A stretch of DNA of 64,000 nt from Chara braunii (Eukaryota; Plantae; Charophyceae). Where the stretch lies: contig BFEA01000039.1 of NCBI GenBank assembly GCA_003427395.1, positions 3,190,844 through 3,254,843 of the forward strand. Reading direction: 5' to 3'. Both the position numbers and the translations under genes were made by a program. The notes below the pieces were generated by a model. It was not told the DNA's origin, searched no databases, and saw only the letters and a list, made by a program, of their open reading frames with translations. Every line of letters starts with the position of its first letter. Positions within the stretch are counted from its first letter, which is position 1. This document shows positions 1 through 64,000 of this stretch, piece by piece.

Positions 1-269
1 TTGAAACGGATGACAATGGGGAAGACTAGCGATGGAGATGGTGATGGTGATGACGGTAAACGTGATGAATGACATGGTTGGAAGATGACTACGGACAGAT
101 CAATGCGACTGAGTGCAGTGATGGTGACAAAGGTGATGACCATGAAAATGTAATGCAGAAGGGCATTTCGAGCTGTGTAGCGTGCTGTGCATGACATAGC
201 AAAATGAGCAGCACCAAGCATTTGGCGTAGTATAATGACGAATCATCCTGACCGTGGTGATGATAAAGA

Positions 270-675
270 TGACCACTGGTCGGCACCCTGCAAATTTTTA
301 TTTTCATTTGTTTTCTGTGTGTCCATAACCCCCAATAACCCCACCAATATCTTTATACACCTCCCCAGAACTCCCATACACCCCCTGAACACCCCCATAC
401 CGCTGCCCAACACCCTCATAAGCCTCCCATGTGCCCTTGTACCCCCCCCCTATCTGCCCCCTTCCCCCCCACCCCCCCAACCTCCACCGCATTCCCAAAA
501 GTTTCTCAGCGGGATTTGGGCTGTACTCAGCAAGCGCAGTACAGGCCTCAAACTCAGATTTTTTCAAAAATGTCGATGGCCCTATAGTGACTGGTCGTCT
601 GACTGCGTACGGGTCACCCTGACCGTTAGGCAAGAAAACCGTTGGGCATTGGTGGTAGGCGGTCTGACAACCCTG
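270..675 (-). mobile_element. Degenerate relative of the hAT-type element at 28180..29545
   Basis: Shares GGATTTGGGCTGTACTCAGCAAGC..AGTACAG..ACTCAGATT and ACTGGTCGGCACC segments; ends in a CAGGGTTG-like terminus on the - strand. Confidence 0.55.
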
Positions 676-1074
676 TCACTGAGCGTTGATTCAGTGTTTG
701 TGATGGTGAATTGATATGAACGAAGTCTTTCTGCAGGACATGTTGGGAGAGCTGCATTGAACATTTCACTGTGTCACTGTGAATCATTATGAATGAATCT
801 GTCATGAGGGTGAAAACAATATATGCAATGATGACATAGGTGGTGACGAGGACGATAATAATCATGACGGAACAAAGCTGAATCTCCTTGAGGATAGAAC
901 GAAATAGTCTTAACGATTGGTCCACGCTGTCAACACTGTAAATCGTCTCCACTTAATGCATGCAGGTGGTAGCTAAATCATCAACAACATGCATAAATTC
1001 ATCATTTTGAGGCAACGAAGTGGTGATGGTTGTGTTTGCCCTGTTGACATAATTTGTACCATGGATTGTGGCAG

Positions 1075-3501
1075 GGCAACGAGGTGCCGTCCGCAGTGGT
1101 GTTGGAACCTGAAGTCTATGCCTCAGAGTCGGAAGGGAGTGTTGAGGAAGAGAAACCTGAAGTGCAACTGTCATCTTCATCAACAGAGACAGGATTGCGA
1201 GACGAGGCACCGTCATTGCATGGACAGGATATTGCACTTCTGGACAGTAAACCAACTGCACAACTGGAATTCCTCTCTGTGCGAGGTCCTCAATCCCGTG
1301 TGGATGTCAAGGAAGGGGAGTCATTTCTTCCTGAACCAGGGTCTCGACCGATTGATGAAAGTGCATTTTGTGCGGACAAACCTGTTGGAGGTATTCACTC
1401 AGGAGAGCCAGAACCTGCTTCAACAATCTTTGATGCATCCGATGATGGAGAGAGCTGGTCTGTAGATTGTACACCTGCAGATCAGGTGCTAACGAGTACT
1501 ATGGAATCAAGTGAGGGTGTTCAGGAACAGGTCAGATCTCGATCGGCAGATCTTTTCTTGATACCAGAAAGTGGAAGGGCGGCAGAAACTACATTGGAGC
1601 ATGTGGAAGCTGCTGACAATATGGCTCCAATTGCATCTGCAGAAACGTGTTTGTTGGCGGCATCCGCTCCTCTGTTAGTCCGTGCTGAGGCATCTACTGA
1701 GCCACTTACAAATACAGCACCAGCTGTGGAGAGTGCGTTTGTGGAGGAGGTATCTGATCCAGGCCTTGAAATGCTTGTCTCACCAGATCTGATGGCGGCT
1801 GTGTCACAAGCAGAAGCTGCTGCGGGAGATATGGGCCATCCCATGGAGGAGCATGACAATATCTATGAAGGTGTTGGGGGTGATGCATTTTGGAGAGGCA
1901 CCGTGCCCACAGAGCTGAATTTGAGTGGTGAACCTGTCGCCCAGGTGATTGTGGGCTTGCCGGAAGCAGATATTGTCTCTGACGCAGATATGGTTTGTCC
2001 TGCGGAGGGTGCACCTTTTGTTGCTGTCGAGTCCTCAACTGGTGGTGTCCAGGCTGCCACTATGAAGGACCACATACTGGAGGAGCGGGCAATTGCAGAT
2101 GGTCTCGAAGTGGACATCTCTATGGAGCAGGTTGAAGCAGTTGTGGCCATCTATGAAAGGGAGGTGACCTCGATGAAGCACGAAGAGCGGAATGATGCTA
2201 TTGACGCAGCAGTTTCTGATGTGGGGAAATCCCTCCCGACCGACTCTGTTGCTGTTCGAGATGCATTTGCTAAACATGGGGAAGACCAGCGACCAGCTGC
2301 TGATTCTGACGTTTTGGCCAAGCCCGTTGGGCATGAACGTTTTCCATCAGAGCCCTCGATCCAGCCAGAAGTTTTGAGACATGGACTTGTGTACGAGAGC
2401 GAGGCCAAACTGGAACCTGGATTCCAAGAAGCGAAGTTGAGTGGAGGTTTGGAGGCCAAGGCAGAAGCCCCACAGGTGGAGGAATTGGAGGGCAAGATTT
2501 TGACTGAAAGTGGTGCAATTGCAGGGGACTCGGTATCTGCGGCGCCATTTGCAGTGAGGTACACGGATGCTGCTTTGGATGCAGACGCCATTGCAAATAT
2601 TGCTGCAGGATTTGAACAAACCAAGACGAGAGTTATGGAGTTAGATTTAGCCACTGCTGCGGAGCTGACCATGGAAGACACCAATGAAGCGTCCTTAGAG
2701 CCACCACAAAAGCTCTTAGATATGACCCCATTCGTCAAGTTGGATATGATTGTATCAGTAGAAGAGCCAGGTGCCAAAGCTCATGATACTGATGATATGG
2801 AGGCACAGCCTGTCACACTGGATGGATTGTTCATGGGATCATCACTAGGTGAGAAGCAGGAAGCAGTCCTACAGGAGGTTGTTGAATCCAAATCAGGTGT
2901 TCCGGAGATGGCTGGCATATCCATGGAAACAGATCCGCTTGTGCATTCAGCGACAGTTCTCGGCCAAGTGGAGGTTGCCGATGAGGAGGCTTCATCAACT
3001 GTCCAAGAGCTGTCACAAGAGGAGTGTGTCCTGGCCACTGATGCTCCGACGCCTTTGGCCCCTGCTCCCCTCCATCCGTCTGGGGAGCCAGTGGCTGTTA
3101 TTGCAGAGTCCCTGCATGTGCTAGAAGCTGGGGTTGCACCCTTGGCAGAGGAGGTGTCGCAACATGGGTGGCTTGAAGCGGGAATGGAGGCTGAACCTGC
3201 ATTGTCCGGTCTTGGTCCCATTATGATAGAGAAAGCTGCTCCAGTAATGGAAAGCTCTGTGGAAAGGGAATCCGTTGTTTTGGCTGATGGATCGGTGCAG
3301 CCTGGACAACTCGGCGGGTTATCTGAGGACACAGCTGAGGGAGCTGCTGAGCCGCCAAGGTCAGCTGTTGAGGACACTGCTATCAGTAGAAAGGCACTTG
3401 AGTCATCGTCTGAGCCTTCGCAAGTTGTGTCCTTCGCCGTTGCTTTAGTCGAGGTGGGACCGATTGTTGATGTGCCTCCCACAAGTACATGGATGAGCCA
3501 G
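1075..3501 (+). CDS. Exon 1: 809-codon acidic, low-complexity E/A/S/V/P-rich region
   Basis: Inside ORF 1054..3564; acceptor tggcag|GGC, donor CAG|gtatgt; phase 0/0. Confidence 0.8.
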
Positions 3502-6500
3502 GTATGTGCCACCATTTTTCCTTTCAACCTGGAAACCATGTATGGATATGAGAGCTTGATATAGTGGCATCCGATCAGGTCATTGTAGCCACAGTCGTCG
3601 GCACTCATGCAGAGTGCATTGCATCTCTGATTGTGGTCATACGTATTTTGATGGCTGTTTGAACATGTCATTGCCATCAACTGGATGTGATAGCATGGTA
3701 GTGGTTGTATGTGGGCAACGGTCAACAAGTACTTGACAGAATCAGCATGCGATGGCAAATACTGGAGGTTCTTGAGTGTGCTGTGTTGTCTATATCTGTG
3801 CCTTGGTGACTTGGTGGAAGAACCGCGCGTATAGCATGCAATGGCAAATACTGGAGGTTCTTGAGTGCGCTGCGTTGTCTATATCTGTACCTTGGTGACT
3901 TGGTGGAAGAACCGCGCGTATAATTTCTTTATGTTAATGAACGCGACTGCTTTATATAAACAACTATCCATGAATATAGCAAGGCTCGAAGAGCAGACAC
4001 TTCACGTCTGAATCCCATGCATTGGAGACAAAGGATGCCTTACATCCACTTCACATACGATTTTGAAATTGACATAATGTCATGATAATGATGATTTCTT
4101 TACCTTAATGAACTTGACCACTTTATAGAAACAAGTATCCATGAATATAATAAGGCTCGAAGAGCAGAGACTTCGCGTCTTAATCCCATGCATTGGAGAG
4201 AAGGATGCATTATTTGAAATTGACATAATGAAGACTTCAAAATTAACATATTTCTTGTTCGTCATGATGAATGGTCAGGGTGTTGAGTACGAGCCTGCAT
4301 CGACAATGCAAAGGGGCATGGCCTGGGCTCTACAAGATCCTCAGGACGAAGAAGCCAAGGAAGAAGATGCCAGGGCGGAAACCCTTGTTCAAGCAGATGT
4401 GGATGTGACAGCAGAATGGATGGCAAGCACAGTCCCAGAAACCAGCATGGTGCTTTCATCCAATCCTTTTGCTGAGATGGATGAGAACGAAGGAAGGGAA
4501 GACGAGGAGGAGAGGCAAGTGTATGAGTTGTACGACAAGCCCATATTATTGCCAGAGCCGGGTACCCTTCCAGCAGAGTTGGCTGTGCCCTTGCCAAAGG
4601 TTGCAGACTCCAGAGAATCAGGACAGCCTGCTGAGGATCTGCCGGTGTCTGTTGGTGTCCTTGAAGAGCATTTGATGGTGTTGTCCGAGCCAACAGTCAA
4701 AGTGAGACCTTCCATGGAAACCGCAATGGCACCAAGTATTGTGGTAGGGACGTCTGAGCCTCTGAAAGAACCTGCAGTGAATGTGATTACCGAGGGTTCT
4801 CCTGAGGAGAGCAGAAAGCCTCCCGATCTTTCACTGGGGAGGACTGGACGGGCAGAGGCTACAGAAGAACCTACTGTGGTCTCCATGACTGTGTCTGAGA
4901 AGGAAAGTACCCTTGAGCCCGGCGTGCCTTCGCTAGTAGAGGCTGTCACTATTGGCGCTGCTGAGCCTGCGGTTGAGGTGGAAAGCGCCTCTGGAGCAGA
5001 CGCAAATGTTGAGGAGGATGATCTAACAAGAGTCGTAAAGCCTGCTCCTGCACCTGGAGTGACAGACGAAGCGGAAGTGGCTGTTGCTGCAGCAAGTATG
5101 ATCGAAGAGAAATTGGCAACTCCAAAGCTTATTTCGCAGTTGCAGAAACCATGGCAGTCTGCGGAACAACTTGAACCAGTTGCAGGGGTCGGTGAATATG
5201 GTAGGTACTCTAGCGCAGCATTTGATCCCTTGCCAGCGGATGGGCAGGAGACTGAAATGGTGGCATTGGAGGAGCTGCTTCCTGGAAAAGAATATCTCTA
5301 TGAAGGCAAGATCGAGCCTGGGGACATCAAACAGGGTTTCCTTGGCGACTGCTGGTTCCTTTCTGCTATTGCTGCTCTTGCGGAGTTTCCTGGGTTGGTG
5401 GAGAACGTGTTCCTGCATAGGGAGGTACCCAAAGATGGTGTATACAAGCTTCGTTTCTTCAAAAGTGGGAGGTAGGTGGTAGGTGCCCTATTATCTTTCC
5501 ATGTTTGGAGGGACTGTCTGTTTTCTTTCAACATCCAAGTTACGTTGCTTGCTGGGATGCGCTGTCGGCGCAGCAGCGCTCTTCACTTGTTGTTGCAGAT
5601 TGCGTGTGTTTCCCCTTTTCTTAGTGATCTCCTCCTCAACCAAGTTCCTTGTCTCTTTGTGAGTCTTTGCTGTTATGGATTCTTGACAGGTTTGGTCATC
5701 GAGTTGAGTAGAAGGGACGTTATGAGAGAGTGCTTCTTGTTGTATTGGATCACAAACTCTCTCTTTTTTCAAAGCTTATCCATGGCAGAGTGCTTGCTTT
5801 GTGTCGTATTGAATCCCAAACTCTCTCCTTTTTGAAGCTTATCCTCAGCTTGATTGCTGTTATGCTGTTTTGTAGGTGGGTCTCCGTGGCAGTCAATAGC
5901 AATGTCCCAAGCAAGGAGGGACAACCCATATATGGTGAGTGTAAACATTTTTGTGTGATAGCTGTTGATTTGTATCATTCGTGTTGAATGTTGAACATAC
6001 GAGAGGCCAGGATCTTTAAAAGAAAAAAATGATTAGACAGTTACCTTACCAGGTTTACTATGAATGATAACTTTTTTTTTTCCCTTCATTCTTGACATGG
6101 CCTCGGATCCATTCTATTCTTGGCAGCAGCAGTCCAGTTCCTTGTCCGACAGAAGTCGGAAGTTTACAAAAATATACACCCTTACTCATGGTCGGCTTAT
6201 GGCTGGGAACCTCGGACAACATCGTGTGCCCACAGAAAGAGAGGGGGGGGGGGGGGAGACTGGCTGATGGATACACCCATGTGGATTTGAAGGTCCCCTC
6301 CTGTCTAAGCTTCTCACCTGCCCAAAGAAAAATGCTTGGAGCTGCAGAATGGAGAGCTGCTCCTCTCGGCGTTCTATTGCAGGCTGTTTGGAAATCCTGT
6401 GAGAAACTAAAACACTCTCTGTAATTTTGGATACAATTTGAGAATTCTACAGCTAAATTCCAATTTGTTGAACCCTTCTGAAAAAACTTCAAAAAACTGG

Positions 6501-7945
6501 TTATAGTCAAAATACAAAATTGTTATTTCAAAGTTGTGCTTCACAATTTAAACCTAAAAACCCCTTGTCAAGTGATGTTTCTCCGTTTCGAAGTATTACT
6601 TGCGGGCGTTGATGCTATAATTTTGCTCTGTTCGAGTCTTCAAACAATTCTTACTGTGTCTTGTTGTGTAATCTGGTTGGCTTCCTGTTCTCAGCAAAGT
6701 CGGTTGGAAATGAGATGTGGGTGATGCTGTTGGAAAAAGCGTATGCAAAATTGCACGGGTCCTACAAGCAATTGGTTCTTGGCAATCCAAATGATGCTCT
6801 GCAAGACCTAACTGGCGCACCATGCTTATGGTATAAATTTGACACGGAGAAATTCAAGAAGCTTGAAGAAACAACTGGTACGTCCTGGGGTTCTTCAGTA
6901 ATGCCTCATGGTTTCTGCTCCTTTGAAGTGTGGGTTGGACCTTGTTGCAGTGGTGGCAGGCTGTCCATAGGAACAGGGGAGCTATAGACCTTAATAAAAA
7001 TGTTTTACACGGTTGAAAGCTGAAACATGTTTGGAAGATCTTCCTTCTCCTTGGCGTCTTCCCCCACCCTCCCCAGCCCGTCCTTTTTCCCTCTCCGTGG
7101 CTTTCGTGCAGCTATTTCCTTCTCGCCGCCCTCGCCCTTGCCCCCCCCTCCCACTTCCCGCCACCCACCCATGTTCCACCTGTAGCCTTGGTATCTTGTT
7201 TCAAATGTTCTTAGGCTCAATGCTTGATAAGTGGGGCAAAAACATCATCGATAAATGTTCCAGTGGACCAATGTCGATCAAATGGTTTCATAATATCATA
7301 TCTTGCAGATGTTTCTTGGACTGTGTTCAATGTTTGAAAAAAATCAAATGGTTTCATAATATCATATCTTGCATATGTTTCTTGGATTGTGTTCAATGTT
7401 TGAAAAATATGGTAAAAAAAAAGGATTGCGGAACGATTGTGTAATCACTCCAGGGGAGAGAACACCTAGGATTGCTACTGGCTAGTTAGTGGGTCTAGGC
7501 GGGGGCGGTGAATGGATTTGGGGGACCTTAGAAAATGTATCTTTGAAGATCTGAGTATTAGCTACAGCTTGTATTTATTAGTCATTTCATTTCAGTTGAA
7601 TAACTTGAATTCTTGGACCTTTCTTAACATGGAGCCTTTGTCCGTTTGCGGATACCTTTATCTGTGCAAACTTGCAAAGCTTTGGGGAATAGTTGGCAAT
7701 CCTGTTTTTTCTTTTTTGGGGGGGGGGTTAACCTCTGGTGGGGTTAGGAAGTGGTATTCATGGCCGTGTCAGTCCAAGGGGCGATGGGTATGATGTGGTT
7801 GGGGGGAGGAAAAGGGAGAGGGGGAAACGAGGAACAGATTGCACAGTGGAACGTGGAGATTGAGAGAGTGTGACACAACTATTTTACTTCAGGTGTAGTG
7901 GGAGAAAGGGTGGGAATTCGTTTCTGTTTGAGTGTGTGTGCGTGT

Positions 7946-8013
<68 letters not shown>

Positions 8014-11000
8014 ATCATTGTGTATGTATATGATGAAATTAGGGACCCCAACAGGGCACTTGTGCCAGTATGCGCTGTTGGTGTATTGTATGCAGCAGAA
8101 CACTTTCCTTGTTTTTGACTCTTCTGCTTTAGGAAACTCCATTTCTATCTGATTCTTGGTCACTGTATTTTGGTAGTGGTGACTATGGAGTTCCTGTCGT
8201 CCTTGAATTTTGGCGCATTGGCCTTATGAGTCATGACTCCTTTCTTTGCTATTGAATGCAGGTTTCTGGTCTCTCATGAAAGACTATGATGGACGTGGGT
8301 ATCTTATGGCGGCATGCACTGCTGGCAAAGACGAGTTCACGGAGAAGGGTGGGAAGAGTGGAAGTGGACTGGTCAATGGACATGCGTATACTGTTATCAA
8401 AGTGAGTGTGTTATCATTATGCAGGTGTGCTCATTGATTTGCGGTTTGGACTGTTTGATGTTCTTCCTGAAGTTGTGGTGGTGGTATTTGTCACTACTGT
8501 CAGTGAAAACAAGCCGTTGCTGTGCTGCAAATTCTCACCGATGCTGGCCTGCAAACAGATGAAAGGTCGGGCATATCAGATTGCAGCTATTCTGATCGAC
8601 AAAAGCATTGCACCAAATTCATTTTTGTGAGCACATCTGTTTTTTTTTATTTTGTGGTACTTTACCTGATACACTGGAACGCACCATACATCTTCTGTTG
8701 GAGGAAATGAGAATTAAAAATCACCAAAGTTCGGGGTCTGGAAGTCCTTTGTGTCCCGTTGGACCCCCTTGGGTCCGGTAGGCTGAACCTTTCTGCGGCC
8801 TCGTCATATACGGTGGCAAGTTCTTGTAGAAGGGTGCCGGCAGTGGTGGTTTAATAATATGCCCGTTGCGTGCCTCGTCACAATGTCTGTGAAATCAAGG
8901 TTTGGTGAATTTCAGCTCCGAGAATTTATTTTTTCTGAATGCAACTTTGTCATCTTGTGTGCCATGGATTGTCAAGCTTCACTTCTGTGGATTCAGTGTG
9001 CGAATGTTGAACTGTCTCGTTGTCAGCTTTCTTATCATTCCCATCTTGCAAGTATAAATGGCTTTGTGATTGACTTCCTGAATCGCCGTCCTGGGAACTT
9101 GGTGGGTTGTGGAGCAGGTGAGAGACTCACATGGACATCAGCTTGTGAACGTTCGAAATCCCTGGGGCAAGTTTGAGTGGGGTGGTGCATGGAGTGATAA
9201 CAGCAGAGAGTGGGAGCAGTATCCCGAGGTCAAGGCTGATTTGAATCCAGTGCTAGATGTGTCCGATGGCAGCTTCTGGATGGCATACCATGACTTCAAG
9301 CAGGTAGGCAGCCAGCTGTGGCAGGGTTTGGAAGTATATTTGACATTGCACAGAAGGGTTACCAGGCCTGAATATGTAAAAGAATGGTGTACGTGGCAAC
9401 GTGCTAAGGCAAGCAAAAGTATATTTTGCTGAGTGTTGGGCACAGGGCCGCACACATTGATCATTGGAATGTGTTAAAAAAGGATGGTGCACACTGATCG
9501 TTGGATTGTGTTTCAAAAAGGATGGTGGACATTGATGATTGAGTTGTGTTTCAAAAAGGGCGGTGCGCATTGATCGTTGGATTGTTTTTCAAAAAGGATG
9601 GCGCACATTGGTTATTGTTTTGGGCCTATGACATCCCTGGGGAAAATTTGAGCGGGGTGGTGCGCGGAGTGGTAAGAGCAGAGTGGAAAAAGTGTCCCGA
9701 GGTCAAGGCTGATTTGAATCCAGTGCTAGATTCTTGGATGGTTGCTTCTTGATGCCAGGAAATGACTTACAAAGTTCGAACTGGTGGCACCCAGATATGG
9801 TCGGGTTTGGAAGTATATTTCACATGCCACAGAAGGTCTACCAGCCATGAATATGTGAAATCAGCCATGAATATATCAAACCAACCATTGACAACGGTGG
9901 TGGATTGCTGGCTATCATTCTTATATGTAAGTAACAAGTATTGTATTCTCTATAACAATTAGATGAATAGAGCGGGAAAGTAGTTGAGCAGCATCCAGAG
10001 CATCAATTTAGCTCAATGGTTCATGCTTTGAGAGCATCAATTTAACACAGTGGGCGTGGCCATTATATAGCAGTTACACACATAGGTATCTTTCCGTTTA
10101 GGCTTGAAGACCACGAAGTTGCGCTAACCCTTATTGTCCATCCTGTTCCGCTCGGAGACTGCAGTACCTACTTCCCCCAAATATAATGTACGGTCATTTA
10201 GGACAAACAAAAAGAGAAGCTACGTCTGCAGTGCATCTGGACTGAAAGGTGAGCCAAATATGGCTACAATGACCGTATGCTCTATTTGGGGGAAGACGGT
10301 AGGCTGCACTACCTTCTCATATGTTCTCTCGAATGAGGTCTGAAAATTCGATTCCTCCCTGCTGTTGTTTGTTTTTTGTGAACTTGCTTCTCATTCATCA
10401 GTCTTTCGTTGGAATGGGAGTTTGCTGTGTGAGGCATGGCAACCGACAGCCATGGAACGAGGTGCACATTCCCTGCCAGTTTGACAACAGGGATATCTGT
10501 CGTACTGGGGACACTGCTCATCTTACAAGAATCTTCAAGCTGGAGGTGACAGAGCGTACACATGCATTTTTAGGGCTACATCAAGAAGACCCACGGCTGT
10601 AAGGAACTTGTCTAATCAAATACCTGAGGTCGCTGCGCTTACGTCCTTTCAGTTTGTCTTTGCTTCCCTTCTATGAAAGTACTGGAGCTCTGGTGAGCAA
10701 AGCTTTAAAGAATCGCAAATTTGTTTGCTTTGTATCTAATCTTTGGCAAATCATGTGCAGTGCAGTTTGAAATTTCCAGAGTATTGAGGGCCTTGCGGCA
10801 GAACTCATGAGGCGTGAAAATGGAGAGTGAATCTCTTATATAGAAAATGGCAATGTTCATAGTGGTGTATGTATCTTGCCGTCCGGCGAGTAGTGTGGTG
10901 AGGTCCTAAAGTAAATAGACTGTTGAAGATGTTTTTAGCAATGGCCCAGAGTTCATAATCTGGTATATGTACTCCTATGCCTCAACTGAGCACGAGCACT

Positions 11001-14000
11001 GTACCAAGTATGGCCGTGGTTTTGGACAACTAGAGTTCGTAGTGGTGGGCAGCACAGTGAGGCCCTAAAGTAAGTCTCCCCATCTGGCAGGTAGTATGGT
11101 GAGGTCCTAAACTTAATCGATGGTTCAAGATGGCATTATGCATAACAAGATCAGGGCGTGCTACAGATTTCAGACGGACGTTTGACCTCTTGTGGAACCA
11201 GTTCAAGCATACGCCTTCCCAACAGCTGTCAAGTATGTTGTGGTTACAGTCTATGTTGGCTACTGCATCAGCATTCTACTGCATCAGGAAACGATAGTCG
11301 GGCGCGAAAAAAAGACTTGTGGAAAAATGATGTTTGAACACTCACCGCCAAACTGGAAACAAAAGTCGCCCACCGGGGCCTGCGTGGCTGCTCCCCACAC
11401 GGGCCGTGGGCCCATTTCATACTTTCCCAACACTGTGAACGGGGGCTCACGCAGGACTCTCATGCGAGACCCTCTATTTCCTTCAGAGTATTAGAGATGG
11501 ACTCTGATGGAGTATGTATCTTGTCATCTGGCAAGTAGTATGATGAGCTCCTAAAGCCAATGGACTGTAGAAGTTGTGTACAGGAATGCCCCAGAGTGCA
11601 AAATCTGGTATATGGGCTTCAATGCCTCAACTGACCATAAACATGCTACCAAGTGGATCTCGCTGGCGGACAACTATACGGAAGAATGGTTACTACTGGT
11701 CTGCTGGACCGTATCAGATTATTGTGCTGATTCCCGGTGATTGCTGTGCTTAGTGTGTTATGTTTTTCATTTGTGTGATGTGCTGGTTGCTTTGTTTAGT
11801 GTGTTCTGCTTTTTATGTCTGCTGTGCCCTATATGATGAATCTGCTGTTTGCTGCTGTCAATGTGATTTATCTGACAGCTGCTGTATCTTAGTGGTGGTT
11901 GCTGTATTGTATCTGAGGAACGTGCTTGTTTGTCTGTGCGTCTGTCAGCCTGGGTGCTCCAACACCATTGAAGATCGGTTTTTATCTCGTCAATGAGAAG
12001 AAGGTACTTACCGCAAAGAAGCACACACGCAGCGCCAGATGCCAGCTTGAGGTCATGTTGGAACCAGGTTTCTATAGTGTGGTGGTGAAGGGGTTGTCCT
12101 TTACTGGTAAAAATGGGGAGGAGTGCAGTTTTCCGGACAGCACAGGAGAAGTTTTGCCTCGAAGGTTTGTGTTTACGGTACATTCAGATAATCCAGTAAC
12201 TGCCGAGCTGGAGGGCGAGGTTATCATGGATTCTCCCGGCAAGGAGTTGATTGAAAAAATTACAGAGCTTCCAACTGAGCCAGCGGAAGATGACCTCCTC
12301 AAAGTCTGGCATCTGGACCAGGTGGTTGCTCCAGCTGGCGAGCCTGATTTCCTACCATGCTCATCAAAGAGAGCTGCAGAGTTGCTGCCTGAGCCACAGG
12401 TCCACCCTGTGGGCATGTCTGAAAACTGGGATGTATGGAGGGACATAGATGGAACCATTGAGCCTGGCACTGTGCCATTATCTTTAACTTCTGTGGTATC
12501 TGAAGCCAGTGCATTGGCAGAGATCCTGAAGGAACCGGTTGCTGATGTCCCTATCGTTCCTACAGCTCCAGTGCTTCCGCTGGTTGCAGAGGTGGTTGTC
12601 CTGGTATCGGAGGGCACAAAAGAGCAGCATACAGCACCACATTCTGAAATATCAGCTTTCGGTGAAGAAACTAAGGAGCCGCTTGTACAGCTGTTTTGGC
12701 CACACGATAAGGAAGCTGTCATTGAGCCATCACCATGGCCGGTCACTTCCCCTCTGGCAGAACGGGGGGGGGAGCCTGCTCTGGATCTTTCAGTAGCAGC
12801 TTATACAGAAGGTGAACCACCTGCGATCATTGGTGGGAAGATCATGACTGTTCTAACGGGTGAAGGCGAGCCCACAGAAGATGGCATGGATGCCACAGAG
12901 AAGTCAGAGGCTCAAAACCGAGCACAGAGAGCAGAGGCTGAAGAAGCTGGGTTTGTAGCAGCAATGGGTCTGGATGAAGAGCAGCGTGGTAGACTCTATA
13001 GGAGCGCTCCCTGGTTTGCAGCAGAAGCACTGTTCCCGTCCAAGGAGGTGATAGAGTATGGATCCCTAGCGGACCCTTCATATGAGCCCTTGTTGCTACC
13101 TCAACACCAAGTGGAGATGGTGCCAGCTTCCAGGATTGCAGGTGCCAATTTACAGTACTTGTATTCTGACATCAAACCATCAGATATTAGGCAGGGGATC
13201 CTGGAAGACTCCTGGTTCCTGTCTGCAGTTGGTATTCTCGCAGAGTTCCCTGGCTTGATAGAAAGAGTGTTTGTCCAACGGGAAGTGCCTTCCAATGGGA
13301 TATTCCGGCTGCGCTTCTTCAAGAGTGGGAGGTAATGAACCCTTGAACTTGACAACCTTGCTTTGTACCAATCATACCTGTTCTACTTGAGCTCGTTGCG
13401 CTGGATTTAGGTTTGGAGCGGGCTGATGGAGACCCGTTTTTGTGAAGTGCAGAATTTATAGGGAAGAGGTTACTGTGAGATCTGACCGATGTTCTCTTTC
13501 TCTCAGGGGTTTTGTGTCATCTCTTTCGCTCTTAGATTTGATGTGATTGCTCATTTCTGCACATTCCTCTGTATTTACGTTGATTACTGACGCGACCTAT
13601 TTGAGGTGTGATTTCTGAACCGGAGGGGTGCAGATTCTCCAAGGGTTCAACTTTCTGAGTGCCTCACTGTAATTTTTACTGAGTAGTTCTTATTTTTGCC
13701 ATGCAGATACGTTACCGTTGCAGTGAGCAGCAAGCTACCGGCCAAGGATGGGCGTCTGGTCTATGGTGCGTTTTCCTGTGCATCCCAAAGCGATATTATT
13801 GTGAACTAGGCAGCTCCCCTGCAATCACCAATGACAGCCTCTGTTGTAAATCTTAAACATATGTCACAACCCTCGTTGCTGTGGACATGTCTGTTCGGAT
13901 GAAAGAAGCCATCTTCCCTCGAATATCAGACTTCCTGTTCATCAATGCATGCAAGCTCCTTTGCAGTGGGTACAGTCATGATGGTAGCCCGATCGGATGC

Positions 14001-14736
14001 TCTGATAACTTGGTGTTTCCTGTGCTCTGCTTGAATCGCTGCAACAACAGTCATACATGTGTGTGTAATGTCCCACCGATCTGTCAGTGGTAGGGCCTCA
14101 TGCCACTACTCACCAAAACGTGAAATGGTGAGTGTGCCATGCACAAGAACATAGCTAGATATATGTGCCATTTTGTCATTTGGCGACTGGTCCATCAGAT
14201 CAGGTTGTGGTTGAAGAAAAAATATATTTTCTTTTTTTCTAGGCTGGGCCACCGCCCGGACGGTTGGGCCCGGGGGGGTCCGCCCGGCGAAACCGGGCGA
14301 TGCAAAAACCCAGCAAGAAATTTTTTTATTAGTTTTGGAAGGTGGGGTTGTGCTGCGCTACCCTAGAGGACCCTGAATCTGCAATAAAAAAGGTGAGCGC
14401 GTCTGGAGAGCGGGGGGGAAAGAGTCGGGGAGCAAGGAGCACAAGGGGCATGACGGAGGCACGTGGGGGCGACCAGCGATTGGGCGCGATCCTGACGATT
14501 CGGGAGGGAGGGGAATGGGGCTTGAGACGGGTGTGAAGAAGAAGCGAAGAAGAAGAAGAAGAAGAAGAAGAAGAAGAAGAACAAGTGAAGAAGAAGAGGA
14601 AGAAAAAGCGACAACGAAGAAGAAGAAGGAGAAGAAGAAGAAGAAGAAGAAGTGATGATGAAGAAGATGAAGAAGAGAAGTGAAGAAGAAGAGGAGGAGA
14701 AGGGACGACAAAGAAGAAGTGATGATGAAAAAGAAG

Positions 14737-14796
<60 letters not shown>

Positions 14797-17700
14797 CCCC
14801 CCCTGAAGTCACCGAAGTCCCTTACCTTGTTGATGGCGGGGAACCGCGATGGCGGGCGTTGGCGGGCGACGGAGGGGTCGGCCGGGTCACACGCGGTGGC
14901 GGGTGTTGACAGGTGCTGGCGGCGTCGAAGTTCTGCGTCGGCAGGGCAGGGAACGGGTGGACCCCGTCTTCCTCCAAACACAACGAACCCTCATTTTGGC
15001 GGTATCTGGCCGGAAATATATCTCGTATACATTCATGCGTTATGTTCGGGGGAAGACGGTAGGGGGTACAACGTGAGAATTGGGGAGGGAACGGGAGCCG
15101 GTAGTTTCCAACTTCCCACCCTCACTGAATCGAAATCACGACCATCTGGGCCGTCGATCTTGAAGATCGAGGATCCAGATCGGGCCCGATTTCGAATCGG
15201 TGAAATCGGGCCTGCTGGGCCCTTTTACTTTTTTTGTGGTCTGCATAGTCTGCCCTGAGGGCGTAAAGGCCCCCAGCGCCGAAAAAATAAAACAAAATTA
15301 ACCTACACTGATGCACTGGGGGCGCCCGGTGGCCAACCGGGCGTGACAACCGGCCAGGCGATCCGGGGCCCACCCCGGGCGACGACCAGGCCACCGGGCG
15401 GCCCAGGGACCAGCCTAGCTCTTTTGGGTTTTGTAGACTTTGTACACTTGTTTGGGCTCTAAGATGGGTGTGTGCATTTCAGGATGAGGATGTCTTGGAT
15501 GTATGTGTTGGTGGTCAGTCAACGTTGTGGAGAGATCTTAACTATTGTTTGCGCTCTAAGATGGGTGTGTGCACTTCTTTTTGTACTTAGGCCATTTTTG
15601 CCCTAGTCAGTTTTCCAGTGTGGCGAGGTCCAGCTTTCCTTGACCCAACTGCCGGACGACTCTAGCACCCTAGCTATTGTGTTTCCTGAATTTGTTTTAT
15701 TTTCCCCTTGGTTTGTTCTCTGGCGCACAAGTAGTGGGGGTGCGGGGTCTGATGGGCTGGTGCAGCATTGACTAGGTTCCTCTGTACATGGGAAGATGTT
15801 TGGCCTAGCGAACTGCTTAGGTGAATTGGAGCCAAGGAGTCTCGTTGACCTATAGCTGGGTCTTAATTGTCATGTCAAGTTGATGAAGTGTCCGTACTGT
15901 GAAGACTTGTCTGCCTTGTTTAGTGCACGTTGAGGAATGCTCTTTCATCTCATGGTCATGGCCATAATCGATTTGTTTTATTCATCTCTCATCTTCTTCG
16001 TTTCTTTGCTTCACCCCTTCTCTTCACTCATCTGTTCTCTTTACCTTCGCCGTCATTGGTTGCTAAATTGCTGTAGTGACGTGTAGTCAGTGACATGCTG
16101 GATTGGTCGGTTATGTTCTCTGTTTTGTGTCTTGTCTGCAGTGGACTTTTCCTCTTTGAGCAATCTTTTTTTTTTTTTTTTTGTTAAACCACCAGTACTT
16201 GGCCCAGCTATCGGCCGNGGAAAAAAATAGAGTAGAAACGTTTCTAGTCGGATGAACTTGGGCGCTCCTGTAGGAGCCCGTACGTTTCCTAAAATCGTGG
16301 CGTGTTAACGGGCACGACTCTAGGAAGTACTGGTGGTTTAAAGGCTAATTCTTTAAGCCCAACCAATTTAATTACCTGTTGAATCTGGACAGGACAGCCT
16401 TTCAGGCCTTTTTTATTGCCATTATAGTATTACGGGGAACCCTGTAGCAGCCACATCCGTGCTCAAGCCTCCAATGAGGGAACATGTGGGAGCTGCACCC
16501 ACCACCAGGTGCGATACCTGCTACATCAGGTGGGCGATACTGGCCAGGGGTCGGCCGGTAGCATCAGGACCGAGCTTCTTCGATGGGTCAGTCACTGTGC
16601 CTCCCCTCCGGTCCCCTCCCCCTAAGAACATCAGCAGTCTCTGCTCAATGCCACTCGGGGGGGGCAACGACATATCTCTAGGTGGCGGCGCCAAGCTTGC
16701 CCAGGAAGGTACATGAGGGCAATGGGGATTGAACCCACGACCTCCTGAATGCCACTTGTGTGCCTTACCAACTGAGCTAAGCCGCTGGATTCTTTGAGCA
16801 ATCTCTGTAGTGCACTTCCACATTTTGTTCTTATACCCCAGGTGGAAACGTGTGGAAATTCTCTAAATCATGTGTTCCTGGCCAAAGTTTGAGGTTTTGT
16901 GATGGTGTGTGATTGGACATTATATTTGCTTGTAGATGGTGTTCTCCTGGTCCAAACAAGAAGAACAATGTCGTACGATTAAAGGCTGCAATTCTGCTCT
17001 GCTCATTATTCTCTTTCTAGTTGTGCTGTCACCAGGACACAAAACTGGTTGAAATCCTCCTTTGGATGCATCTATAGGAATTCAGAGGTGACCCGGCTGC
17101 CGACGAATGGTCAGTGTCAACTTGCTATCTTTTTTTATATGTCAGCTGTGCGCGTGCTTATGTGAAAACAACCTGCTACTTCGCCTTTGCGGCGTAGTGT
17201 TTGATACAAGCTTGGGCTGATGCGAAGGGATTGTATCGTCTTGGACTCGAACATGATGCAGGACACTCTGCCAACAATGGGGAATTATGGGTCTCTATTC
17301 TGGAGAAAGGGTATGCAAAGCTGCATGGATCGTATGGGCAAATGCTGTCAGGCTTGGTCGCTGATGCATTCCAGGATCTAACTGGTGTGCCATGCTTGAA
17401 GTTCAACTTTTCTAGTGCCAAGTTCAAGAAGCTGGAGGCCGAGGGAGGTGAGTGGGTGTAATGTTCTTCAGCAGTCTTTTGTTTAGGTTCACGGGCACTC
17501 TTTTCTCTTCATGTGTTTAGGTATGTTTGGATGAGTAGAGGCGTGTTGTTGAACCTTGTTAAGGTATGTTTGGACGAGGGAAGACTTTCCGGAGCTCATA
17601 AGAAAGGGTACAAGCTTCAGTGATCTGGCAGAACTCCGATGCATTTGAGAATATCAGTAGAAGTTGGCAAACTGTATACTGTGGTGGGGCAGAAGTACCT

Positions 17701-17949
17701 GGTCTTAATTTGTTTGGGACCATTTCCATAATTTGGATGGTTCATGTTTGGCAGGTTTCTGGAGTCTTCTGCAGCAATATGTCAAGGAGGGTTATGTACT
17801 TGCTGGCTGCACATCAAGCGACTCTGATTCCTCCAGCCCTGCAAAAAGGACGAATGGACTTGTCAACGGGCATGCATACGCCATCCTGGAGGTAGGTTTC
17901 AAGCACTCACATATGCGGATGGATCTTTATTTCTCCACCCCGTGTTCCG

Positions 17950-18031
<82 letters not shown>

Positions 18032-19184
18032 CTGTTGTTAGTATGTGTGTGGACCTTCGTTAACCAGTATTCTCATCATGGTGGTGTCAACACTCCCAAG
18101 ATATGTTTCATGTCGTTGCCACACGTGGTTAACGGGGGAACCCCAGTTTCAGCTCCTGAGTAACAGGTCCAAAACTGAAATTAGGGTTTGGAGGTGAAAT
18201 TTTATGTTGTTTTTTTTTTTTGCCTGTTTTTGTCTTACTTCAAGATTGTTGTGTACCGAATTTGGTCTCATTTGGAGCACTGGAAGTTCCTCTGATAACA
18301 GTGATAAGACCATTTCCAAAACCGCTGAAAATTCTGAAAATTGAAAATTCGCTGAATCCGAAATGTGGCTGGCTATTCCCAGTGATCCCCTTCCACGACG
18401 AGCTTGAGTCTTCGCAGCGAGTTCTTCACTACGAGTATCTTAATTACAAGCGATTAAAAAGTATCTAAATTACAAGTGATTAAAAAGTTATCTATTTTTT
18501 ATGGTAATCTGCCTGTTCAAAAAGTAGCAAAAAAAACGTATACTTATTTAGACAAACAAAAGAGTTTGTTATTATTAATGGAGAAAAGATTGGACATTCT
18601 TCTTGTACTCTTGCTCCCGAAACTCTTTCATAAAATTCTAACCATTTTTCTCGTTCTTCAAAAGCCCAAAGAAAAGTGGTTAATGCTCCTACATCCACAT
18701 TCTGGGTCCCTATGGAATTTCCACCACATAGCATGGGTGGTTAATGCAAGTAGATGATTTAAGATCCGGGTAATCTCACAAAATAACACTCGTACATATT
18801 GAGCTCGTAATGGTACTTCACAATTACAAAGTTTTTCTACAGCTAAAGAATAAGCATGTTCCTGTGCCATCATAGAAACATAATCTACATTCAAGGGCAC
18901 TTTTGCCTTACTGTTTCACCCTGTTTTTATGTTTTGTTTTCGTTTTTTTTAATGGTTTGTTAATATGGTGTGCACTCTATTGAATGATGGAATTTTTGGT
19001 TAAAAAGCTAGGCTACCAGAGTGGCCCGTGGTCACTTGCCCGGCCGGGCCAAAAAAATAAAAATAATGAAATAAAAACTTAAAATTTAAAAACAAATATT
19101 TTATAATTTTTCTTCTTTTATTTAAATTATTTTTTATTTTAAATTTGGTAATTTCGATATGACATGAGGCAAAAGTTGTTAAGG

Positions 19185-19256
<72 letters not shown>

Positions 19257-22200
19257 GTTGTCGGATGGACCACGGATCAGATATTAAACTGATCAGAACA
19301 GATACTACACTTGATCTTAGCCAAAAGGCCGAACATAGTACTTCGGATTTTTAAACCATCATTTTTGGATTATTTTTTTATTTTTATTTTTGCTGGGACT
19401 TTCTTTGGTCCTTGCACGGGCTGGCCACCGGGGCCCCGGGCGGCCCGGCTGGTAGCCTAGTTCAAAAGGGCTTTTGGTTTTCTTATAAATAGCATTCAAA
19501 AAACGCTGAAATTTTGGGTCTCCGTTAACTGCCTCTCGTTGTTGCGGAATATCTAGCAGTTGTATGTTTGTAAATTGCGATAATAAAAGCATGATTCCAT
19601 CACTCACCAGACGTGCAATGGAGGGAATGGTTGTTGGAGAAAATGGCGATCGTATTTCTCACCTGTGTGCGTGTGCTCACGAAGTCAGCCCGCAGAACCC
19701 CATCTCTGCCTAGTAAACGCTGTCTTTGTCTTTTTGTGTCTGCATGCAAGTCCTTGTATTGAACTTCCATAGGGTAAATCGTTTGGCAGCAACCAATGCC
19801 AGTTCACCCCATCATGCACAACGTGGCTCAGCAATATTTCATTCAGGCTCACAAGTCCTCACATGTGCTTTCATAGCATTTGCCATTTGGTATCTGCTGG
19901 GTATCCTGTGGGAGTTAATGACATGAAGTTCTGGACTGGTTCATATACTGATTAATTTAGCTTGCGTTAATTGGTTGCTTGTGTGATGTTCCAGGTGAGG
20001 GAGTCTCATGGTCACCGACTGGTTCATCTACAAGACCCCTTCGGAAAGTTTGAATGGGACGGTGCATGGTCTGACAACAGTCCCGAGTGGTCAAACTTCA
20101 TGGACGTGACAGAAGAGATTCAACCTGTGCTGGATGGAACAGATGGTTCATTCTGGATGGCCTATAGAGACTTTATTAAGGTGAGTCTTCCTCTGGAATT
20201 CCTTTTGTTGTGGTGAGCCCTTGATATCCCGGTTGGTATTGGCTGTGAAACCACAGTCATCTTCAGAGGCATTGAAGCTCATGGTGGTAAGAGTTGCTCT
20301 TGACACCAAAGTTGCAGTTATCATAGCGTAGTCACCGAGTTGCCGCTAGCCACTCAATCAACAGGAAAGCTTTGTGTGCATTGCGGGTCGGTCGCCTGAT
20401 GCAGAGGTTCATAGTGGTAAAGGATGATGTTGGTCAGTCCGATCGAGTGTGAGATTTCCTTCTCCCAACGTTCAAGTTTACATCCTGTCACAACATTTTT
20501 TGACACTATGGATAATGGTTGACATGCATTCCTGCGCGCAGAAATTTGCTGGTATCGCTGGCTGCTGCGTAAAGCAGGACACATCAAAGAGCTGGAAGGA
20601 GCTGCAGCTTCCCTGCACGTTCATTGCTGATGATTGGTCTTCGTCAGGCAATACATCACAGCCAACAAGGATATTCAGACTGAAGGTGTCATCTAAAACA
20701 TGCATGTTTGTTTCACTTCATCAAGAAGATCCTCGCATGTAAGTATGGACATTCACAGCTGCGTTCTATGGTGAACAGTACTTCGCACCAATTTTTTTTA
20801 ATTTTTTTTCCCCCAAACTAAGCTATCTTTTTCTGTCAAGTTTTCCACCTTACACTAGCTACCTAAATACCTCTCCTTATCTTACCCACATCTAGTCCAA
20901 GATGTCTATACACTGACGGGGAGGCTATGTCTATACATCAAAAGAAAGAATGTGTCCATCTCCTCTACTCTAATGCATGGAATAGTACCTAATCTCCGAA
21001 CCTTAAGCGATGGATGGCAGGAGCAAGGGTCCAGGAAACCCAGACTCCTCCCAAGACCAGCCATGCGGGGCAAGCCAACTATCTCAGCTGGTAAATATCA
21101 AGCCAAGCCCACCGCAGGTGGCTGTGGGGTATTGAGCCCATGGCTTTTTGAATACCACTCGCATGCTCAACCAACTGAGCTAGGCCGCTGGCCCACTTTG
21201 CACAAATTCAAACTTGATGACAAATGTTTTTTTTTTTCGTTCTCAATTTCTCATGTCTGTGACCTATCCAAGGAGCTGCCATGCTCGAACAGTGACCTAT
21301 CCAAAGGGCTGCCATGCTTGTAGGCTTTTTTTGTTCGTTCTCAATGTCTCATGTCTGTGACCTATCCAAGGGTCTGCCGTGCTCGAACTGTGACCTTGGG
21401 CTGCCATGCTTGAAACTGAACGACATTTGTAGGCTTTTTTTTTTTTCATTCTCAATTTCTCATGTCTGTGACCTATCCAAGGGGCTGCCATGCTCGAACT
21501 GTGACCTATCCAAAGGGCTGCCATGCTTGAGACTGAACGACATATGTAGACACTGGTTAGACTTTTCTTGAGGATTCTCGTTCTAGCAGCTGGCTATTCG
21601 TTGTAGCTCCTTCGTGTAGAGTCAGTTTTGTGCCGGTCAGGTTATGATGTTCATTACATACACTTAGGGTTGTAGATTGTAATAGAAGGTGTGTAAAGAC
21701 CAGGGTTACTTGAAGTGGTTTTACGACTTCTGACGTGGTCTTGGGACTTGCCTTCCCAATTCTTTGGAATCATTTCTCAGCCCCTTGCTTCTTTGCAGGC
21801 TGTCTTACTCCTGAGTTTTGGGTCCTACCTTGGGCTCGGGCTCTCAAGTCCTCCCAGTGAGTGTGACATGGATGTCTGGGGAAAGTAGCGTGCCAAGTCC
21901 CTTGCTTGTGATTCAGAGCTCGTTGCTGGTTTTTGTATGTCACCCTGTATGTGCGCTGATCTCCTTTTGGTATGCTGTGATGTAAAATGAAAGGTTGGTG
22001 ATTATCTTCTTGAACATCCGTCGATGTTCTGCGGTCCCCTGGTGGTAAAAGAAGTTTAAAGAACCAACGGGATTAAGGCCTTCTAGTGGTGGGGAGATGC
22101 ACCTCCACTGTCCCTTATACAGAACAATACAGCAGAACTACTGGGAGCATTACCCAGCTTTGCTTATCGTGAAACTTATATGTTGCCAAACAGTGGAAGG

Positions 22201-25200
22201 GGTTAGTTACGAAGCTGCATGCTGAGCAAGGCTGTCAATATTGTGTGCGGAACGTCAGCCCTAAGTACTACAGTTCATAGTTCTCGGTCATGCGTTATAC
22301 CCCTCCAAACCTTAGCCTTGTCTGTGTATGGGGGTCGGCAGAGGACGCTGTTTGCAAGGATCGCTTTGCACCTCCCGACTCTTCTCTTAATTGGCTGAGC
22401 ATGTGTGGCTGCATCACGGAGTGGGATCCAGCAGAGCCTTTCATGGTTGTGATCCTGGATTATGGACCACGCTTGGTGATCTGATACTGTTGTGGTTTGA
22501 CGTTGTTGAGAAGGGTGGTCACTACCCTGTTGAGAAGTGTTTGATTCTAGCTCAAGGAGTGAAAGAGACCTTCAAGGGCTGCAGGATTTTTTGCAGGGCT
22601 GTTGATTTCTTGTTGTGTTGTTGCGTTTCTCACAGGATGGGTGCTGCAGAACCTTTCAAGGTTGGAATATGGATCATGGACCACCAGAATGAGTATCTTG
22701 CATCCAAGCAGACAATTGAAGCCACTTGTCAGGTTGAGGCAATATTGGATCCGGGGTTGTACAGAGTAATGGTGAAGGCATTTACATTCACAACAAAAAG
22801 CGGTCAGGTTAGACGGTTTCCTGACACAAGTGGTAAAAGCTTGCCCAGGCGGTTTGTCTTGACGATTCATTCAGACAAGGTGGTGACATCAGGATTGATT
22901 AAGATGGCTCCATCTGATACTCCTCTGCGGAGGGTGGTGGTTGTACCTGCAACGCTGTTGCAAAGAGACCCGGCAGGGGAAATGTATGCCTTCCCGGAGA
23001 ATCATGAAGGGAAGCCCCCTTCAGGGAATCTGGAACCGGTCAATAAGCAGGTCGTCCTGTTTCATCCAGAGTCCGCAACCGCACCACGTGAGGTCTTTTC
23101 TGTGCTGAGGGAGATTCCTGTTAACACACAAGCAACAGTGGAAGGCACGATGGAAAAGGATGTTGCTCCTAGGGTTGTTGAGGTGAAGGCTGTCCTCGCC
23201 GAGAGAAATGTTAATGTTGCTGTGAAGATGGTGAGAGCAGAGACAGAGATTCCTGTTGGGATCGGGGAGGAAGATTCAGAGATACCACTCGACCCTGAGC
23301 CGACTGTGGATGCGGAGCCGATCAAGGTTGTTCCGCAGGACTGTTTGCTTCCGGGGGAGACAGGGGAAGAGCCAGATACTGAGCCTTTCTTGGAACCAGA
23401 GGATGAGACATCGCAAGAGCCTGCCATTCGCGCTCCTGCACGTCTTCTCTCAGACTTGGTAGAACCGGGTTCTGAAATCAGTGAGCGGAGTGAGAGCATG
23501 GGCGATGACGGGCATATTCCCGATGAGCTCACTGGAGGACAGGATCTTGAACCTCCTGGCCTTGTGATCAAGGAGCGTGGGACAGTAGTGGAGGACGCAT
23601 TACTGGAACCTGATGAAACAGAACAGGCTTTGCACATTCCTCATGACAAGCTCAGCCTCTTCCGGAAGCAACTGCCGTGGCACGCAGCAATGTCACTTGA
23701 CCTTGTTGACGGGATTGAGTATGGCATTATTTCAGACGCCTCGTATGATCCACTTACAGTGGAGCATCATGGCGCAACCATGGTCGAGGCCAAACAGATA
23801 TTGCCCGATGCCGACCTCTTTGGGAATGGCATAGATCCAGAGGACGTAAGGCAGGGCCAACTGGATGATGGATGGTTCTTGTCGTCAGTTGCAGCGCTTG
23901 CTGGATACCGGGGCATCATCGAACGCCTTTTCCTGCAACCTGTGGACCCTGCGGATGATGGAGTCCTGAGAATGAGGTTCTTTAAGAGTGGAAGGTAAAC
24001 ACGAACTCCCTCCTACCCAATGTGAATGTCAATAATATTTCTGGGCAGAGGACTGCATGACAACTGAGGAGATGGTCTGTTCTACTTCGCTTCTCTGAAA
24101 GAAGAATCCTCAACAAACTTGATTCCAAAGCCGGGAGGATTAAGCAGAAGGCAAGGGGAGGGAATGCCATTTTTTGTTTGTTTTAAACTTTTAATGCAGA
24201 ATCTTCAGCTTGGGCAAACGTGCAGGATAGAGTTTCCCAGGCCTCGAGGCAAGAAACACAAATCCTTTCTCTCTGAGAAAACATTAGTAGAGTATACGAG
24301 ATCCACTCGTGTTTCCTTTTCAAACTCTGGTGAAGCCTTCGGCTTTGTCCGCTTTGGATCGTGATGTTGCCTGGAAGTTCATGGGGTAAACTGGCCATTC
24401 ACTGGGTTGGTCACCTATCCTGCTTTGTCGCACTGTCAGAAAACAAGTATCTCCTCGTCTGCAATCATACAATGCCATATCCTATGTACATTTACACAAG
24501 AATGGATAGTGAATATACTAATATAGTCTATGGACTGTCCACTTGGGAACAGGAGATGAGTAGCGAGATGCAGTTGTTCTCGTCTGATGATGGTTTTTTT
24601 TGTGCCCCTATGCAGGTGGGCCACGGTTGCTGTGAACACTAAGCTGCCTTGCAAGGATGGGAGACTTGTCTATGGTATGTACTCATCTTGTCATAATTTT
24701 GATGACTGGGGTATTAAATTCATCTCTGTACGCGATTTTCTGAATGGTTGGGTTTTCGTGAGTGTATGGGTTTTCTCAGGAATCATTTATGGGGTTCGAG
24801 TTTTTGATCAATCAGATGAAGGCTCTGGAATCATTTTGAATCATAGTAACAGTGGACCACAATCACAAGGTGTGCACACGTGGTATGCAGCCCCCACATC
24901 ACTGTTCCTACAGATAGTGCGTGTGCAGTAAAAAAATCAGGAAAGAAAATAAATTTAAGAGGAAAAAGAGGGGGGAAAAGAACCAAATCTTGAAAAGAAC
25001 AAGTATGTAAGCCACTGTGAGGTAAATATTCCAAGCTACTTGTGCAAGGGATCTTGTGCAAACGTTTTGTGTTCTTAGAACTTCGTGCAAGTGGAGAAAA
25101 AGTTGTAAAAAGTTGATGTTTTTGGCAGCACTCGGCGAGTTTTTGGGGCACTGCACAGTTTGCCATGAAGAAGTGTTAACCTCTGATACAGCATTGGTCC

Positions 25201-28200
25201 CCCGCGGTACGGAAGTCTGTATAGCTTTGGCCGTGTGTCAGTTTTGGTGGCATTCATGCTGTGCCATTTTTGTCTCAGGTCCTTATTGGGTGAATGCTCC
25301 GTGGCTTCATATACCAATCAGTGGTGCCCAACTTCCCACATTCACAGTTTTCACAGTTTCATAAGCTGGGTACAGTTTTGGAGGAGAGCTTCTCTGACAA
25401 TTTGACATGGATGTATGATGTTGTGTCGTATTGCCTGCAGCCCATTCCCCAGACAACCGATTGTGGGGGAGCTTTCTGGAGAAGGGGTATGCAAAACTTC
25501 ATGGTTCATACGCACGGTTGAATCAGGGTTCCCCAAGCGATGCGCTTCACGATCTCACTGGGGCGCCATGCATCACCTTCACGTTTGCGAGCACAAAATT
25601 TAAGCAACTAGAAGGGGGCGATGGTAAGTTACTTCTGGATGTTTGAAAGTGAATAGAGCTCAATGTACCCTTGCTGGGTGTGATTTTCTTTTCCCCCCAA
25701 AAAAAACAGGGCCTTATGCTCCTTGCTCCATATCCATTCTGGGGGCCGTCAGTCCGGTTCCTTTTCCACCGGCAAGTCAAGAGAATATGACGAATACGCC
25801 GAGTGTGATTGTTGCTTCTGAATGTTTCAGTTTTTACTCATTGCCACGGGAGTCAGGGAGTTGGGAATCAGGGAGTTGGGAATTGGGAATCAGTTGCTGG
25901 AAAGTTGCAGTTCATGACTCGTTCCCTAATCTTCGGCTGGGTGACGAGCGGCAGATCATTGCAGTTCTGGCTGAAGGTTAGCCTCCAGCATGACGGGATT
26001 GCACTTGCTGGTATTTGGGCAGTAGGACCGTGTTTCTTTTTTCTTTTTTCTTTCTTTTTTTTTTTTTTTTTTTTTTTTTTGTGCAAAACAGGTCCTTATG
26101 GTCCGGGCTCCTTTCCATTCTGGGGAGCGTCAGTCCGGTTCCTATTCCCCCAGCAAGTCTAAGGATTTACATGTAATACACATTCACGCTTCCTTCCGTC
26201 AGGCTGAAGGATCCCTGACCAGCATTGATTACTCCCTTGTAGGAGGATTGACTGTCAGCTTGCCCTCTCAACTCGTTCCTCTCAGGCTGCTGTATAGGCC
26301 TGCCAGATATTCCTCTAACAAACAAGAGAAGTGAGAGGTTTTGCTGAAGTTCGTGAACGTATGGCTTTCTCACAACCTGTTTATCGGCCTGCTTGTTCCT
26401 GTGCCTGTTGTACTGATCTTCGGTCTTGGACTCCCAAGTTTGGTTGTCGCTTTTCCGTTACCCTTGATACCACTTCTTCCATATCAGTCTGTTGTCCGGT
26501 ATAGTGGCCACCTTGCCCTCTATTAGCCAGTCCTTTAGGAATGCTCGTCTCTTAGCTGCATGCTTATCTGGTCTGTGTCTCGCTGATGAAGATATCGTCA
26601 GCCATCTGCTCCGGATTTCGGTCTCCGCCATGTGTATCAAGAGAGTCCACATTTCTTCCTTTGCCACCTCGGCTCCCAGAATTGTCTGTGTGCATCGTCG
26701 TTTCCATATGATCCAGAAAGTTGGCTTTCTGAGTAACTGGAACCAGACATCCCTGCTGCCCTTGAGCCGCCCGGGAGTGATCGGGAGTAGAATGGTTAGG
26801 GGGGAAGTGTTGGGGGGTGGGGCTCAGAAGAGGTTACAACACGGCTCAGAAGAGGTTAGACCACAGTTTCTGAACTTTGTTCCAGTACCAGGTCGCTTCA
26901 GGACAGAAGAGTAGGCAATGTGGGATATCTTCAGGCGTGTTTTTGTTGCACATCGAGCAGATTTCAGAGCTGTTCGGGTCTGAGTGTTTCCTTCTTTTGT
27001 GAAGCCATTGGTTGACCGGGAGGGCTAAGTGTGCAAGGAGCCATTGCATACTTCGAATTCGAACTGGTCTGGTTAGAAGGTATTTGGCCCACGGGATGGA
27101 GGATTGGGCCGGGGGGTCCAGATTCAGGCTGGTCCGCCATTTCTCTACCAACCTTGGATTTGGATCTGTGGTCGTCTGAGGTCATAGCCGAGTTTTGCAT
27201 CGTATTGGGAGATTGTTCTAGACTTCCCTGGGGTGCCCTGTTTCCACCTCCATTCGCTTGGGGTCGAATTCCAGGTCTTCGATATTGAGTTCTGACTGGG
27301 ATATGACCCATGGTCTGTTCTGGGAGACTCGGACCTTCCTGAGAAGGAAGGTTTCTAGTCGTGTAGCTTGGGGGTCCTCGTTCTGGATTACGAGCTACTG
27401 AAGAGTATGGTTGGCTATAGGGTAGGATAAGAAGTTCGATCGGTAGCTTGAAGAGTCTGATCTAGATAGAAACCTCTAGGCCGTCTCAGGTGGAGTGTGC
27501 ATAATAAGTATGCCCCAATCGCCTGTTTTCTAAATAAATGTTTCTCTGAGGAGCGTTACCCACTGGGCAGGGATGCTGTGATGCATCGGTGCTAAGTTGG
27601 TTTCAAGCGCGTGGCATCCCCTGAGGGAGGTTTGGAGTTCCTGGGCCGTCAACCAGTCCTTCCGTTCCGCTGACCATAGGTATTTGAGCTGCCATACTCC
27701 CCTCTCCACCCATGTGAGCCATCTCCTATCTCTCGCTTAGAGTGACCAATGGTGACCTGCTGTGTCTTTGATCCAGGGGTTGCAGAAGAGGGGTTGTCTG
27801 AGAACCTCTTCTTGGTTGTCTGGTGTCCCGTGTTTGCTGGGCATCATTCNTCTTGGTTGTCTGGTGTCCCGTGTTTGCTGGGCATCATTCGGCGCCAGGC
27901 TACCTGCTGTGTCTTTGATCCAGGGGTTGCAGAAGAGGGGTTGTCGGAGAACCTCTTCTTGGTTGTCTGGTGCCTCGTGTTTGCTGGGCATCATTCGGCT
28001 CCAGGCTTTCAGAGTTGGCGTCCAGTATGGGTTAGTCGAGGGGGTGGGTTGACTGGTTGGTTGCTGCTGGGTTCTTCTTGCTGTCCTCCCTGTTTTGATT
28101 GACCATTCTTTGGCCATAATCCAGAAGGGGGCTTGCATATTGGATGGGGAGCTTATTGGAGCGAGGTTGCTGTCCAAGGCAAGGTTGCACCCCTGCCGAC

Positions 28201-31200
28201 CGCCGACCCCGACCGCCGACCGTATTGCAGCCGACCAGTAGGGCTGGCGCGTCGGCGGTCTGCCGACCAGTCAGAAAACAACCATCCACTGATTTTTTTT
28301 CGAATCTGAGTTGGGGGCTGTACTGTGCTTGCTGAGTACAGCCCAAATCCGTTGAGAAACGTTTGGGTATGGGGGGGTTGGGGTTGGAGCATACCTGCAG
28401 CTCAGATTAAAAAAAAAACAAAAAAAAGGCAAGTTTCTGGGCAGTAGAAGGCTAACTCACCACGTGCTTTCCAGGGCTTCCCTCCACTACTCACGAAATG
28501 TGCAAAACTAGAATGAATCTTCTGCTAAAACATGGAACCATACGCCGCCATATGATTCGTCTTTTGTGCAAGTGGTGACGAGTGGAGCAAGGCCCTTAGG
28601 GCCACTGCTCGTAGGAAAAGGAAACAAAAGAAAGAGAGGAATGAATCTTCGGCTAGAACATGGACCCATACGCTGCCATATGTTTTGTCTTTTGTGCAAG
28701 TAGTGACGAGTGGAGCAACGCCCTTAGGGCCACTGCTCGTAGGAAAACGAAACAAAAGAAAGAGAGAGCTACGGTAGTAAGTAGTTGTAACGTGTAACCC
28801 ATAACTGCTGGAAAGCAGACCTGACTTCGGATCCAGAACATATATTGCTGGCCACTGCTCATAGGAAAACGAAACAAAAGAAAGAGAGAGCTACGGTAGT
28901 AAGTAGTTGTAACGTGTAACCCATAACTGCTGGAAAGCAGACCTGACTTCGGATCCAGAACATATATTGCTGGCTTGCTCCATTCTCACATGAAATTTGC
29001 TGAACGTCTCTTGAGACATTGGGACCTTTGCAGATGCACTGGGGTCCTTCGGGAAAAAGACAATTCAACAAGGAAAACGTGTGCTCATTTTTGTTTCCTG
29101 TGCCCTTCGACATTTTAGAAGGGAGGGGCACCATTGGCAACATCACCCAGCCCTCTCCAATTTTTTTTTTACTCTATTTATTGGGGTGCGCGGCGCGCGC
29201 GCATGGTTGCGCGTGCACTAGACACCACACGTGCGTAGCTCGCCCGCACGCTATGCGCCGTAGTATAGGGGTGATATAGGGGGTCATGAATAGTTTAACA
29301 AGGGTGTTGGCGGCTGTTCGGGGCTGTTGGGGTGGTATATGGGGTATTGGGGCCCGCTATGGGGGTGTTGGTGATATTATTAGGGGTTCTGGACCCCATA
29401 AAAAAAAAAAAAAATGCGGGGTGCCGACGACCCCCGACCAGTAGGTGCCGACGACCCCCGACCAGTAGGTGCCGACCAGCTGACCGGTCGGTGGGTCGGC
29501 GGCTGACCAGTCAAGGGTTGCCGACGGTCGGGGTGTGCAACACTGGTCCAAGGCCAATTTCGTCCATGGGAGGAATTGTTTGGTGAGAATCTTAATTATC
29601 CATTCCATCTGCAAGGTGATAGTTTCCTGTCTAGGGTCAATTATCCCCAGTCCTCCTTGCGGTTTCCTAATCACAACTTGCCAGGAAACCTTGTTTATGC
29701 AGGTAGTTTTGTTGGGGTCGCCCGTCCATAAATAACATCTGACCCGCGCCTTGAGAGTCTTGACTTCTTCGTCGGGGGGGGACCAAACGGAGGCCATGTA
29801 CCATAGCATGGATGATATTGACGTGTTTATAATAAGTGCTCTGCCAGACAGGGATGCCTTTGCGATTAAGGTTTGGCCCATCCCTGGCCATGTGCTGTCC
29901 TTGTTGACCATGGTTCCCAGATATCTAAGTGCTTGGTCGCCTGTGGACCAGGACATCGGGGTGGATAGATCAGGAGGTTGGGGAGGGGTGCTGTCTGCGA
30001 ACCACCAACCTTCGGTTTTGGACCAGTTTACCTTCATTTTTTATGCTAGTCGAAAGGCTTTCATGGCTCTGACGAGGGCGTGGAACGAGGAGTTGTTGGC
30101 ACGAATGAGGACTGTTAGATCGTCGGCGAACATCAGCGCTGTCGGCAGAGCGAAGTTGTGAAGGGGGTCGTAGTTCTGCGTGGTGAGGCGGTCTATAGAA
30201 GGGTCTTTGTGGAGGAAGGAGGCATGGCCTCCATGATGAACAGGAAGATGGGGGGAGCTAGATGTCACCTTGACGGACGGACCTTGATATCGGATAGGCG
30301 TCTGCCGCTATCCTGTTTATTTGGACTCTGCCCGTGGCGTCGCCATATAGAACGCTGACCCATTCTCTGAAATTTGTTTTCCATGCAGTTCTGGAGAAAA
30401 TCTCAATTCACTTGATCGTAGGCTTTTTTGAAATTGAAGAATAGAATGGCCGCCTGCATTAGTTTTTCAGTAACCTTCCTTGCTGCCTCATTCAGGGTCA
30501 TCACATTGTCTTGTGTGTATCTACTTGGAATGAACCCTGCTTGATCAATGTGAAAGCACTTGTCGGGGGGGAACTGATTCAGTGGCTTTTTTTTTTTCTT
30601 CTGACAGTGGGTAGTAGGTGGTAGTGGGGGGAGGAGAGTGTGGTATGCTCGCCTTTCTGCGGAGTGTGTTTGCTTTATGGTGAGGGATAGTGACTTGGAG
30701 GTTATATCTTGTGAGAAAATCGTGTGGGGCAAAGTTTGGGTGCGGGAGCTCGAGTGGGGTGGGCACGCGTTTGCTGTGTTGTGGGTGTGATGTGGGCGAG
30801 TGGGGTTTTGAGGGGAGACACGTGTGTGTTGAATGCAGGGTACAAGCTGGAACAGTAGGGCTGACGGGGCNANGGGGTAGGGTCTTGTGTNGCNAGATGC
30901 GTGGGGNTTGTCGGGCGAGAAAGAGAAGCAGGTTGGGGGGGACGACGGTGTTGCACCGACTAGGATGGGCTGAGGGTGTGCGGGGATCGTTGGAGATGGG
31001 GTGGGGGACTGGAGTCGTGAGAGCAGAGGGAGGGGGGAGAGACGGAGTGTGCATAAGTGCAGAAGAGGTGGGGTGAGATGAGGCGCTTTCAGCAGGAGAT
31101 GGGTTTCGCGATGATGTGAGCTTATGGTGAGCTTTATCCGGCTATTGTTGCCATGAAAGGGGGGCAGGAGATGGTGTGATAGGGCTTGGATTAGGGCGGG

Positions 31201-34200
31201 TAGGGGAGGTTAGCTGTGAGGGGCGGACCTTGATGGCACTTGAATGGGTGAGTGTGGGAGTGGGATATCCAGGGGGGTGTAAAGGATGCTCGTGTGGTGT
31301 ATTGATTGTGCCTGAGGGCGGGGTGTGGGTCGCCGGGAATGGGTTAGTATAGAGGAGTAGGGTGGAAGTTATTCGAAGGGGTAGGGGGGGGGAGGGGGGG
31401 GTTGGGGGATGTTTGCAGGGAGGATGTGGTTCAGGCTTGGTCCGGAAATACCGGGCTCATGAGATGCGTTGGGAGTCTTCTGGTAGGTGGAGAACGATTC
31501 CCTCTGTTGGTGATGGCTGCTGGCGGATCGGGTTGTCAGCCTGTCCAGGGGACTGCATGCATCCCTCCGAGAATGGGACTTGTCGCTGACGGCTTCGTGT
31601 TGACGGCTGCGAGAGTGCAGGAACCTCCGTTGTCTTCCGGAAGCTTCGAGTTGGAGGCCCGTGACGTCCAGGTATGGCGGGGGGCTCCTCTACATCTGGC
31701 AATGTAGGCTTTCACACTCGTGGAGTTGAAGGTGCTCCCTGGTGTGGCAGGGCTCTCCTTTGCTGCTGGCGATGGCGGCTTGGGAGCACGGGAGCTCGCG
31801 GTGGTGGGAAGTTAGGCTGCAGGCAGACGTCCGCGTCGAAGGGTGAGGTGTGCGGTTTGAAAATTTGAACCGCTGAGCGGGCAAAAATCCGCACGTCGGA
31901 GCTACCGCTGAAGCGCTAGTCCCTGGCGCTCCATGGCGTGCGCTAACCGGTGGCGCACTTGCGTAGACCTGAACAGTAGGACCGTGTTTCTGAGTTGAGC
32001 ACAATGATATTTTTGGCGCTTCATGCTTCATGCCCGTTTCATCAGAGCAGGTCAAAACTGTTTCTGCTTTTATTTCTGGTTTCCAGGTTTGGGTATACCT
32101 ATGCTGGCATTTGTTCAGCTGTTTTATGCAGTGAATCGATGTGTCACTCATTTTGTACGTGTTGCTTTGGTTCTGTTTAACTCCTGTTTTGTACAGGTAT
32201 GGGTATACCTATGTTGGCATTTTGTCAGTTGTTGTATGTGGTAAGGTGTCACTCATTTTGTATGTGTTGCTCAACTCCTGTTTTGTAGGTTTTTGGCCTC
32301 TGTTGAAGGTTTTTGACTCTAAGGGCTACATAATTGTCGCGTGTGGCCAAGGGAAACGGAGCAGTGGTCAGAAAATCCTCGTCAATACTCAAGCTTATGC
32401 AGTTGCCCAGGTGGGTAGCTATGTCGGCGTGTTGTCAAGCCACTCAAAAATAACAAGAACACATTGTTTCTGATGGTTCCAGTTGGCTACCAAAATGTCA
32501 GCTTGGCATGTCATTGTTCTGGATGTGCTTTTCATAATGGATCAGTTTGCACCTTCATGACGATGTTTCGAGTTGTAAATGAGGTGAGACTTGTTGATGT
32601 TTGATGACAGTGGCTTAAAGGAGAAGCTGGGCCACACAGTATGTGTCATCGGTGATGTAAGTGAACAGCAAATGTTTGTCGATGTGTATGGGCAATGCAT
32701 CACAGCAGTTGTAGGTAGTCTTTTTTCCCCTCGGATGCTGGGCAATGACTCTCCTTTTTCTCTGATGGAGCAGGTTAAGGAAGTGTTCGGCTTCAAACTT
32801 CTAGAAGTGCAGTATTCACTGGGTACCTTTGAGTGGAATGGTGCCTGGTCGAGCACGAGCGACACTTGGGCTAAGCATCCAGAGGTTCTGGAGGAACTGA
32901 AGCCTGTACTTGATGGGTCCAGTGGAACATTCTGGATGGAATACAAAGATTTCCTCAAGGTGAGATTTGCATCCGACCTTGCTGATTGCGTCAGAATCTC
33001 TGAACTTGACAGACTGTGAGGATGTTATTAAGTGTCTCAAATTGTCATTGTCTTTGTGCAAGTTAGTACCGTTTTGGAGGAGAGCTCTTTGTAAAGATCG
33101 TTCGATATGATGATGTCAATAAATTTCTGTGAAGGGATGGTAGTTATTTTTCTCTTACACTCCTTAAACGAATAGCGGGTCTCACGTGATGCTCGCACGT
33201 GAGACTGGGATCACCATTGTTGGGAAAGAAGGTTGGGGACCACGGGTCGGCCCAAGAAAGACTCAGTCGCCACCGGCCGGATGCTTGGCTCGAAGTTTCT
33301 GGACGGGCAGTTGGTCGGGAGACGCGAAGTGGTGGCAGCATGCTCCAAGGTTTGGGAGTGGTGGTCGGTCGGCAGGCGCGAAGCGGGGCCGGCGGGGGGC
33401 ATTGCGAGATCGATCCAGGGGCGGGCCAGCATATGTGCAGACTAGGACCGAGCAACATCCCTCCACACATATACACCCACACACGAGGGATCGCTCCACT
33501 ACTCTTTGAAATGTCCAAAACGAGAGCGGATCTCCCACCACGATGATTTGTCTTTTGTGCATGTCAAGAGCAGTGTAGGGAGGCCCATGGGCACAGAAAC
33601 ACATGCACGGAACCACACGCACAGAAACAAATGACGTGCTTGACAACGTTGGTGATGATGACAAGGATGAGCACGGTGGCAATGCTGATGACAGTAAGGA
33701 CAATGGTGACGGTGCTGATGACGATGAGGGGAGAATGGTGAGGAGAAGGATGAGGTGGCTGACAGCCAACAGTGATGACGGCGAGGGGAGAAGAACGGGG
33801 AATAGGAGGGGGAGATGGGGGCAAGCCGATGTGTCATTGTGCTGCTGTTTGTGGTGTTTGCATGGGATGTAGCGACCACATTCGCTAGCAAGGAGGAACA
33901 GGGTGGGGGTGTACTGGATCTCTCTCTCTCTCTCTCTCTCACCTGAGAGGTTTTGTTGGGCATAGTAGAACCACCATGCCTGGGGGTGATTACATAGCAA
34001 TCGGGATCGATCACATAGCAGCAACAGTGACACGTGGCCAGACAAGAGGGGATTACGGAAGGCCGGAGCGCAGTCCAATTTGACGCGGGACATGAGATTG
34101 ATTGGTATTTTATTTACCCAATCTTTGCAAGATGAAAGGAGGAGGAGGAGGGAGAGGAGGACAGAGAGGAGGACGAGAAGCTGCGGATAACCGAGAAGAG

Positions 34201-37200
34201 GCAGCAGTGCCAGGGGGAGGAGGAAGAGGAGGACGAAGACGAGGAGAAGAGTTATGGATAAGGGGTTGTGATCAGGGCATGAATGACAATATGATCGGGA
34301 AAAGAGTTTTACCTGCTGCAGTGAGAAGAGGAGGCCTCTTCCCCGTAAATTTCTGCACACGAGCTTCGCGGACATAACTACAGAAGCTGTCAACGGGGCG
34401 AAAGCAAAGAAAAAGGCAAACACTTCCATCTGATCTCAACTTCTTTCTGCATCCAGGACTGATGTGGCGTAACTGCATTCGAGCACGCATCTGTGTATAA
34501 TGAGTTGGAGCAGTATGCCCCCTTTGTAAAAAGAAAGTAACTACTGGTGGGCAACTTCTTTTTGGGCAAAGAGAGCATACTCTGACTTTCCGACGTTCCA
34601 CGTCTTTTGATGATCAGCCGTTGCCAACCCCAGCTCAGACTTCTCTCTCCCTCTCTCTCACTCGCCTCCCCCAAACAACCAATCAATCAGTCAGTCAATC
34701 AATTGATGGAGAAAAATACCCGTGGATGAGGAAGAGGGTGGCGTGGGCGCAGGGTGGAGATGATGTGGCATCAAACATGGAGGAGGAAGAGGAGGAGGAG
34801 GTGGGTGGGGAATGGGAGGCAGGAGGGGGAGGAGTGACTATGCGCTGCTGGCGTAGCCGTGGCGGGCATCCACTTGTTAGGTGAGATTTGCATCCGACCT
34901 TGCTGATTGCTTCAGAATCTCTGAACTTGACAGAGGATTTACCTGAGGAATCTGTGAGGATGTTATTAGGTGTCTCAAATTGCGGTCGTCTTTGTGCAAG
35001 TCAGTACTGTCTTGGATTGTTGAGATCGGAAGGGGAGAGCTCTCTGTAAGATCGTTCACCATGATGACTGAAAGTTTTTTTGTGAACGGATGGTAGTTAT
35101 TCTTTATCCTCGTCTCAATAGCTGGTAAGTGGTCAATGTAACAATCCCGGTGTGTGGTTCCTTTCCCTGCAGCATTTTCTGGGCGTTGCGGTGTGCTGCA
35201 TACGGCATGACATGCTGAAACCATGGAAGGAGGTGAAGAGGCCGTGCACCTTTGTCGCAGACGATTGGTCAGCTGATGGTAATGTGGCCCAACCGACAAG
35301 AATTTTCCGGATGAGAGTTCTGGGGCCCACTGAGGTGTTTGTAGCACTACATCAAGAGGATATCAGACTGTAAGTCGTTATTCTGAAGACCTTTTGCTCC
35401 AGTTGATTGTGTTTTCTTTGCAGTTGTCCTCTGGTGATTCTGTTTTGCAGCCCTTTTCCAGTGACAACCGACTGCGGGTGTTTTCTTTCTAATTGAATCT
35501 GCACCTTTTCCCCCGACCATGGGTGTTGCCTATGCTTTGGGGATACTGACTGCAACTTGGGGCAGGTAGACAAGATAGGAAACGGCTCTGCCGTAGTTTC
35601 TGAACAATGGAACGTCTCAAGGCAAGATATAAAGTCAGAAGAGTCTATTTCGGTCAGTAATGTGAGTGAAAGGCGGCCTTGCATTCACTGCTGCTTTTTT
35701 TAATTATCTTTCCTTAGTTTCCTACCAAATGTGGTGTCTCTTTTCGTTAAGGAAAGTATTGATCTTTATATCTGAAGATTTTATCCAATGGTTGTCGCGT
35801 AGCTTAATGGTTTTCACTTTTTCTTGGTGTCATGCAGGCTTGGCGTTGCGACACCCTTGAAAGTTGGGGTGTGGATTATCGACAAGGAGAATCGCCCTGT
35901 TGCATCAAAAAAGACACATGATGCAACGTGCCAGATTGAGGTTATGCTGAATCCTGGCTTCTACAGGGTGATTGTGAAGGCATTTGACTACACCACAAAG
36001 GATGGCACAGTGTGCAACTTCCCAGACCACACCGGTGATGTTTTGCCTCGGCGGTTTGTGCTGACGTTACACTCAGAGAGTCCGATCACTTTGGAACTTG
36101 AGCGAGCACCACCTGGTGTGAGACCCACGCCAAGAATGAGCATCTATCCAGGAACGGACCGTGGAGAAGTCTTATTGGTAGAGCCCGTTGGGGTGCTGGC
36201 TTATGCTCCAAATGAGTTAGGCAAGGCACCGGCAGGTGAAGCCTCCTACCTCCCGAGGGTGGTTGAACCAACAGTGCCCGCATCGGGCGAGCCCGTTGCC
36301 TCCGAGAGTAATGCTAAAGAGACGTCAGTTGCGGAAGTAGGATTATCGGATGCCACAATAGAGATCGACCAAGAACCGACTGCTTTGTTCCCTGGAGCTG
36401 TAAAGACCCAAGCTCCGGAACCTGTTGTTCGTCAACTTGTCTACAGGCCGACAATGGTCAGCGGGAGGAAGACAGTGCACGCCGTACCTGAGACAACAGT
36501 TTCACCAGTTGGTGAGCCACTGATTGAGCCTCTGGATTCAGACGTGGTCACAGAATCAGCTTCTGAGCCTCGTCGTGAAATCTTGAAGCGTCTAAGGAGA
36601 ATCCCAGAGGTATCTTCATTGCCTGGCGTTTCAATGTCGATGACAAGGCCAGTGTCAGAAGCTGGTGCAGGGTGGGCGACTATCCAGCACACGACCCGCA
36701 TTCTGGATATGGAATATGCTCCTACTGGTTGCCGAAAGGTACCAATGGCCATCGTTGAGAGGGCGGAAGTCGAACCGATTGCTGAAGATACGGAGGAAGT
36801 GAAGGTGGCAAGGCAAATGGGCATTGCTGATTCTGACATGCGGAGGTTCTTGAAATCTCTACCGTGGCAGGCAACTGAGAACCTGCTTCCCTCGAAGGGC
36901 GTGCAGGGATACGGGAAGACAGCACATGCTGTATATGATCCGCCCATTGTCCCATCACATAATGTGTCAATTGTTAAAGCTGAGGACTTCCTTCCAACGA
37001 AGGGGGTGCTCTACCCCTCCAAGGTGGAGGCAGCGGATATACAGCAGGGTTTGCTAGAGGATGGGTGGTTGTTATCAACTGTTGCAGCATTGCTAGAGTT
37101 CCCTGGACTCATGGAGAGGGTCTTCGTCAACAAGACCACTCCTGCAGATGGAATCTTCAGGCTTCGCTTCTTCAAGTCCGGACGGTAAGTTCACACGACT

Positions 37201-40200
37201 CGCAAACTTATTTGCACAGTTTGCAGCCTAAGTCAAAGTGCAATCATAAGAATGCAACAGGCTGTGGTAGATGCAGAAGGGGACTGGGATTGATAATGGT
37301 ATTTCAATGGGATGACCATTGGAATAGCATAAGATCCTTTATAACAATGTGATGGTTCGCCTGCTTGTGAATAGCTTGTGGTATTGTGACTACAGAAGAT
37401 CACTGTGGCTGGGAGGTCGCAACAACCTCACTTTTAAATTCTTCCCCTGTTGTCAATAAGCTCTTCAATTCTGGCCGATCCATGTAATCAGGTGTGACCC
37501 CAACGAAGATACACATTCTTGGTGTAGCCCTTCCGTGTCTGCACAACCCTCTCATCAATTTGTTAGTTGCGTGTTTGAGGTGGAATGCTGTGTGTCACGA
37601 GATACCCGTCGTGTAGGTGGGTTGTGGTAAGGAAGATGTTGTGGTTGATAATTTTTTTGATGGGACTAGGATGTCTTTTTTCAAGTTTTTTATACTTCTG
37701 ATGTCTGGTTTTGCCTTGATCAGTCGGGCTTCGTCGACCATGGAATATTGATGTCATCAAACGTGGATGGTTCTTGGGAAATGGCATGCAGAACGAGAAT
37801 TGTTTTCATTATTTTGTCACAATGTCCTCATTCTTGTTCTGTCATCTCTGTGGGACCCGTGCAGGTGGGTCACAGTGGCTGTGAGAAGCACATTGCCTTG
37901 GAAGGATGGAAAGTTGGCTTACGGTAAGTGAGCTCGATCAATAGATGCTTACTATGGGCGCTCCGAAACCAATCCCGAAGCGAAGATTGATTTACCCGGA
38001 GAGGTTACCGAGCGTGTCTATTCCGACTTTTCAGCAACGGAATTCGACATTTATTGTGGGAATAAGGGCACAGCTTAGATTTATCAAAAGTGTACACTTC
38101 CGGAACTATTATGTTCTTTTTTGGAGCTTGTCTAGTTACATCGAATATCTCGAGATTCTCTTCGTTGTAAAAAAAGGTGTAAACGAATGAAAGCTAATAG
38201 AGAACAATTGGCACATTGGACATTGGATTCTTCAGCGGATTACTGCTGCTTTTTTAATTCCAACTAAACTTTTAGCAAATGTTCGCTCTTATTCAACGCA
38301 GTACATAGGAAAGTGCTGTCTCTTTCCTGACCAAACACGTCTAGTTCCTAATCCTACCTGCGCCTCACGTTCACAAGCCCGTTTAACTGCGTCTCGTAGA
38401 CATGGTTGGTGGTTGATCAAGGGTTGGTCCATCCCAGTGGCCCCCTTTCACGACAGGTGGTGGTCCCCAGAAGACATTTTGTAACTGGAAATTTCTCTCT
38501 GATTGGTCAGGCAATATGGAAGAGCCTTATTGCGAAATTTTCAATGACTTCGCTTGTGGTGATGTGGCGAAAAACCCTTAATTTTGGGCTTTCCATTAAC
38601 CCTCTCTCATGATGTTGAAACTCTTTCGTTAAGCCTGTTCCTCTGTCCGATGTAGGAAGACAGTAAACCCTAAGTACATAGCTCGGGGTAGGTAGTTTGA
38701 AATAAAAAAGAAAGTGGCCCCCTTTCACGACAGGTGGTGGTCCCCAGAAGACATTTTGTAACTGGAAATTTATCTCTGATTGGCCAGGCAATATGGAAGA
38801 GCCTTATTGCGAAATTTTCAATGACTTCGTTTGTGGTGATGTGGCGAAAAACCCTGAATTTTGGGCTTTCCATTAACCCTCTCTCATGATGTTGAAACTC
38901 TTTCGTTAAGCCTGTTCCTCAGTCCGATGTAGGAAGACAGTAAACACGAAGTACATAGCTCGGGGTAGGTAGTTTGAAATAAAAAAGAATGTTGAGAGAA
39001 GAATATATAGTAAAAAATGAAGTTGGGCCCCATATGAGGAGAAGGCAGCTTGCATTGTTTTTCATTTTAAAAAAGAAAAAAGAAATTGTTTTCATCATCG
39101 TAGCAAGTTCCACAATAGCCTACTGTCTTCATCCGAATAGAACACCCGGTCATTGTAGCTGTATTTGGTGCAAATTCCAGTGCAGACACGGCCATTGTTA
39201 CCTGCAATTCTATTTGGGGTGAAGAAGGTAGTTGAGCGCACAAGGAAAAAAAACATAAGAACGTGTGGGACCTTCCAGAAACGAGCATGTTCCTGGGAAA
39301 TGCCCGGGAGCACAGAAAAGGTACCTTTCTAAATGACACATTCAGTTGATGCACAGGAAGGAAATTGTAAACGAAAAGAAATTGATAGGCGTACACCTTG
39401 TGTTGGAGTGCTCTTTAACTTGTTATCAGGACAGATGGTACAATGATACTACAATCGTCAACCACAAGTAGACGGCCCCAGCCTTGCAGTCCAAAACTTG
39501 TTGCGACAAGAAAACGAGGCCAAAATGTCAAACGCTGGGCCCGCCGTTAATAAATTCAGGTTGTCCCCGTGTTTTCATTTCACGCCTCCAGAATTTGAGG
39601 TGTCAGACACCGGCAGCCCAGGTGCCCATGTACTGGTTCTTTAGTGAATATTACCTGAGTAAGTGAAGAGGTTCATTGTTGACAGCAATGTTGGTTTATG
39701 CACGCTGCATTTTTAACATGCTTAGAGATGTTCATACTCTGATCTTACTGGAGTGGTTTGCCATTTATTGGGTTTGTGGCACTTTGTACAAATTTTGCGT
39801 CACTCAGGCTCCTCTGCAAGTGAGTACTTGTGGCCAAGCCTTCTGGAGAAGGCCTATGCAAAGCTTCATGGCTCATATGAGCGATTGGGTTGCGGGTCGC
39901 CGGTAGATGCTTTGCAAGATTTAACTGGTGCTCCATGTGCCAGTTTCAGCTTTTCAAATCCGAAGTTCAAGCGCCTTGAAGCAGATGGAGGTATGTCTAG
40001 CCTGCAGCTGTTGGAATGCAGATCGGGTTCGATCCTTCATCTGACGTCAGTGACTAGCATGTTGTAATGTTTGCCAGTCGTTTTGAATGGCACCGAGTTT
40101 GACCATTTTCCAACCAGAGTTGGGGATCTGCCGACCCTGTTGTTGTTGCTGTTGTTGTTGTTGGCTTTGTCTCAGTCGTTTTGTGAAGCTATGTTGTAAT

Positions 40201-43200
40201 GTTAGCTGGTCGTTCTGAATGGGACCAACAGAGTTCGGTCATTTTGCAACCAGAGTCGGTTTTGCTGGCGCTGCTGCTGTTGCCTTTGTCTCAGTCATTT
40301 GGAAGAGGGCTAAGCTATATCATTTTCCAACTAGAATCAGTTTAGTTGCCTTTGCTTTCAGTTGAACATTCACGACCAGCTCACTGGGAATTGGGAGCTT
40401 AGTTGGGGCAGCAAATATCAGCACCTTCAAATTTCTGGGTCACCTGGGAATCGGGAGCTTGGTCGGGGCAGCAAATATCAGCACCTTCGCATTTGTGGGT
40501 CACCTGGTCAGTCTCCTCTTACGCCGAATAGGCAGTTGGTGTATAGTAATAATATGGTAAGATGGTAGCGGCTGCAGTGTAGTTGCCTCTACCTGAGAGG
40601 ATAGACATGGTTTACTTGCGGCGAACCCAAAGCATGCTGTTCTTGAGTAAGTTACACAATGCGCATATGAACTCTGTCATTTTCTTGAGTGTTAATGGAT
40701 ATGTAATGAACCCGGTCTGACAGATACTCAGAAATCGTCAAATATCAGTAGTCTTGTTATCTGCAACAAAGTCTCCAAATCGTCAAAGAGAGCGGAGGGG
40801 GAGCAGACAGAGGAGAATATGAAAGATCACACAATGACCCCTCTCCTTCTCTGGGCTTCTTCCTTCTCCGCGTCAACAATGATAGTAAATATAATCCTGA
40901 TCACACACAGTAGTGCCACGTGGCACTTTATCTCGTGAAGACCATGAAGACATAGCAGATTCCAGTGACGACGTCAACCTCAGGTGAGTACCCGATCTCC
41001 TTCATCCACAGATCCTGATCTTCCTCCTCCTTGCAACCAGTCACCTCATGTAGACAACGTGGACAATGCCACGTCAGCAATCGAGACAGGTGGCACATGC
41101 CACATCATCAATAGAGACCAGTCGTGTGTGCCACATCAGCAATGTAGACTAGTAGCAGTGCCACATCAGTATGCAATGTAGACCCAAGGTAGTGCCACAT
41201 CAGCATGCAATGTAGACCAGAGGTAGCACCACATCAGCATGCAATGTAGACCAGAGGTAGTGCCACATCAGCATGCAATGTAGACCAGAGGTAGCGCCAC
41301 ATCAGCATGCAATGTAGACCAGAGGTAGTGCCACATCAGCATGCAATGTAGACCAGAGGTAGCGCCACATCAGCATGCAATCCCAGCAAGCCTGGCGCAC
41401 AATGCAGAAAGCGCCAGCATGCTGCCTCCACCTCATGTCGCCGTCCACATCGCCAGTGCACAGCCAGCGTCTAGCCAGCATTGAGCCAGCATAATGCCAG
41501 CTTCTAGTCAAAGTCGAGCCAGCGTCAAAGCAGCATAGCAAGACTAAATGCTCGAGTCACTCGAGGCCAGCCTTCAGTAGCAGTTGTCGAGGCTGTCTGG
41601 CCTCGGGTGCTTTTCCCACAGTCGTCCAGATTGACTCACAGCTGAGGGCCTGGATTGTACAGTTGCAGACTTCTCCCCTGGACCTGATGCTGTCTGGGTA
41701 CCTGCATACAAACAAGTGTGTGTGCTTGACCAGTGGCCTGGGCTAGGTACCTTTGGTCTTTGACTGTTGGGGTCACGACAGTTGAGCAAGTCAACTGTCA
41801 CACGTCCCGGCCCTGAGTCCTCGTGTGGGGTCCTTTCTGCCCCGTTTCGGCCTGGGCTGAGGGCGGCCGACCACAAGACATATGGTATGGGTTATTGCAG
41901 ATATCACTCACACCAGTGGTCCAATGGCAATTACTTGCTGCTGCTTGTGTGTTTTTTTTTTTTCTGGCTTGCGTTTCTAATAGTCGAGTGGGAAGATCAA
42001 GCGTGCAGCGCAGAGGAGGGGCAGACCATACATGCAAGCGCATGCCGTGCGGGCAATTCCGCACGTGCGGCAGACGAGCAACACTTTTCCGGCGCATGGG
42101 GGACGTAGCCACCCAGGAAAAAAAAAAAGGATGGCAGGCCTGGATCAGTGTCCACCTCGGAATTTTGTTGTAGGATGAAAAATAAAATGAAAAAATGGAA
42201 GAGCAATTTCAAGTTTCAACACTTAAACAGTTAAGACTGATGCCTCAAAGACCTATTTGAGGCTGTTTATGATGCCCAATGAGACAAAAACAAGGATTTG
42301 TACGACTGTACTTGAACGGGGTCTGTTCCTTGGGTGGTAGTACATTCATCTGTATCTACGAAAACAGCAAAAAAATAAAAAAGAAAACAGAGTCAACAGA
42401 CAGTATTTCTGGTGCGGTGCATGGGCAGGTTTCGTGCTTCGTGCGGTGCACAGCATTGTACGACCGTGCGGCTTGTGCGGTTTCGAGTACGGGGAAGACA
42501 TTTGTTATGCTTGCTTACCCATGACACTGGCGATGCGTTTGCAGGGTTCTGGCCTCTACTAGAGAGCACGCACAAGAGTGGATTCATGACAATCGCTTGC
42601 GCGTCTAATGGTGGTGTGAAGGGCAAGAAGAAGGCCACTGGGCTCTTGAATACATGTGCATATGCTGTGCTGGAGGTAAGTGCAGCGTCACTGCTCACTT
42701 GTTTTTCCCTCAGGCTGTCCGTTCCAAAACAGTTACATCTGATCTCCTTGTGCTAGTGAACGCATGAACTTCTTGTATTATCAGGACTGTATCATGAACA
42801 TGCAGGGATGTACTTCTGCTCTGTTCGTACAAATATCTGGGTGGGGACTTTTTGGCAACCTCGTCTGGCAGGATGCCAGAAAAGCTTTTTTGATGCCGTG
42901 CACATGGTATTGGTCTTTCAGTCTCTCTTTTTATTAGGGTTACTACAGTGGGATTTCAAACTCGCGTACTCTATTTTCTAGTTTTTTTATTACGTCAAGG
43001 TGTACCTTTGTCAGTAGCACCTTTTTTAGTACTTTTAAAGACTTGAACTAATTTCTTGCTGTTTTTGCGAAGTCTAGGAATACGTTTGATTGATTGAGAA
43101 ATGATGCCATGAAATTACGGCAAGCAGTGTCTCATTACTCTTGAATGGTGTGGATGCATGTTGTTGTTGGCTCGATGAGCAGTTTTTGCGAAGTCGAATA

Positions 43201-46200
43201 CGTTTGATAGATTGAGAAATGATGCCGTAATTTAAAGCAGTGTCTCATTACTCTTGAATGGTGTGGATGCATGTTGTTGTTGGCTCGATGAGCAGGTGAA
43301 GGAGTTGTATGGTCACCGATTGGTCCATGTGCGGAATACATGGGGGAAGTTCAAGTGGACAGGAGCCTGGTCAAACAGTAGCAGCGAGTGGCGAAGGCAC
43401 CCACAAGTTATGGAAGAACTGCAGCCAATGTTAGATGGGTCTGATGGGAGTTTTTGGATTGGCTATAGTGATTTCCTGAAGGTATGCTAGAATTTTCGTT
43501 TTTGAAGTTTTATCCCGTATTTGGAAAAACTGAAACTGTTTTGAATCTTTTGAATCTTTTGATACATGTAGCTTCGAACTAGCGTGTCATTTTATAACTG
43601 TTCCTTTCATCTCTTGAGCAGCACGGACAGCTTTTGGTCAAGAAGTCTCACAAAAGTAATTTTGATTTACTGCTACAAGTCACGATGTGTGTCAGGCAGG
43701 AGTAGACCACCCAATTTACTGTCTTTGCTGTGCTGGTTATTCTGATTCCAAGGTGTTTTCTTGTGTGGCAGAAATTTGCGGGTGTTGCGATCTGCTACCT
43801 ACAGAGGGATGGGAAAAAGCCATGGAAAGTTCTGCAGATGGGGTGCTCGTTTGTTGCGGATGACTGGTCTGCTGCTGGCAATGATACTCAGCCAACGCGT
43901 GTCTTCAGACTGAAGGTGCAAGAGCGAACGCATCTGTTTGCAGGACTACATCAGGAGAGCCCGAGAATGTAAGTGTTGCAACGAGCTCGGTTTACTCCCA
44001 AACAGATGTCACCAAAGTTTTAAATGAGGAAAAGAAAAGCAGACTGGTCCTTCGGGTCCTGGCTCCTTTCCCAACCGAATACTTTTCCCGATTTTTTATT
44101 TTTTTTTAATACAGAAAACAAGCCAATTTATTACTAATATTGTAATACACAAGCAAGGGGCCGGCCACCCCACATAAAGACCGGGTCTGGGACCATTACC
44201 CAGCATTATGCTTTTGACAGGACCCTGCAGGCTCTGGGAGAATACCATGCCAAGCCTGTCACCATTAACCATCCAATTTGTTTTTCTGTCGAGTCTCCCA
44301 CCAACTCAGCCTACATCGCGTGGCCTCTTTGCTGCGCCCTCTTCTGCCTCAGCGATGCAGTTGTCTGGCTGTTCCTCTGCCGACGGTCATCCCCATGCCA
44401 CATGGCACTTCCCCCAGGAGACCCTGCGGGGGGGGGCCGGGGGGGGGTTGAAGGCCCACCGTGGTCAGGCGGTGTCTTCCTCGGTCACATGGCCGATTCC
44501 GAGTCCTGCCATCCATGCCCCGTCAGGAGGGGCCCTACTCCAGGACTGCAAGGTCCGTGTCCCCCATGCCACATGGCACTTCCCCCAGGAGACCCTGCGG
44601 GGGGGGGGCGGGGGGGGGTTGCAGGCCCACCGTGGTCAGGCGGTGTCTTCCTCGGTCACATGGCCGATTCCGAGTCCTGCCATCCATGCCCCGTCAGGAG
44701 AGGCCCTACTCCGGAACCGCAAGGTCCGTGTCCCGTGCCTGCTGCCCACCCTGACAACCCAACCGTCGGAGGCAGAGCTTGTTCCCCACCAATCTACCTA
44801 TCCTTTCCCTCCACCAACAACTAGACGGAAAATTCCTTCCGAGTCTGCTATGATTTGTCTGGGTGTCGTTGCCTCGCACTGCACCACAGTCTAATACTCT
44901 GCTTCGAGTGAGGCTAATGGCTGGTCCCATGCTTGTTGCGCTAAGGGCTATGGTGCTGTACTGCGCTTGGTGAGTACAGCCCAATCCGCTGATTTTTATT
45001 AGTTTTCTTTTTCCCGTCGGTGAAGCGATCGTCACTGGCAGGTCTGGCGGATGTTAGGATTTGTCTCCACTTGGGAGGGAGACTGTCTGCAACCAGCTGG
45101 AAGTTCCCCCTGGATTATTGAAGCCTTTTATCTTTTTCTGAATTTCTATTGGTTTGCGCCCACCTCCCAAAAGGTGACCTAAATGCCAAAACCCCTTTCT
45201 CGACCCAATGTCCCCATATGGCATCTTCCTTGGTTAGAGAGGATGGTTTGTCCTTCTCGTTGACAACCCATTTGTTGCCAAGGACAGTGTGTTTTAGAAT
45301 TCATGATTTCCATACTTCCGTTGTGGTCTGTGACGGACCTTCGGGAAAATCCTTCTTCAGCCTTGTATCAGGTTTACCCAAAAGTTGACCTCCCTGTGAG
45401 CAGGGAGAAGATGAGGATCTCATAAGGCCATCGGGGACTGAAGATCCAATCAGAGGTGAAGCGGAGGGGACTAGTTTTGAGCACCAGACCTAGGATCCAT
45501 TTGATCTGCCGCCCTTGTGATTTTTTTTGTTATGGAACTCCACCCTCCATTCTTGATAAACAGCTGTCTTGAGGGGGACCACCAGTCCACAGATAGGCTG
45601 TGATTTTCTTTTTAAGTCCTGTGATGTCTGGCATTTCCTGGGATACCACAGGCTTTTGCAACTTCCCAAGAGATATACTTACTGAGGACTCGTTCACACC
45701 ATAGGTTTTGCTAGGACTTCTCAACCCTGGGGCTGTGTGGTATACACATGTATCCTGATGGAATCAGAAGAACACAATGGGGTTAGGGGCTACCCCTCCG
45801 ACAAAGGTTCATCATTCTCCGGACCATGCGAGATGGTCACCTATCTTACGGCTCTCTATTCTGCTTGCTTCGTAGGTTACCCCTCCGACCAAAGGTTCGT
45901 CATTCTCCGGACCGTGCGAGATAGCCACCCACCGTATGGCTCTCTATTGTACTTGCTTTGTAGTTCCCAGTCTTCGAGTGAGTGCGTTGAGTGAGAGGGC
46001 GAAGCAAATAAGAGAAAAAGGTTGTGCGCACATAGGATCACGTATACAGACGATTTATTTTTCTAATTAATTTCACCCGATTACGGAATACATACATATG
46101 CGACCTTTCTGTTGTTGAGTCCAACATGAAAAGAAATGAAAATGGTATGTTGGCCTTTCTGTTGTTGAGTCCAACATGAAAAGAAATGAAAATGGTATGT

Positions 46201-49200
46201 TGGCCTCTGTTGCAATTTGTTTGTAATTCTGCGTGTCATCATGATCTGTGCAAATCAAGACGTCACGTTACTGTGACTGCGCTGCTGTCACTCTGCTGTG
46301 TAGAAACTGGACAAGGGCAATGCTTGCTTGTAGTGAGGTAAGGGAGAACTGTGGCCGGGCGGAGGCTAACTTCTCATATGCTCTGTTGTTCTGTTGATTT
46401 GCTCGTTTGTTGATGTTATCGGTTGTTCACAGGCTTGGAGCACCAGAACCATTCAAGGTTGGAATCTGGGTGATGGATAAACAGAATCGGTATCTGGCAA
46501 CGAAGCAAACGCAGGATGCGACGTGTCAGGTCGATTGCGTGCTCGAGCCCGGTTTGTATCGGGTAATGGTGAAGGCTTTCTCATTCACAGGCAAGGATGG
46601 AGAGCAATGCAAGTTCCCCGATCCGGAGGGTAATGTCCTGCCAAGACGGTTTGTTCTGATGGTTCACTCGGAAAAGCCAGTTGCTGCGAAACTCTTAGCA
46701 GAGGCACCGACTGATATTGTGAAGTCTGTGAAAGAGCGTGACGTGATAATCTCATCACAGCCGGCGGCAGATATCCGCCGATTGCTGAATTCGGAGCCTG
46801 GAAAGCAAGCTGTGCACTCGCTTACTCCTCATAGAGAAGAACCAGTGGCACCGATCATTTACTGTACAGATGTAGCTGCTGCAATTGCCCAGCGAAAGTC
46901 TTTGGCGGAATGTACAGCAGAGCCTCCACAACCAGTTGTGCGAGTAGTCAGGCATCCTCTTGCAGACTCTATCATGGTGGCACCATTCCATGGACCGGTA
47001 TTTGAGATAGGAGAGGAGCCCAAGGAGATGGAGACGGAGGTGCCGATTGTTGAATCGTCTTATCCAGAACCTGTCGCATATGACAAGGTCAGTGAGGAGG
47101 AGACTGCTAATGTAGGAACCAGTGCCACTCCTGGGAAGGTTGTGGAGGTGGAAGGCAAATGTGAGCCTCAGCATGATGTAGCCAAGGAGGTATGCCCGGT
47201 GCTCGAGCCTGTGGAAAGGTCCACGGAGGGCAAACCTGATGTGGAACCACTAGAGCCCGTTGAGAGTCTGGTACAGAGTGAATCTGCTCTGGATAGTATT
47301 GGTCCCGCTCACACTGAGAGTGCTGTGACAAGCGATTCTTTGCTGAATGCTGTTGATGCGGTTTCCGTCGAGACCTCCGAACATCCTGCCGAAGCCGTCA
47401 CGCCAGTCGAGGGTGCAGCATCTGATGAACATCCTGAATATCTTGAGCCCGTCAGCAGTATTGCACGTGAACAGTTAGGTGAAGATGATACAGAAGCTGA
47501 CGCTCGCTCAACAGTAGAAAGTGAGCATGATTCCCCAGTCTCCGAAAGGGAACAGCTTGATATTGTCTGGGGATCAGAACCTGGAACGCCAGTTCGTCCT
47601 CAGACTACTCTGGAAGAGCAAGTGAAGAAATCTGTAACATCTGAGTCTCCCCCACCCGTAAGAGAAGCGGGTGATGGCAGCTTTGTGGAGGTACCGCCAG
47701 AAGAAAAGCGGAGCCCATATGGTACTCCCAAGGCTCAGGAGGTGGCAGAGGTTGTCCCATCTCAGGGGCAAGCATCAGAACCACTACTGCTGGCAGCGGG
47801 AAAACCGAGGGAGGGTGCTGAAGGAGAACAACCTCTGGAGTCCACTGCGTCAGCTGTCGCGGAATCGTCAAACGCACGAGCTGCTCCATCTGAGGCAAAT
47901 GGTTTTGAAGAGGTCGATGTAGAGGAACCAAAGCAGGCAGGTGCCATGGTCACAAACACTTCCATAGAGGGTCAAGAGGAGGAACTTCTCGCAAAATCGC
48001 TAGGGATCGCAGAGGAGAACCTTCCAGATCTGTGGAAGTCTGTGCCGTGGCAGGCGGTGGAGACTATTACACCAGCGAAGGGTCTGGAGGCCTTTGGTAT
48101 GATAGCTGATCCAGAGTACCAACCAAGTCCTGTTCCTCGGCATGGGGCACAGATGGTCCCTGCAGAACGGCTGCTCTCCAACCCAAGTCTGTTCTCTGGC
48201 AAACTTGATCCATCCCACATTAAACAAGGCATGTTGGCTGATCTATGGTTCCTCTCAGCAGTGGCAGCACTTGCGGAATTCCCGGTGTTGCTGCACAATG
48301 TCTTCGTGCAGAATGAGATGTCAGATGATGGTGTGTACAGACTGAGATTCTTCAAAAGTGGAAGGTACGGAGAATGATGAACACAGCCTTCTCCATTGTA
48401 CTCATAATTTACCCTTCGTGTCCTATAGGGGAAAGGCTATAGCATGAAGGTATCCTGCTTAAAGCTTTGATATTTTGCTGCAAACAAGTGAACTTCATCT
48501 CAACTTTTTTGCAACCTCACAAGGATTTGTCTCTGCGCTAGCTAGGTGGAGTGGTTAGAGGCTGAGCGATCTGATTGGTATTGCGTACTCTGTAGTCATG
48601 GGATGGTGAATATTCGATTGTGTGCACTTCCAAGATGGTTATTAGAACGTCATCCGTCATCCCGTGATCCTCAATGTCAGAGGATATGCCTTGGCATGCA
48701 GATGGCCATCGATCGGAACTCGTTCGGAAATTCGGAAATTGCCATTTGGCACAGAATACATGTTGACCTAGGCACCGTTAGGGACATCCGTAAAAATCGG
48801 ATCGATGCAGAGAAGATTAGCATGGCCCAAAAAAGAGATGGGGAAAAAAAAAAAAACACTTCGACCCAGGCTTGTTATGAATTGCTGCACTCGCTCAGGT
48901 TCAGCGATGACATGTTACAGCCATGCTGGACCATTTTTCGGACATGGTGGACATGCTCGAGACATGCTCGAGACATGCTGGACCGGATTTCGGGACTTAG
49001 TTCCAACTGCGTCCATCCATGAACTGCTCGAGACATGCTCGAGACATGGTGGACCGGATTTCGGGACTTAGTTGCAACTGCGTCCAGCCATGAACTAGGT
49101 TTCTGAGTGACAAGTAATGGTCCATTGACCTCAGTTGTACTCTGTGTTGTATGCCTCTCTTTTTGTTCATCTGTTACTCACGTTGGCTGCGAATCTAGGA

Positions 49201-52200
49201 TAATATTAAGACGAGCATTAAGTTTCAACAACGCCGGATCTCTGGGATGAAAATATTGAATCGACAACTTTTGGAACAGATTGACGCAGTGGACTCCGGA
49301 GGTTGTTCTCCTTCAGCACCCTCCCTTTGAAGCAACAGAGTTTTCCTTAGCTGGCAAAGATAATTCGAAGAAAATAACTTTTGTTCGGGTTCGGAACCAG
49401 AGTTCGTCGAAATTTTCTTCGAATTATCTTTGCCAGCTAAGGAAAACTCTGTTCTTCGATAATAGTTGATATTGCAATGAAAATGAAAACTGCTAACAGA
49501 GTTTTCCTTAGCTGGCAAAGAGAATTCGAAGAAAATTTTGGATTCCTTTTGTTCGGAACCAGAGTCGGTAATACATTTTACAACTTTTACTGAAACTCCC
49601 ATATTTACCATCTCTGTGAAATTGTGTGAATGGCTCTCATACGTGTGTACTATGTAGTCATTCAAAACAAGTGTGGTCTTTCAGGGGGTGCGAAATTGTG
49701 AATGCCTTTTTTTTTTTTTTTTTTTTTTTCCAACAGTATCAGTGCCATTTCATGTTTGTTTAACTCTGCTCTTTTTGGCACTGTTGCTTGTGTTTGTCAT
49801 GACGTCTCTTCGATGCTCAGGTTGGTCCAGATAGCAGTCGACACGAAGGTTCCTGCCAAGGATTTCCGGCCGGTTTATGGTAAGTATGCCCAGGTCCGGG
49901 AGCAGCTGAATCCCGAAACTCTCTCTATCTATTATTTCTGTTTCCGTTTTGTGGTTGCTAATTTTAGGTTCCTTCCTCAATCTTCCTTCTTTTTTTTTAA
50001 TCCCTTTTAAGACGGCAAGCCTGGCTCAATTGGTACACCCGTGAACTGGACTGCTGTAACACAGACCTGATTCGAACTCCCATAGAATTTCGATCAGTAG
50101 AAATTAACGCTGAATTTACATGAGGACGGACAGTTCAAAGATGATCTCTTGAGGACATTGCCCCCTTATTTAAAATAAGGGAAGTGAGGGGAAGGAAGAG
50201 ACGAAGAAGGAAGCTACGCTACCAACCTGGAAAAGAATGATGGTGTTAACTTGTGAACAAAAAAAAAAGAACTGGACAACTCCACCTCCGGGACAAAGTG
50301 GAAGTCTTTGCCAAATTTAAAATATGAAATTGATTTTTTTTTTAATTCAGTTTTGGAACGGCCGGGCAATTGCTCCTGGGCCACTCCGGTAATGTAGGAA
50401 GGAAGAGAAAAAAAAAAAAGAAAAAAAAAAAGAAAGAAAAAGAGTGCCAGCCTCAAGAATTCATTGTGGAAGGTGCCGCTTGGTCTGTTTATGGTTAGTA
50501 TATGCCGATGTGTGGGAGCAGCTGAATCCCCGGAACTCTCTTCTCTATTTATTCTTTTTTTTTCCCCCTTCTGCAGTCGCTTTACGTCTCTTTCTCACAG
50601 CCACGTCTTGTTGCTGTTTTGCTGTTTTAGATCGTCAGCTGATGGAAGATAAATTGTTTTTCGTTTTTCAATTCTTTTGGTGTTTATGCAGCTTACTCGT
50701 CAGCAAACGAACTCTGGGTGATGTTGATGGAGAAGGCTTATGCTAAGCTGCATGGATCATATGAAGCTCTTATTGGAGGATCTCCCAGTGATGTGCTGCA
50801 AGACCTTACAGGAGCCCCGTGCATAACATATGCCTTCACGAGCACAAAATTCCAACGATTTGAGTCAACAGGAGGTTAGTTACATTCACTATCATCCGGA
50901 AACACTTTCCTCCGGTGGCATATTTGAAGACTAGGAGCCTGGCTTCACACTCGCCCTGACCGCTAGTAACCTTTGCGTTCACACTCGCCCAGACCCCGAG
51001 GGACTCGTGCCTCCATGCTTGCCCTGCCCACTGATCTGGTCATAACTTTGTCATGTGCTCGCTGATGACCTGACCTCCATTGAGTCCATTCATTTCACAC
51101 AGGAAAAAATACCAAAAGCACAGATGCTAAATAGGATGGCGCAGCATGAACTGAACTCCATGTATGGGAGGAGGGGCATGGGAATGTAGTCATTGCACAG
51201 ATTGCCCAGCAGCAACCCTAACCAGCCTTACCAAGTCAACAGCCAAGATAAGAGATGTATATGAAAAGATGCAAGGCGCAACTCCGTCTCCTGACGTCAT
51301 CTTTCATTTTCGGATGATTTTCCCCATTTTTTTTATGTCTGTGTAATGGACATCTTCTGTTTTGGCCCATGCTTGCTTCTTTTGCGACTCTACCTTCGAC
51401 TCTCTCTGGAGTAGTCTTCCATCTTAGGTAAGTTGACTTCTGCCCTCCATCCCCTTATGGGGTTTGAAATATATATGATGTCGATTAGGAATTCCTTGCA
51501 AGTTTTTCACTCCTCGAATACAATGGTATTTTTTACCAGCAGGCAAATCTTTGACTCTACCTACCTCCTCGAACCATAACAATAGAGTGCTCTTGTAAAT
51601 TATGGCCTTCTCCTGGAATGTATGCAATAATATACATATGTATAAGTGCAAGTGTGCCACTTTGGCGGCAGACGGGTGTGTGGGCATTCGGCGCTGAACC
51701 ACACAAACGTGGCCAACCCTTTTTTTTTTTTTTTTTTTTTCCTATTATATGGCTTATCTATACTTTTTCGTTAAGGGATGGCTTGTGATGATTTGTGAAG
51801 GGAATGAAAGAGAGAATCTGGGGTCTTTTAAAACAACGGACAGGTTGGTTTAGTATTCAAAATTACAAGAAAGAGTATATGATAGCTATAACACCATCCA
51901 AGCAAATTAGTAAAGATTGGAAAGTCTTGCCACACACTGAAGCTCCGTTCTCTGGCCTCGTCGTGATTGTTAATTAGCATGAAGCTCTTTGTCGTCTGTC
52001 CCTCAGCATGAAGCTCTTTGTCATCTGTCCCTCTCTCTCACATAGACCTGGGGGAGATCTGGAGGAGAGAATTAGATAGTGGATTGGACATGAAGGTGAG
52101 AGGTATGACCTTGCTGTATTTGGAGTCGATGTTCCTACAGTATTAGAAGATTGTGGTATGTAAAACCATGAGACTTGAAGTCCGACGGTCCAATATTAGA

Positions 52201-53473
52201 TTAAAGCCCCTAGGCGGGACTCTTATCTCTATGTCGGTAGAATGAAATCTGCGCAAGTGTGGAAGCAGTGTTCCTGCCACTGGGTGGGATTGTTATTCTA
52301 AGTATTGATATTGATCTATGTGGCCCTACTTCCCCTTCCATTGTTTGTTTGGGTTCCGCTATTGAATGCAGGATTCTGGACTTTGTTGAAGGGATATTGC
52401 GACAGGGGTTTCATTTTGACAGCATGTGCTGCCGGGGCAGATGAGTGTGAGGAGAATGGAGTGAAGAGGGAGGGAGCCCTAGTGAATTCACATGCATTTG
52501 CCGTCACATCGGTGAGTCCGTTTTTCAGAACAACGTGCTTGTTCTCCTTTTTTTTTCTCACTTTTCTTCCAAAGACATTAGGTACCCCTTAATCTGATTG
52601 TATCCGTCTGAATTTGGGCTCGTTGTCAGTTATACAATAGTAACCATTCAGCGAAAGGGCCGGTACAGGGACCAGTGTACATTTCCTTTTCAAATTCCTT
52701 TCTAGACGGCTTTGAGATATTATCATTGAACTGGCGGGCCCCAGGTAAGCCACAACTATTATATTCTGTTCTTCTGATTCTGATTGCATCTGGATTCGAA
52801 CTTGGGTCCGTGTTTCAACAGCTGACGGGTGTACGAACTGAGCTAGGCCCTTCGGTAAGACAAATGTAGTGTGTAGTATGAACCTTATTCGGGACAAAAA
52901 ATTAAAAACACAATTTGCCTTTTATTGTGAGAGAGCGTCAGCACAATGAAGCTGAATGCAACCACTTCTTTCCTTAGTTTTCAACTTCTTTGTAACTTTT
53001 TAGTATTTACCAATTGTTCTTCCGGTTCTCCTCGCTCTGTCGCAAGTGGATGTTGCATTTTAAAACTTCTGTGTGTGTTTGCTTCGTTTGCACAGAACGT
53101 CATCTGCAAAGCAGATGGTGTCACAATCTCAGGTTCGCTGTGTAAGGGTTCTGGTCCTGGCCGTTTCTGTTGGAACAGGCCCAAGTGATAAAGTGATGCT
53201 GCCACTTTTCAGTGTTTAGATTAACCCCTCCCAAACTGAACAGACAAACTGAAAAACCCACCCAGACTCCCAGAGTGAGTTTTGTAAGAGAATGGTTTTG
53301 CTGCAGTTTTTGCCTGGCAGTGTGCTGTGTGTGAACTCGGGCTTTTTTTGGTTCGGAACTTTGGGTCATATGTAGTTTCGGTTTCGTTATGGACCTAGCA
53401 GAAGACTTTTGAAAGTAGGGGCTCTTTTGCAGCGGTAATGTCAGTCTGATTTGGTGGAGGGAAAAAGAGACAC

Positions 53474-53519
<46 letters not shown>

Positions 53520-54410
53520 TGTATGAGAAAGAATTCCGTGAGGGAAATGGCATAATTTTGGGTCTGAACCTGTGCTTTCGGCTGGATGATTCTTGCAGCT
53601 GAGGGAACTTGAAAGAGGAGTGCACCGCTTGCTGCATGTGAGGGACCCAAGGAACAGCTTCAAATGGACTGGTGCCTGGTCACATAGAAGTGCAAACTGG
53701 ACAAAATATCCACATGTCACTAAGGAAATCAAACCGATACTTGATGGGTCGGATCATGGTTTCTGGATCTCCTATGAGGATCTTCTAAAGGTGAGTTGGC
53801 TTCTTCTTTTTGTATCTTTGTGTGCATTGGAATTGTGTGTGTCCATCTGTGTGCATTGGAATTTGAATTGCAAGCACTGTTACCAGACCTTTTGCAAATC
53901 GTCACGGCTTCTTCATTCTTACCACGCCTTGACAGATCGTCAGGACATGGACGCGTATAAGTATGGTTCCAGTTTTGATTCATTGTTATGGATAAGGGAG
54001 GAATGAAAAAGTTGGCTCTCTGGTTGAAGAGGAGCAAGATTGTTGGAACAAGATTGCTGCCTCTGCGGATTGGGAAGGAGGTGGGACCATGAGGCCCTGT
54101 TTTCGGAAAAGGGAAAGAGAAGAGAGAACAGAGTGATATGCTTACTGACAAAACAAATTTGAGTAGTTGGTTGTCTGAAAATTGGTCGGTACTATAAACC
54201 TTGGTGCTCCTTTGTGACTGCACATGGAGTGTTGGTCAGTGCTATAGACCTCGGTCCTCCTTTGCAACTGCGCATGGAGTCAAACTGGTGTCCTTGGTCA
54301 TAAAAACCAAGCATCGTAACCACTGCCACCATGACACGGTGTACAAAAGCCGAACCAAACAGGTTATGATATTCCCCCCAGCCTTCCATGGCCGCAGTGT
54401 CATTACCATG

Positions 54411-54452
<42 letters not shown>

Positions 54453-57033
54453 TGCGCTCAACCACAATCAACGTGCCGAGCCTTGTACATGAGAGGTACA
54501 GTAAAAGGCGAGTTGCAAGAACAAATGAAAGGGGTACCCAAAATGGCAAAGTGAACACAGTTAAGAAAGGGATTTGAATGCGTCTATTGTGCCCCGTGTT
54601 GCTTTGCTATAGAACCATTTTATTGTCGGATTGTCTCAACGGTAGTGTTTTTGTTGTCCGCTATAGGACTAAAGCTGCTTCGATTTTGGATCTGGGTGAA
54701 ATAGAGAGGCTGTTGTGGTGAAAACTCAAAACACAAAACACTGCCACCCAGGGACTCGTCGCACACTTGCTCCAAGCATATGACCCTCAACCACGAGGGC
54801 ACCCAGCCCCTATCGACAGTATCCACAACTTAACAAGGGGGGCTTGAACCCCAACGGCCACCGCATTCCTGGTACTCCTCCACGCTGGTTAGTGGGCTCG
54901 AGCACTGGTCAGTCGGCCGATTGTAACTGCTTTGATGCCGAAATGAAATCTGACGTATGGACTAATGGGTGTGGTTTGGTTCCGCCGTTGTTGTCGTCAT
55001 GCAGAACTTTATTGGAATGACGGTCTGCTGCGTAAAGAGAGATGGAACAAAGCCATGGAAGGAGTTTCACATCCCTTGCAGTTTCGTTGTAACTGCTTTG
55101 ATGCCGAAATGAAATCTGACGTATGGACTAATGGGTGTGGTTTGGGTCCGCCTTTGTTGTCGTCATGCAGAACTTTATTGGAATGACGGTCTGCTGCGTA
55201 AAGAGAGATGGAACAAAGCCATGGAAGGAGTTTCACATCCCTTGCAGTTTCATTGCAGACGACTGGTCGTCAGGAAACAATCCTTCTCAGCCAACCAGGA
55301 TATTCCGTCTGAAGATCACTGAGCCAACCAGAGTTTTTGTCGGTCTTCATCAGGAGGATCCGCGACTGTAAGTGCACCATCTTCAGGCTCCCCTCCCCCC
55401 CAACCCCTCCAGCCGCTACAGTGCCGTTCCTGAAACTTCTATCCCCTGTGTGTGTGCTCTCCCTCTAGTGCGCCATCCTCCACTCTCTTCTCTCACTGCA
55501 GATGATTAGTCGCGATAACAGCAACAAACGAGAGGTTAGCCAATTGTCAAACATGCATCATGTGAGAACCAAGAAAGAAGAAAAAGACACACAGAGTAGA
55601 CAAGGATATAATAGTAAATCCTGAGTGCAACTCTACTTGGTTAATGAGCACCTGCTGTCCCATCCTCTCCCTTTCACCTCACTGGAGTATCCTCTCTACT
55701 CTCTCCCTCTTGTCTGCGGTCCCCCTCTACTTCAGTGTCCTCTGCTCTCCTTCCAATCGTCTTTCCACCGTCTATTTCGAGGTTTCTTCCCTGAGGCACA
55801 CAGGGGAGAACCTCTAAACTGCCCACTGGTCTGTTATTCTTTCTTCACTTGCCTCCCAACACATACAAGTGTTATTTTGTGAGATAAGCAAACAATTGAC
55901 CCATCATGTTCTCTAGATAAACAGAAAAAAATACTGGAAAACCCAAATTGACATAAAGTATCATTAAGTTATGGTTTTCCAAGGATATCCTTCCTACTCC
56001 CCAAAAGCATCATTGGAAATCTCAAATATGTTGTTAAATTTATAATTCATAATCTTGTATTTGTATTTGTCAATTTTGTCTCCTCCCCGATGTATTTGTA
56101 TTTGTGTCCTTCCCGACAGTCGGAATCGTAGTTAGCACGAGTAAGCTTCTGACCCCGCCATGCTCCTACTTCTCTCCGATTCATTAAGTGATGGTTTTTC
56201 ACTTTAAGACCCGAGAAGGCTGAGTTGTTGTTGTTGACGGACAAGCGTGTGTTTTCCTTGTTATGGTGGGGGTTTTATTGTCCTATGGCAGGTTGGGTGT
56301 CCCTGAACCACTGAAGGTTGGACTTTGGATAATGGACAAGCAGAACCAATTTGTGACAAGTAAGCAGACGCCGGAGGTGGTCTGCCAGTTGGAGACGATC
56401 TTGCAGCCAGGGCAATACAGAGTGATGACGAAGGCGTTCTCGTACACGAACGGGAAGGGAGAATTGGTGAAGTTCCCAGATGTGACTGGGACTGCGTTGC
56501 CGCGGCGTTTCACGCTCATCGTGCACTCAGACAGGCAGGTGGGAGCACACCTGATGCTAGCGCCAAAGTCGTCGACGAAGTCGTGGAAGGAGTTGCACAC
56601 TCATTGCAGCTTTGTGGCGGACGACTGGTCAGCACTCGGCAATCCGCGGCAGCCGACAAGAATGTTCCGCGTCAAAGTTACGGAGCCCACACGCATCATC
56701 GTCGGGATCGATCAGGAGGACCCGCAGAACCTAAGGGTTCAACAACCTTTCAAAGTTGGTGTTTGGGTAATGGACAAGCAAAGCCAGTTCCTGGCAATGA
56801 AACAGAGTTATGAATCTTACTGCCAAGTGGAGGTCACGCTTCAGCCGGGATTCTACAGGATCATGGTGAAGGCTTTCTCGTATATGACAGCGAATGGCAT
56901 CTGCAAGTTCCCTGACCCTACGGGCTCTATCCTGCCACGGCCTTTCATTCTTTCAGTCCTTTCAGAAAAGCATGTCGATGTCTTCCTGATGACCAGCGCC
57001 CGTGCTGCCAAGCTCTTAACTTCTGTCTATTGA
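1075..57033 (+). CDS. Giant multi-exon tandem calpain gene: acidic N-terminal region, 5 x (CysPc + C2L/domain III), extra C-terminal C2L; >=4728 aa, probably 5'-incomplete
   Basis: 32 GT-AG exons with compatible phases sum to 14,187 nt (divisible by 3) and end in TGA at 57031-57033. Calpain motifs (QGxLxD[C]WxL, [12 protein letters not shown], DLTGxP, [H]AY, R[N]PWG, WxGAWS, FW) recur five times. Confidence 0.9.
3744..4232. repeat. Two local duplications in intron 1 (89-bp unit x2; ~140-160-bp diverged unit x2)
   Basis: 3744..3832 vs 3833..3921; ~3922..4080 vs ~4094..4232. Confidence 0.8.
4279..5471 (+). CDS. Exon 2: acidic linker + CysPc1 N-terminal part with catalytic Cys ([16 protein letters not shown] 5350-5352)
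   Basis: ORF 4141..5475; acceptor ggtcag|GGT, donor AG|gtaggt. Confidence 0.92.
5876..5934 (+). CDS. Exon 3 (CysPc1, [19 protein letters not shown])
   Basis: 59-nt exon, tgtag| ... |gtgagt; same length in all five modules. Confidence 0.88.
6695..6877 (+). CDS. Exon 4 (CysPc1, [18 protein letters not shown]...DLTGAP)
   Basis: 183 nt, ctcag| ... |gtacgt. Confidence 0.92.
7945..8011. repeat. (AC)n(AG)n compound microsatellite
   Basis: Direct reading. Confidence 0.95.
8262..8401 (+). CDS. Exon 5 (CysPc1, catalytic His in [11 protein letters not shown] 8381-8383)
   Basis: 140 nt, tgcag| ... |gtgagt. Confidence 0.92.
9118..9303 (+). CDS. Exon 6 (CysPc1, catalytic Asn in RNPWG, AAT 9157-9159; EWGGAWSD; DGSFW)
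   Basis: 186 nt, gagcag| ... |gtaggc. Confidence 0.92.
9633..9860 (+). pseudogene. Decayed duplicate of the exon 6 3' part and adjacent intron
   Basis: CCCGAGGTCAAGGCTGATTTGAATCCAGTGCTAGAT is identical to exon 6; the flanks have indels and stops. Confidence 0.85.
10402..10598 (+). CDS. Exon 7 (C2L-1 first half, ending LHQEDPR)
   Basis: 197 nt, catcag| ... |gtaagg. Confidence 0.88.
11949..13331 (+). CDS. Exon 8: C2L-1 second half + linker + CysPc2 N-terminal part ([10 protein letters not shown]; Cys->Ser at 13210-13212)
   Basis: ORF 11926..13335; gtcag| ... AG|gtaatg. Confidence 0.92.
13707..13765 (+). CDS. Exon 9 (CysPc2, [19 protein letters not shown])
   Basis: 59 nt, tgcag| ... |gtgcgt. 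Confidence 0.88.
14240..15417. mobile_element. Non-autonomous TIR DNA element (hAT-like) with internal (AAG)n and (CT)n tracts
   Basis: Ends TAGGCTGGGCC...GGACCAGCCTA; GC-rich subterminal CCCGG repeats; no clear TSD. Confidence 0.65.
16167..16790 (-). mobile_element. tRNA-derived SINE with poly(A) tail and 14-bp TSD
   Basis: Minus-strand head with A box TAGCTCAGTTGG and B box GGTTCAATCC (16717..16788); poly(T) 16166..16182; TSD TCTTTGAGCAATCT at 16153..16166 and 16791..16804. Confidence 0.85.
16188..16337. mobile_element. 150-bp MITE nested in the SINE tail
   Basis: Perfect 13-bp TIR ACCACCAGTACTT/AAGTACTGGTGGT flanked by TTAA on both sides. Confidence 0.75.
17262..17447 (+). CDS. Exon 10 (CysPc2, [18 protein letters not shown])
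   Basis: 186 nt, tgcag| ... |gtgagt. Confidence 0.9.
17755..17891 (+). CDS. Exon 11 (CysPc2, GLVNGHAY; His retained)
   Basis: 137 nt, ggcag| ... |gtaggt. Confidence 0.9.
17955..18024. repeat. (CT)n microsatellite
   Basis: Direct reading. Confidence 0.95.
18442..18607 (+). pseudogene. rps4: NUMT: mitochondrial rps4 fragment
   Basis: AT-rich; [18 protein letters not shown]...[22 protein letters not shown] resembles plant mitochondrial RPS4 (from memory). Confidence 0.7.
18607..18887 (-). pseudogene. nad7: NUMT: mitochondrial nad7 fragment with a 31-bp frameshifting insertion (18696..18726)
   Basis: [19 protein letters not shown]...[16 protein letters not shown] / [29 protein letters not shown]. 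Confidence 0.92.
19009..19459. mobile_element. Short TIR element (hAT-like MITE) enclosing the U2 fragment
   Basis: Perfect 11-bp TIR TAGGCTACCAG/CTGGTAGCCTA, GC-rich subtermini, AT-rich core. Confidence 0.7.
19186..19332 (-). pseudogene. U2: 3'-truncated U2 snRNA retrocopy with a 70-nt poly(A)
   Basis: Minus strand reads TCGGCCTTTTGGCTAAGATCAAGTGTAGTATCTGTTCTGATCAGTTTAATATCTGAT..., then A70 (T-run 19186..19255); no Sm site or 3' half. Confidence 0.9.
19995..20180 (+). CDS. Exon 12 (CysPc2, QDPFG; Asn->Asp)
   Basis: 186 nt, tccag| ... |gtgagt. Confidence 0.9.
20542..20738 (+). CDS. Exon 13 (C2L-2 first half)
   Basis: 197 nt, cgcag| ... |gtaagt. Confidence 0.88.
20794..21194 (-). mobile_element. 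tRNA-derived SINE, older copy
   Basis: Head CCAGCGGCCTAGCTCAGTTGG... like the 16788 copy; T-rich tail near 20794; degenerate TSD ACTTCGCACCAATT/ACTTTGCACAAATT. Confidence 0.7.
21215..21550. repeat. Compound tandem repeat (TGTGACCTATCCAAGGGGCTGCCATGCTCGAAC-like subunits within larger units)
   Basis: Three larger units; ORFs show repeated [12 protein letters not shown]. Confidence 0.85.
22636..23994 (+). CDS. Exon 14: C2L-2 second half + linker + CysPc3 N-terminal part ([10 protein letters not shown]; Cys->Gly at 23870-23872)
   Basis: ORF 22391..23998; cacag| ... AG|gtaaac. Confidence 0.92.
24616..24674 (+). CDS. Exon 15 (CysPc3, [19 protein letters not shown])
   Basis: 59 nt, tgcag| ... |gtatgt. 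Confidence 0.88.
25441..25623 (+). CDS. Exon 16 (CysPc3, [17 protein letters not shown])
   Basis: 183 nt, tgcag| ... |gtaagt. Confidence 0.9.
25686..25785 (-). mobile_element. Isolated LINE 3'-end fragment
   Basis: AAAACAGG.CCTTATG...CCATTCTGGGG..CGTCAGTCCGGTTCCT matches 26085..26160. Confidence 0.7.
26038..31973 (-). mobile_element. Decayed L1/Tx1-like non-LTR retrotransposon with poly(A) and 18-bp TSD
   Basis: TSD CAGTAGGACCGTGTTTCT at 26020..26037 and 31974..31991; poly(T) 26038..26080; RT motifs [43 protein letters not shown]; C-terminal CxxC...HCLLFCP finger; stops and frameshifts. Confidence 0.9.
28180..29545. mobile_element. Non-autonomous hAT-type element nested in the LINE
   Basis: 8-bp TSD GTCCAAGG at 28172..28179 and 29546..29553; TIRs CAAGGTTGCAC / GTGCAACACTG; subterminal CCGAC repeats; internal tandem duplications 28510..28975. 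Confidence 0.88.
32289..32410 (+). CDS. Exon 17 (CysPc3, LVNTQAY; His->Gln)
   Basis: 122 nt, tgtag| ... |gtgggt; starts GFW like its paralogous exons. Confidence 0.85.
32774..32959 (+). CDS. Exon 18 (CysPc3, QYSLG; Asn->Tyr; EWNGAWS)
   Basis: 186 nt, gagcag| ... |gtgaga. Confidence 0.9.
34879..35120 (+). repeat. Duplicate of the exon 18 donor and first ~210 nt of intron 18
   Basis: AGGTGAGATTTGCATCCGACCTTGCTGATTGC at 32958 and 34879. Confidence 0.85.
35173..35369 (+). CDS. Exon 19 (C2L-3 first half)
   Basis: 197 nt, tgcag| ... |gtaagt. Confidence 0.88.
35838..37184 (+). CDS. Exon 20: C2L-3 second half + linker + CysPc4 N-terminal part ([10 protein letters not shown]; Cys->Gly at 37063-37065)
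   Basis: ORF 35824..37188; tgcag| ... CG|gtaagt. Confidence 0.92.
37865..37923 (+). CDS. Exon 21 (CysPc4, [19 protein letters not shown])
   Basis: 59 nt, tgcag| ... |gtaagt. Confidence 0.88.
38075..38295 (+). pseudogene. sdh4: NUMT: mitochondrial sdh3 3' end followed by sdh4 5' part (ATG 38187; 7-bp duplication frameshift)
   Basis: [20 protein letters not shown] (SDH3-like), then [24 protein letters not shown] (SDH4-like). Confidence 0.8.
38436..38989. repeat. 277-bp tandem duplication of unidentified sequence
   Basis: AGTGGCCCCCTTTCACGACAGG at 38436 and 38713; few mismatches. Confidence 0.9.
39808..39990 (+). CDS. Exon 22 (CysPc4, [17 protein letters not shown])
   Basis: 183 nt, ctcag| ... 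|gtatgt. Confidence 0.9.
41150..41381. repeat. 34-bp minisatellite, about 6-7 units
   Basis: Unit AGAGGTAGTGCCACATCAGCATGCAATGTAGACC, head to tail. Confidence 0.92.
42545..42675 (+). CDS. Exon 23 (CysPc4, GLLNTCAY; His->Cys)
   Basis: 131 nt, tgcag| ... |gtaagt. Confidence 0.87.
43296..43481 (+). CDS. Exon 24 (CysPc4, RNTWG; Asn retained)
   Basis: 186 nt, gagcag| ... |gtatgc. Confidence 0.9.
43772..43968 (+). CDS. Exon 25 (C2L-4 first half)
   Basis: 197 nt, ggcag| ... |gtaagt. Confidence 0.88.
44090..45720 (-). mobile_element. Highly decayed LINE remnants with a ~170-bp internal tandem duplication
   Basis: Minus-strand [12 protein letters not shown] parallels [12 protein letters not shown] of the 26-32 kb LINE; T-rich end near 44095; duplication 44390..44733. 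Confidence 0.55.
46433..48364 (+). CDS. Exon 26: C2L-4 second half + long acidic linker + CysPc5 N-terminal part ([10 protein letters not shown]; Cys->Leu at 48243-48245)
   Basis: ORF 46407..48377; cacag| ... AG|gtacgg. Confidence 0.92.
49334..49540. repeat. ~42-bp unit as an inverted pair plus a third direct copy
   Basis: AACAGAGTTTTCCTTAGCTGGCAAAGATAATTCGAAGAAAAT, its reverse complement at ~49412..49453, and again at ~49495. Confidence 0.85.
49821..49879 (+). CDS. Exon 27 (CysPc5, [19 protein letters not shown])
   Basis: 59 nt, ctcag| ... |gtaagt. Confidence 0.88.
50018..50080 (+). mobile_element. Degenerate tRNA-like SINE head
   Basis: TGGCTCAATTGG ... GATTCGAACTC; similar to the reverse complement of 52793..52852. 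Confidence 0.5.
50692..50874 (+). CDS. Exon 28 (CysPc5, [18 protein letters not shown])
   Basis: 183 nt, tgcag| ... |gttagt; translated by hand (not in the ORF track). Confidence 0.9.
52372..52511 (+). CDS. Exon 29 (CysPc5, LVNSHAF; His retained)
   Basis: 140 nt, tgcag| ... |gtgagt. Confidence 0.88.
52793..52852 (-). mobile_element. tRNA-like SINE head
   Basis: Minus strand TAGCTCAGTTCG ... AGTTCGAATCC. Confidence 0.55.
53599..53790 (+). CDS. Exon 30 (CysPc5, RDPRN; Asn->Asp)
   Basis: 192 nt, tgcag| ... |gtgagt. Confidence 0.88.
54920..55251 (+). repeat. 166-bp tandem duplication of the exon 31 acceptor and the first ~80 coding nt
   Basis: GTCATGCAG|AACTTTATTGG at 55005 and 55171; two mismatches in the intron part. 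Confidence 0.92.
55171..55367 (+). CDS. Exon 31 (C2L-5 first half)
   Basis: 197 nt, tgcag| ... |gtaagt. Confidence 0.88.
56292..57033 (+). CDS. Exon 32 (last coding exon): C2L-5 second half + complete intronless sixth C2L + stop
   Basis: ORF 56263..57033; ggcag|; second [37 protein letters not shown] copy. Confidence 0.92.
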
Positions 57034-58929
57034 TACCTTGTCTGCCTATTGATTTGTTTCATACTTTTGGGGGGATAATGTCTTTTTTCTTGTGTGTTTC
57101 TTTCCGTTCCTTACACTATCGGTAGGTTGTTATTAGCTTTAGATATACGAAGTTATCAACCTATTTGTGCCCTAATTCAAAAGGGGGGCCTACTAAAGAT
57201 ATACTCCGCCAAGTTCCAGTCGGAATGTTTACGAATCCATTCCAAGATTTGCGGTTTACTTCCATTATAGCCATCATCGTAGTCTTGCCATTTGTATTTG
57301 GTTTTGTCTTTTTCATCAGTAGAATGTACGTTTGCACGGTGTCCGCACCTATGAAAGGGCCGCACGGGGGGTAAGAGGAGGGCCGGGGGGGGGGGGCGAA
57401 AAGGGGAAGGGAAAGAGAGGAGAAGGAAGGGGGGTAGAGCGGTGACAAATGGGGTGACTCATATTTTTGTTGGTCTGTTGAACTCTGTTTTTTGTCCTAT
57501 TTTTGTAGAATTGTTGTTGCCTCCAATTCTGGACGAAGTTATATAACATAACAAGTGGGTCCATCTGGTAATAGGTGATTGATCATCCGTCACTTTTTTT
57601 TTTTTATTTGTTCCGTCTTTCCATCACTTGTTTGTTGCTTCTGTCTGTGCGACTGGGGAGATGGCGCAGAGGTTAGTTAATGACGATGAGAATCATGAGA
57701 TCTAATGACCACAGGAGAGAAGGATGAGAAGGATGGCCAAGCTTTGAAGATAACAGGCGGGGGGGTGCAGGGGGGGGGGCATCGTCGTTGATCTTTTGAG
57801 GTAGGTAGCTGGTCTTACTTTCAGTCAAGGTGCGTATGGTTTTGATTTTTGAGCTAGTTAAGGAAGGTTCGAGTTTGCCTTTATTTCAGTCAGGCTGTCT
57901 ATGTCATGTGAGGTTTTGTAATGTAATAGGGGCTCACAGCACAGCAGGGAGCACCAGAGTTTGCTAAAAGTTTCCTTAAAACAGATTTTCAAAGATTCTA
58001 TGATTCATTTTTCTTTTTGTTTGGTCTCCTCTGTTGTAGAATGTGTTCCTTAGTTTGCATTCCTTTAATGCGTTGTTTGCCAGAGAGAGCCAGCGAACTT
58101 GTTAGCGTCAGTCACTCGAGCCTCCACAATCCTTGTCCATCTCAGTGTGGGATGGGATTGGTGATCTGACTTCCAAGCCATCGATATCAGGGGTAGTAGT
58201 AAACTCGATATCTGTCTGGGAAATTCAGCCATCGATATCAGGGGTCGTAGTGAGCTCGATAGAACGCGTGTTAGATTGCAAGACTTCCACATAACCATAG
58301 TCCATAGTCCATTGGGGTCTGACTGATGTTGATTCGACGGGTGTTAGTGCTCTGTGTGTTCCTCGTTCTTGGATACGCTTCTTCTCGTCTCTGTCGTAGC
58401 AGCCAGTCATTAGACTTCAAGGCTCTAGTCATAACTTCGTACAGATTGTTGTCGCCGTCTGCCTCCTCTGCCTCTGTTAGTCATAAGCAAAGACACGAGC
58501 ATAGTCCGGTAGGACTTCACGGGTAAGTTTTTTCTACGGTGACACTCTTCGTTCGTGATTCCTGAATCTGTTTTGTGATTCGCATTCCCATTTATTTGTC
58601 TACTGTTAAGCACAAGCCAATTTGTCTTTTTCTGTTCACTGTGCGTTATCATCCCTTTACCCATTCTCTCCTTTCCCCATTTGTCTGGTTGCCGAGAGTA
58701 CATCTCATCACTCTGTATCTCCTGATCGAGGCCAATCACTGGGCTGGTGTAGTTGGAACATGTCGCAAATCTTGAAACCGCCGACCAGTTTGCGGTCCTA
58801 ATTCCTTCCTAATAAACCTTAACCAAGAAAAGAGTTGTTGCGGACTTGTTTATTGCATTTCTGTGATTTTCATCTAGGGAGTTGTTGCGGACTTGTTTAT
58901 TGCATTTCTGTGATTTTCATCTAGGGCAA

Positions 58930-59045
58930 CTTTTTTTTTTCTTTTTTTTTTTTGTTGAAAAAAACAGAACCTTATGGTTCTGTCTCCTTTTTCATTCTGG
59001 GGAGCATCAGTCCGGTTCCTATTCCCCCGGCAAGTCCAAGGTAGT
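58930..59045 (-). mobile_element. LINE 3'-end copy with poly(A), same family as the element at 26038
   Basis: Poly(T), then AAAACAG..CCTTATGGT...CATTCTGGGGAGC.TCAGTCCGGTTCCTATTCCCCC. Confidence 0.8.
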
Positions 59046-60149
59046 ACAAAAATGTTACTCACTCATGCTGCTCCCCCCCCACCAGTGTTAGTGCTGCTGG
59101 TAAGAGCAGACACCACTAACACCTGGGGAGAGGCTCCATCTATTAGTGGGGACCATCACCTGCTGGGAAAACGGGTCCAGCGTCCCTTGAAAGGAAATGC
59201 TGCTCCCCCTTATGGCGTGGAGGCCCAGAAGACGGCATTGATTACTTGAAGGAGGATGTACCGATCTTAACCCCTGCTTAAGAGGGCATAGATTAGTGAG
59301 CGAAACCCCAATGACAATGGAACAGAAGTGCACAAACTTTCGTCGTCGCCAAATGCTTGCCGACATCCCTTGGCAAATGGAAAACTGATGCGCAGATTCA
59401 GCACTGTGTGCAGATGATTCCACTCTCTTCTTTTTTTTTTTTTTTTTTCGATGGATCTAACTCCTTTTGATTCTGGGCATGTTTTAGTGTGTTATGTTTG
59501 TTCATTTCTCGTGAACGGAGGTTGAAATTTGGTCGAAATTTCCAGACAATTTGTCATGCCATTTATAGCAAAACACAAGGGTCATTTTAACCAAACTTGC
59601 TAAATTCATAGACATATAAATCTGCGAGCCGAAAGTGCACTCATGCAAATTTTGCCAGCGTTCCAATTTCCAAAGTCTTTGGAAATTTCAGAAATCTCAG
59701 CAGAGGGATTCGCAATGCTCCAGATGAGACGAAATTTGAAATTTGGCATACACAGCAACCTTGAACCAAAACCAAAACAGCAAAAACAAATGAAATAAAT
59801 TTTAAAAAATGTAAAATTTGAACCCTAAACCCTGGTTTCAGTTTTGAACCCGTAAGTTCGTTAAACCAGGGAGCTGAAAGTGGGGGTTCTTAACTTCCTG
59901 TTAACCACTTGCGAAGTTTTCACTCACATTCCCTGCATGGACGCAAGTCCGAGGCCTGTAGGGTAGGTCACCGTAGGTGTTTGAGTTTGAAGTCCAAAGA
60001 CCAGGCACATAGTTAAAAAGCACACGAACACGAAGAATGATGATAAAGACCATATCTTTTTTATCAGCTGTAATTTATGCAAGTGCCTATTCTCCTGAGA
60101 TTGTTGGGATTTTTTCTGATTTTATCATGTTAAGCTTGAGTAAATTGCA

Positions 60150-60830
60150 AGCCAGCTGGGCTACCGACCAGGCCGCCTGGGTCACCTTGTTTTCCCTGAT
60201 GGCCCGGCTGCGCAAGGACTACCCCGAAGTACAGACTTTCGGACAAGCGCCAGACTGCTCGGCTATGGCTCATCCTGCATTTGGCGGTCCCCACCTTGGC
60301 GACAAGAAGTTGCCACAAGGACAGAGTATGCCCGATTTCTCAGGCTTGTGACGAGATGCGGGACCACTTGTTTCTGCACTGCCCCATGGTGGATGCCTTC
60401 TAGACCAAGAGGCGGCAGTTGGCAGATCAATATAACGATCCGGGGATGCGCCAGCAGGTTGCATGGACACTACTGGGTTCACTAGTAGGACTTACGGTGT
60501 GGGGCCTGTGCGAAGGCCAGATCTGGGCCATGGAAACTGTTAGAACGGCCGCGTTATGGCCAATTTGGTGTTGTTGCCATAATGAGGCGGTGCGGGAAGG
60601 AAGGGGATCCACTCCAGTGAAGCTGATGGCGTACAGTCTCAGGGTAGCATTGCAGGCGGAATTTCAGAAGACACGAAGGAAGCACTGCTTCATCACGTTA
60701 GCGGATCAGATGGTCTTCATCCAAATATGGGGAGTCTGGGGGCCTTATGCAGGACTGATGCTGGTGGACGGTGGATGGATGGTGTTCGACCCGCTCCTTG
60801 AACCTGATCAACTGGCCAGTTAAAATGGGC
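60150..60830 (+). mobile_element. Decayed LINE ORF2 C-terminal (zinc-finger) fragment
   Basis: CP....DE..DHLFLHCP followed by AALWPIW...N, typical of L1-clade ORF2 tails; contains stops. Confidence 0.6.
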
Positions 60831-61742
60831 CGCGGACGCTGGGCGGGGGGGGAGGACAAGTGGGGTCAGGAGTACATTAGGAGGGGATTCTAGGAATGGC
60901 TCTGGGATTAGTCTTCTAGTCTAAATAACACACTAACACGATCTGATTGCGGTAAGACTTGCGACTTCGACTCACCTCACACTTCAGAGGGGTAGGGGAA
61001 TACAACAACTGGAGAAGCTGTGATTCTGGGGGGACGGGTGATGATATAGGCCATGCGACATTACTAAATACCAACCCGTGCCTACCGTTAAATATACAGA
61101 ATGCAAAAGAGGTCTACAGGCAGTGACACGTCGTATAGTTAAAAGTTAACCGTGAACACCTGAAAACATGAACATTGTGATTGCTGAACGAGGCCACGTA
61201 CTGTAAAACGATGTCTAAGTAGGTGGGATGGAGTGCGGGGGGGCGGGGGAGGCAGGTTGCTCAATGACAGAAGGGTTCAAGAGGGAATTGGGAGCCTGCA
61301 TACTGGAGGACGGGCGCCTAGGCAGGAGGCCGCTGTAGCGGAAGCGCAGACTGGGTATCAGTGGGAGTCTGCGGCCGCTCGCCACTGGGGTGGGGTCACA
61401 CCGCCAGGAACTACACCCGGCTTTGGAGTACACTTGTCCTCGTATTTGTACTATGCTTACCGGTGATAAGCAACCAGACTGTTGCCCCCAAGAATAGAAG
61501 GGGCTGTGTGTGTGTGTTTGGTGTAAAAAATAAAAATAAAAAATAAAGATGAGAATTGCACATACACCCAGGAAATGCCCTGTCGCAGGTATACTCAACT
61601 ACCTGTCTGTGCGAATTATGCATACAAGGCAAATCTTTGAACGTACCCGGGACTAGAGCCAACCGGCCAAACTATAGGTATACGGTATACCCAAGCACTG
61701 GATAGCAGGAATTACTCTCATACCCACCAGCTGTTTGGCTGC

Positions 61743-61746
<4 letters not shown>

Positions 61747-61786
<40 letters not shown>

Positions 61787-61870
61787 CACACACACACCTG
61801 ATGGTCGGTGAAAGTCCGCCGAAACAGTCTGGTACAGTCGTGCTTTTTTTAAGTGTATAGCGAATATGAC

Positions 61871-61912
<42 letters not shown>

Positions 61913-61924
61913 CACACACACACA
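61747..61924. repeat. (CT)n and (AC)n microsatellites
   Basis: Direct reading. Confidence 0.9.
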
Positions 61925-63934
61925 GACCTTTGCGGAAAAAGGCCGCTGGTTTTGAGAGTAATTTGTGACAAATGGTCGTTGGGTATACTATCACAAATGG
62001 TCGTTGGGTATACTATCGAGTTTGCTGGTCCTGAATTGCGTGCCTGGGACCAGGTGCAACCATAAGACGGCACAGGGGAAAGGCGAACAGAGTCCCGGGT
62101 ACAGATACAAGACGGGCGTTTTCAACAGGCACACAGGCAATTCCCATCTAAAGTGCGTACAACTGCAATCCCCCTCCCTTTTCCCAAAAAAAGAGAACTG
62201 GTCCCAGGCCAGGAAAGTGCAGCCTGCTTTTATACAGCCACGTTCTGCGGACAAGGTCTGCCGAACTGATGTTTTTACTAGGGGATGTGGAAGGGTCAAG
62301 GATAGAAATAGCCCGGACAAAAATAGCCCGTTCAGAACAACCAGGCCCAGGGGGCAAGGACATAAACAGGGGCAACAGGGGAAGCTAGGAAGGAAAAGAG
62401 CTATCAGGCGGCCACACTGTGCCTGAAGACGCTGTCCCAGCAATAACAACAAGCGCTCAGGCTTTGCCTTCCACATACAGCACAAACATATGCGTGATTT
62501 TCACCCTGTAGGGGGTGCTGGACCGGATTTCTTGCAGGTGGTGCTCCCCACCAGGGGGGCTAGCAGGTGCTGCTCTTCCCACCGCCGCTAGCCTACCTGG
62601 AGGCGATGTTTCCTCAAAAGAAAAAGAAGAAAAGAAGGGGCCATCTGCACATTCAGGAGCAGTCTAGGTGGTTTGCGTACTTTCCACCCGAAGAACTTCA
62701 AAAGCAAGCCTTGTCCACTGCAAACCACGTAGAAAACTGTGCTTTCCCCCTTTTTCAGTGAACACACAGCAATTACCACCCCCCCCACCCCTACCCGCAC
62801 CAGCCTTTTCCCCTCGTCCACAAGTCTTGGGAGTCCGCACATCCACAAGGGTTAGTGTCCCTGGATGTCACTGTTAACCCCAGGCCATCTATTTCAAGAA
62901 GGTCTTTGGATAATTTCAGGGAAGAAACAAGTGACAGGGTCTTTCTTAAAGGAAAAGGACAAATGGCTATGCGTGTGCTGTCCAGCCAAGGCAATAGGGA
63001 ATAAGGCAACTTGAGTTGGAGAGCCGTGTGATGGGCGACCATCTCGCACGGTTCAGAGAGCACTTGTTACGACTGTCCAGGCTCGATTCGTGCCTAGCGG
63101 TGGAACTCTAGACTCTATTCCTGTACCCGTAAAAAATGGAGGGCAAATGGCTATGCATGTGCTGTGCAGCCAGAGGCAATAGGGAAGCAGCCAGCCGTTT
63201 TATAAGTGCAAGCTCACTGATGCTTCATTAGTACGAACTCAAGGCCAGGCAAAATGGACAACAAATGGCTATGTGCAGCCAGAGCCAATAGGGAAGCAGC
63301 CAACCATAAGTGCAAGCCCGCTGATGCGTCATTAGTACGAACTCAAGGCCAGGCTATTGGTGCTATGCTTGTGCTTGGAAACCACCATGAAAGTGGTAGT
63401 GGCAGTAGCCAGGGTCATACGTTATGTGCATGAACTTCACCCTACCTTCTTCCCCGGAATACAACACACGGTCATTATAGCTCTATTCGAGGCATCTTTC
63501 AGTCTAGACACAGCTGTGATGACCGTCCGTTGTATTCGGGGGAAGAAGGTAGTGCCCCGGCCCTTTTAGTCTACATATGCAAGAAATCTGCTGGTCACAG
63601 CTGGGTAAGAAATTACTAAGAGTCAACTTCTGAGTCCTGATACCAGGTGACTGACTCTGGGCCCTAGGTCGTATGACTCTACTATGTGAACGACTTACTT
63701 AGTGGAAATGGCACGAACGTGTGATATGCTAGACTGAGGAGATCAACAGATCACCCAAGACCAACACCCCCAAGCAACCCATGTGAAATCCAGAACCAAC
63801 ATACAACACCATGAACAACCCTTGGGTGGTGCGCAGGCAGTGTCTGTAATTGTACCGTGCGTCAGCCCAAGGGAGTGTATGTCCAGCCGTGCGTCAATCT
63901 AATGCCCTGCCAGTGCCCATGCGCAAGGTTGCAA

Positions 63935-63992
63935 TTGAGTTTTGAACCCGCACAATGCGCATTTCCAACCGGTGCTCTAACCACTGAGCCAC
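63935..63992 (-). mobile_element. tRNA-like SINE head
   Basis: Minus strand TGGCTCAGTGGTTAGAGC ... GGTTCAAAACTC; no convincing cloverleaf. Confidence 0.5.
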
Positions 63993-64000
63993 ATGATCTA

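What the first reader, a model, noticed from the sequence alone, without database searches (positions are those of the whole stretch)
1075..57033. Giant poly-calpain: five CysPc-C2L modules plus a sixth C2L in one >=4,728-aa polypeptide
Seen: 32 exons join in one open frame, with no stop between modules. The large exons (8, 14, 20, 26) each run from one module's C2L through a linker into the next CysPc, so this is one protein and not a cluster of tandem genes. Known: classical calpains and the land-plant calpain DEK1 carry a single CysPc. I do not recall a five-module calpain in streptophytes. Inference: an undescribed beads-on-a-string calpain architecture.
Basis: partly seen in the sequence, partly recalled or inferred. 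Interest (0 to 1): 0.95.

Follow-up and report, generated by a model that had tools for sequence, protein, structure and literature searches.

The report
Giant five-module charophyte calpain gene
One expressed gene of a stonewort-type (Chara-like) green alga encodes a roughly half-megadalton protein made of five calpain protease units in a row, only the first of which keeps its catalytic residues; three-unit giants of this kind are already known from Leishmania, so this is an unusual new variant and not a wholly new kind of protein.

Summary
On the + strand, 31 exons from 4129 to the stop at 57031-57033 join into 3,979 codons with no internal stop. All introns are GT-AG, and intron phases repeat module by module. 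An upstream acidic exon (about 1054-3501) brings the protein to roughly 4,650-4,800 aa. Pfam finds Peptidase_C2 (CysPc) in all five modules. The domain after each CysPc gets no Calpain_III hit but folds as calpain domain III. Spliced transcript contigs from three independent studies carry the M1-to-M2 inter-module junction (10598->11949), and their lengths fit one mRNA running to the 3' end. Modules 2-5 read S-H-D, G-Q-Y, G-C-N and L-H-D, yet they are kept under purifying selection against a deeply diverged Chara braunii paralog that shares module 5's dead site. The novelty claim is only partly right. Zhao et al. 2012 list Leishmania major proteins of 4,553 and 6,164 aa with CysPc-C2L x3, and fragments of this family are deposited as C. 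braunii hypothetical proteins. I found no description in streptophytes. Verdict: a real, expressed, new variant of a known kind.

The parts
1054..3501 (+). Exon 1 (provisional): acidic, disordered N-terminal region. The true start may lie in an upstream exon.
   Evidence: 836-codon open frame with no Pfam hit. Strong donor CAG|GTATGT at 3501. Composition A/E/V/S-rich, pI 4.1. RNA contig X2 rec7 extends about 1.6 kb of transcript upstream of the position equivalent to 4129. The junction itself was not seen.
4129..5471 (+). Exon 2: acidic pre-domain region and the start of CysPc 1, with the intact catalytic Cys (GDCWFLS). The acceptor is ambiguous, between 4129 and 4477.
   Evidence: PF00648 E 4.9e-12 at its end; active-site alignment; acceptor candidates.
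5876..5934 (+). Exon 3, CysPc 1
   Evidence: Conserved 59-nt exon in all modules, phases 2/1.
6695..6877 (+). Exon 4, CysPc 1
   Evidence: PF00648 E 5e-15.
8262..8401 (+). Exon 5, CysPc 1, catalytic His present (NGHAYT)
   Evidence: PF00648; alignment; RNA joint 8401->9118.
9118..9303 (+). Exon 6, CysPc 1, catalytic Asn present (RNPWG)
   Evidence: PF00648 E 3.6e-16; alignment; RNA joint 9303->10402.
10402..10598 (+). Exon 7: first half of C2L-like domain 1
   Evidence: Alignments A4/A5; RNA joint 10598->11949 in three studies and one raw read.
11949..13331 (+). Exon 8 (fused): second half of C2L-like 1, a 258-aa acidic linker, and the start of CysPc 2 (Cys replaced by Ser, EDSW)
   Evidence: Open frame; PF00648 E 5.6e-10; covered end to end by RNA contigs of 10.2-10.4 kb.
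13707..20738 (+). Exons 9-13 (13707-13765, 17262-17447, 17755-17891, 19995-20180, 20542-20738): the rest of CysPc 2 (His kept, Asn replaced by Asp) and the first half of C2L-like 2
   Evidence: PF00648 in three pieces; RNA joint 13331->13707; splice model.
22636..23994 (+). Exon 14 (fused): second half of C2L-like 2, linker, and the start of CysPc 3 (Cys replaced by Gly, DDGW)
24616..35369 (+). Exons 15-19 (24616-24674, 25453-25623, 32289-32410, 32774-32959, 35173-35369): the rest of CysPc 3 (His replaced by Gln, Asn by Tyr) and the first half of C2L-like 3. Includes a 6.7-kb intron.
   Evidence: PF00648.
35838..37184 (+). Exon 20 (fused): second half of C2L-like 3, linker, and the start of CysPc 4 (Cys replaced by Gly, EDGW)
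37865..43968 (+). Exons 21-25 (37865-37923, 39754-39990, 42545-42675, 43296-43481, 43772-43968): the rest of CysPc 4 (His replaced by Cys, Asn kept) and the first half of C2L-like 4
   Evidence: PF00648.
46433..48364 (+). Exon 26 (fused): second half of C2L-like 4, a 441-aa linker, and the start of CysPc 5 (Cys replaced by Leu, ADLW)
   Evidence: The homologous exon is one open 603-codon frame in C. braunii L001.
49821..55367 (+). Exons 27-31 (49821-49879, 50704-50874, 52372-52511, 53599-53790, 55171-55367): the rest of CysPc 5 (His kept, Asn replaced by Asp) and the first half of C2L-like 5
   Evidence: PF00648; 67-82% identical to C. braunii L001 exons, with pN 0.11-0.21 against pS about 0.8.
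56292..57033 (+). Exon 32: second half of C2L-like 5, a complete intron-less sixth C2L-like domain (56539-57030), and the stop at 57031-57033
   Evidence: AF2 pLDDT 81.6. Best structural matches are calpain domain III.
57034..57326 (+). Inferred 3' UTR, about 210-290 nt
   Evidence: Contig lengths minus the spliced distance to the stop. An inference; no reads were laid here.

Best explanation
This is a single expressed gene of a charophycean alga (Chara or a close relative). It encodes a non-classical, apparently cytosolic calpain of about 4,650-4,800 aa (about 0.5 MDa). The layout is an acidic disordered N-terminal region, then five CysPc plus C2L-like modules separated by 250-440-aa acidic E/P/V/A-rich disordered linkers, then one extra C2L-like domain. 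The array arose by internal tandem duplication of a six-exon unit. The duplication boundary falls in an intron inside the C2L-like domain, so each large exon fuses the end of one module to the start of the next. Only module 1 keeps the Cys-His-Asn triad and is the likely protease. Modules 2-5 have lost the nucleophile but keep the calpain fold under purifying selection. They most likely act as non-catalytic binding or scaffolding (pseudoprotease) modules that position or regulate the single active head, as proposed for CAPN6 and the kinetoplastid calpain-like cytoskeletal proteins. Shown here: the gene structure, expression across the M1/M2 boundary, the state of the catalytic residues, the fold, and conservation. 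Inferred: a continuous mRNA over M2-M5, the 5' end, activity of M1, and the scaffolding role.
Against: Only one of the four inter-module junctions was seen directly in RNA. The others rest on contig length, which is an inference. Contigs cannot show transcript starts or ends, so internal promoters or shorter isoforms are not excluded. The start codon and the exon 1/exon 2 junction were not observed. Pfam Calpain_III and a PDB sequence profile do not recognise the C2L-like domain, and two non-calpain jelly-roll domains tie with calpain on Z. No protein-level or activity data exist. A Cys-to-Ser module with His and Asp (M2) might retain some chemistry. The scaffolding role is an analogy, not a test.
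Confidence: 0.8

Rival explanations
1. A tandem array of five separate calpain genes that the reader joined by mistake. Each gene would have its own start inside a large exon and its own end after its C2L-like domain.
For: Tandem paralogs are common, and each large ORF contains ATG codons. Multi-CysPc gene models in databases, such as the Globodera protein P0007, may be annotation fusions.
Against: The C2L-like domain is split by a phase-2 intron, and its second half runs without a stop into the next linker and CysPc in all four cases. Spliced RNA contigs cross the M1/M2 boundary and continue for more than 8.6 kb. The fused exon is also open in a paralog with saturated synonymous divergence.
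Confidence: 0.03
2. It is one gene, but modules 2-5 are decaying duplication debris with no function of their own. Only the N-terminal active calpain matters.
For: Four of the five modules lack the catalytic Cys, and His or Asn is lost in various combinations. The linkers diverge fast, at 22-30% identity.
Against: No stop or frameshift occurs in about 3,000 codons of dead modules. For module 5 and the C2L-like domains, pN is 0.11-0.22 against pS of about 0.78 versus C. braunii L001, and the dead site L-H-D is shared. The dead module is predicted to fold confidently as a calpain core plus domain III.
Confidence: 0.07
3. The locus also produces shorter isoforms, through internal promoters, alternative polyadenylation or retained introns. 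The giant protein would then be only one of several products, possibly a minor one.
For: Contigs cannot show starts or ends. Intron 9304-10401 carries separately assembled low-depth contigs, and in the oligo-dT run it has more reads than the flanking exons. A 166-bp duplication offers a second acceptor for exon 31.
Against: Contig depth is even (50-75) across exon 8 and its junctions in three studies, and no pile-up of molecule ends was reported (table 6). Raw-read depth was too low to be decisive.
Confidence: 0.2
4. Some 'dead' modules are catalytically active through non-canonical residues (M2 has Ser-His-Asp, M4 has a Cys at the His position), making this a true poly-protease.
For: M2 formally carries a Ser-His-Asp set. 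Reviews note that triad substitutions do not always abolish activity (PMC7912814).
Against: From general knowledge, Cys-to-Ser calpains are the standard inactive controls. M3 (G-Q-Y) and M5 (L-H-D) have no plausible nucleophile at that position.
Confidence: 0.05

Closest known systems
Leishmania major giant calpain-like proteins Q4FYS2 (XP_848004, 6,164 aa) and Q4FYS3 (XP_848003, 4,553 aa); kinetoplastid 'group 4' calpains
   Same: Several CysPc-C2L modules in one multi-thousand-residue polypeptide, with an incomplete catalytic triad (listed as 'C,N') (PMC3563603 Additional file 1; PMC7912814).
   Different: They have three modules, not five plus an extra C2L, and come from excavate parasites, not a streptophyte. 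Here the modules form a clade of their own, so an independent internal duplication is likely.
Chara braunii hypothetical proteins GBG63455.1/GBG63456.1 (CBR_g38075) and GBG83417.1 (CBR_g37131), and the 8,938-residue gene model next to the latter
   Same: Same family. These are the only proteins among 1.84 billion representatives that match the domain-half plus linker plus CysPc profile. They show the same inter-module junction, the same C-terminus and the same dead site in the M5-type module.
   Different: They are 56-82% identical with saturated synonymous sites, so they are paralogs or distant orthologs. The deposited models are fragments: a transposon SH3 domain sits at the N-terminus of P0001/P0151, and the gene is split by a DUF659 (hAT-type) insertion in L002. 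They are unnamed and undescribed. Their sixth C2L-like domain still has the intron that this gene lacks.
Classical calpain large subunit (m-calpain, PDB 1KFU/1DF0/3BOW), domains II-III
   Same: Each module has a CysPc core followed by a beta-sandwich in the domain III position (TMq 0.65-0.70 over both domains). M1 has the Cys-His-Asn triad and the QGxLGDCW motif.
   Different: No penta-EF-hand domain and no Pfam Calpain_III hit. Five modules in one chain, four of them without the nucleophile.
DEK1, the membrane-anchored calpain of streptophytes (TML-CysPc-C2L)
   Same: Found in the same broad lineage, with CysPc followed by C2L and about 39-40% identity in CysPc.
   Different: No transmembrane region is seen here. 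These CysPc group with protist-type cytosolic calpains, separated from DEK1 by a 98/97 split. DEK1 has a single active CysPc.
CAPN6 and other catalytically inactive calpains (Rhodnius Calpain A/B2, trypanosomatid CAP5.5-type proteins)
   Same: The calpain fold is kept after loss of catalytic residues, with proposed non-proteolytic, often cytoskeletal roles (PMC3731218, PMC11387712, PMC7912814).
   Different: Those are single-module proteins. Here four dead modules are covalently linked to one live module.

Membership tests
Calpain superfamily (MEROPS C2, Pfam PF00648 Peptidase_C2 / CysPc) | CysPc domain recognised by the family profile | tested here: met
   All five modules give collinear PF00648 hits exon by exon, with E from 1e-7 to 4e-16. 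Most pieces score above the 23.8-bit gathering cut-off. The C. braunii relative P0151 gives E 4e-62 over profile positions 22-296.
Calpain superfamily (active enzymes) | Catalytic triad Cys-His-Asn | tested here: inconclusive
   Met in module 1 (C-H-N). Not met in modules 2-5 (S-H-D, G-Q-Y, G-C-N, L-H-D). The protein as a whole has one canonical site.
CysPc-C2L calpains (Zhao et al. type 3 and derivatives) | C2L/CBSW (domain III) beta-sandwich directly after CysPc, recognised by sequence profile (Pfam PF01067) | tested here: not met
   No PF01067 hit even for the contiguous sixth copy at E<=1. The PDB sequence profile finds nothing.
CysPc-C2L calpains | Domain III fold in the domain III position | tested here: met
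Multi-module (CysPc-C2L)n giant calpains (kinetoplastid group 4) | Two or more CysPc-C2L units in one polypeptide | tested here: met
   One open frame through five units. RNA crosses the M1/M2 boundary, and contig lengths fit the rest.
Multi-module (CysPc-C2L)n giant calpains (kinetoplastid group 4) | Common descent with the kinetoplastid proteins | not tested
The Chara-type modules are monophyletic with 100/100 support, which favours an independent duplication.
Classical calpains | C-terminal penta-EF-hand domain | tested here: not met
   No EF-hand Pfam hit in any exon or in the terminal ORF.
DEK1 / membrane-anchored calpains | Multi-spanning membrane domain N-terminal to CysPc, and CysPc grouping with DEK1 | tested here: not met
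   The N-terminal exon is acidic and disordered, not hydrophobic. The tree separates these CysPc from DEK1 (98/97). An upstream exon outside the window cannot be excluded.
Calpains (general) | Ca2+-dependent activation | not testable with these tools
   The only hint is that the Asp nine residues before the catalytic position (Asp106 of calpain-1, Ca site 1, from general knowledge) is present in M1-M4 and is His in M5.

The most novel reading that the evidence does not exclude
Charophycean algae carry a conserved, lineage-specific family of half-megadalton or larger calpains. In these, one live protease head is permanently tethered through long acidic disordered springs to four or more conserved pseudoprotease modules. 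The whole acts as a giant multivalent scaffold, for example on the cytoskeleton or cortex of the giant internodal cells. The architecture evolved independently of the kinetoplastid giants, and this protein holds the largest number of CysPc domains found in a protein supported by transcripts.
Probability: 0.3. Interest if true: 0.7.

Novelty: new variant of a known kind. Interest (0 to 1): 0.55.

Why it matters
Land plants are described as having a single calpain, DEK1, with cytosolic calpains thought to have been lost on the way from charophytes (PMC10762896). This gene shows what one of those charophyte cytosolic calpains looks like: a transcript-supported five-module giant with one live and four conserved dead protease domains. 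It is a natural, tractable case for asking what pseudoprotease calpain modules do, a question still open for CAPN6 and the many inactive trypanosomatid calpains. It is probably also a second, independent origin of the (CysPc-C2L)n architecture. On the practical side, current Chara braunii annotation breaks this family into unnamed fragments, so gene counts and domain surveys for charophyte calpains are off.

Tried and rejected
- **Pfam Calpain_III:** no hit on either half of the post-CysPc domain or on the contiguous sixth copy. A PDB sequence-profile search with alignment A5 also found nothing. The C2L label therefore rests on fold.
- **The search for homologous proteins with the 656-aa exon 26:** blank. 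This is uninformative, because of the length window and the low-complexity linker words.
- **The look-up of encoding contigs for P0001:** not on record. P0151 and P0002 worked.
- **The search of earlier findings:** the words 'calpain' and 'CysPc', and a sequence look-up, returned nothing.
- **Pfam on ten intronic, antisense and flanking ORFs:** no credible family, so the window offered no evidence of another gene.
- **The 8,938-residue C. braunii model next to P0002:** could not be retrieved, because no contiguous reference is long enough for the length window. Its module count is unknown.
- **Tandem-gene and pseudogene readings:** considered and rejected (see the rival explanations).
- **The joined spliced protein:** All such calls used single exons by reference or the contiguous C. 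braunii proteins. Exons were joined only inside scripts, to check frame, lengths and composition and to build the tree.
Full report
**What is in the sequence**

A protein-level self-comparison of the + strand shows five paralogous modules, each with the same series of conserved coding blocks. Pfam finds the calpain catalytic domain (PF00648, CysPc) in every module. The hits are split collinearly over the end of a large exon (profile positions about 31-100) and over small exons (122-178, 177-226, 229-288). I enumerated splice sites that keep the frame. Every junction type has the same intron phase in all five modules (2,1,1,0,0,2), all sites are GT-AG with good consensus, and exon sizes repeat: 59; 171-237; 122-140; 186-192; 197 nt. 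Joined inside a script, the 31 exons from 4129 to 57033 give 3,979 codons with no internal stop.

**The domain after each CysPc is one unit split by the inter-module intron**

The last exon contains a contiguous sixth copy (56539-57030). Chara braunii proteins P0001 and P0002 also read straight through the position where the other five copies have the phase-2 intron. A tandem-gene reading would need a stop codon after each domain, and there is none.

**Is that domain a C2L?**

Sequence profiles say no. There is no Pfam Calpain_III hit even at E<=1, and a profile search of PDB finds nothing.

Structure says yes:
- An AlphaFold model of 56539-57030 (pLDDT 81.6) has its best TM-scores on m-calpain domain III (TMq 0.55-0.59) and on the calpain-7 C2-like domain (TMt 0.61).
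- A full module taken from the contiguous C. braunii protein (P0151:780-1235, pLDDT 85.9) superposes on whole m-calpain over 460-509 columns at TMq 0.65-0.70. Core-only calpain structures reach only about 0.50.

The beta-sandwich therefore sits where domain III sits, and I call it C2L-like.

**Expression as one transcript**

I laid one raw oligo-dT RNA-seq run and the contig sets of three other studies on 8200-14000. All three contig sets carry the junctions 8401->9118, 9303->10402, 10598->11949 (the M1-to-M2 inter-module junction, also seen in one raw read) and 13331->13707, exactly as modelled.

The contigs that cross the boundary are 10,220, 10,316 and 10,397 nt long. The spliced distance from their first base to the stop is 9,979 nt for the contig starting at 10452 and 10,104 nt for the two starting at 9229. 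That leaves 212-293 nt, a plausible 3' UTR. This is an inference, but it fits three times, and it implies that these contigs run through modules 2-5 to the end of the gene.

An upstream contig ends at 9251, overlapping the next contig by 23 nt, which is an assembly break. It reaches about 1.6 kb of transcript beyond the position equivalent to 4129, so it extends into the acidic upstream ORF.

The limits are these. Contigs cannot show transcript ends. Raw-read depth was low. The tool allowed only one call, so the other three inter-module junctions were not seen directly.

**The 5' end**

ORF 1054-3564 is an 836-codon open frame with no Pfam family. It is acidic and A/E/V/S-rich (pI 4.1). It has a strong donor at 3501, but the acceptor (4129-4477) is ambiguous. 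About 149 open codons lie upstream of that ATG, which suggests a further 5' exon.

| Module | Cys position | His position | Asn position |
|---|---|---|---|
| M1 | C (GDCWFLS) | H | N |
| M2 | S | H | D |
| M3 | G | Q | Y |
| M4 | G | C | N |
| M5 | L | H | D |

These states come from the active-site alignments. M1's active-site stretch is about 60% identical to canonical calpains.

**Relatives, origin and selection**

A profile of the five large exons, searched against 1.84 billion representatives, found only two proteins that match the domain-half plus linker plus CysPc arrangement. Both are Chara braunii hypothetical proteins. Everything else matches only the generic CysPc N-terminus. A second search in the 715-2,275-aa range found nothing closer than protist single-CysPc calpains and DEK1 at 35-42% identity.

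I fetched the two C. braunii loci and mapped this window's exons onto them:
- L001 carries an M4-type domain half, an M5-type fused exon that is one open 603-codon frame, the M5 CysPc exons and the terminal domains.
- L002 carries the 3' end. An M5e5-type exon closes a gene model of 8,938 residues, a transposase-like gene lies on the other strand, and P0002 follows as the split-off terminus.

Against L001, synonymous sites are saturated (pS about 0.78) while pN is 0.11-0.22 in domain exons. The linker is at pN 0.45 against pS 0.74. The M5 dead site (Leu, His, Asp) is identical in the two genes.

A maximum-likelihood tree of 31 CysPc cores puts the five modules and the C. braunii module in one clade (100/100). 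M1 branches first, M5 pairs with the C. braunii module (100/99), and M2 groups with M3 and M4 (96/89). The clade lies among protist-type cytosolic calpains and apart from DEK1 (98/97) (outgroups were a hand-picked subset of the hits).

The array therefore arose by internal duplication. It lost its nucleophile in the non-first modules before the Chara paralogs diverged, and it has been maintained since.

The window shares scattered repeats with the C. braunii loci at 80-95% identity, while the homologous exons are about 70% identical. The source is therefore Chara or a very close relative, and the loci are old paralogs.

**How it probably works**

The linkers are 247-441 aa long, E/P/V/A-rich, with pI 4.2-5.0 and 2-4% aromatic residues, which is typical of disordered spacers. 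My best reading is a flexible beads-on-a-string protein. It has one Ca2+-regulated protease head (M1, inferred active) and four conserved pseudoprotease CysPc/C2L-like modules that bind partners or substrates without cutting them. Known inactive calpains offer the analogy: CAPN6, insect Calpain A/B2 and trypanosomatid cytoskeletal calpain-like proteins. This role is inferred, not shown.

**Comparison with what is known**

Zhao et al. 2012 (PMC3563603) list multi-CysPc architectures. In Additional file 1, Leishmania major Q4FYS2 (6,164 aa) and Q4FYS3 (4,553 aa) appear as CysPc-C2L-CysPc-C2L-CysPc-C2L with only 'C,N' conserved. Chlamydomonas and Volvox have CysPc-CysPc proteins. A review describes kinetoplastid group 4 calpains as enriched in CysPc repeats (PMC7912814).

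What I did not find described is:
- a five-module version,
- any such protein in streptophytes,
- the pattern of one live and four dead modules with evidence of conservation.

Searches for calpain together with Chara or charophyte returned only DEK1-centred papers. One of them states that charophytes kept cytosolic calpains that land plants lost (PMC10762896).

**Verdict**

The feature is real and expressed. It is a new variant of a known kind and is of moderate interest. I add that the intron is present at the same position in the C. braunii paralogs, so it was probably lost here.

The joined spliced protein was not sent to any search, family or fold tool. Those steps were done exon by exon by reference, or on contiguous C. 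braunii proteins.

Noticed in passing
window 9304-10401 (intron between exons 6 and 7): This intron has its own low-depth contigs (9314-9724 and 9702-10326, depth 5-15 against 50-75 on exons). In the oligo-dT raw run it has more reads (first mate on the - strand, depth 3-6) than the flanking exons, with loose ends at 10232, 10274 and 10302. It could be a retained intron or a separate polyadenylated + strand transcript. A 38-bp tandem repeat lies at 9453-9617.
   Followed up: no
window 54920-55255: A 166-bp tandem duplication (2.0 copies, 97% identical) copies the acceptor and the first ~85 nt of exon 31. Using the upstream copy would add 166 nt and shift the frame. The contig lengths fit use of the downstream acceptor.
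   Followed up: partly
window 43061-43295: A 113-bp tandem duplication (90% identical) ends exactly at the acceptor of exon 24 (43296).
   Followed up: no
window 56539-57030 versus L002 11389-11856 / 12671-12973: The sixth C2L-like domain has no intron here. In the C. braunii paralog it is interrupted at the same position as the inter-module intron of the other five copies, so the intron was probably lost in this gene.
   Followed up: yes
L002 1-1196 and 2434-7310 (C. braunii BFEA01000438.1): A deposited gene model of 8,938 residues ends with an M5e5-type calpain exon. A DUF659 (hAT-type) gene lies on the opposite strand between it and P0002. The C. braunii homolog may be even larger than this gene and appears to have been split by annotation.
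   Followed up: partly
L001 33136-33582 (C. braunii BFEA01000039.1): A piece homologous to the first 148 aa of the terminal exon lies between the M5e4- and M5e5-type exons, out of order. The N-terminus of P0001/P0151 carries a Tf2-1 SH3 (retrotransposon) Pfam hit. The cause is probably a mis-assembly or a mis-modelled gene.
   Followed up: no
window 18119-19537, 28180-28335, 40837-41897 and others: Interspersed repeats are shared with the C. braunii loci at 80-95% identity, in scattered and non-collinear positions and in both orientations. These are shared transposon families, which point to Chara or a very close relative as the source.
   Followed up: partly
window 11949-20180 (module 2): Module 2 carries Ser-His-Asp at the three catalytic positions, which is formally a serine-protease-like set on a papain-like fold. 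It is probably inactive, but worth an assay.
   Followed up: no
window 14535-14738 and 17895-18038: Two simple repeats lie in introns: a (GAA)n microsatellite, and a CT-rich run just after the exon 11 donor that reads as 'SLSLSL' in one frame and lengthened the raw ORF there.
   Followed up: no

What the first reader, a model, noticed from the sequence alone, without database searches (positions are those of the whole stretch)
5350..53660. One intact protease followed by four differently inactivated pseudo-proteases
Seen: the triads are module 1 C/H/N, module 2 S/H/D, module 3 G/Q/Y, module 4 G/C/N and module 5 L/H/D. All five keep the oxyanion Gln (QG) and core motifs such as [11 protein letters not shown], DLTGxP and WxGAWS, with no frameshift or stop. 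Known: catalytically dead calpain-like domains act as structural or cytoskeletal proteins in trypanosomatids and in androglobin. Inference: modules 2-5 are selected for fold and binding (scaffold, substrate trap or cis-regulator of module 1). Module 1 might process the chain.
Basis: partly seen in the sequence, partly recalled or inferred. Interest (0 to 1): 0.9.

Follow-up and report, generated by a model that had tools for sequence, protein, structure and literature searches.

The report
Giant five-module calpain, four modules dead
A stonewort alga (Chara) makes one huge transcript for a protein carrying five calpain protease units in a row, of which only the first keeps its cutting residues, while the other four have been kept intact in shape by natural selection, so they probably act as binding or scaffold parts rather than as enzymes.

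Summary
On the + strand, 32 exons with canonical GT-AG introns (1075-57033) join into one frame of at least 4,728 aa. It holds an acidic N-terminal region, five CysPc + C2-like modules separated by 250-450 aa E/P/V/A-rich linkers, and a sixth C2-like domain.

A 14,647-nt transcript contig and stranded RNA reads show junctions 1D-1E-1F-2A-2B exactly as modelled. This joins the intact module to a dead one, and the M2 Ser codon is unchanged in cDNA.

The dead modules are not decaying:
- Modules are 49-57% identical with almost no indels while dS is saturated (dN/dS at most about 0.15).
- The linkers have lost all similarity to one another.
- An old Chara braunii paralogue (CBR_g38075) keeps L/H/D in module 5, with dN 0.19 against 0.69 in the adjacent linker.

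New detail: M2 also keeps all five Ca2+-ligand side chains, like a laboratory C-to-S trap mutant. M3-M5 have lost three of the five.

The genome is Chara; at least two further paralogues exist. Scaffold, trap or self-processing roles remain untested. Multi-CysPc and dead calpains are both known, so this is a new variant of a known kind. This scan also noted the stretch as s1-565553.

The parts
1075..3501 (+). Upstream coding exon (809 codons). Acidic A/E/V/S-rich region, net charge -114. The true first exon and start codon lie further upstream and were not found.
   Evidence: Open frame with acceptor AG at 1073-1074 and donor GT at 3502. No Pfam hit. The X1 contig holds about 160 nt more 5' sequence.
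4279..5471 (+). Exon 1A: linker plus the start of CysPc module 1. Holds oxyanion Gln 5332-5334 and catalytic Cys TGC 5350-5352.
   Evidence: Phase-0 acceptor at 4278. Peptidase_C2 hit, E = 9e-12. Codons.
5876..5934 (+). Exon 1B
   Evidence: GT-AG and frame.
6695..6877 (+). Exon 1C ([17 protein letters not shown])
   Evidence: Peptidase_C2 hit, E = 5e-15. Its 3' end is the loose end of the X1 and X5 contigs.
8262..8401 (+). Exon 1D, His CAT 8381-8383
   Evidence: RNA joint 8401->9118. Pfam E = 4.5e-4.
9118..9303 (+). Exon 1E, Asn AAT 9157-9159, Trp 9163-9165
   Evidence: RNA joints. Peptidase_C2 hit, E = 4.5e-17.
10402..10598 (+). Exon 1F: end of CysPc and first half of the C2-like domain of module 1
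   Evidence: RNA joints 9303->10402 and 10598->11949.
11949..13331 (+). Exon 2A: second half of C2-like 1, linker, start of CysPc 2. Ser TCC 13210-13212 at the Cys position.
   Evidence: X1 and X5 contigs and reads; 0 mismatches in X1. Peptidase_C2 hit.
13707..13765 (+). Exon 2B
   Evidence: RNA joint 13331->13707.
17262..17447 (+). Exon 2C
   Evidence: Its first bases are the loose end after 13766 in X1 and X5. Pfam hit.
17755..17891 (+). Exon 2D, His 17871-17873
19995..20180 (+). Exon 2E, Asp GAC 20034-20036 at the Asn position
20542..20738 (+). Exon 2F
22636..23994 (+). Exon 3A, Gly GGA 23870-23872 at the Cys position
24616..24674 (+). Exon 3B
25441..25623 (+). Exon 3C
32289..32410 (+). Exon 3D, Gln CAA 32390-32392 at the His position
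32774..32959 (+). Exon 3E, Tyr TAT 32813-32815 at the Asn position
35173..35369 (+). Exon 3F
35838..37184 (+). Exon 4A, Gly GGG 37063-37065 at the Cys position
37865..37923 (+). Exon 4B
39808..39990 (+). Exon 4C
42545..42675 (+). Exon 4D, Cys TGT 42655-42657 at the His position
43296..43481 (+). Exon 4E, Asn AAT 43335-43337 retained
43772..43968 (+). Exon 4F
   Evidence: 71% identical to the paralogue's exon at L002:12359-12553.
46433..48364 (+). Exon 5A: longest linker, then Leu CTA 48243-48245 at the Cys position
   Evidence: All its sampled words are held by 19 public runs of the organism.
49821..49879 (+). Exon 5B
50692..50874 (+). Exon 5C
52372..52511 (+). Exon 5D, His 52491-52493
53599..53790 (+). 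Exon 5E, Asp GAC 53644-53646 at the Asn position
55171..55367 (+). Exon 5F. A truncated near-identical decoy copy lies at 55005-55109.
56292..57033 (+). Last exon: second half of C2-like 5, a complete intron-less sixth C2-like domain, and the stop at 57031-57033
   Evidence: 58% identical to Chara braunii GBG83417.1.

Best explanation
This is one real, expressed gene of the stonewort Chara (very probably C. braunii). It encodes a cytosolic 'poly-calpain' of at least 4,728 aa.

Architecture: a strongly acidic, probably disordered N-terminal region; five CysPc + C2-like (calpain domain III type) modules joined by acidic E/P/V/A-rich linkers; and an extra terminal C2-like domain.

Origin: the five modules arose by old internal tandem duplication of a small single-module green-algal calpain. 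The whole multi-module gene was duplicated later. Module 1 is sister to modules 2-5.

Shown here:
- Only module 1 keeps Cys/His/Asn.
- Modules 2-5 lack the Cys nucleophile but have been kept under purifying selection as folded domains.
- Modules 1 and 2 lie on one mRNA.

Inferred, not shown: module 1 is the only protease. Modules 2-5 work as non-catalytic binding or scaffold units strung on flexible acidic spacers. M2, which keeps His, the oxyanion Gln and all Ca2+ ligands, would act as a Ca2+-responsive substrate-trap-like binder. M3-M5, which have lost most Ca2+ ligands, would act as Ca2+-independent binders. This would parallel CAPN6 and the trypanosome cytoskeletal calpain-like proteins.
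For: Gene model and family:
- All junctions are GT-AG and in frame, with one stop.
- Every module hits Peptidase_C2.

RNA:
- A 14,647-nt contig in run X1 (depth 27.8) is spliced exactly as exons 1D|1E|1F|2A|2B with 0 mismatches.
- Its flanking loose ends are exon 1C and exon 2C.
- Its length equals the 14,187-nt model CDS plus about 460 nt of UTR.
- Stranded raw reads (X21, X22) and X5 contigs show the same joints.

Selection:
- Modules are 49-57% identical over about 450 aa with few indels; dN is 0.35-0.45 and dS is above 2.5 or not computable.
- The linkers have no significant mutual similarity.
- Against the paralogue at L002, the pooled M5 and dIII exons have dN 0.19 and the linker 0.685.
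- The paralogue's M5 keeps L/H/D.
- Dead modules keep 54-59 of 75 family-conserved columns, against 64 for M1.

Tree:
- The Chara modules form a clade (support 100/99).
- Its sister is a Cymbomonas calpain, whose transcript is single-module.
- Root-to-tip lengths are 0.52 for M1 and 0.85-1.13 for M2-M5.

Fold: an AF2 model of the paralogue's M5 (pLDDT 82) matches m-calpain over about 490 columns, domain III included, and the CAPN7 C2-like domain.

Ca2+ ligands (ligand list from PMC4057710): M1 and M2 keep 5 of 5; M3, M4 and M5 keep 2 of 5.
Against: - No activity, binding or localisation data exist, so the division of labour is inference.
- Only four of the 31 junctions were checked with reads; read laying allowed one call of 6,000 bases.
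- The rest of the model rests on splice signals, frame, paralogy and the X1 contig's length.
- With dS saturated, dN/dS is only an upper bound. For M2-M4 it does not separate the time before loss of the Cys from the time after; only M5 has a post-loss comparison.
- The 5' end of the gene is not resolved.
- The fold evidence comes from a paralogue's M5, not from the window's own modules. Joined exons were not handed to the fold tool.
Confidence: 0.6

Rival explanations
1. Module 2 is not dead. Its Ser/His/Asp arrangement works as a serine-type hydrolase, so the protein has two catalytic modules with different chemistry and three dead ones.
For: - M2 keeps His, an acidic residue at the Asn position, the oxyanion Gln and all five Ca2+-ligand side chains.
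- It keeps 58 of 75 conserved columns.
[quoted passage not shown] An Asp at the third position is therefore tolerated in this family.
Against: - Cys-to-Ser calpain cores are deposited in the PDB as mutants (for example 6BDT, the calpain-3 C129S core, listed). From general knowledge, C-to-S calpains are used as inactive traps.
- The Trp after the Asn is Phe in M2.
- M2 groups with the other dead modules.
Confidence: 0.12
2. Polyprotein. Module 1, or another protease, cuts the acidic linkers, so the gene delivers one active calpain plus four free pseudo-calpains in fixed 1:1:1:1:1 amounts.
For: - The linkers are long, acidic and poor in aromatic residues, so probably disordered and accessible.
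- One mRNA carries the modules.
- Autolysis is common in calpains (general knowledge).
Against: - There is no evidence about the protein's size.
- No conserved motif was found in the linkers that could serve as a cleavage site.
- Giant uncleaved calpain-like proteins exist, for example ClpGM6 (PMC4121973).
Confidence: 0.15
3. Purely structural or elastic giant protein. Even module 1 is not used as a protease, and the folded modules serve as attachment points along PEVK-like acidic springs, or as a Ca2+ buffer.
For: - The linkers are E/P/V/A-rich with net charges from -9 to -57, and the upstream exon has -114.
- Four of the five modules are dead.
- The analogy is ClpGM6, a cytoskeletal calpain-like protein (PMC4121973).
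Against: M1 keeps the triad, the Gln, the Trp and all Ca2+ ligands, and has the shortest branch. That points to selection on catalysis.
Confidence: 0.1
4. Modules 2-5 are decaying remnants of tandem duplication, drifting neutrally (a gene that is partly a pseudogene).
For: Loss of catalytic residues, each module in a different way.
Against: - There are no stops or frameshifts in about 11.9 kb of CDS.
- dS is saturated while aa identity is 49-57%.
- The linkers, duplicated with the modules, have lost all similarity.
- M5's state is conserved in an old paralogue.
- The gene is transcribed and correctly spliced.
Confidence: 0.03

Closest known systems
Calpains with several CysPc domains in unicellular eukaryotes (Zhao et al. 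2012, BMC Evol Biol, PMC3563603; architecture types 2, 9, 10 and 12, labelled '1st, 2nd and 3rd' CysPc)
   Same: More than one CysPc in one polypeptide. Partial or complete loss of active-site residues is frequent in protist calpains.
   Different: - Here there are five CysPc, each with its own C2-like domain and a long acidic spacer, plus a sixth C2-like domain.
- The organism is a streptophyte alga.
- The pattern is ordered: one intact module followed by four dead ones.
[quoted passage not shown]
Trypanosomatid giant calpain-like cytoskeletal proteins (T. brucei ClpGM6, PMC4121973; T. cruzi H49, PMC3214072)
   Same: A very large protein with several calpain-like domains that lack the triad, separated by long non-globular sequence. 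Their function is structural (flagellum attachment zone).
   Different: - ClpGM6 has no intact module, and its spacer is at least 55 near-identical 68-aa repeats.
- Here the spacers are non-repetitive and one module is triad-intact.
- No close kinship: the Chara modules are sister to a green-algal calpain.
- The localisation of the Chara protein is unknown.
CAPN6 (vertebrate non-proteolytic calpain, Cys replaced by Lys; cited in PMC3563603)
   Same: A CysPc-C2L protein that lost the nucleophile and is kept for a non-proteolytic role (microtubule stabilisation).
   Different: CAPN6 is a single-module protein and a separate gene from its active paralogue. Here the dead and live modules are fused in cis.
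Small CysPc + C2-like calpain of the prasinophyte Cymbomonas tetramitiformis (KAK3238052.1; transcript L004), and protist 'calpain-15'-labelled proteins of about 789 aa (e.g. Stentor SteCoe_26816)
   Same: - Cymbomonas is the closest sequence relative: sister in the tree with 100/99 support and 43% identity to M1.
- It has the same C2-like domain with the GLHQED and LPR.F motifs.
- The protist proteins are 35-42% identical.
   Different: These are single-module and have an intact C/H/N triad (Cymbomonas). They have no long acidic linkers.
Laboratory Cys-to-Ser calpain cores (e.g. PDB 6BDT, calpain-3 C129S)
   Same: M2 has the same single change at the nucleophile, with His, the oxyanion Gln and the Ca2+ ligands kept.
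   Different: M2 is a natural variant and also carries Asn->Asp and Trp->Phe changes. Its activity is untested.

Membership tests
Calpain family (MEROPS C2 / Pfam PF00648 Peptidase_C2) | Homologous CysPc domain | tested here: met
   All five modules hit PF00648 exon by exon. E-values run from 4.5e-17 to 1.5e-7 for exons A, C and E. Exon D is weaker or gives no hit.
Calpain family (MEROPS C2 / Pfam PF00648 Peptidase_C2) | Catalytic triad Cys/His/Asn plus the oxyanion Gln | tested here: met
   Met for module 1 only (C, H, N, Q). Not met for modules 2-5 (S/H/D, G/Q/Y, G/C/N, L/H/D), which are pseudo-protease members.
Calpain family (MEROPS C2 / Pfam PF00648 Peptidase_C2) | Two-lobed protease-core fold | tested here: inconclusive
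   The AF2 model of the paralogue's M5 (P0006:763-1222, pLDDT 82) matches calpain cores with Foldseek E = 1e-21 to 1e-28.
Calpain family (MEROPS C2 / Pfam PF00648 Peptidase_C2) | Ca2+ ligands of the protease core (CAPN1 D106, E185, E302, D309, D331; PMC4057710 Table 3) | tested here: met
   By alignment columns: M1 DEEDD and M2 DEEDD are met; M3 DRESS, M4 DYKND and M5 HEKHD are not met. E333 is not conserved in this clade. Ca2+ binding itself was not tested.
CysPc-C2L (CBSW) calpain architecture | Calpain domain III type beta-sandwich after CysPc | tested here: inconclusive
   There is no Pfam Calpain_III hit and no PDB sequence hit. The paralogue model aligns to m-calpain over about 490 columns, beyond the core of about 300, and to the CAPN7 C2-like domain 2QFE (E = 3.4e-5).
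Classical calpains (CAPN1/2 type) | C-terminal penta-EF-hand domain | tested here: not met
   No EF-hand or PEF Pfam hit in any exon. The protein ends with a C2-like domain.
Calpain-15 / SOL subfamily | N-terminal Zn fingers (PF00641) and a SOL-type C-terminal domain | tested here: not met
   No zinc-finger hit. Relatives labelled calpain-15 are only 30-42% identical.
DEK1 (the plant membrane-anchored calpain) | Multi-spanning membrane domain plus linker before a single CysPc-C2L | tested here: not met
   The sequence upstream of module 1 is acidic and low in complexity, with no Pfam hit. A DEK1 protein scores far below the protist calpains (P0041). The extreme 5' end was not seen.
Multi-CysPc calpains (Zhao et al. 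2012) | Two or more CysPc domains in one polypeptide | tested here: met
   Five CysPc lie in one reading frame. The M1-M2 junction is present in RNA.
Kinetoplastid cytoskeletal calpain-like proteins (ClpGM6/H49) | Cytoskeletal localisation and a structural role | not testable with these tools
   This is an analogy of architecture only. The tree places the Chara modules with green-algal calpains.

The most novel reading that the evidence does not exclude
The protein is a Ca2+-graded giant tether of Chara's giant cells. One live calpain (M1) is held in cis next to a natural Cys-to-Ser 'substrate trap' (M2) that still senses Ca2+, and next to three Ca2+-blind pseudo-calpains that anchor the chain to fixed partners. 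All are spaced by acidic springs. A Ca2+ spike would then switch capture (M2) and cutting (M1) of the same targets at defined positions. A whole family of such proteins, including an annotated 8,938-residue model, would be a stonewort innovation.
Probability: 0.12. Interest if true: 0.75.

Novelty: new variant of a known kind. Interest (0 to 1): 0.5.

Why it matters
Pseudo-enzymes are usually studied as separate genes. Here one live protease domain and four differently disabled copies are fixed in one chain. Selection has kept them for longer than synonymous sites can record, and the gene has at least two old paralogues.

That gives a natural series in one protein: an intact module, a Ser-substituted module with its Ca2+ sites kept, and three modules without triad or most Ca2+ ligands. 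The series can be used to ask what a calpain fold does when it no longer cuts.

It also shows that a streptophyte alga close to land plants, which keep only DEK1, expanded cytosolic calpains into giant multi-module proteins. The current Chara braunii annotation splits or mis-fuses these genes: CBR_g38075 is chimeric with a retro-element, and CBR_g37131 is only a tail.

Tried and rejected
Searches that found nothing or little:
- The search for homologous proteins with exon 2A (253-805 aa range) found nothing.
- The same tool with the tail exon found only P0001.
- With P0006 it found only P0002 from Chara; all other hits were generic calpains at 42% identity or less. Because of the length window, none of these blanks says anything about longer models.
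- The search of protein representatives with the tail exon gave only 5 hits in 1.84 billion proteins. Two were Chara and one Cymbomonas; the other two (P0003, P0005) are unrelated repeat proteins.
- The metagenome scan with P0006:763-1222 found no relative.
- The look-up of encoding contigs had no record for P0002.
- Pfam gave no hit for the C2-like exons, the linkers, the upstream exon or the intronic ORFs.
- The PDB sequence search with the tail exon gave only chance hits.

Methods that failed or were limited:
- Maximum-likelihood dN/dS on the long paralogue alignments timed out, and YN00 failed on saturated data. NG86 values are reported, and dS is treated as saturated.
- I could not reach modules 1-4 of the paralogues. 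The 10-kb flanks of L001 and L002 end in introns, and the 8,938-residue neighbour model could not be fetched.

Full report
**What is there**

The window is eukaryotic DNA with canonical introns. All-against-all comparison of stop-free + strand segments showed a six-exon unit repeated five times. I placed the boundaries by hand from the five-fold alignment. Every intron is GT..AG, and the phases are the same in all five units.

The joined exons give one frame with a single stop at 57031-57033. Upstream, the 1054-3564 open frame is another exon (1075-3501). It joins in phase 0 to 4279. The product is therefore at least 4,728 aa, and its start codon lies further 5' and was not found.

Exon by exon, all five units hit Pfam PF00648 Peptidase_C2. 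No other Pfam family hits the C2-like parts, the linkers or the upstream exon.

**The observation**

Codons at the catalytic positions give M1 C/H/N, M2 S/H/D, M3 G/Q/Y, M4 G/C/N and M5 L/H/D. The oxyanion Gln and the motifs EK[AG][12 protein letters not shown][AV]P and WxGAWS are present in all five modules.

**Organism and relatives**

An exhaustive profile-free search with the last exon found only five proteins in 1.84 billion. Two are Chara braunii models: GBG83417.1 (CBR_g37131) and GBG63456.1/GBG63455.1 (CBR_g38075). One is a Cymbomonas tetramitiformis calpain.

Their loci (L001, L002; assembly GCA_003427395.1, which papers cite as the Chara braunii assembly) hold the 3' parts of two paralogues. 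These are about 57-80% identical in protein, with saturated synonymous sites. The window shares intronic repeat families with L002 at 80-95% nucleotide identity. Earlier follow-ups of this scan on other pieces of the same genome also call it Chara. So the window is Chara, very probably C. braunii, and the gene belongs to a family of at least three.

The model next to CBR_g37131 is listed with 8,938 residues. I could not fetch it.

**Expression**

One read-laying run was allowed, with 6,000 bases, and I used 8200-14199.
- A contig of 14,647 nt in run X1 (depth 27.8) is spliced 8401|9118, 9303|10402, 10598|11949 and 13331|13707, with no mismatch.
- Its overhangs are the end of exon 1C and the start of exon 2C.
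- X5 contigs and stranded raw reads (X21, X22) show the same joints. Reads whose first mate lies on the - strand dominate, as expected for a + strand RNA in a dUTP-type library.
- Position 4023 of the contig lies at exon 1D, and the model has 3,862 nt upstream of that exon. The contig length equals the 14,187-nt CDS plus about 160 nt of 5' and about 300 nt of 3' sequence.

So the intact module and at least the first dead module are on one mRNA, and the length fits all five. The M1 His and Asn codons and the M2 Ser codon are read unchanged in cDNA.

**Are the dead modules under selection?**

- The modules align over about 450 residues with only a handful of short indels and are 49-57% identical.
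- Between modules dN is 0.35-0.45. dS is above 2.5 or not computable, so dN/dS is at most about 0.15.
- The linkers, which must have been duplicated with the modules, have no significant similarity left.
- Between the window and the paralogue L002, the M5 exons have dN 0.12-0.26 (pooled 0.19 over 448 codons). The linker in the same exon has dN 0.685.
- The paralogue's M5 has the same L/H/D. The inactivation is therefore older than the gene duplication, and the module has been conserved since.
- Of 75 columns conserved in at least 85% of 32 outgroup calpains, M1 keeps 64 and M2-M5 keep 54-59. The losses cluster at the His/Asn/Trp motifs.
- In an ML tree (18 rows: the five modules, the paralogue's M5, P0007 and 11 of the hits; all other hits left out) the Chara modules form a clade (100/99).
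- That clade is sister to the Cymbomonas calpain. M1 is sister to M2-M5 (92/93). Path lengths from the Chara node are 0.52 for M1 and 0.85-1.13 for the dead modules.
- The Cymbomonas-type transcript L004 has in-frame stops before and after one CysPc-C2L, so it is single-module.

Limits: with saturated dS the ratio is only a bound. Only M5 has a comparison that certainly post-dates the loss of the Cys.

**Fold**

Mean pLDDT was 82.

Foldseek puts m-calpain first (3BOW, 1KFU; about 490 aligned columns, that is the core plus domain III). The protease cores of calpains 1, 3, 5, 8 and 9 follow. The CAPN7 C2-like domain 2QFE matches separately. The unit is therefore CysPc plus a calpain-type beta-sandwich, although Pfam Calpain_III does not see it.

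**Ca2+ sites**

The ligands of the CAPN1 core are D106 and E185 (site 1) and E302, D309, D331 and E333 (site 2), from PMC4057710 Table 3. I mapped them through the HMMER alignment to m-calpain and the family alignment.

| Module | D106 | E185 | E302 | D309 | D331 |
|---|---|---|---|---|---|
| M1 | D | E | E | D | D |
| M2 | D | E | E | D | D |
| M3 | D | R | E | S | S |
| M4 | D | Y | K | N | D |
| M5 | H | E | K | H | D |

E333 is not conserved in this clade, even in intact relatives. So M2 differs from M1 essentially by C->S, N->D and W->F, whereas M3-M5 have lost the triad and most Ca2+ ligands.

**Linkers**

The linkers are 253-448 aa long, with E at 11-16% and P, V and A at about 10% each. 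Aromatic residues plus Cys make up about 3%, against 13% in the modules. Net charges run from -9 to -57, and the upstream exon has -114.

**Mechanism**

Shown: one gene; one mRNA across M1-M2; one triad-intact module; four triad-less modules conserved as folded domains; graded loss of Ca2+ ligands.

Inferred: M1 is the protease and M2-M5 are non-catalytic binders spaced by flexible acidic chains. M2 would be the most enzyme-like, behaving as a trap. Rival readings are scored in their own sections: M2 as a serine hydrolase, a polyprotein cut in the linkers, a purely structural protein, and neutral decay.

**Comparison with what is known**

- Calpains with several CysPc domains, and frequent loss of active-site residues in protists, are on record (PMC3563603).
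- Giant cytoskeletal calpain-like proteins without a triad are known in trypanosomes (ClpGM6, PMC4121973).
- Charophytes are said to keep cytosolic calpains that land plants lost (PMC10762896).
- Full-text searches found no description of this Chara protein or of a 1 live + 4 dead arrangement.

I therefore rate it a new variant of a known kind, with moderate interest. This scan had already noted the same stretch as a poly-calpain (s1-565553) and had noted the intron-less sixth C2-like domain (s1-565663).

Noticed in passing
window 54960-55125 versus 55126-55291: A 166-bp tandem duplication copies the acceptor and the first ~85 nt of exon 5F. The first ~130 columns differ by only a few mismatches. 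The upstream copy (exon-like 55005-55109) runs into a stop, so it is a decoy acceptor. Which one is spliced was not checked with reads.
   Followed up: partly
window 9334-10261 (intron 1E-1F): This intronic stretch is covered by RNA at a depth equal to or above that of the exons (X5 contig of 928 nt, X21 and X22 reads). There are loose ends at 10232 and two variant letters (10261 T>C, 10267 C>T) in reads of the opposite orientation. It holds a 38-bp tandem array at 9453-9617. It is probably a repeat or a separate transcript.
   Followed up: partly
L001:1-1196 (Chara braunii BFEA01000438.1, reversed): The gene model that ends here, in an exon-5E-like piece, is listed with 8,938 residues. That is about twice the window's protein, so it may be a paralogue with many more modules or a fused model. 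It could not be fetched.
   Followed up: no
L001:11389-11856 and 12671-12973: In this paralogue the sixth C2-like domain is split by an intron of about 800 bp. In the window it is intron-less (56292-57033).
   Followed up: partly
L002 (Chara braunii BFEA01000039.1:3447579-3505192): The annotated model CBR_g38075 starts with a retro-element integrase-like part (weak PF24626) fused to calpain exons, so it is a chimeric annotation. An exon like the first half of the tail lies between exons 5D and 5E (33076-33582). The locus has 6,571 N, which suggests a rearrangement or an assembly error.
   Followed up: partly
window 29357-30037 (- strand), intron 3C-3D: A 226-aa ORF that, from memory, resembles the C-terminal part of plant LINE reverse transcriptases. 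It has no Pfam hit. Single N letters lie nearby (27850, 30871-30907).
   Followed up: partly
window 3694-4215 (intron between the upstream exon and exon 1A): Two pairs of direct repeats of roughly 100-180 bp. In the first pair the copies begin near 3745 and 3835. In the second pair the copies begin near 3920 and 4100, and the second copy runs into the ORF that the ORF listing starts at 4141. As a result the first ~50 codons of that ORF are intron, not coding sequence.
   Followed up: partly
window 14358-14981: Long purine/pyrimidine-biased low-complexity DNA with a (GA)n/(CT)n microsatellite in intron 2B-2C. A similar (CT)n run follows exon 2D (about 17950-18030).
   Followed up: no
alignment of 32 outgroup calpains: 7 of the 32 closest non-Chara relatives lack the Cys at the catalytic-Cys column: at least 6 carry another residue there (F 3, Y 2, G 1). 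These are protist proteins of about 789 aa labelled calpain-15. Dead members appear common in this whole clade.
   Followed up: no
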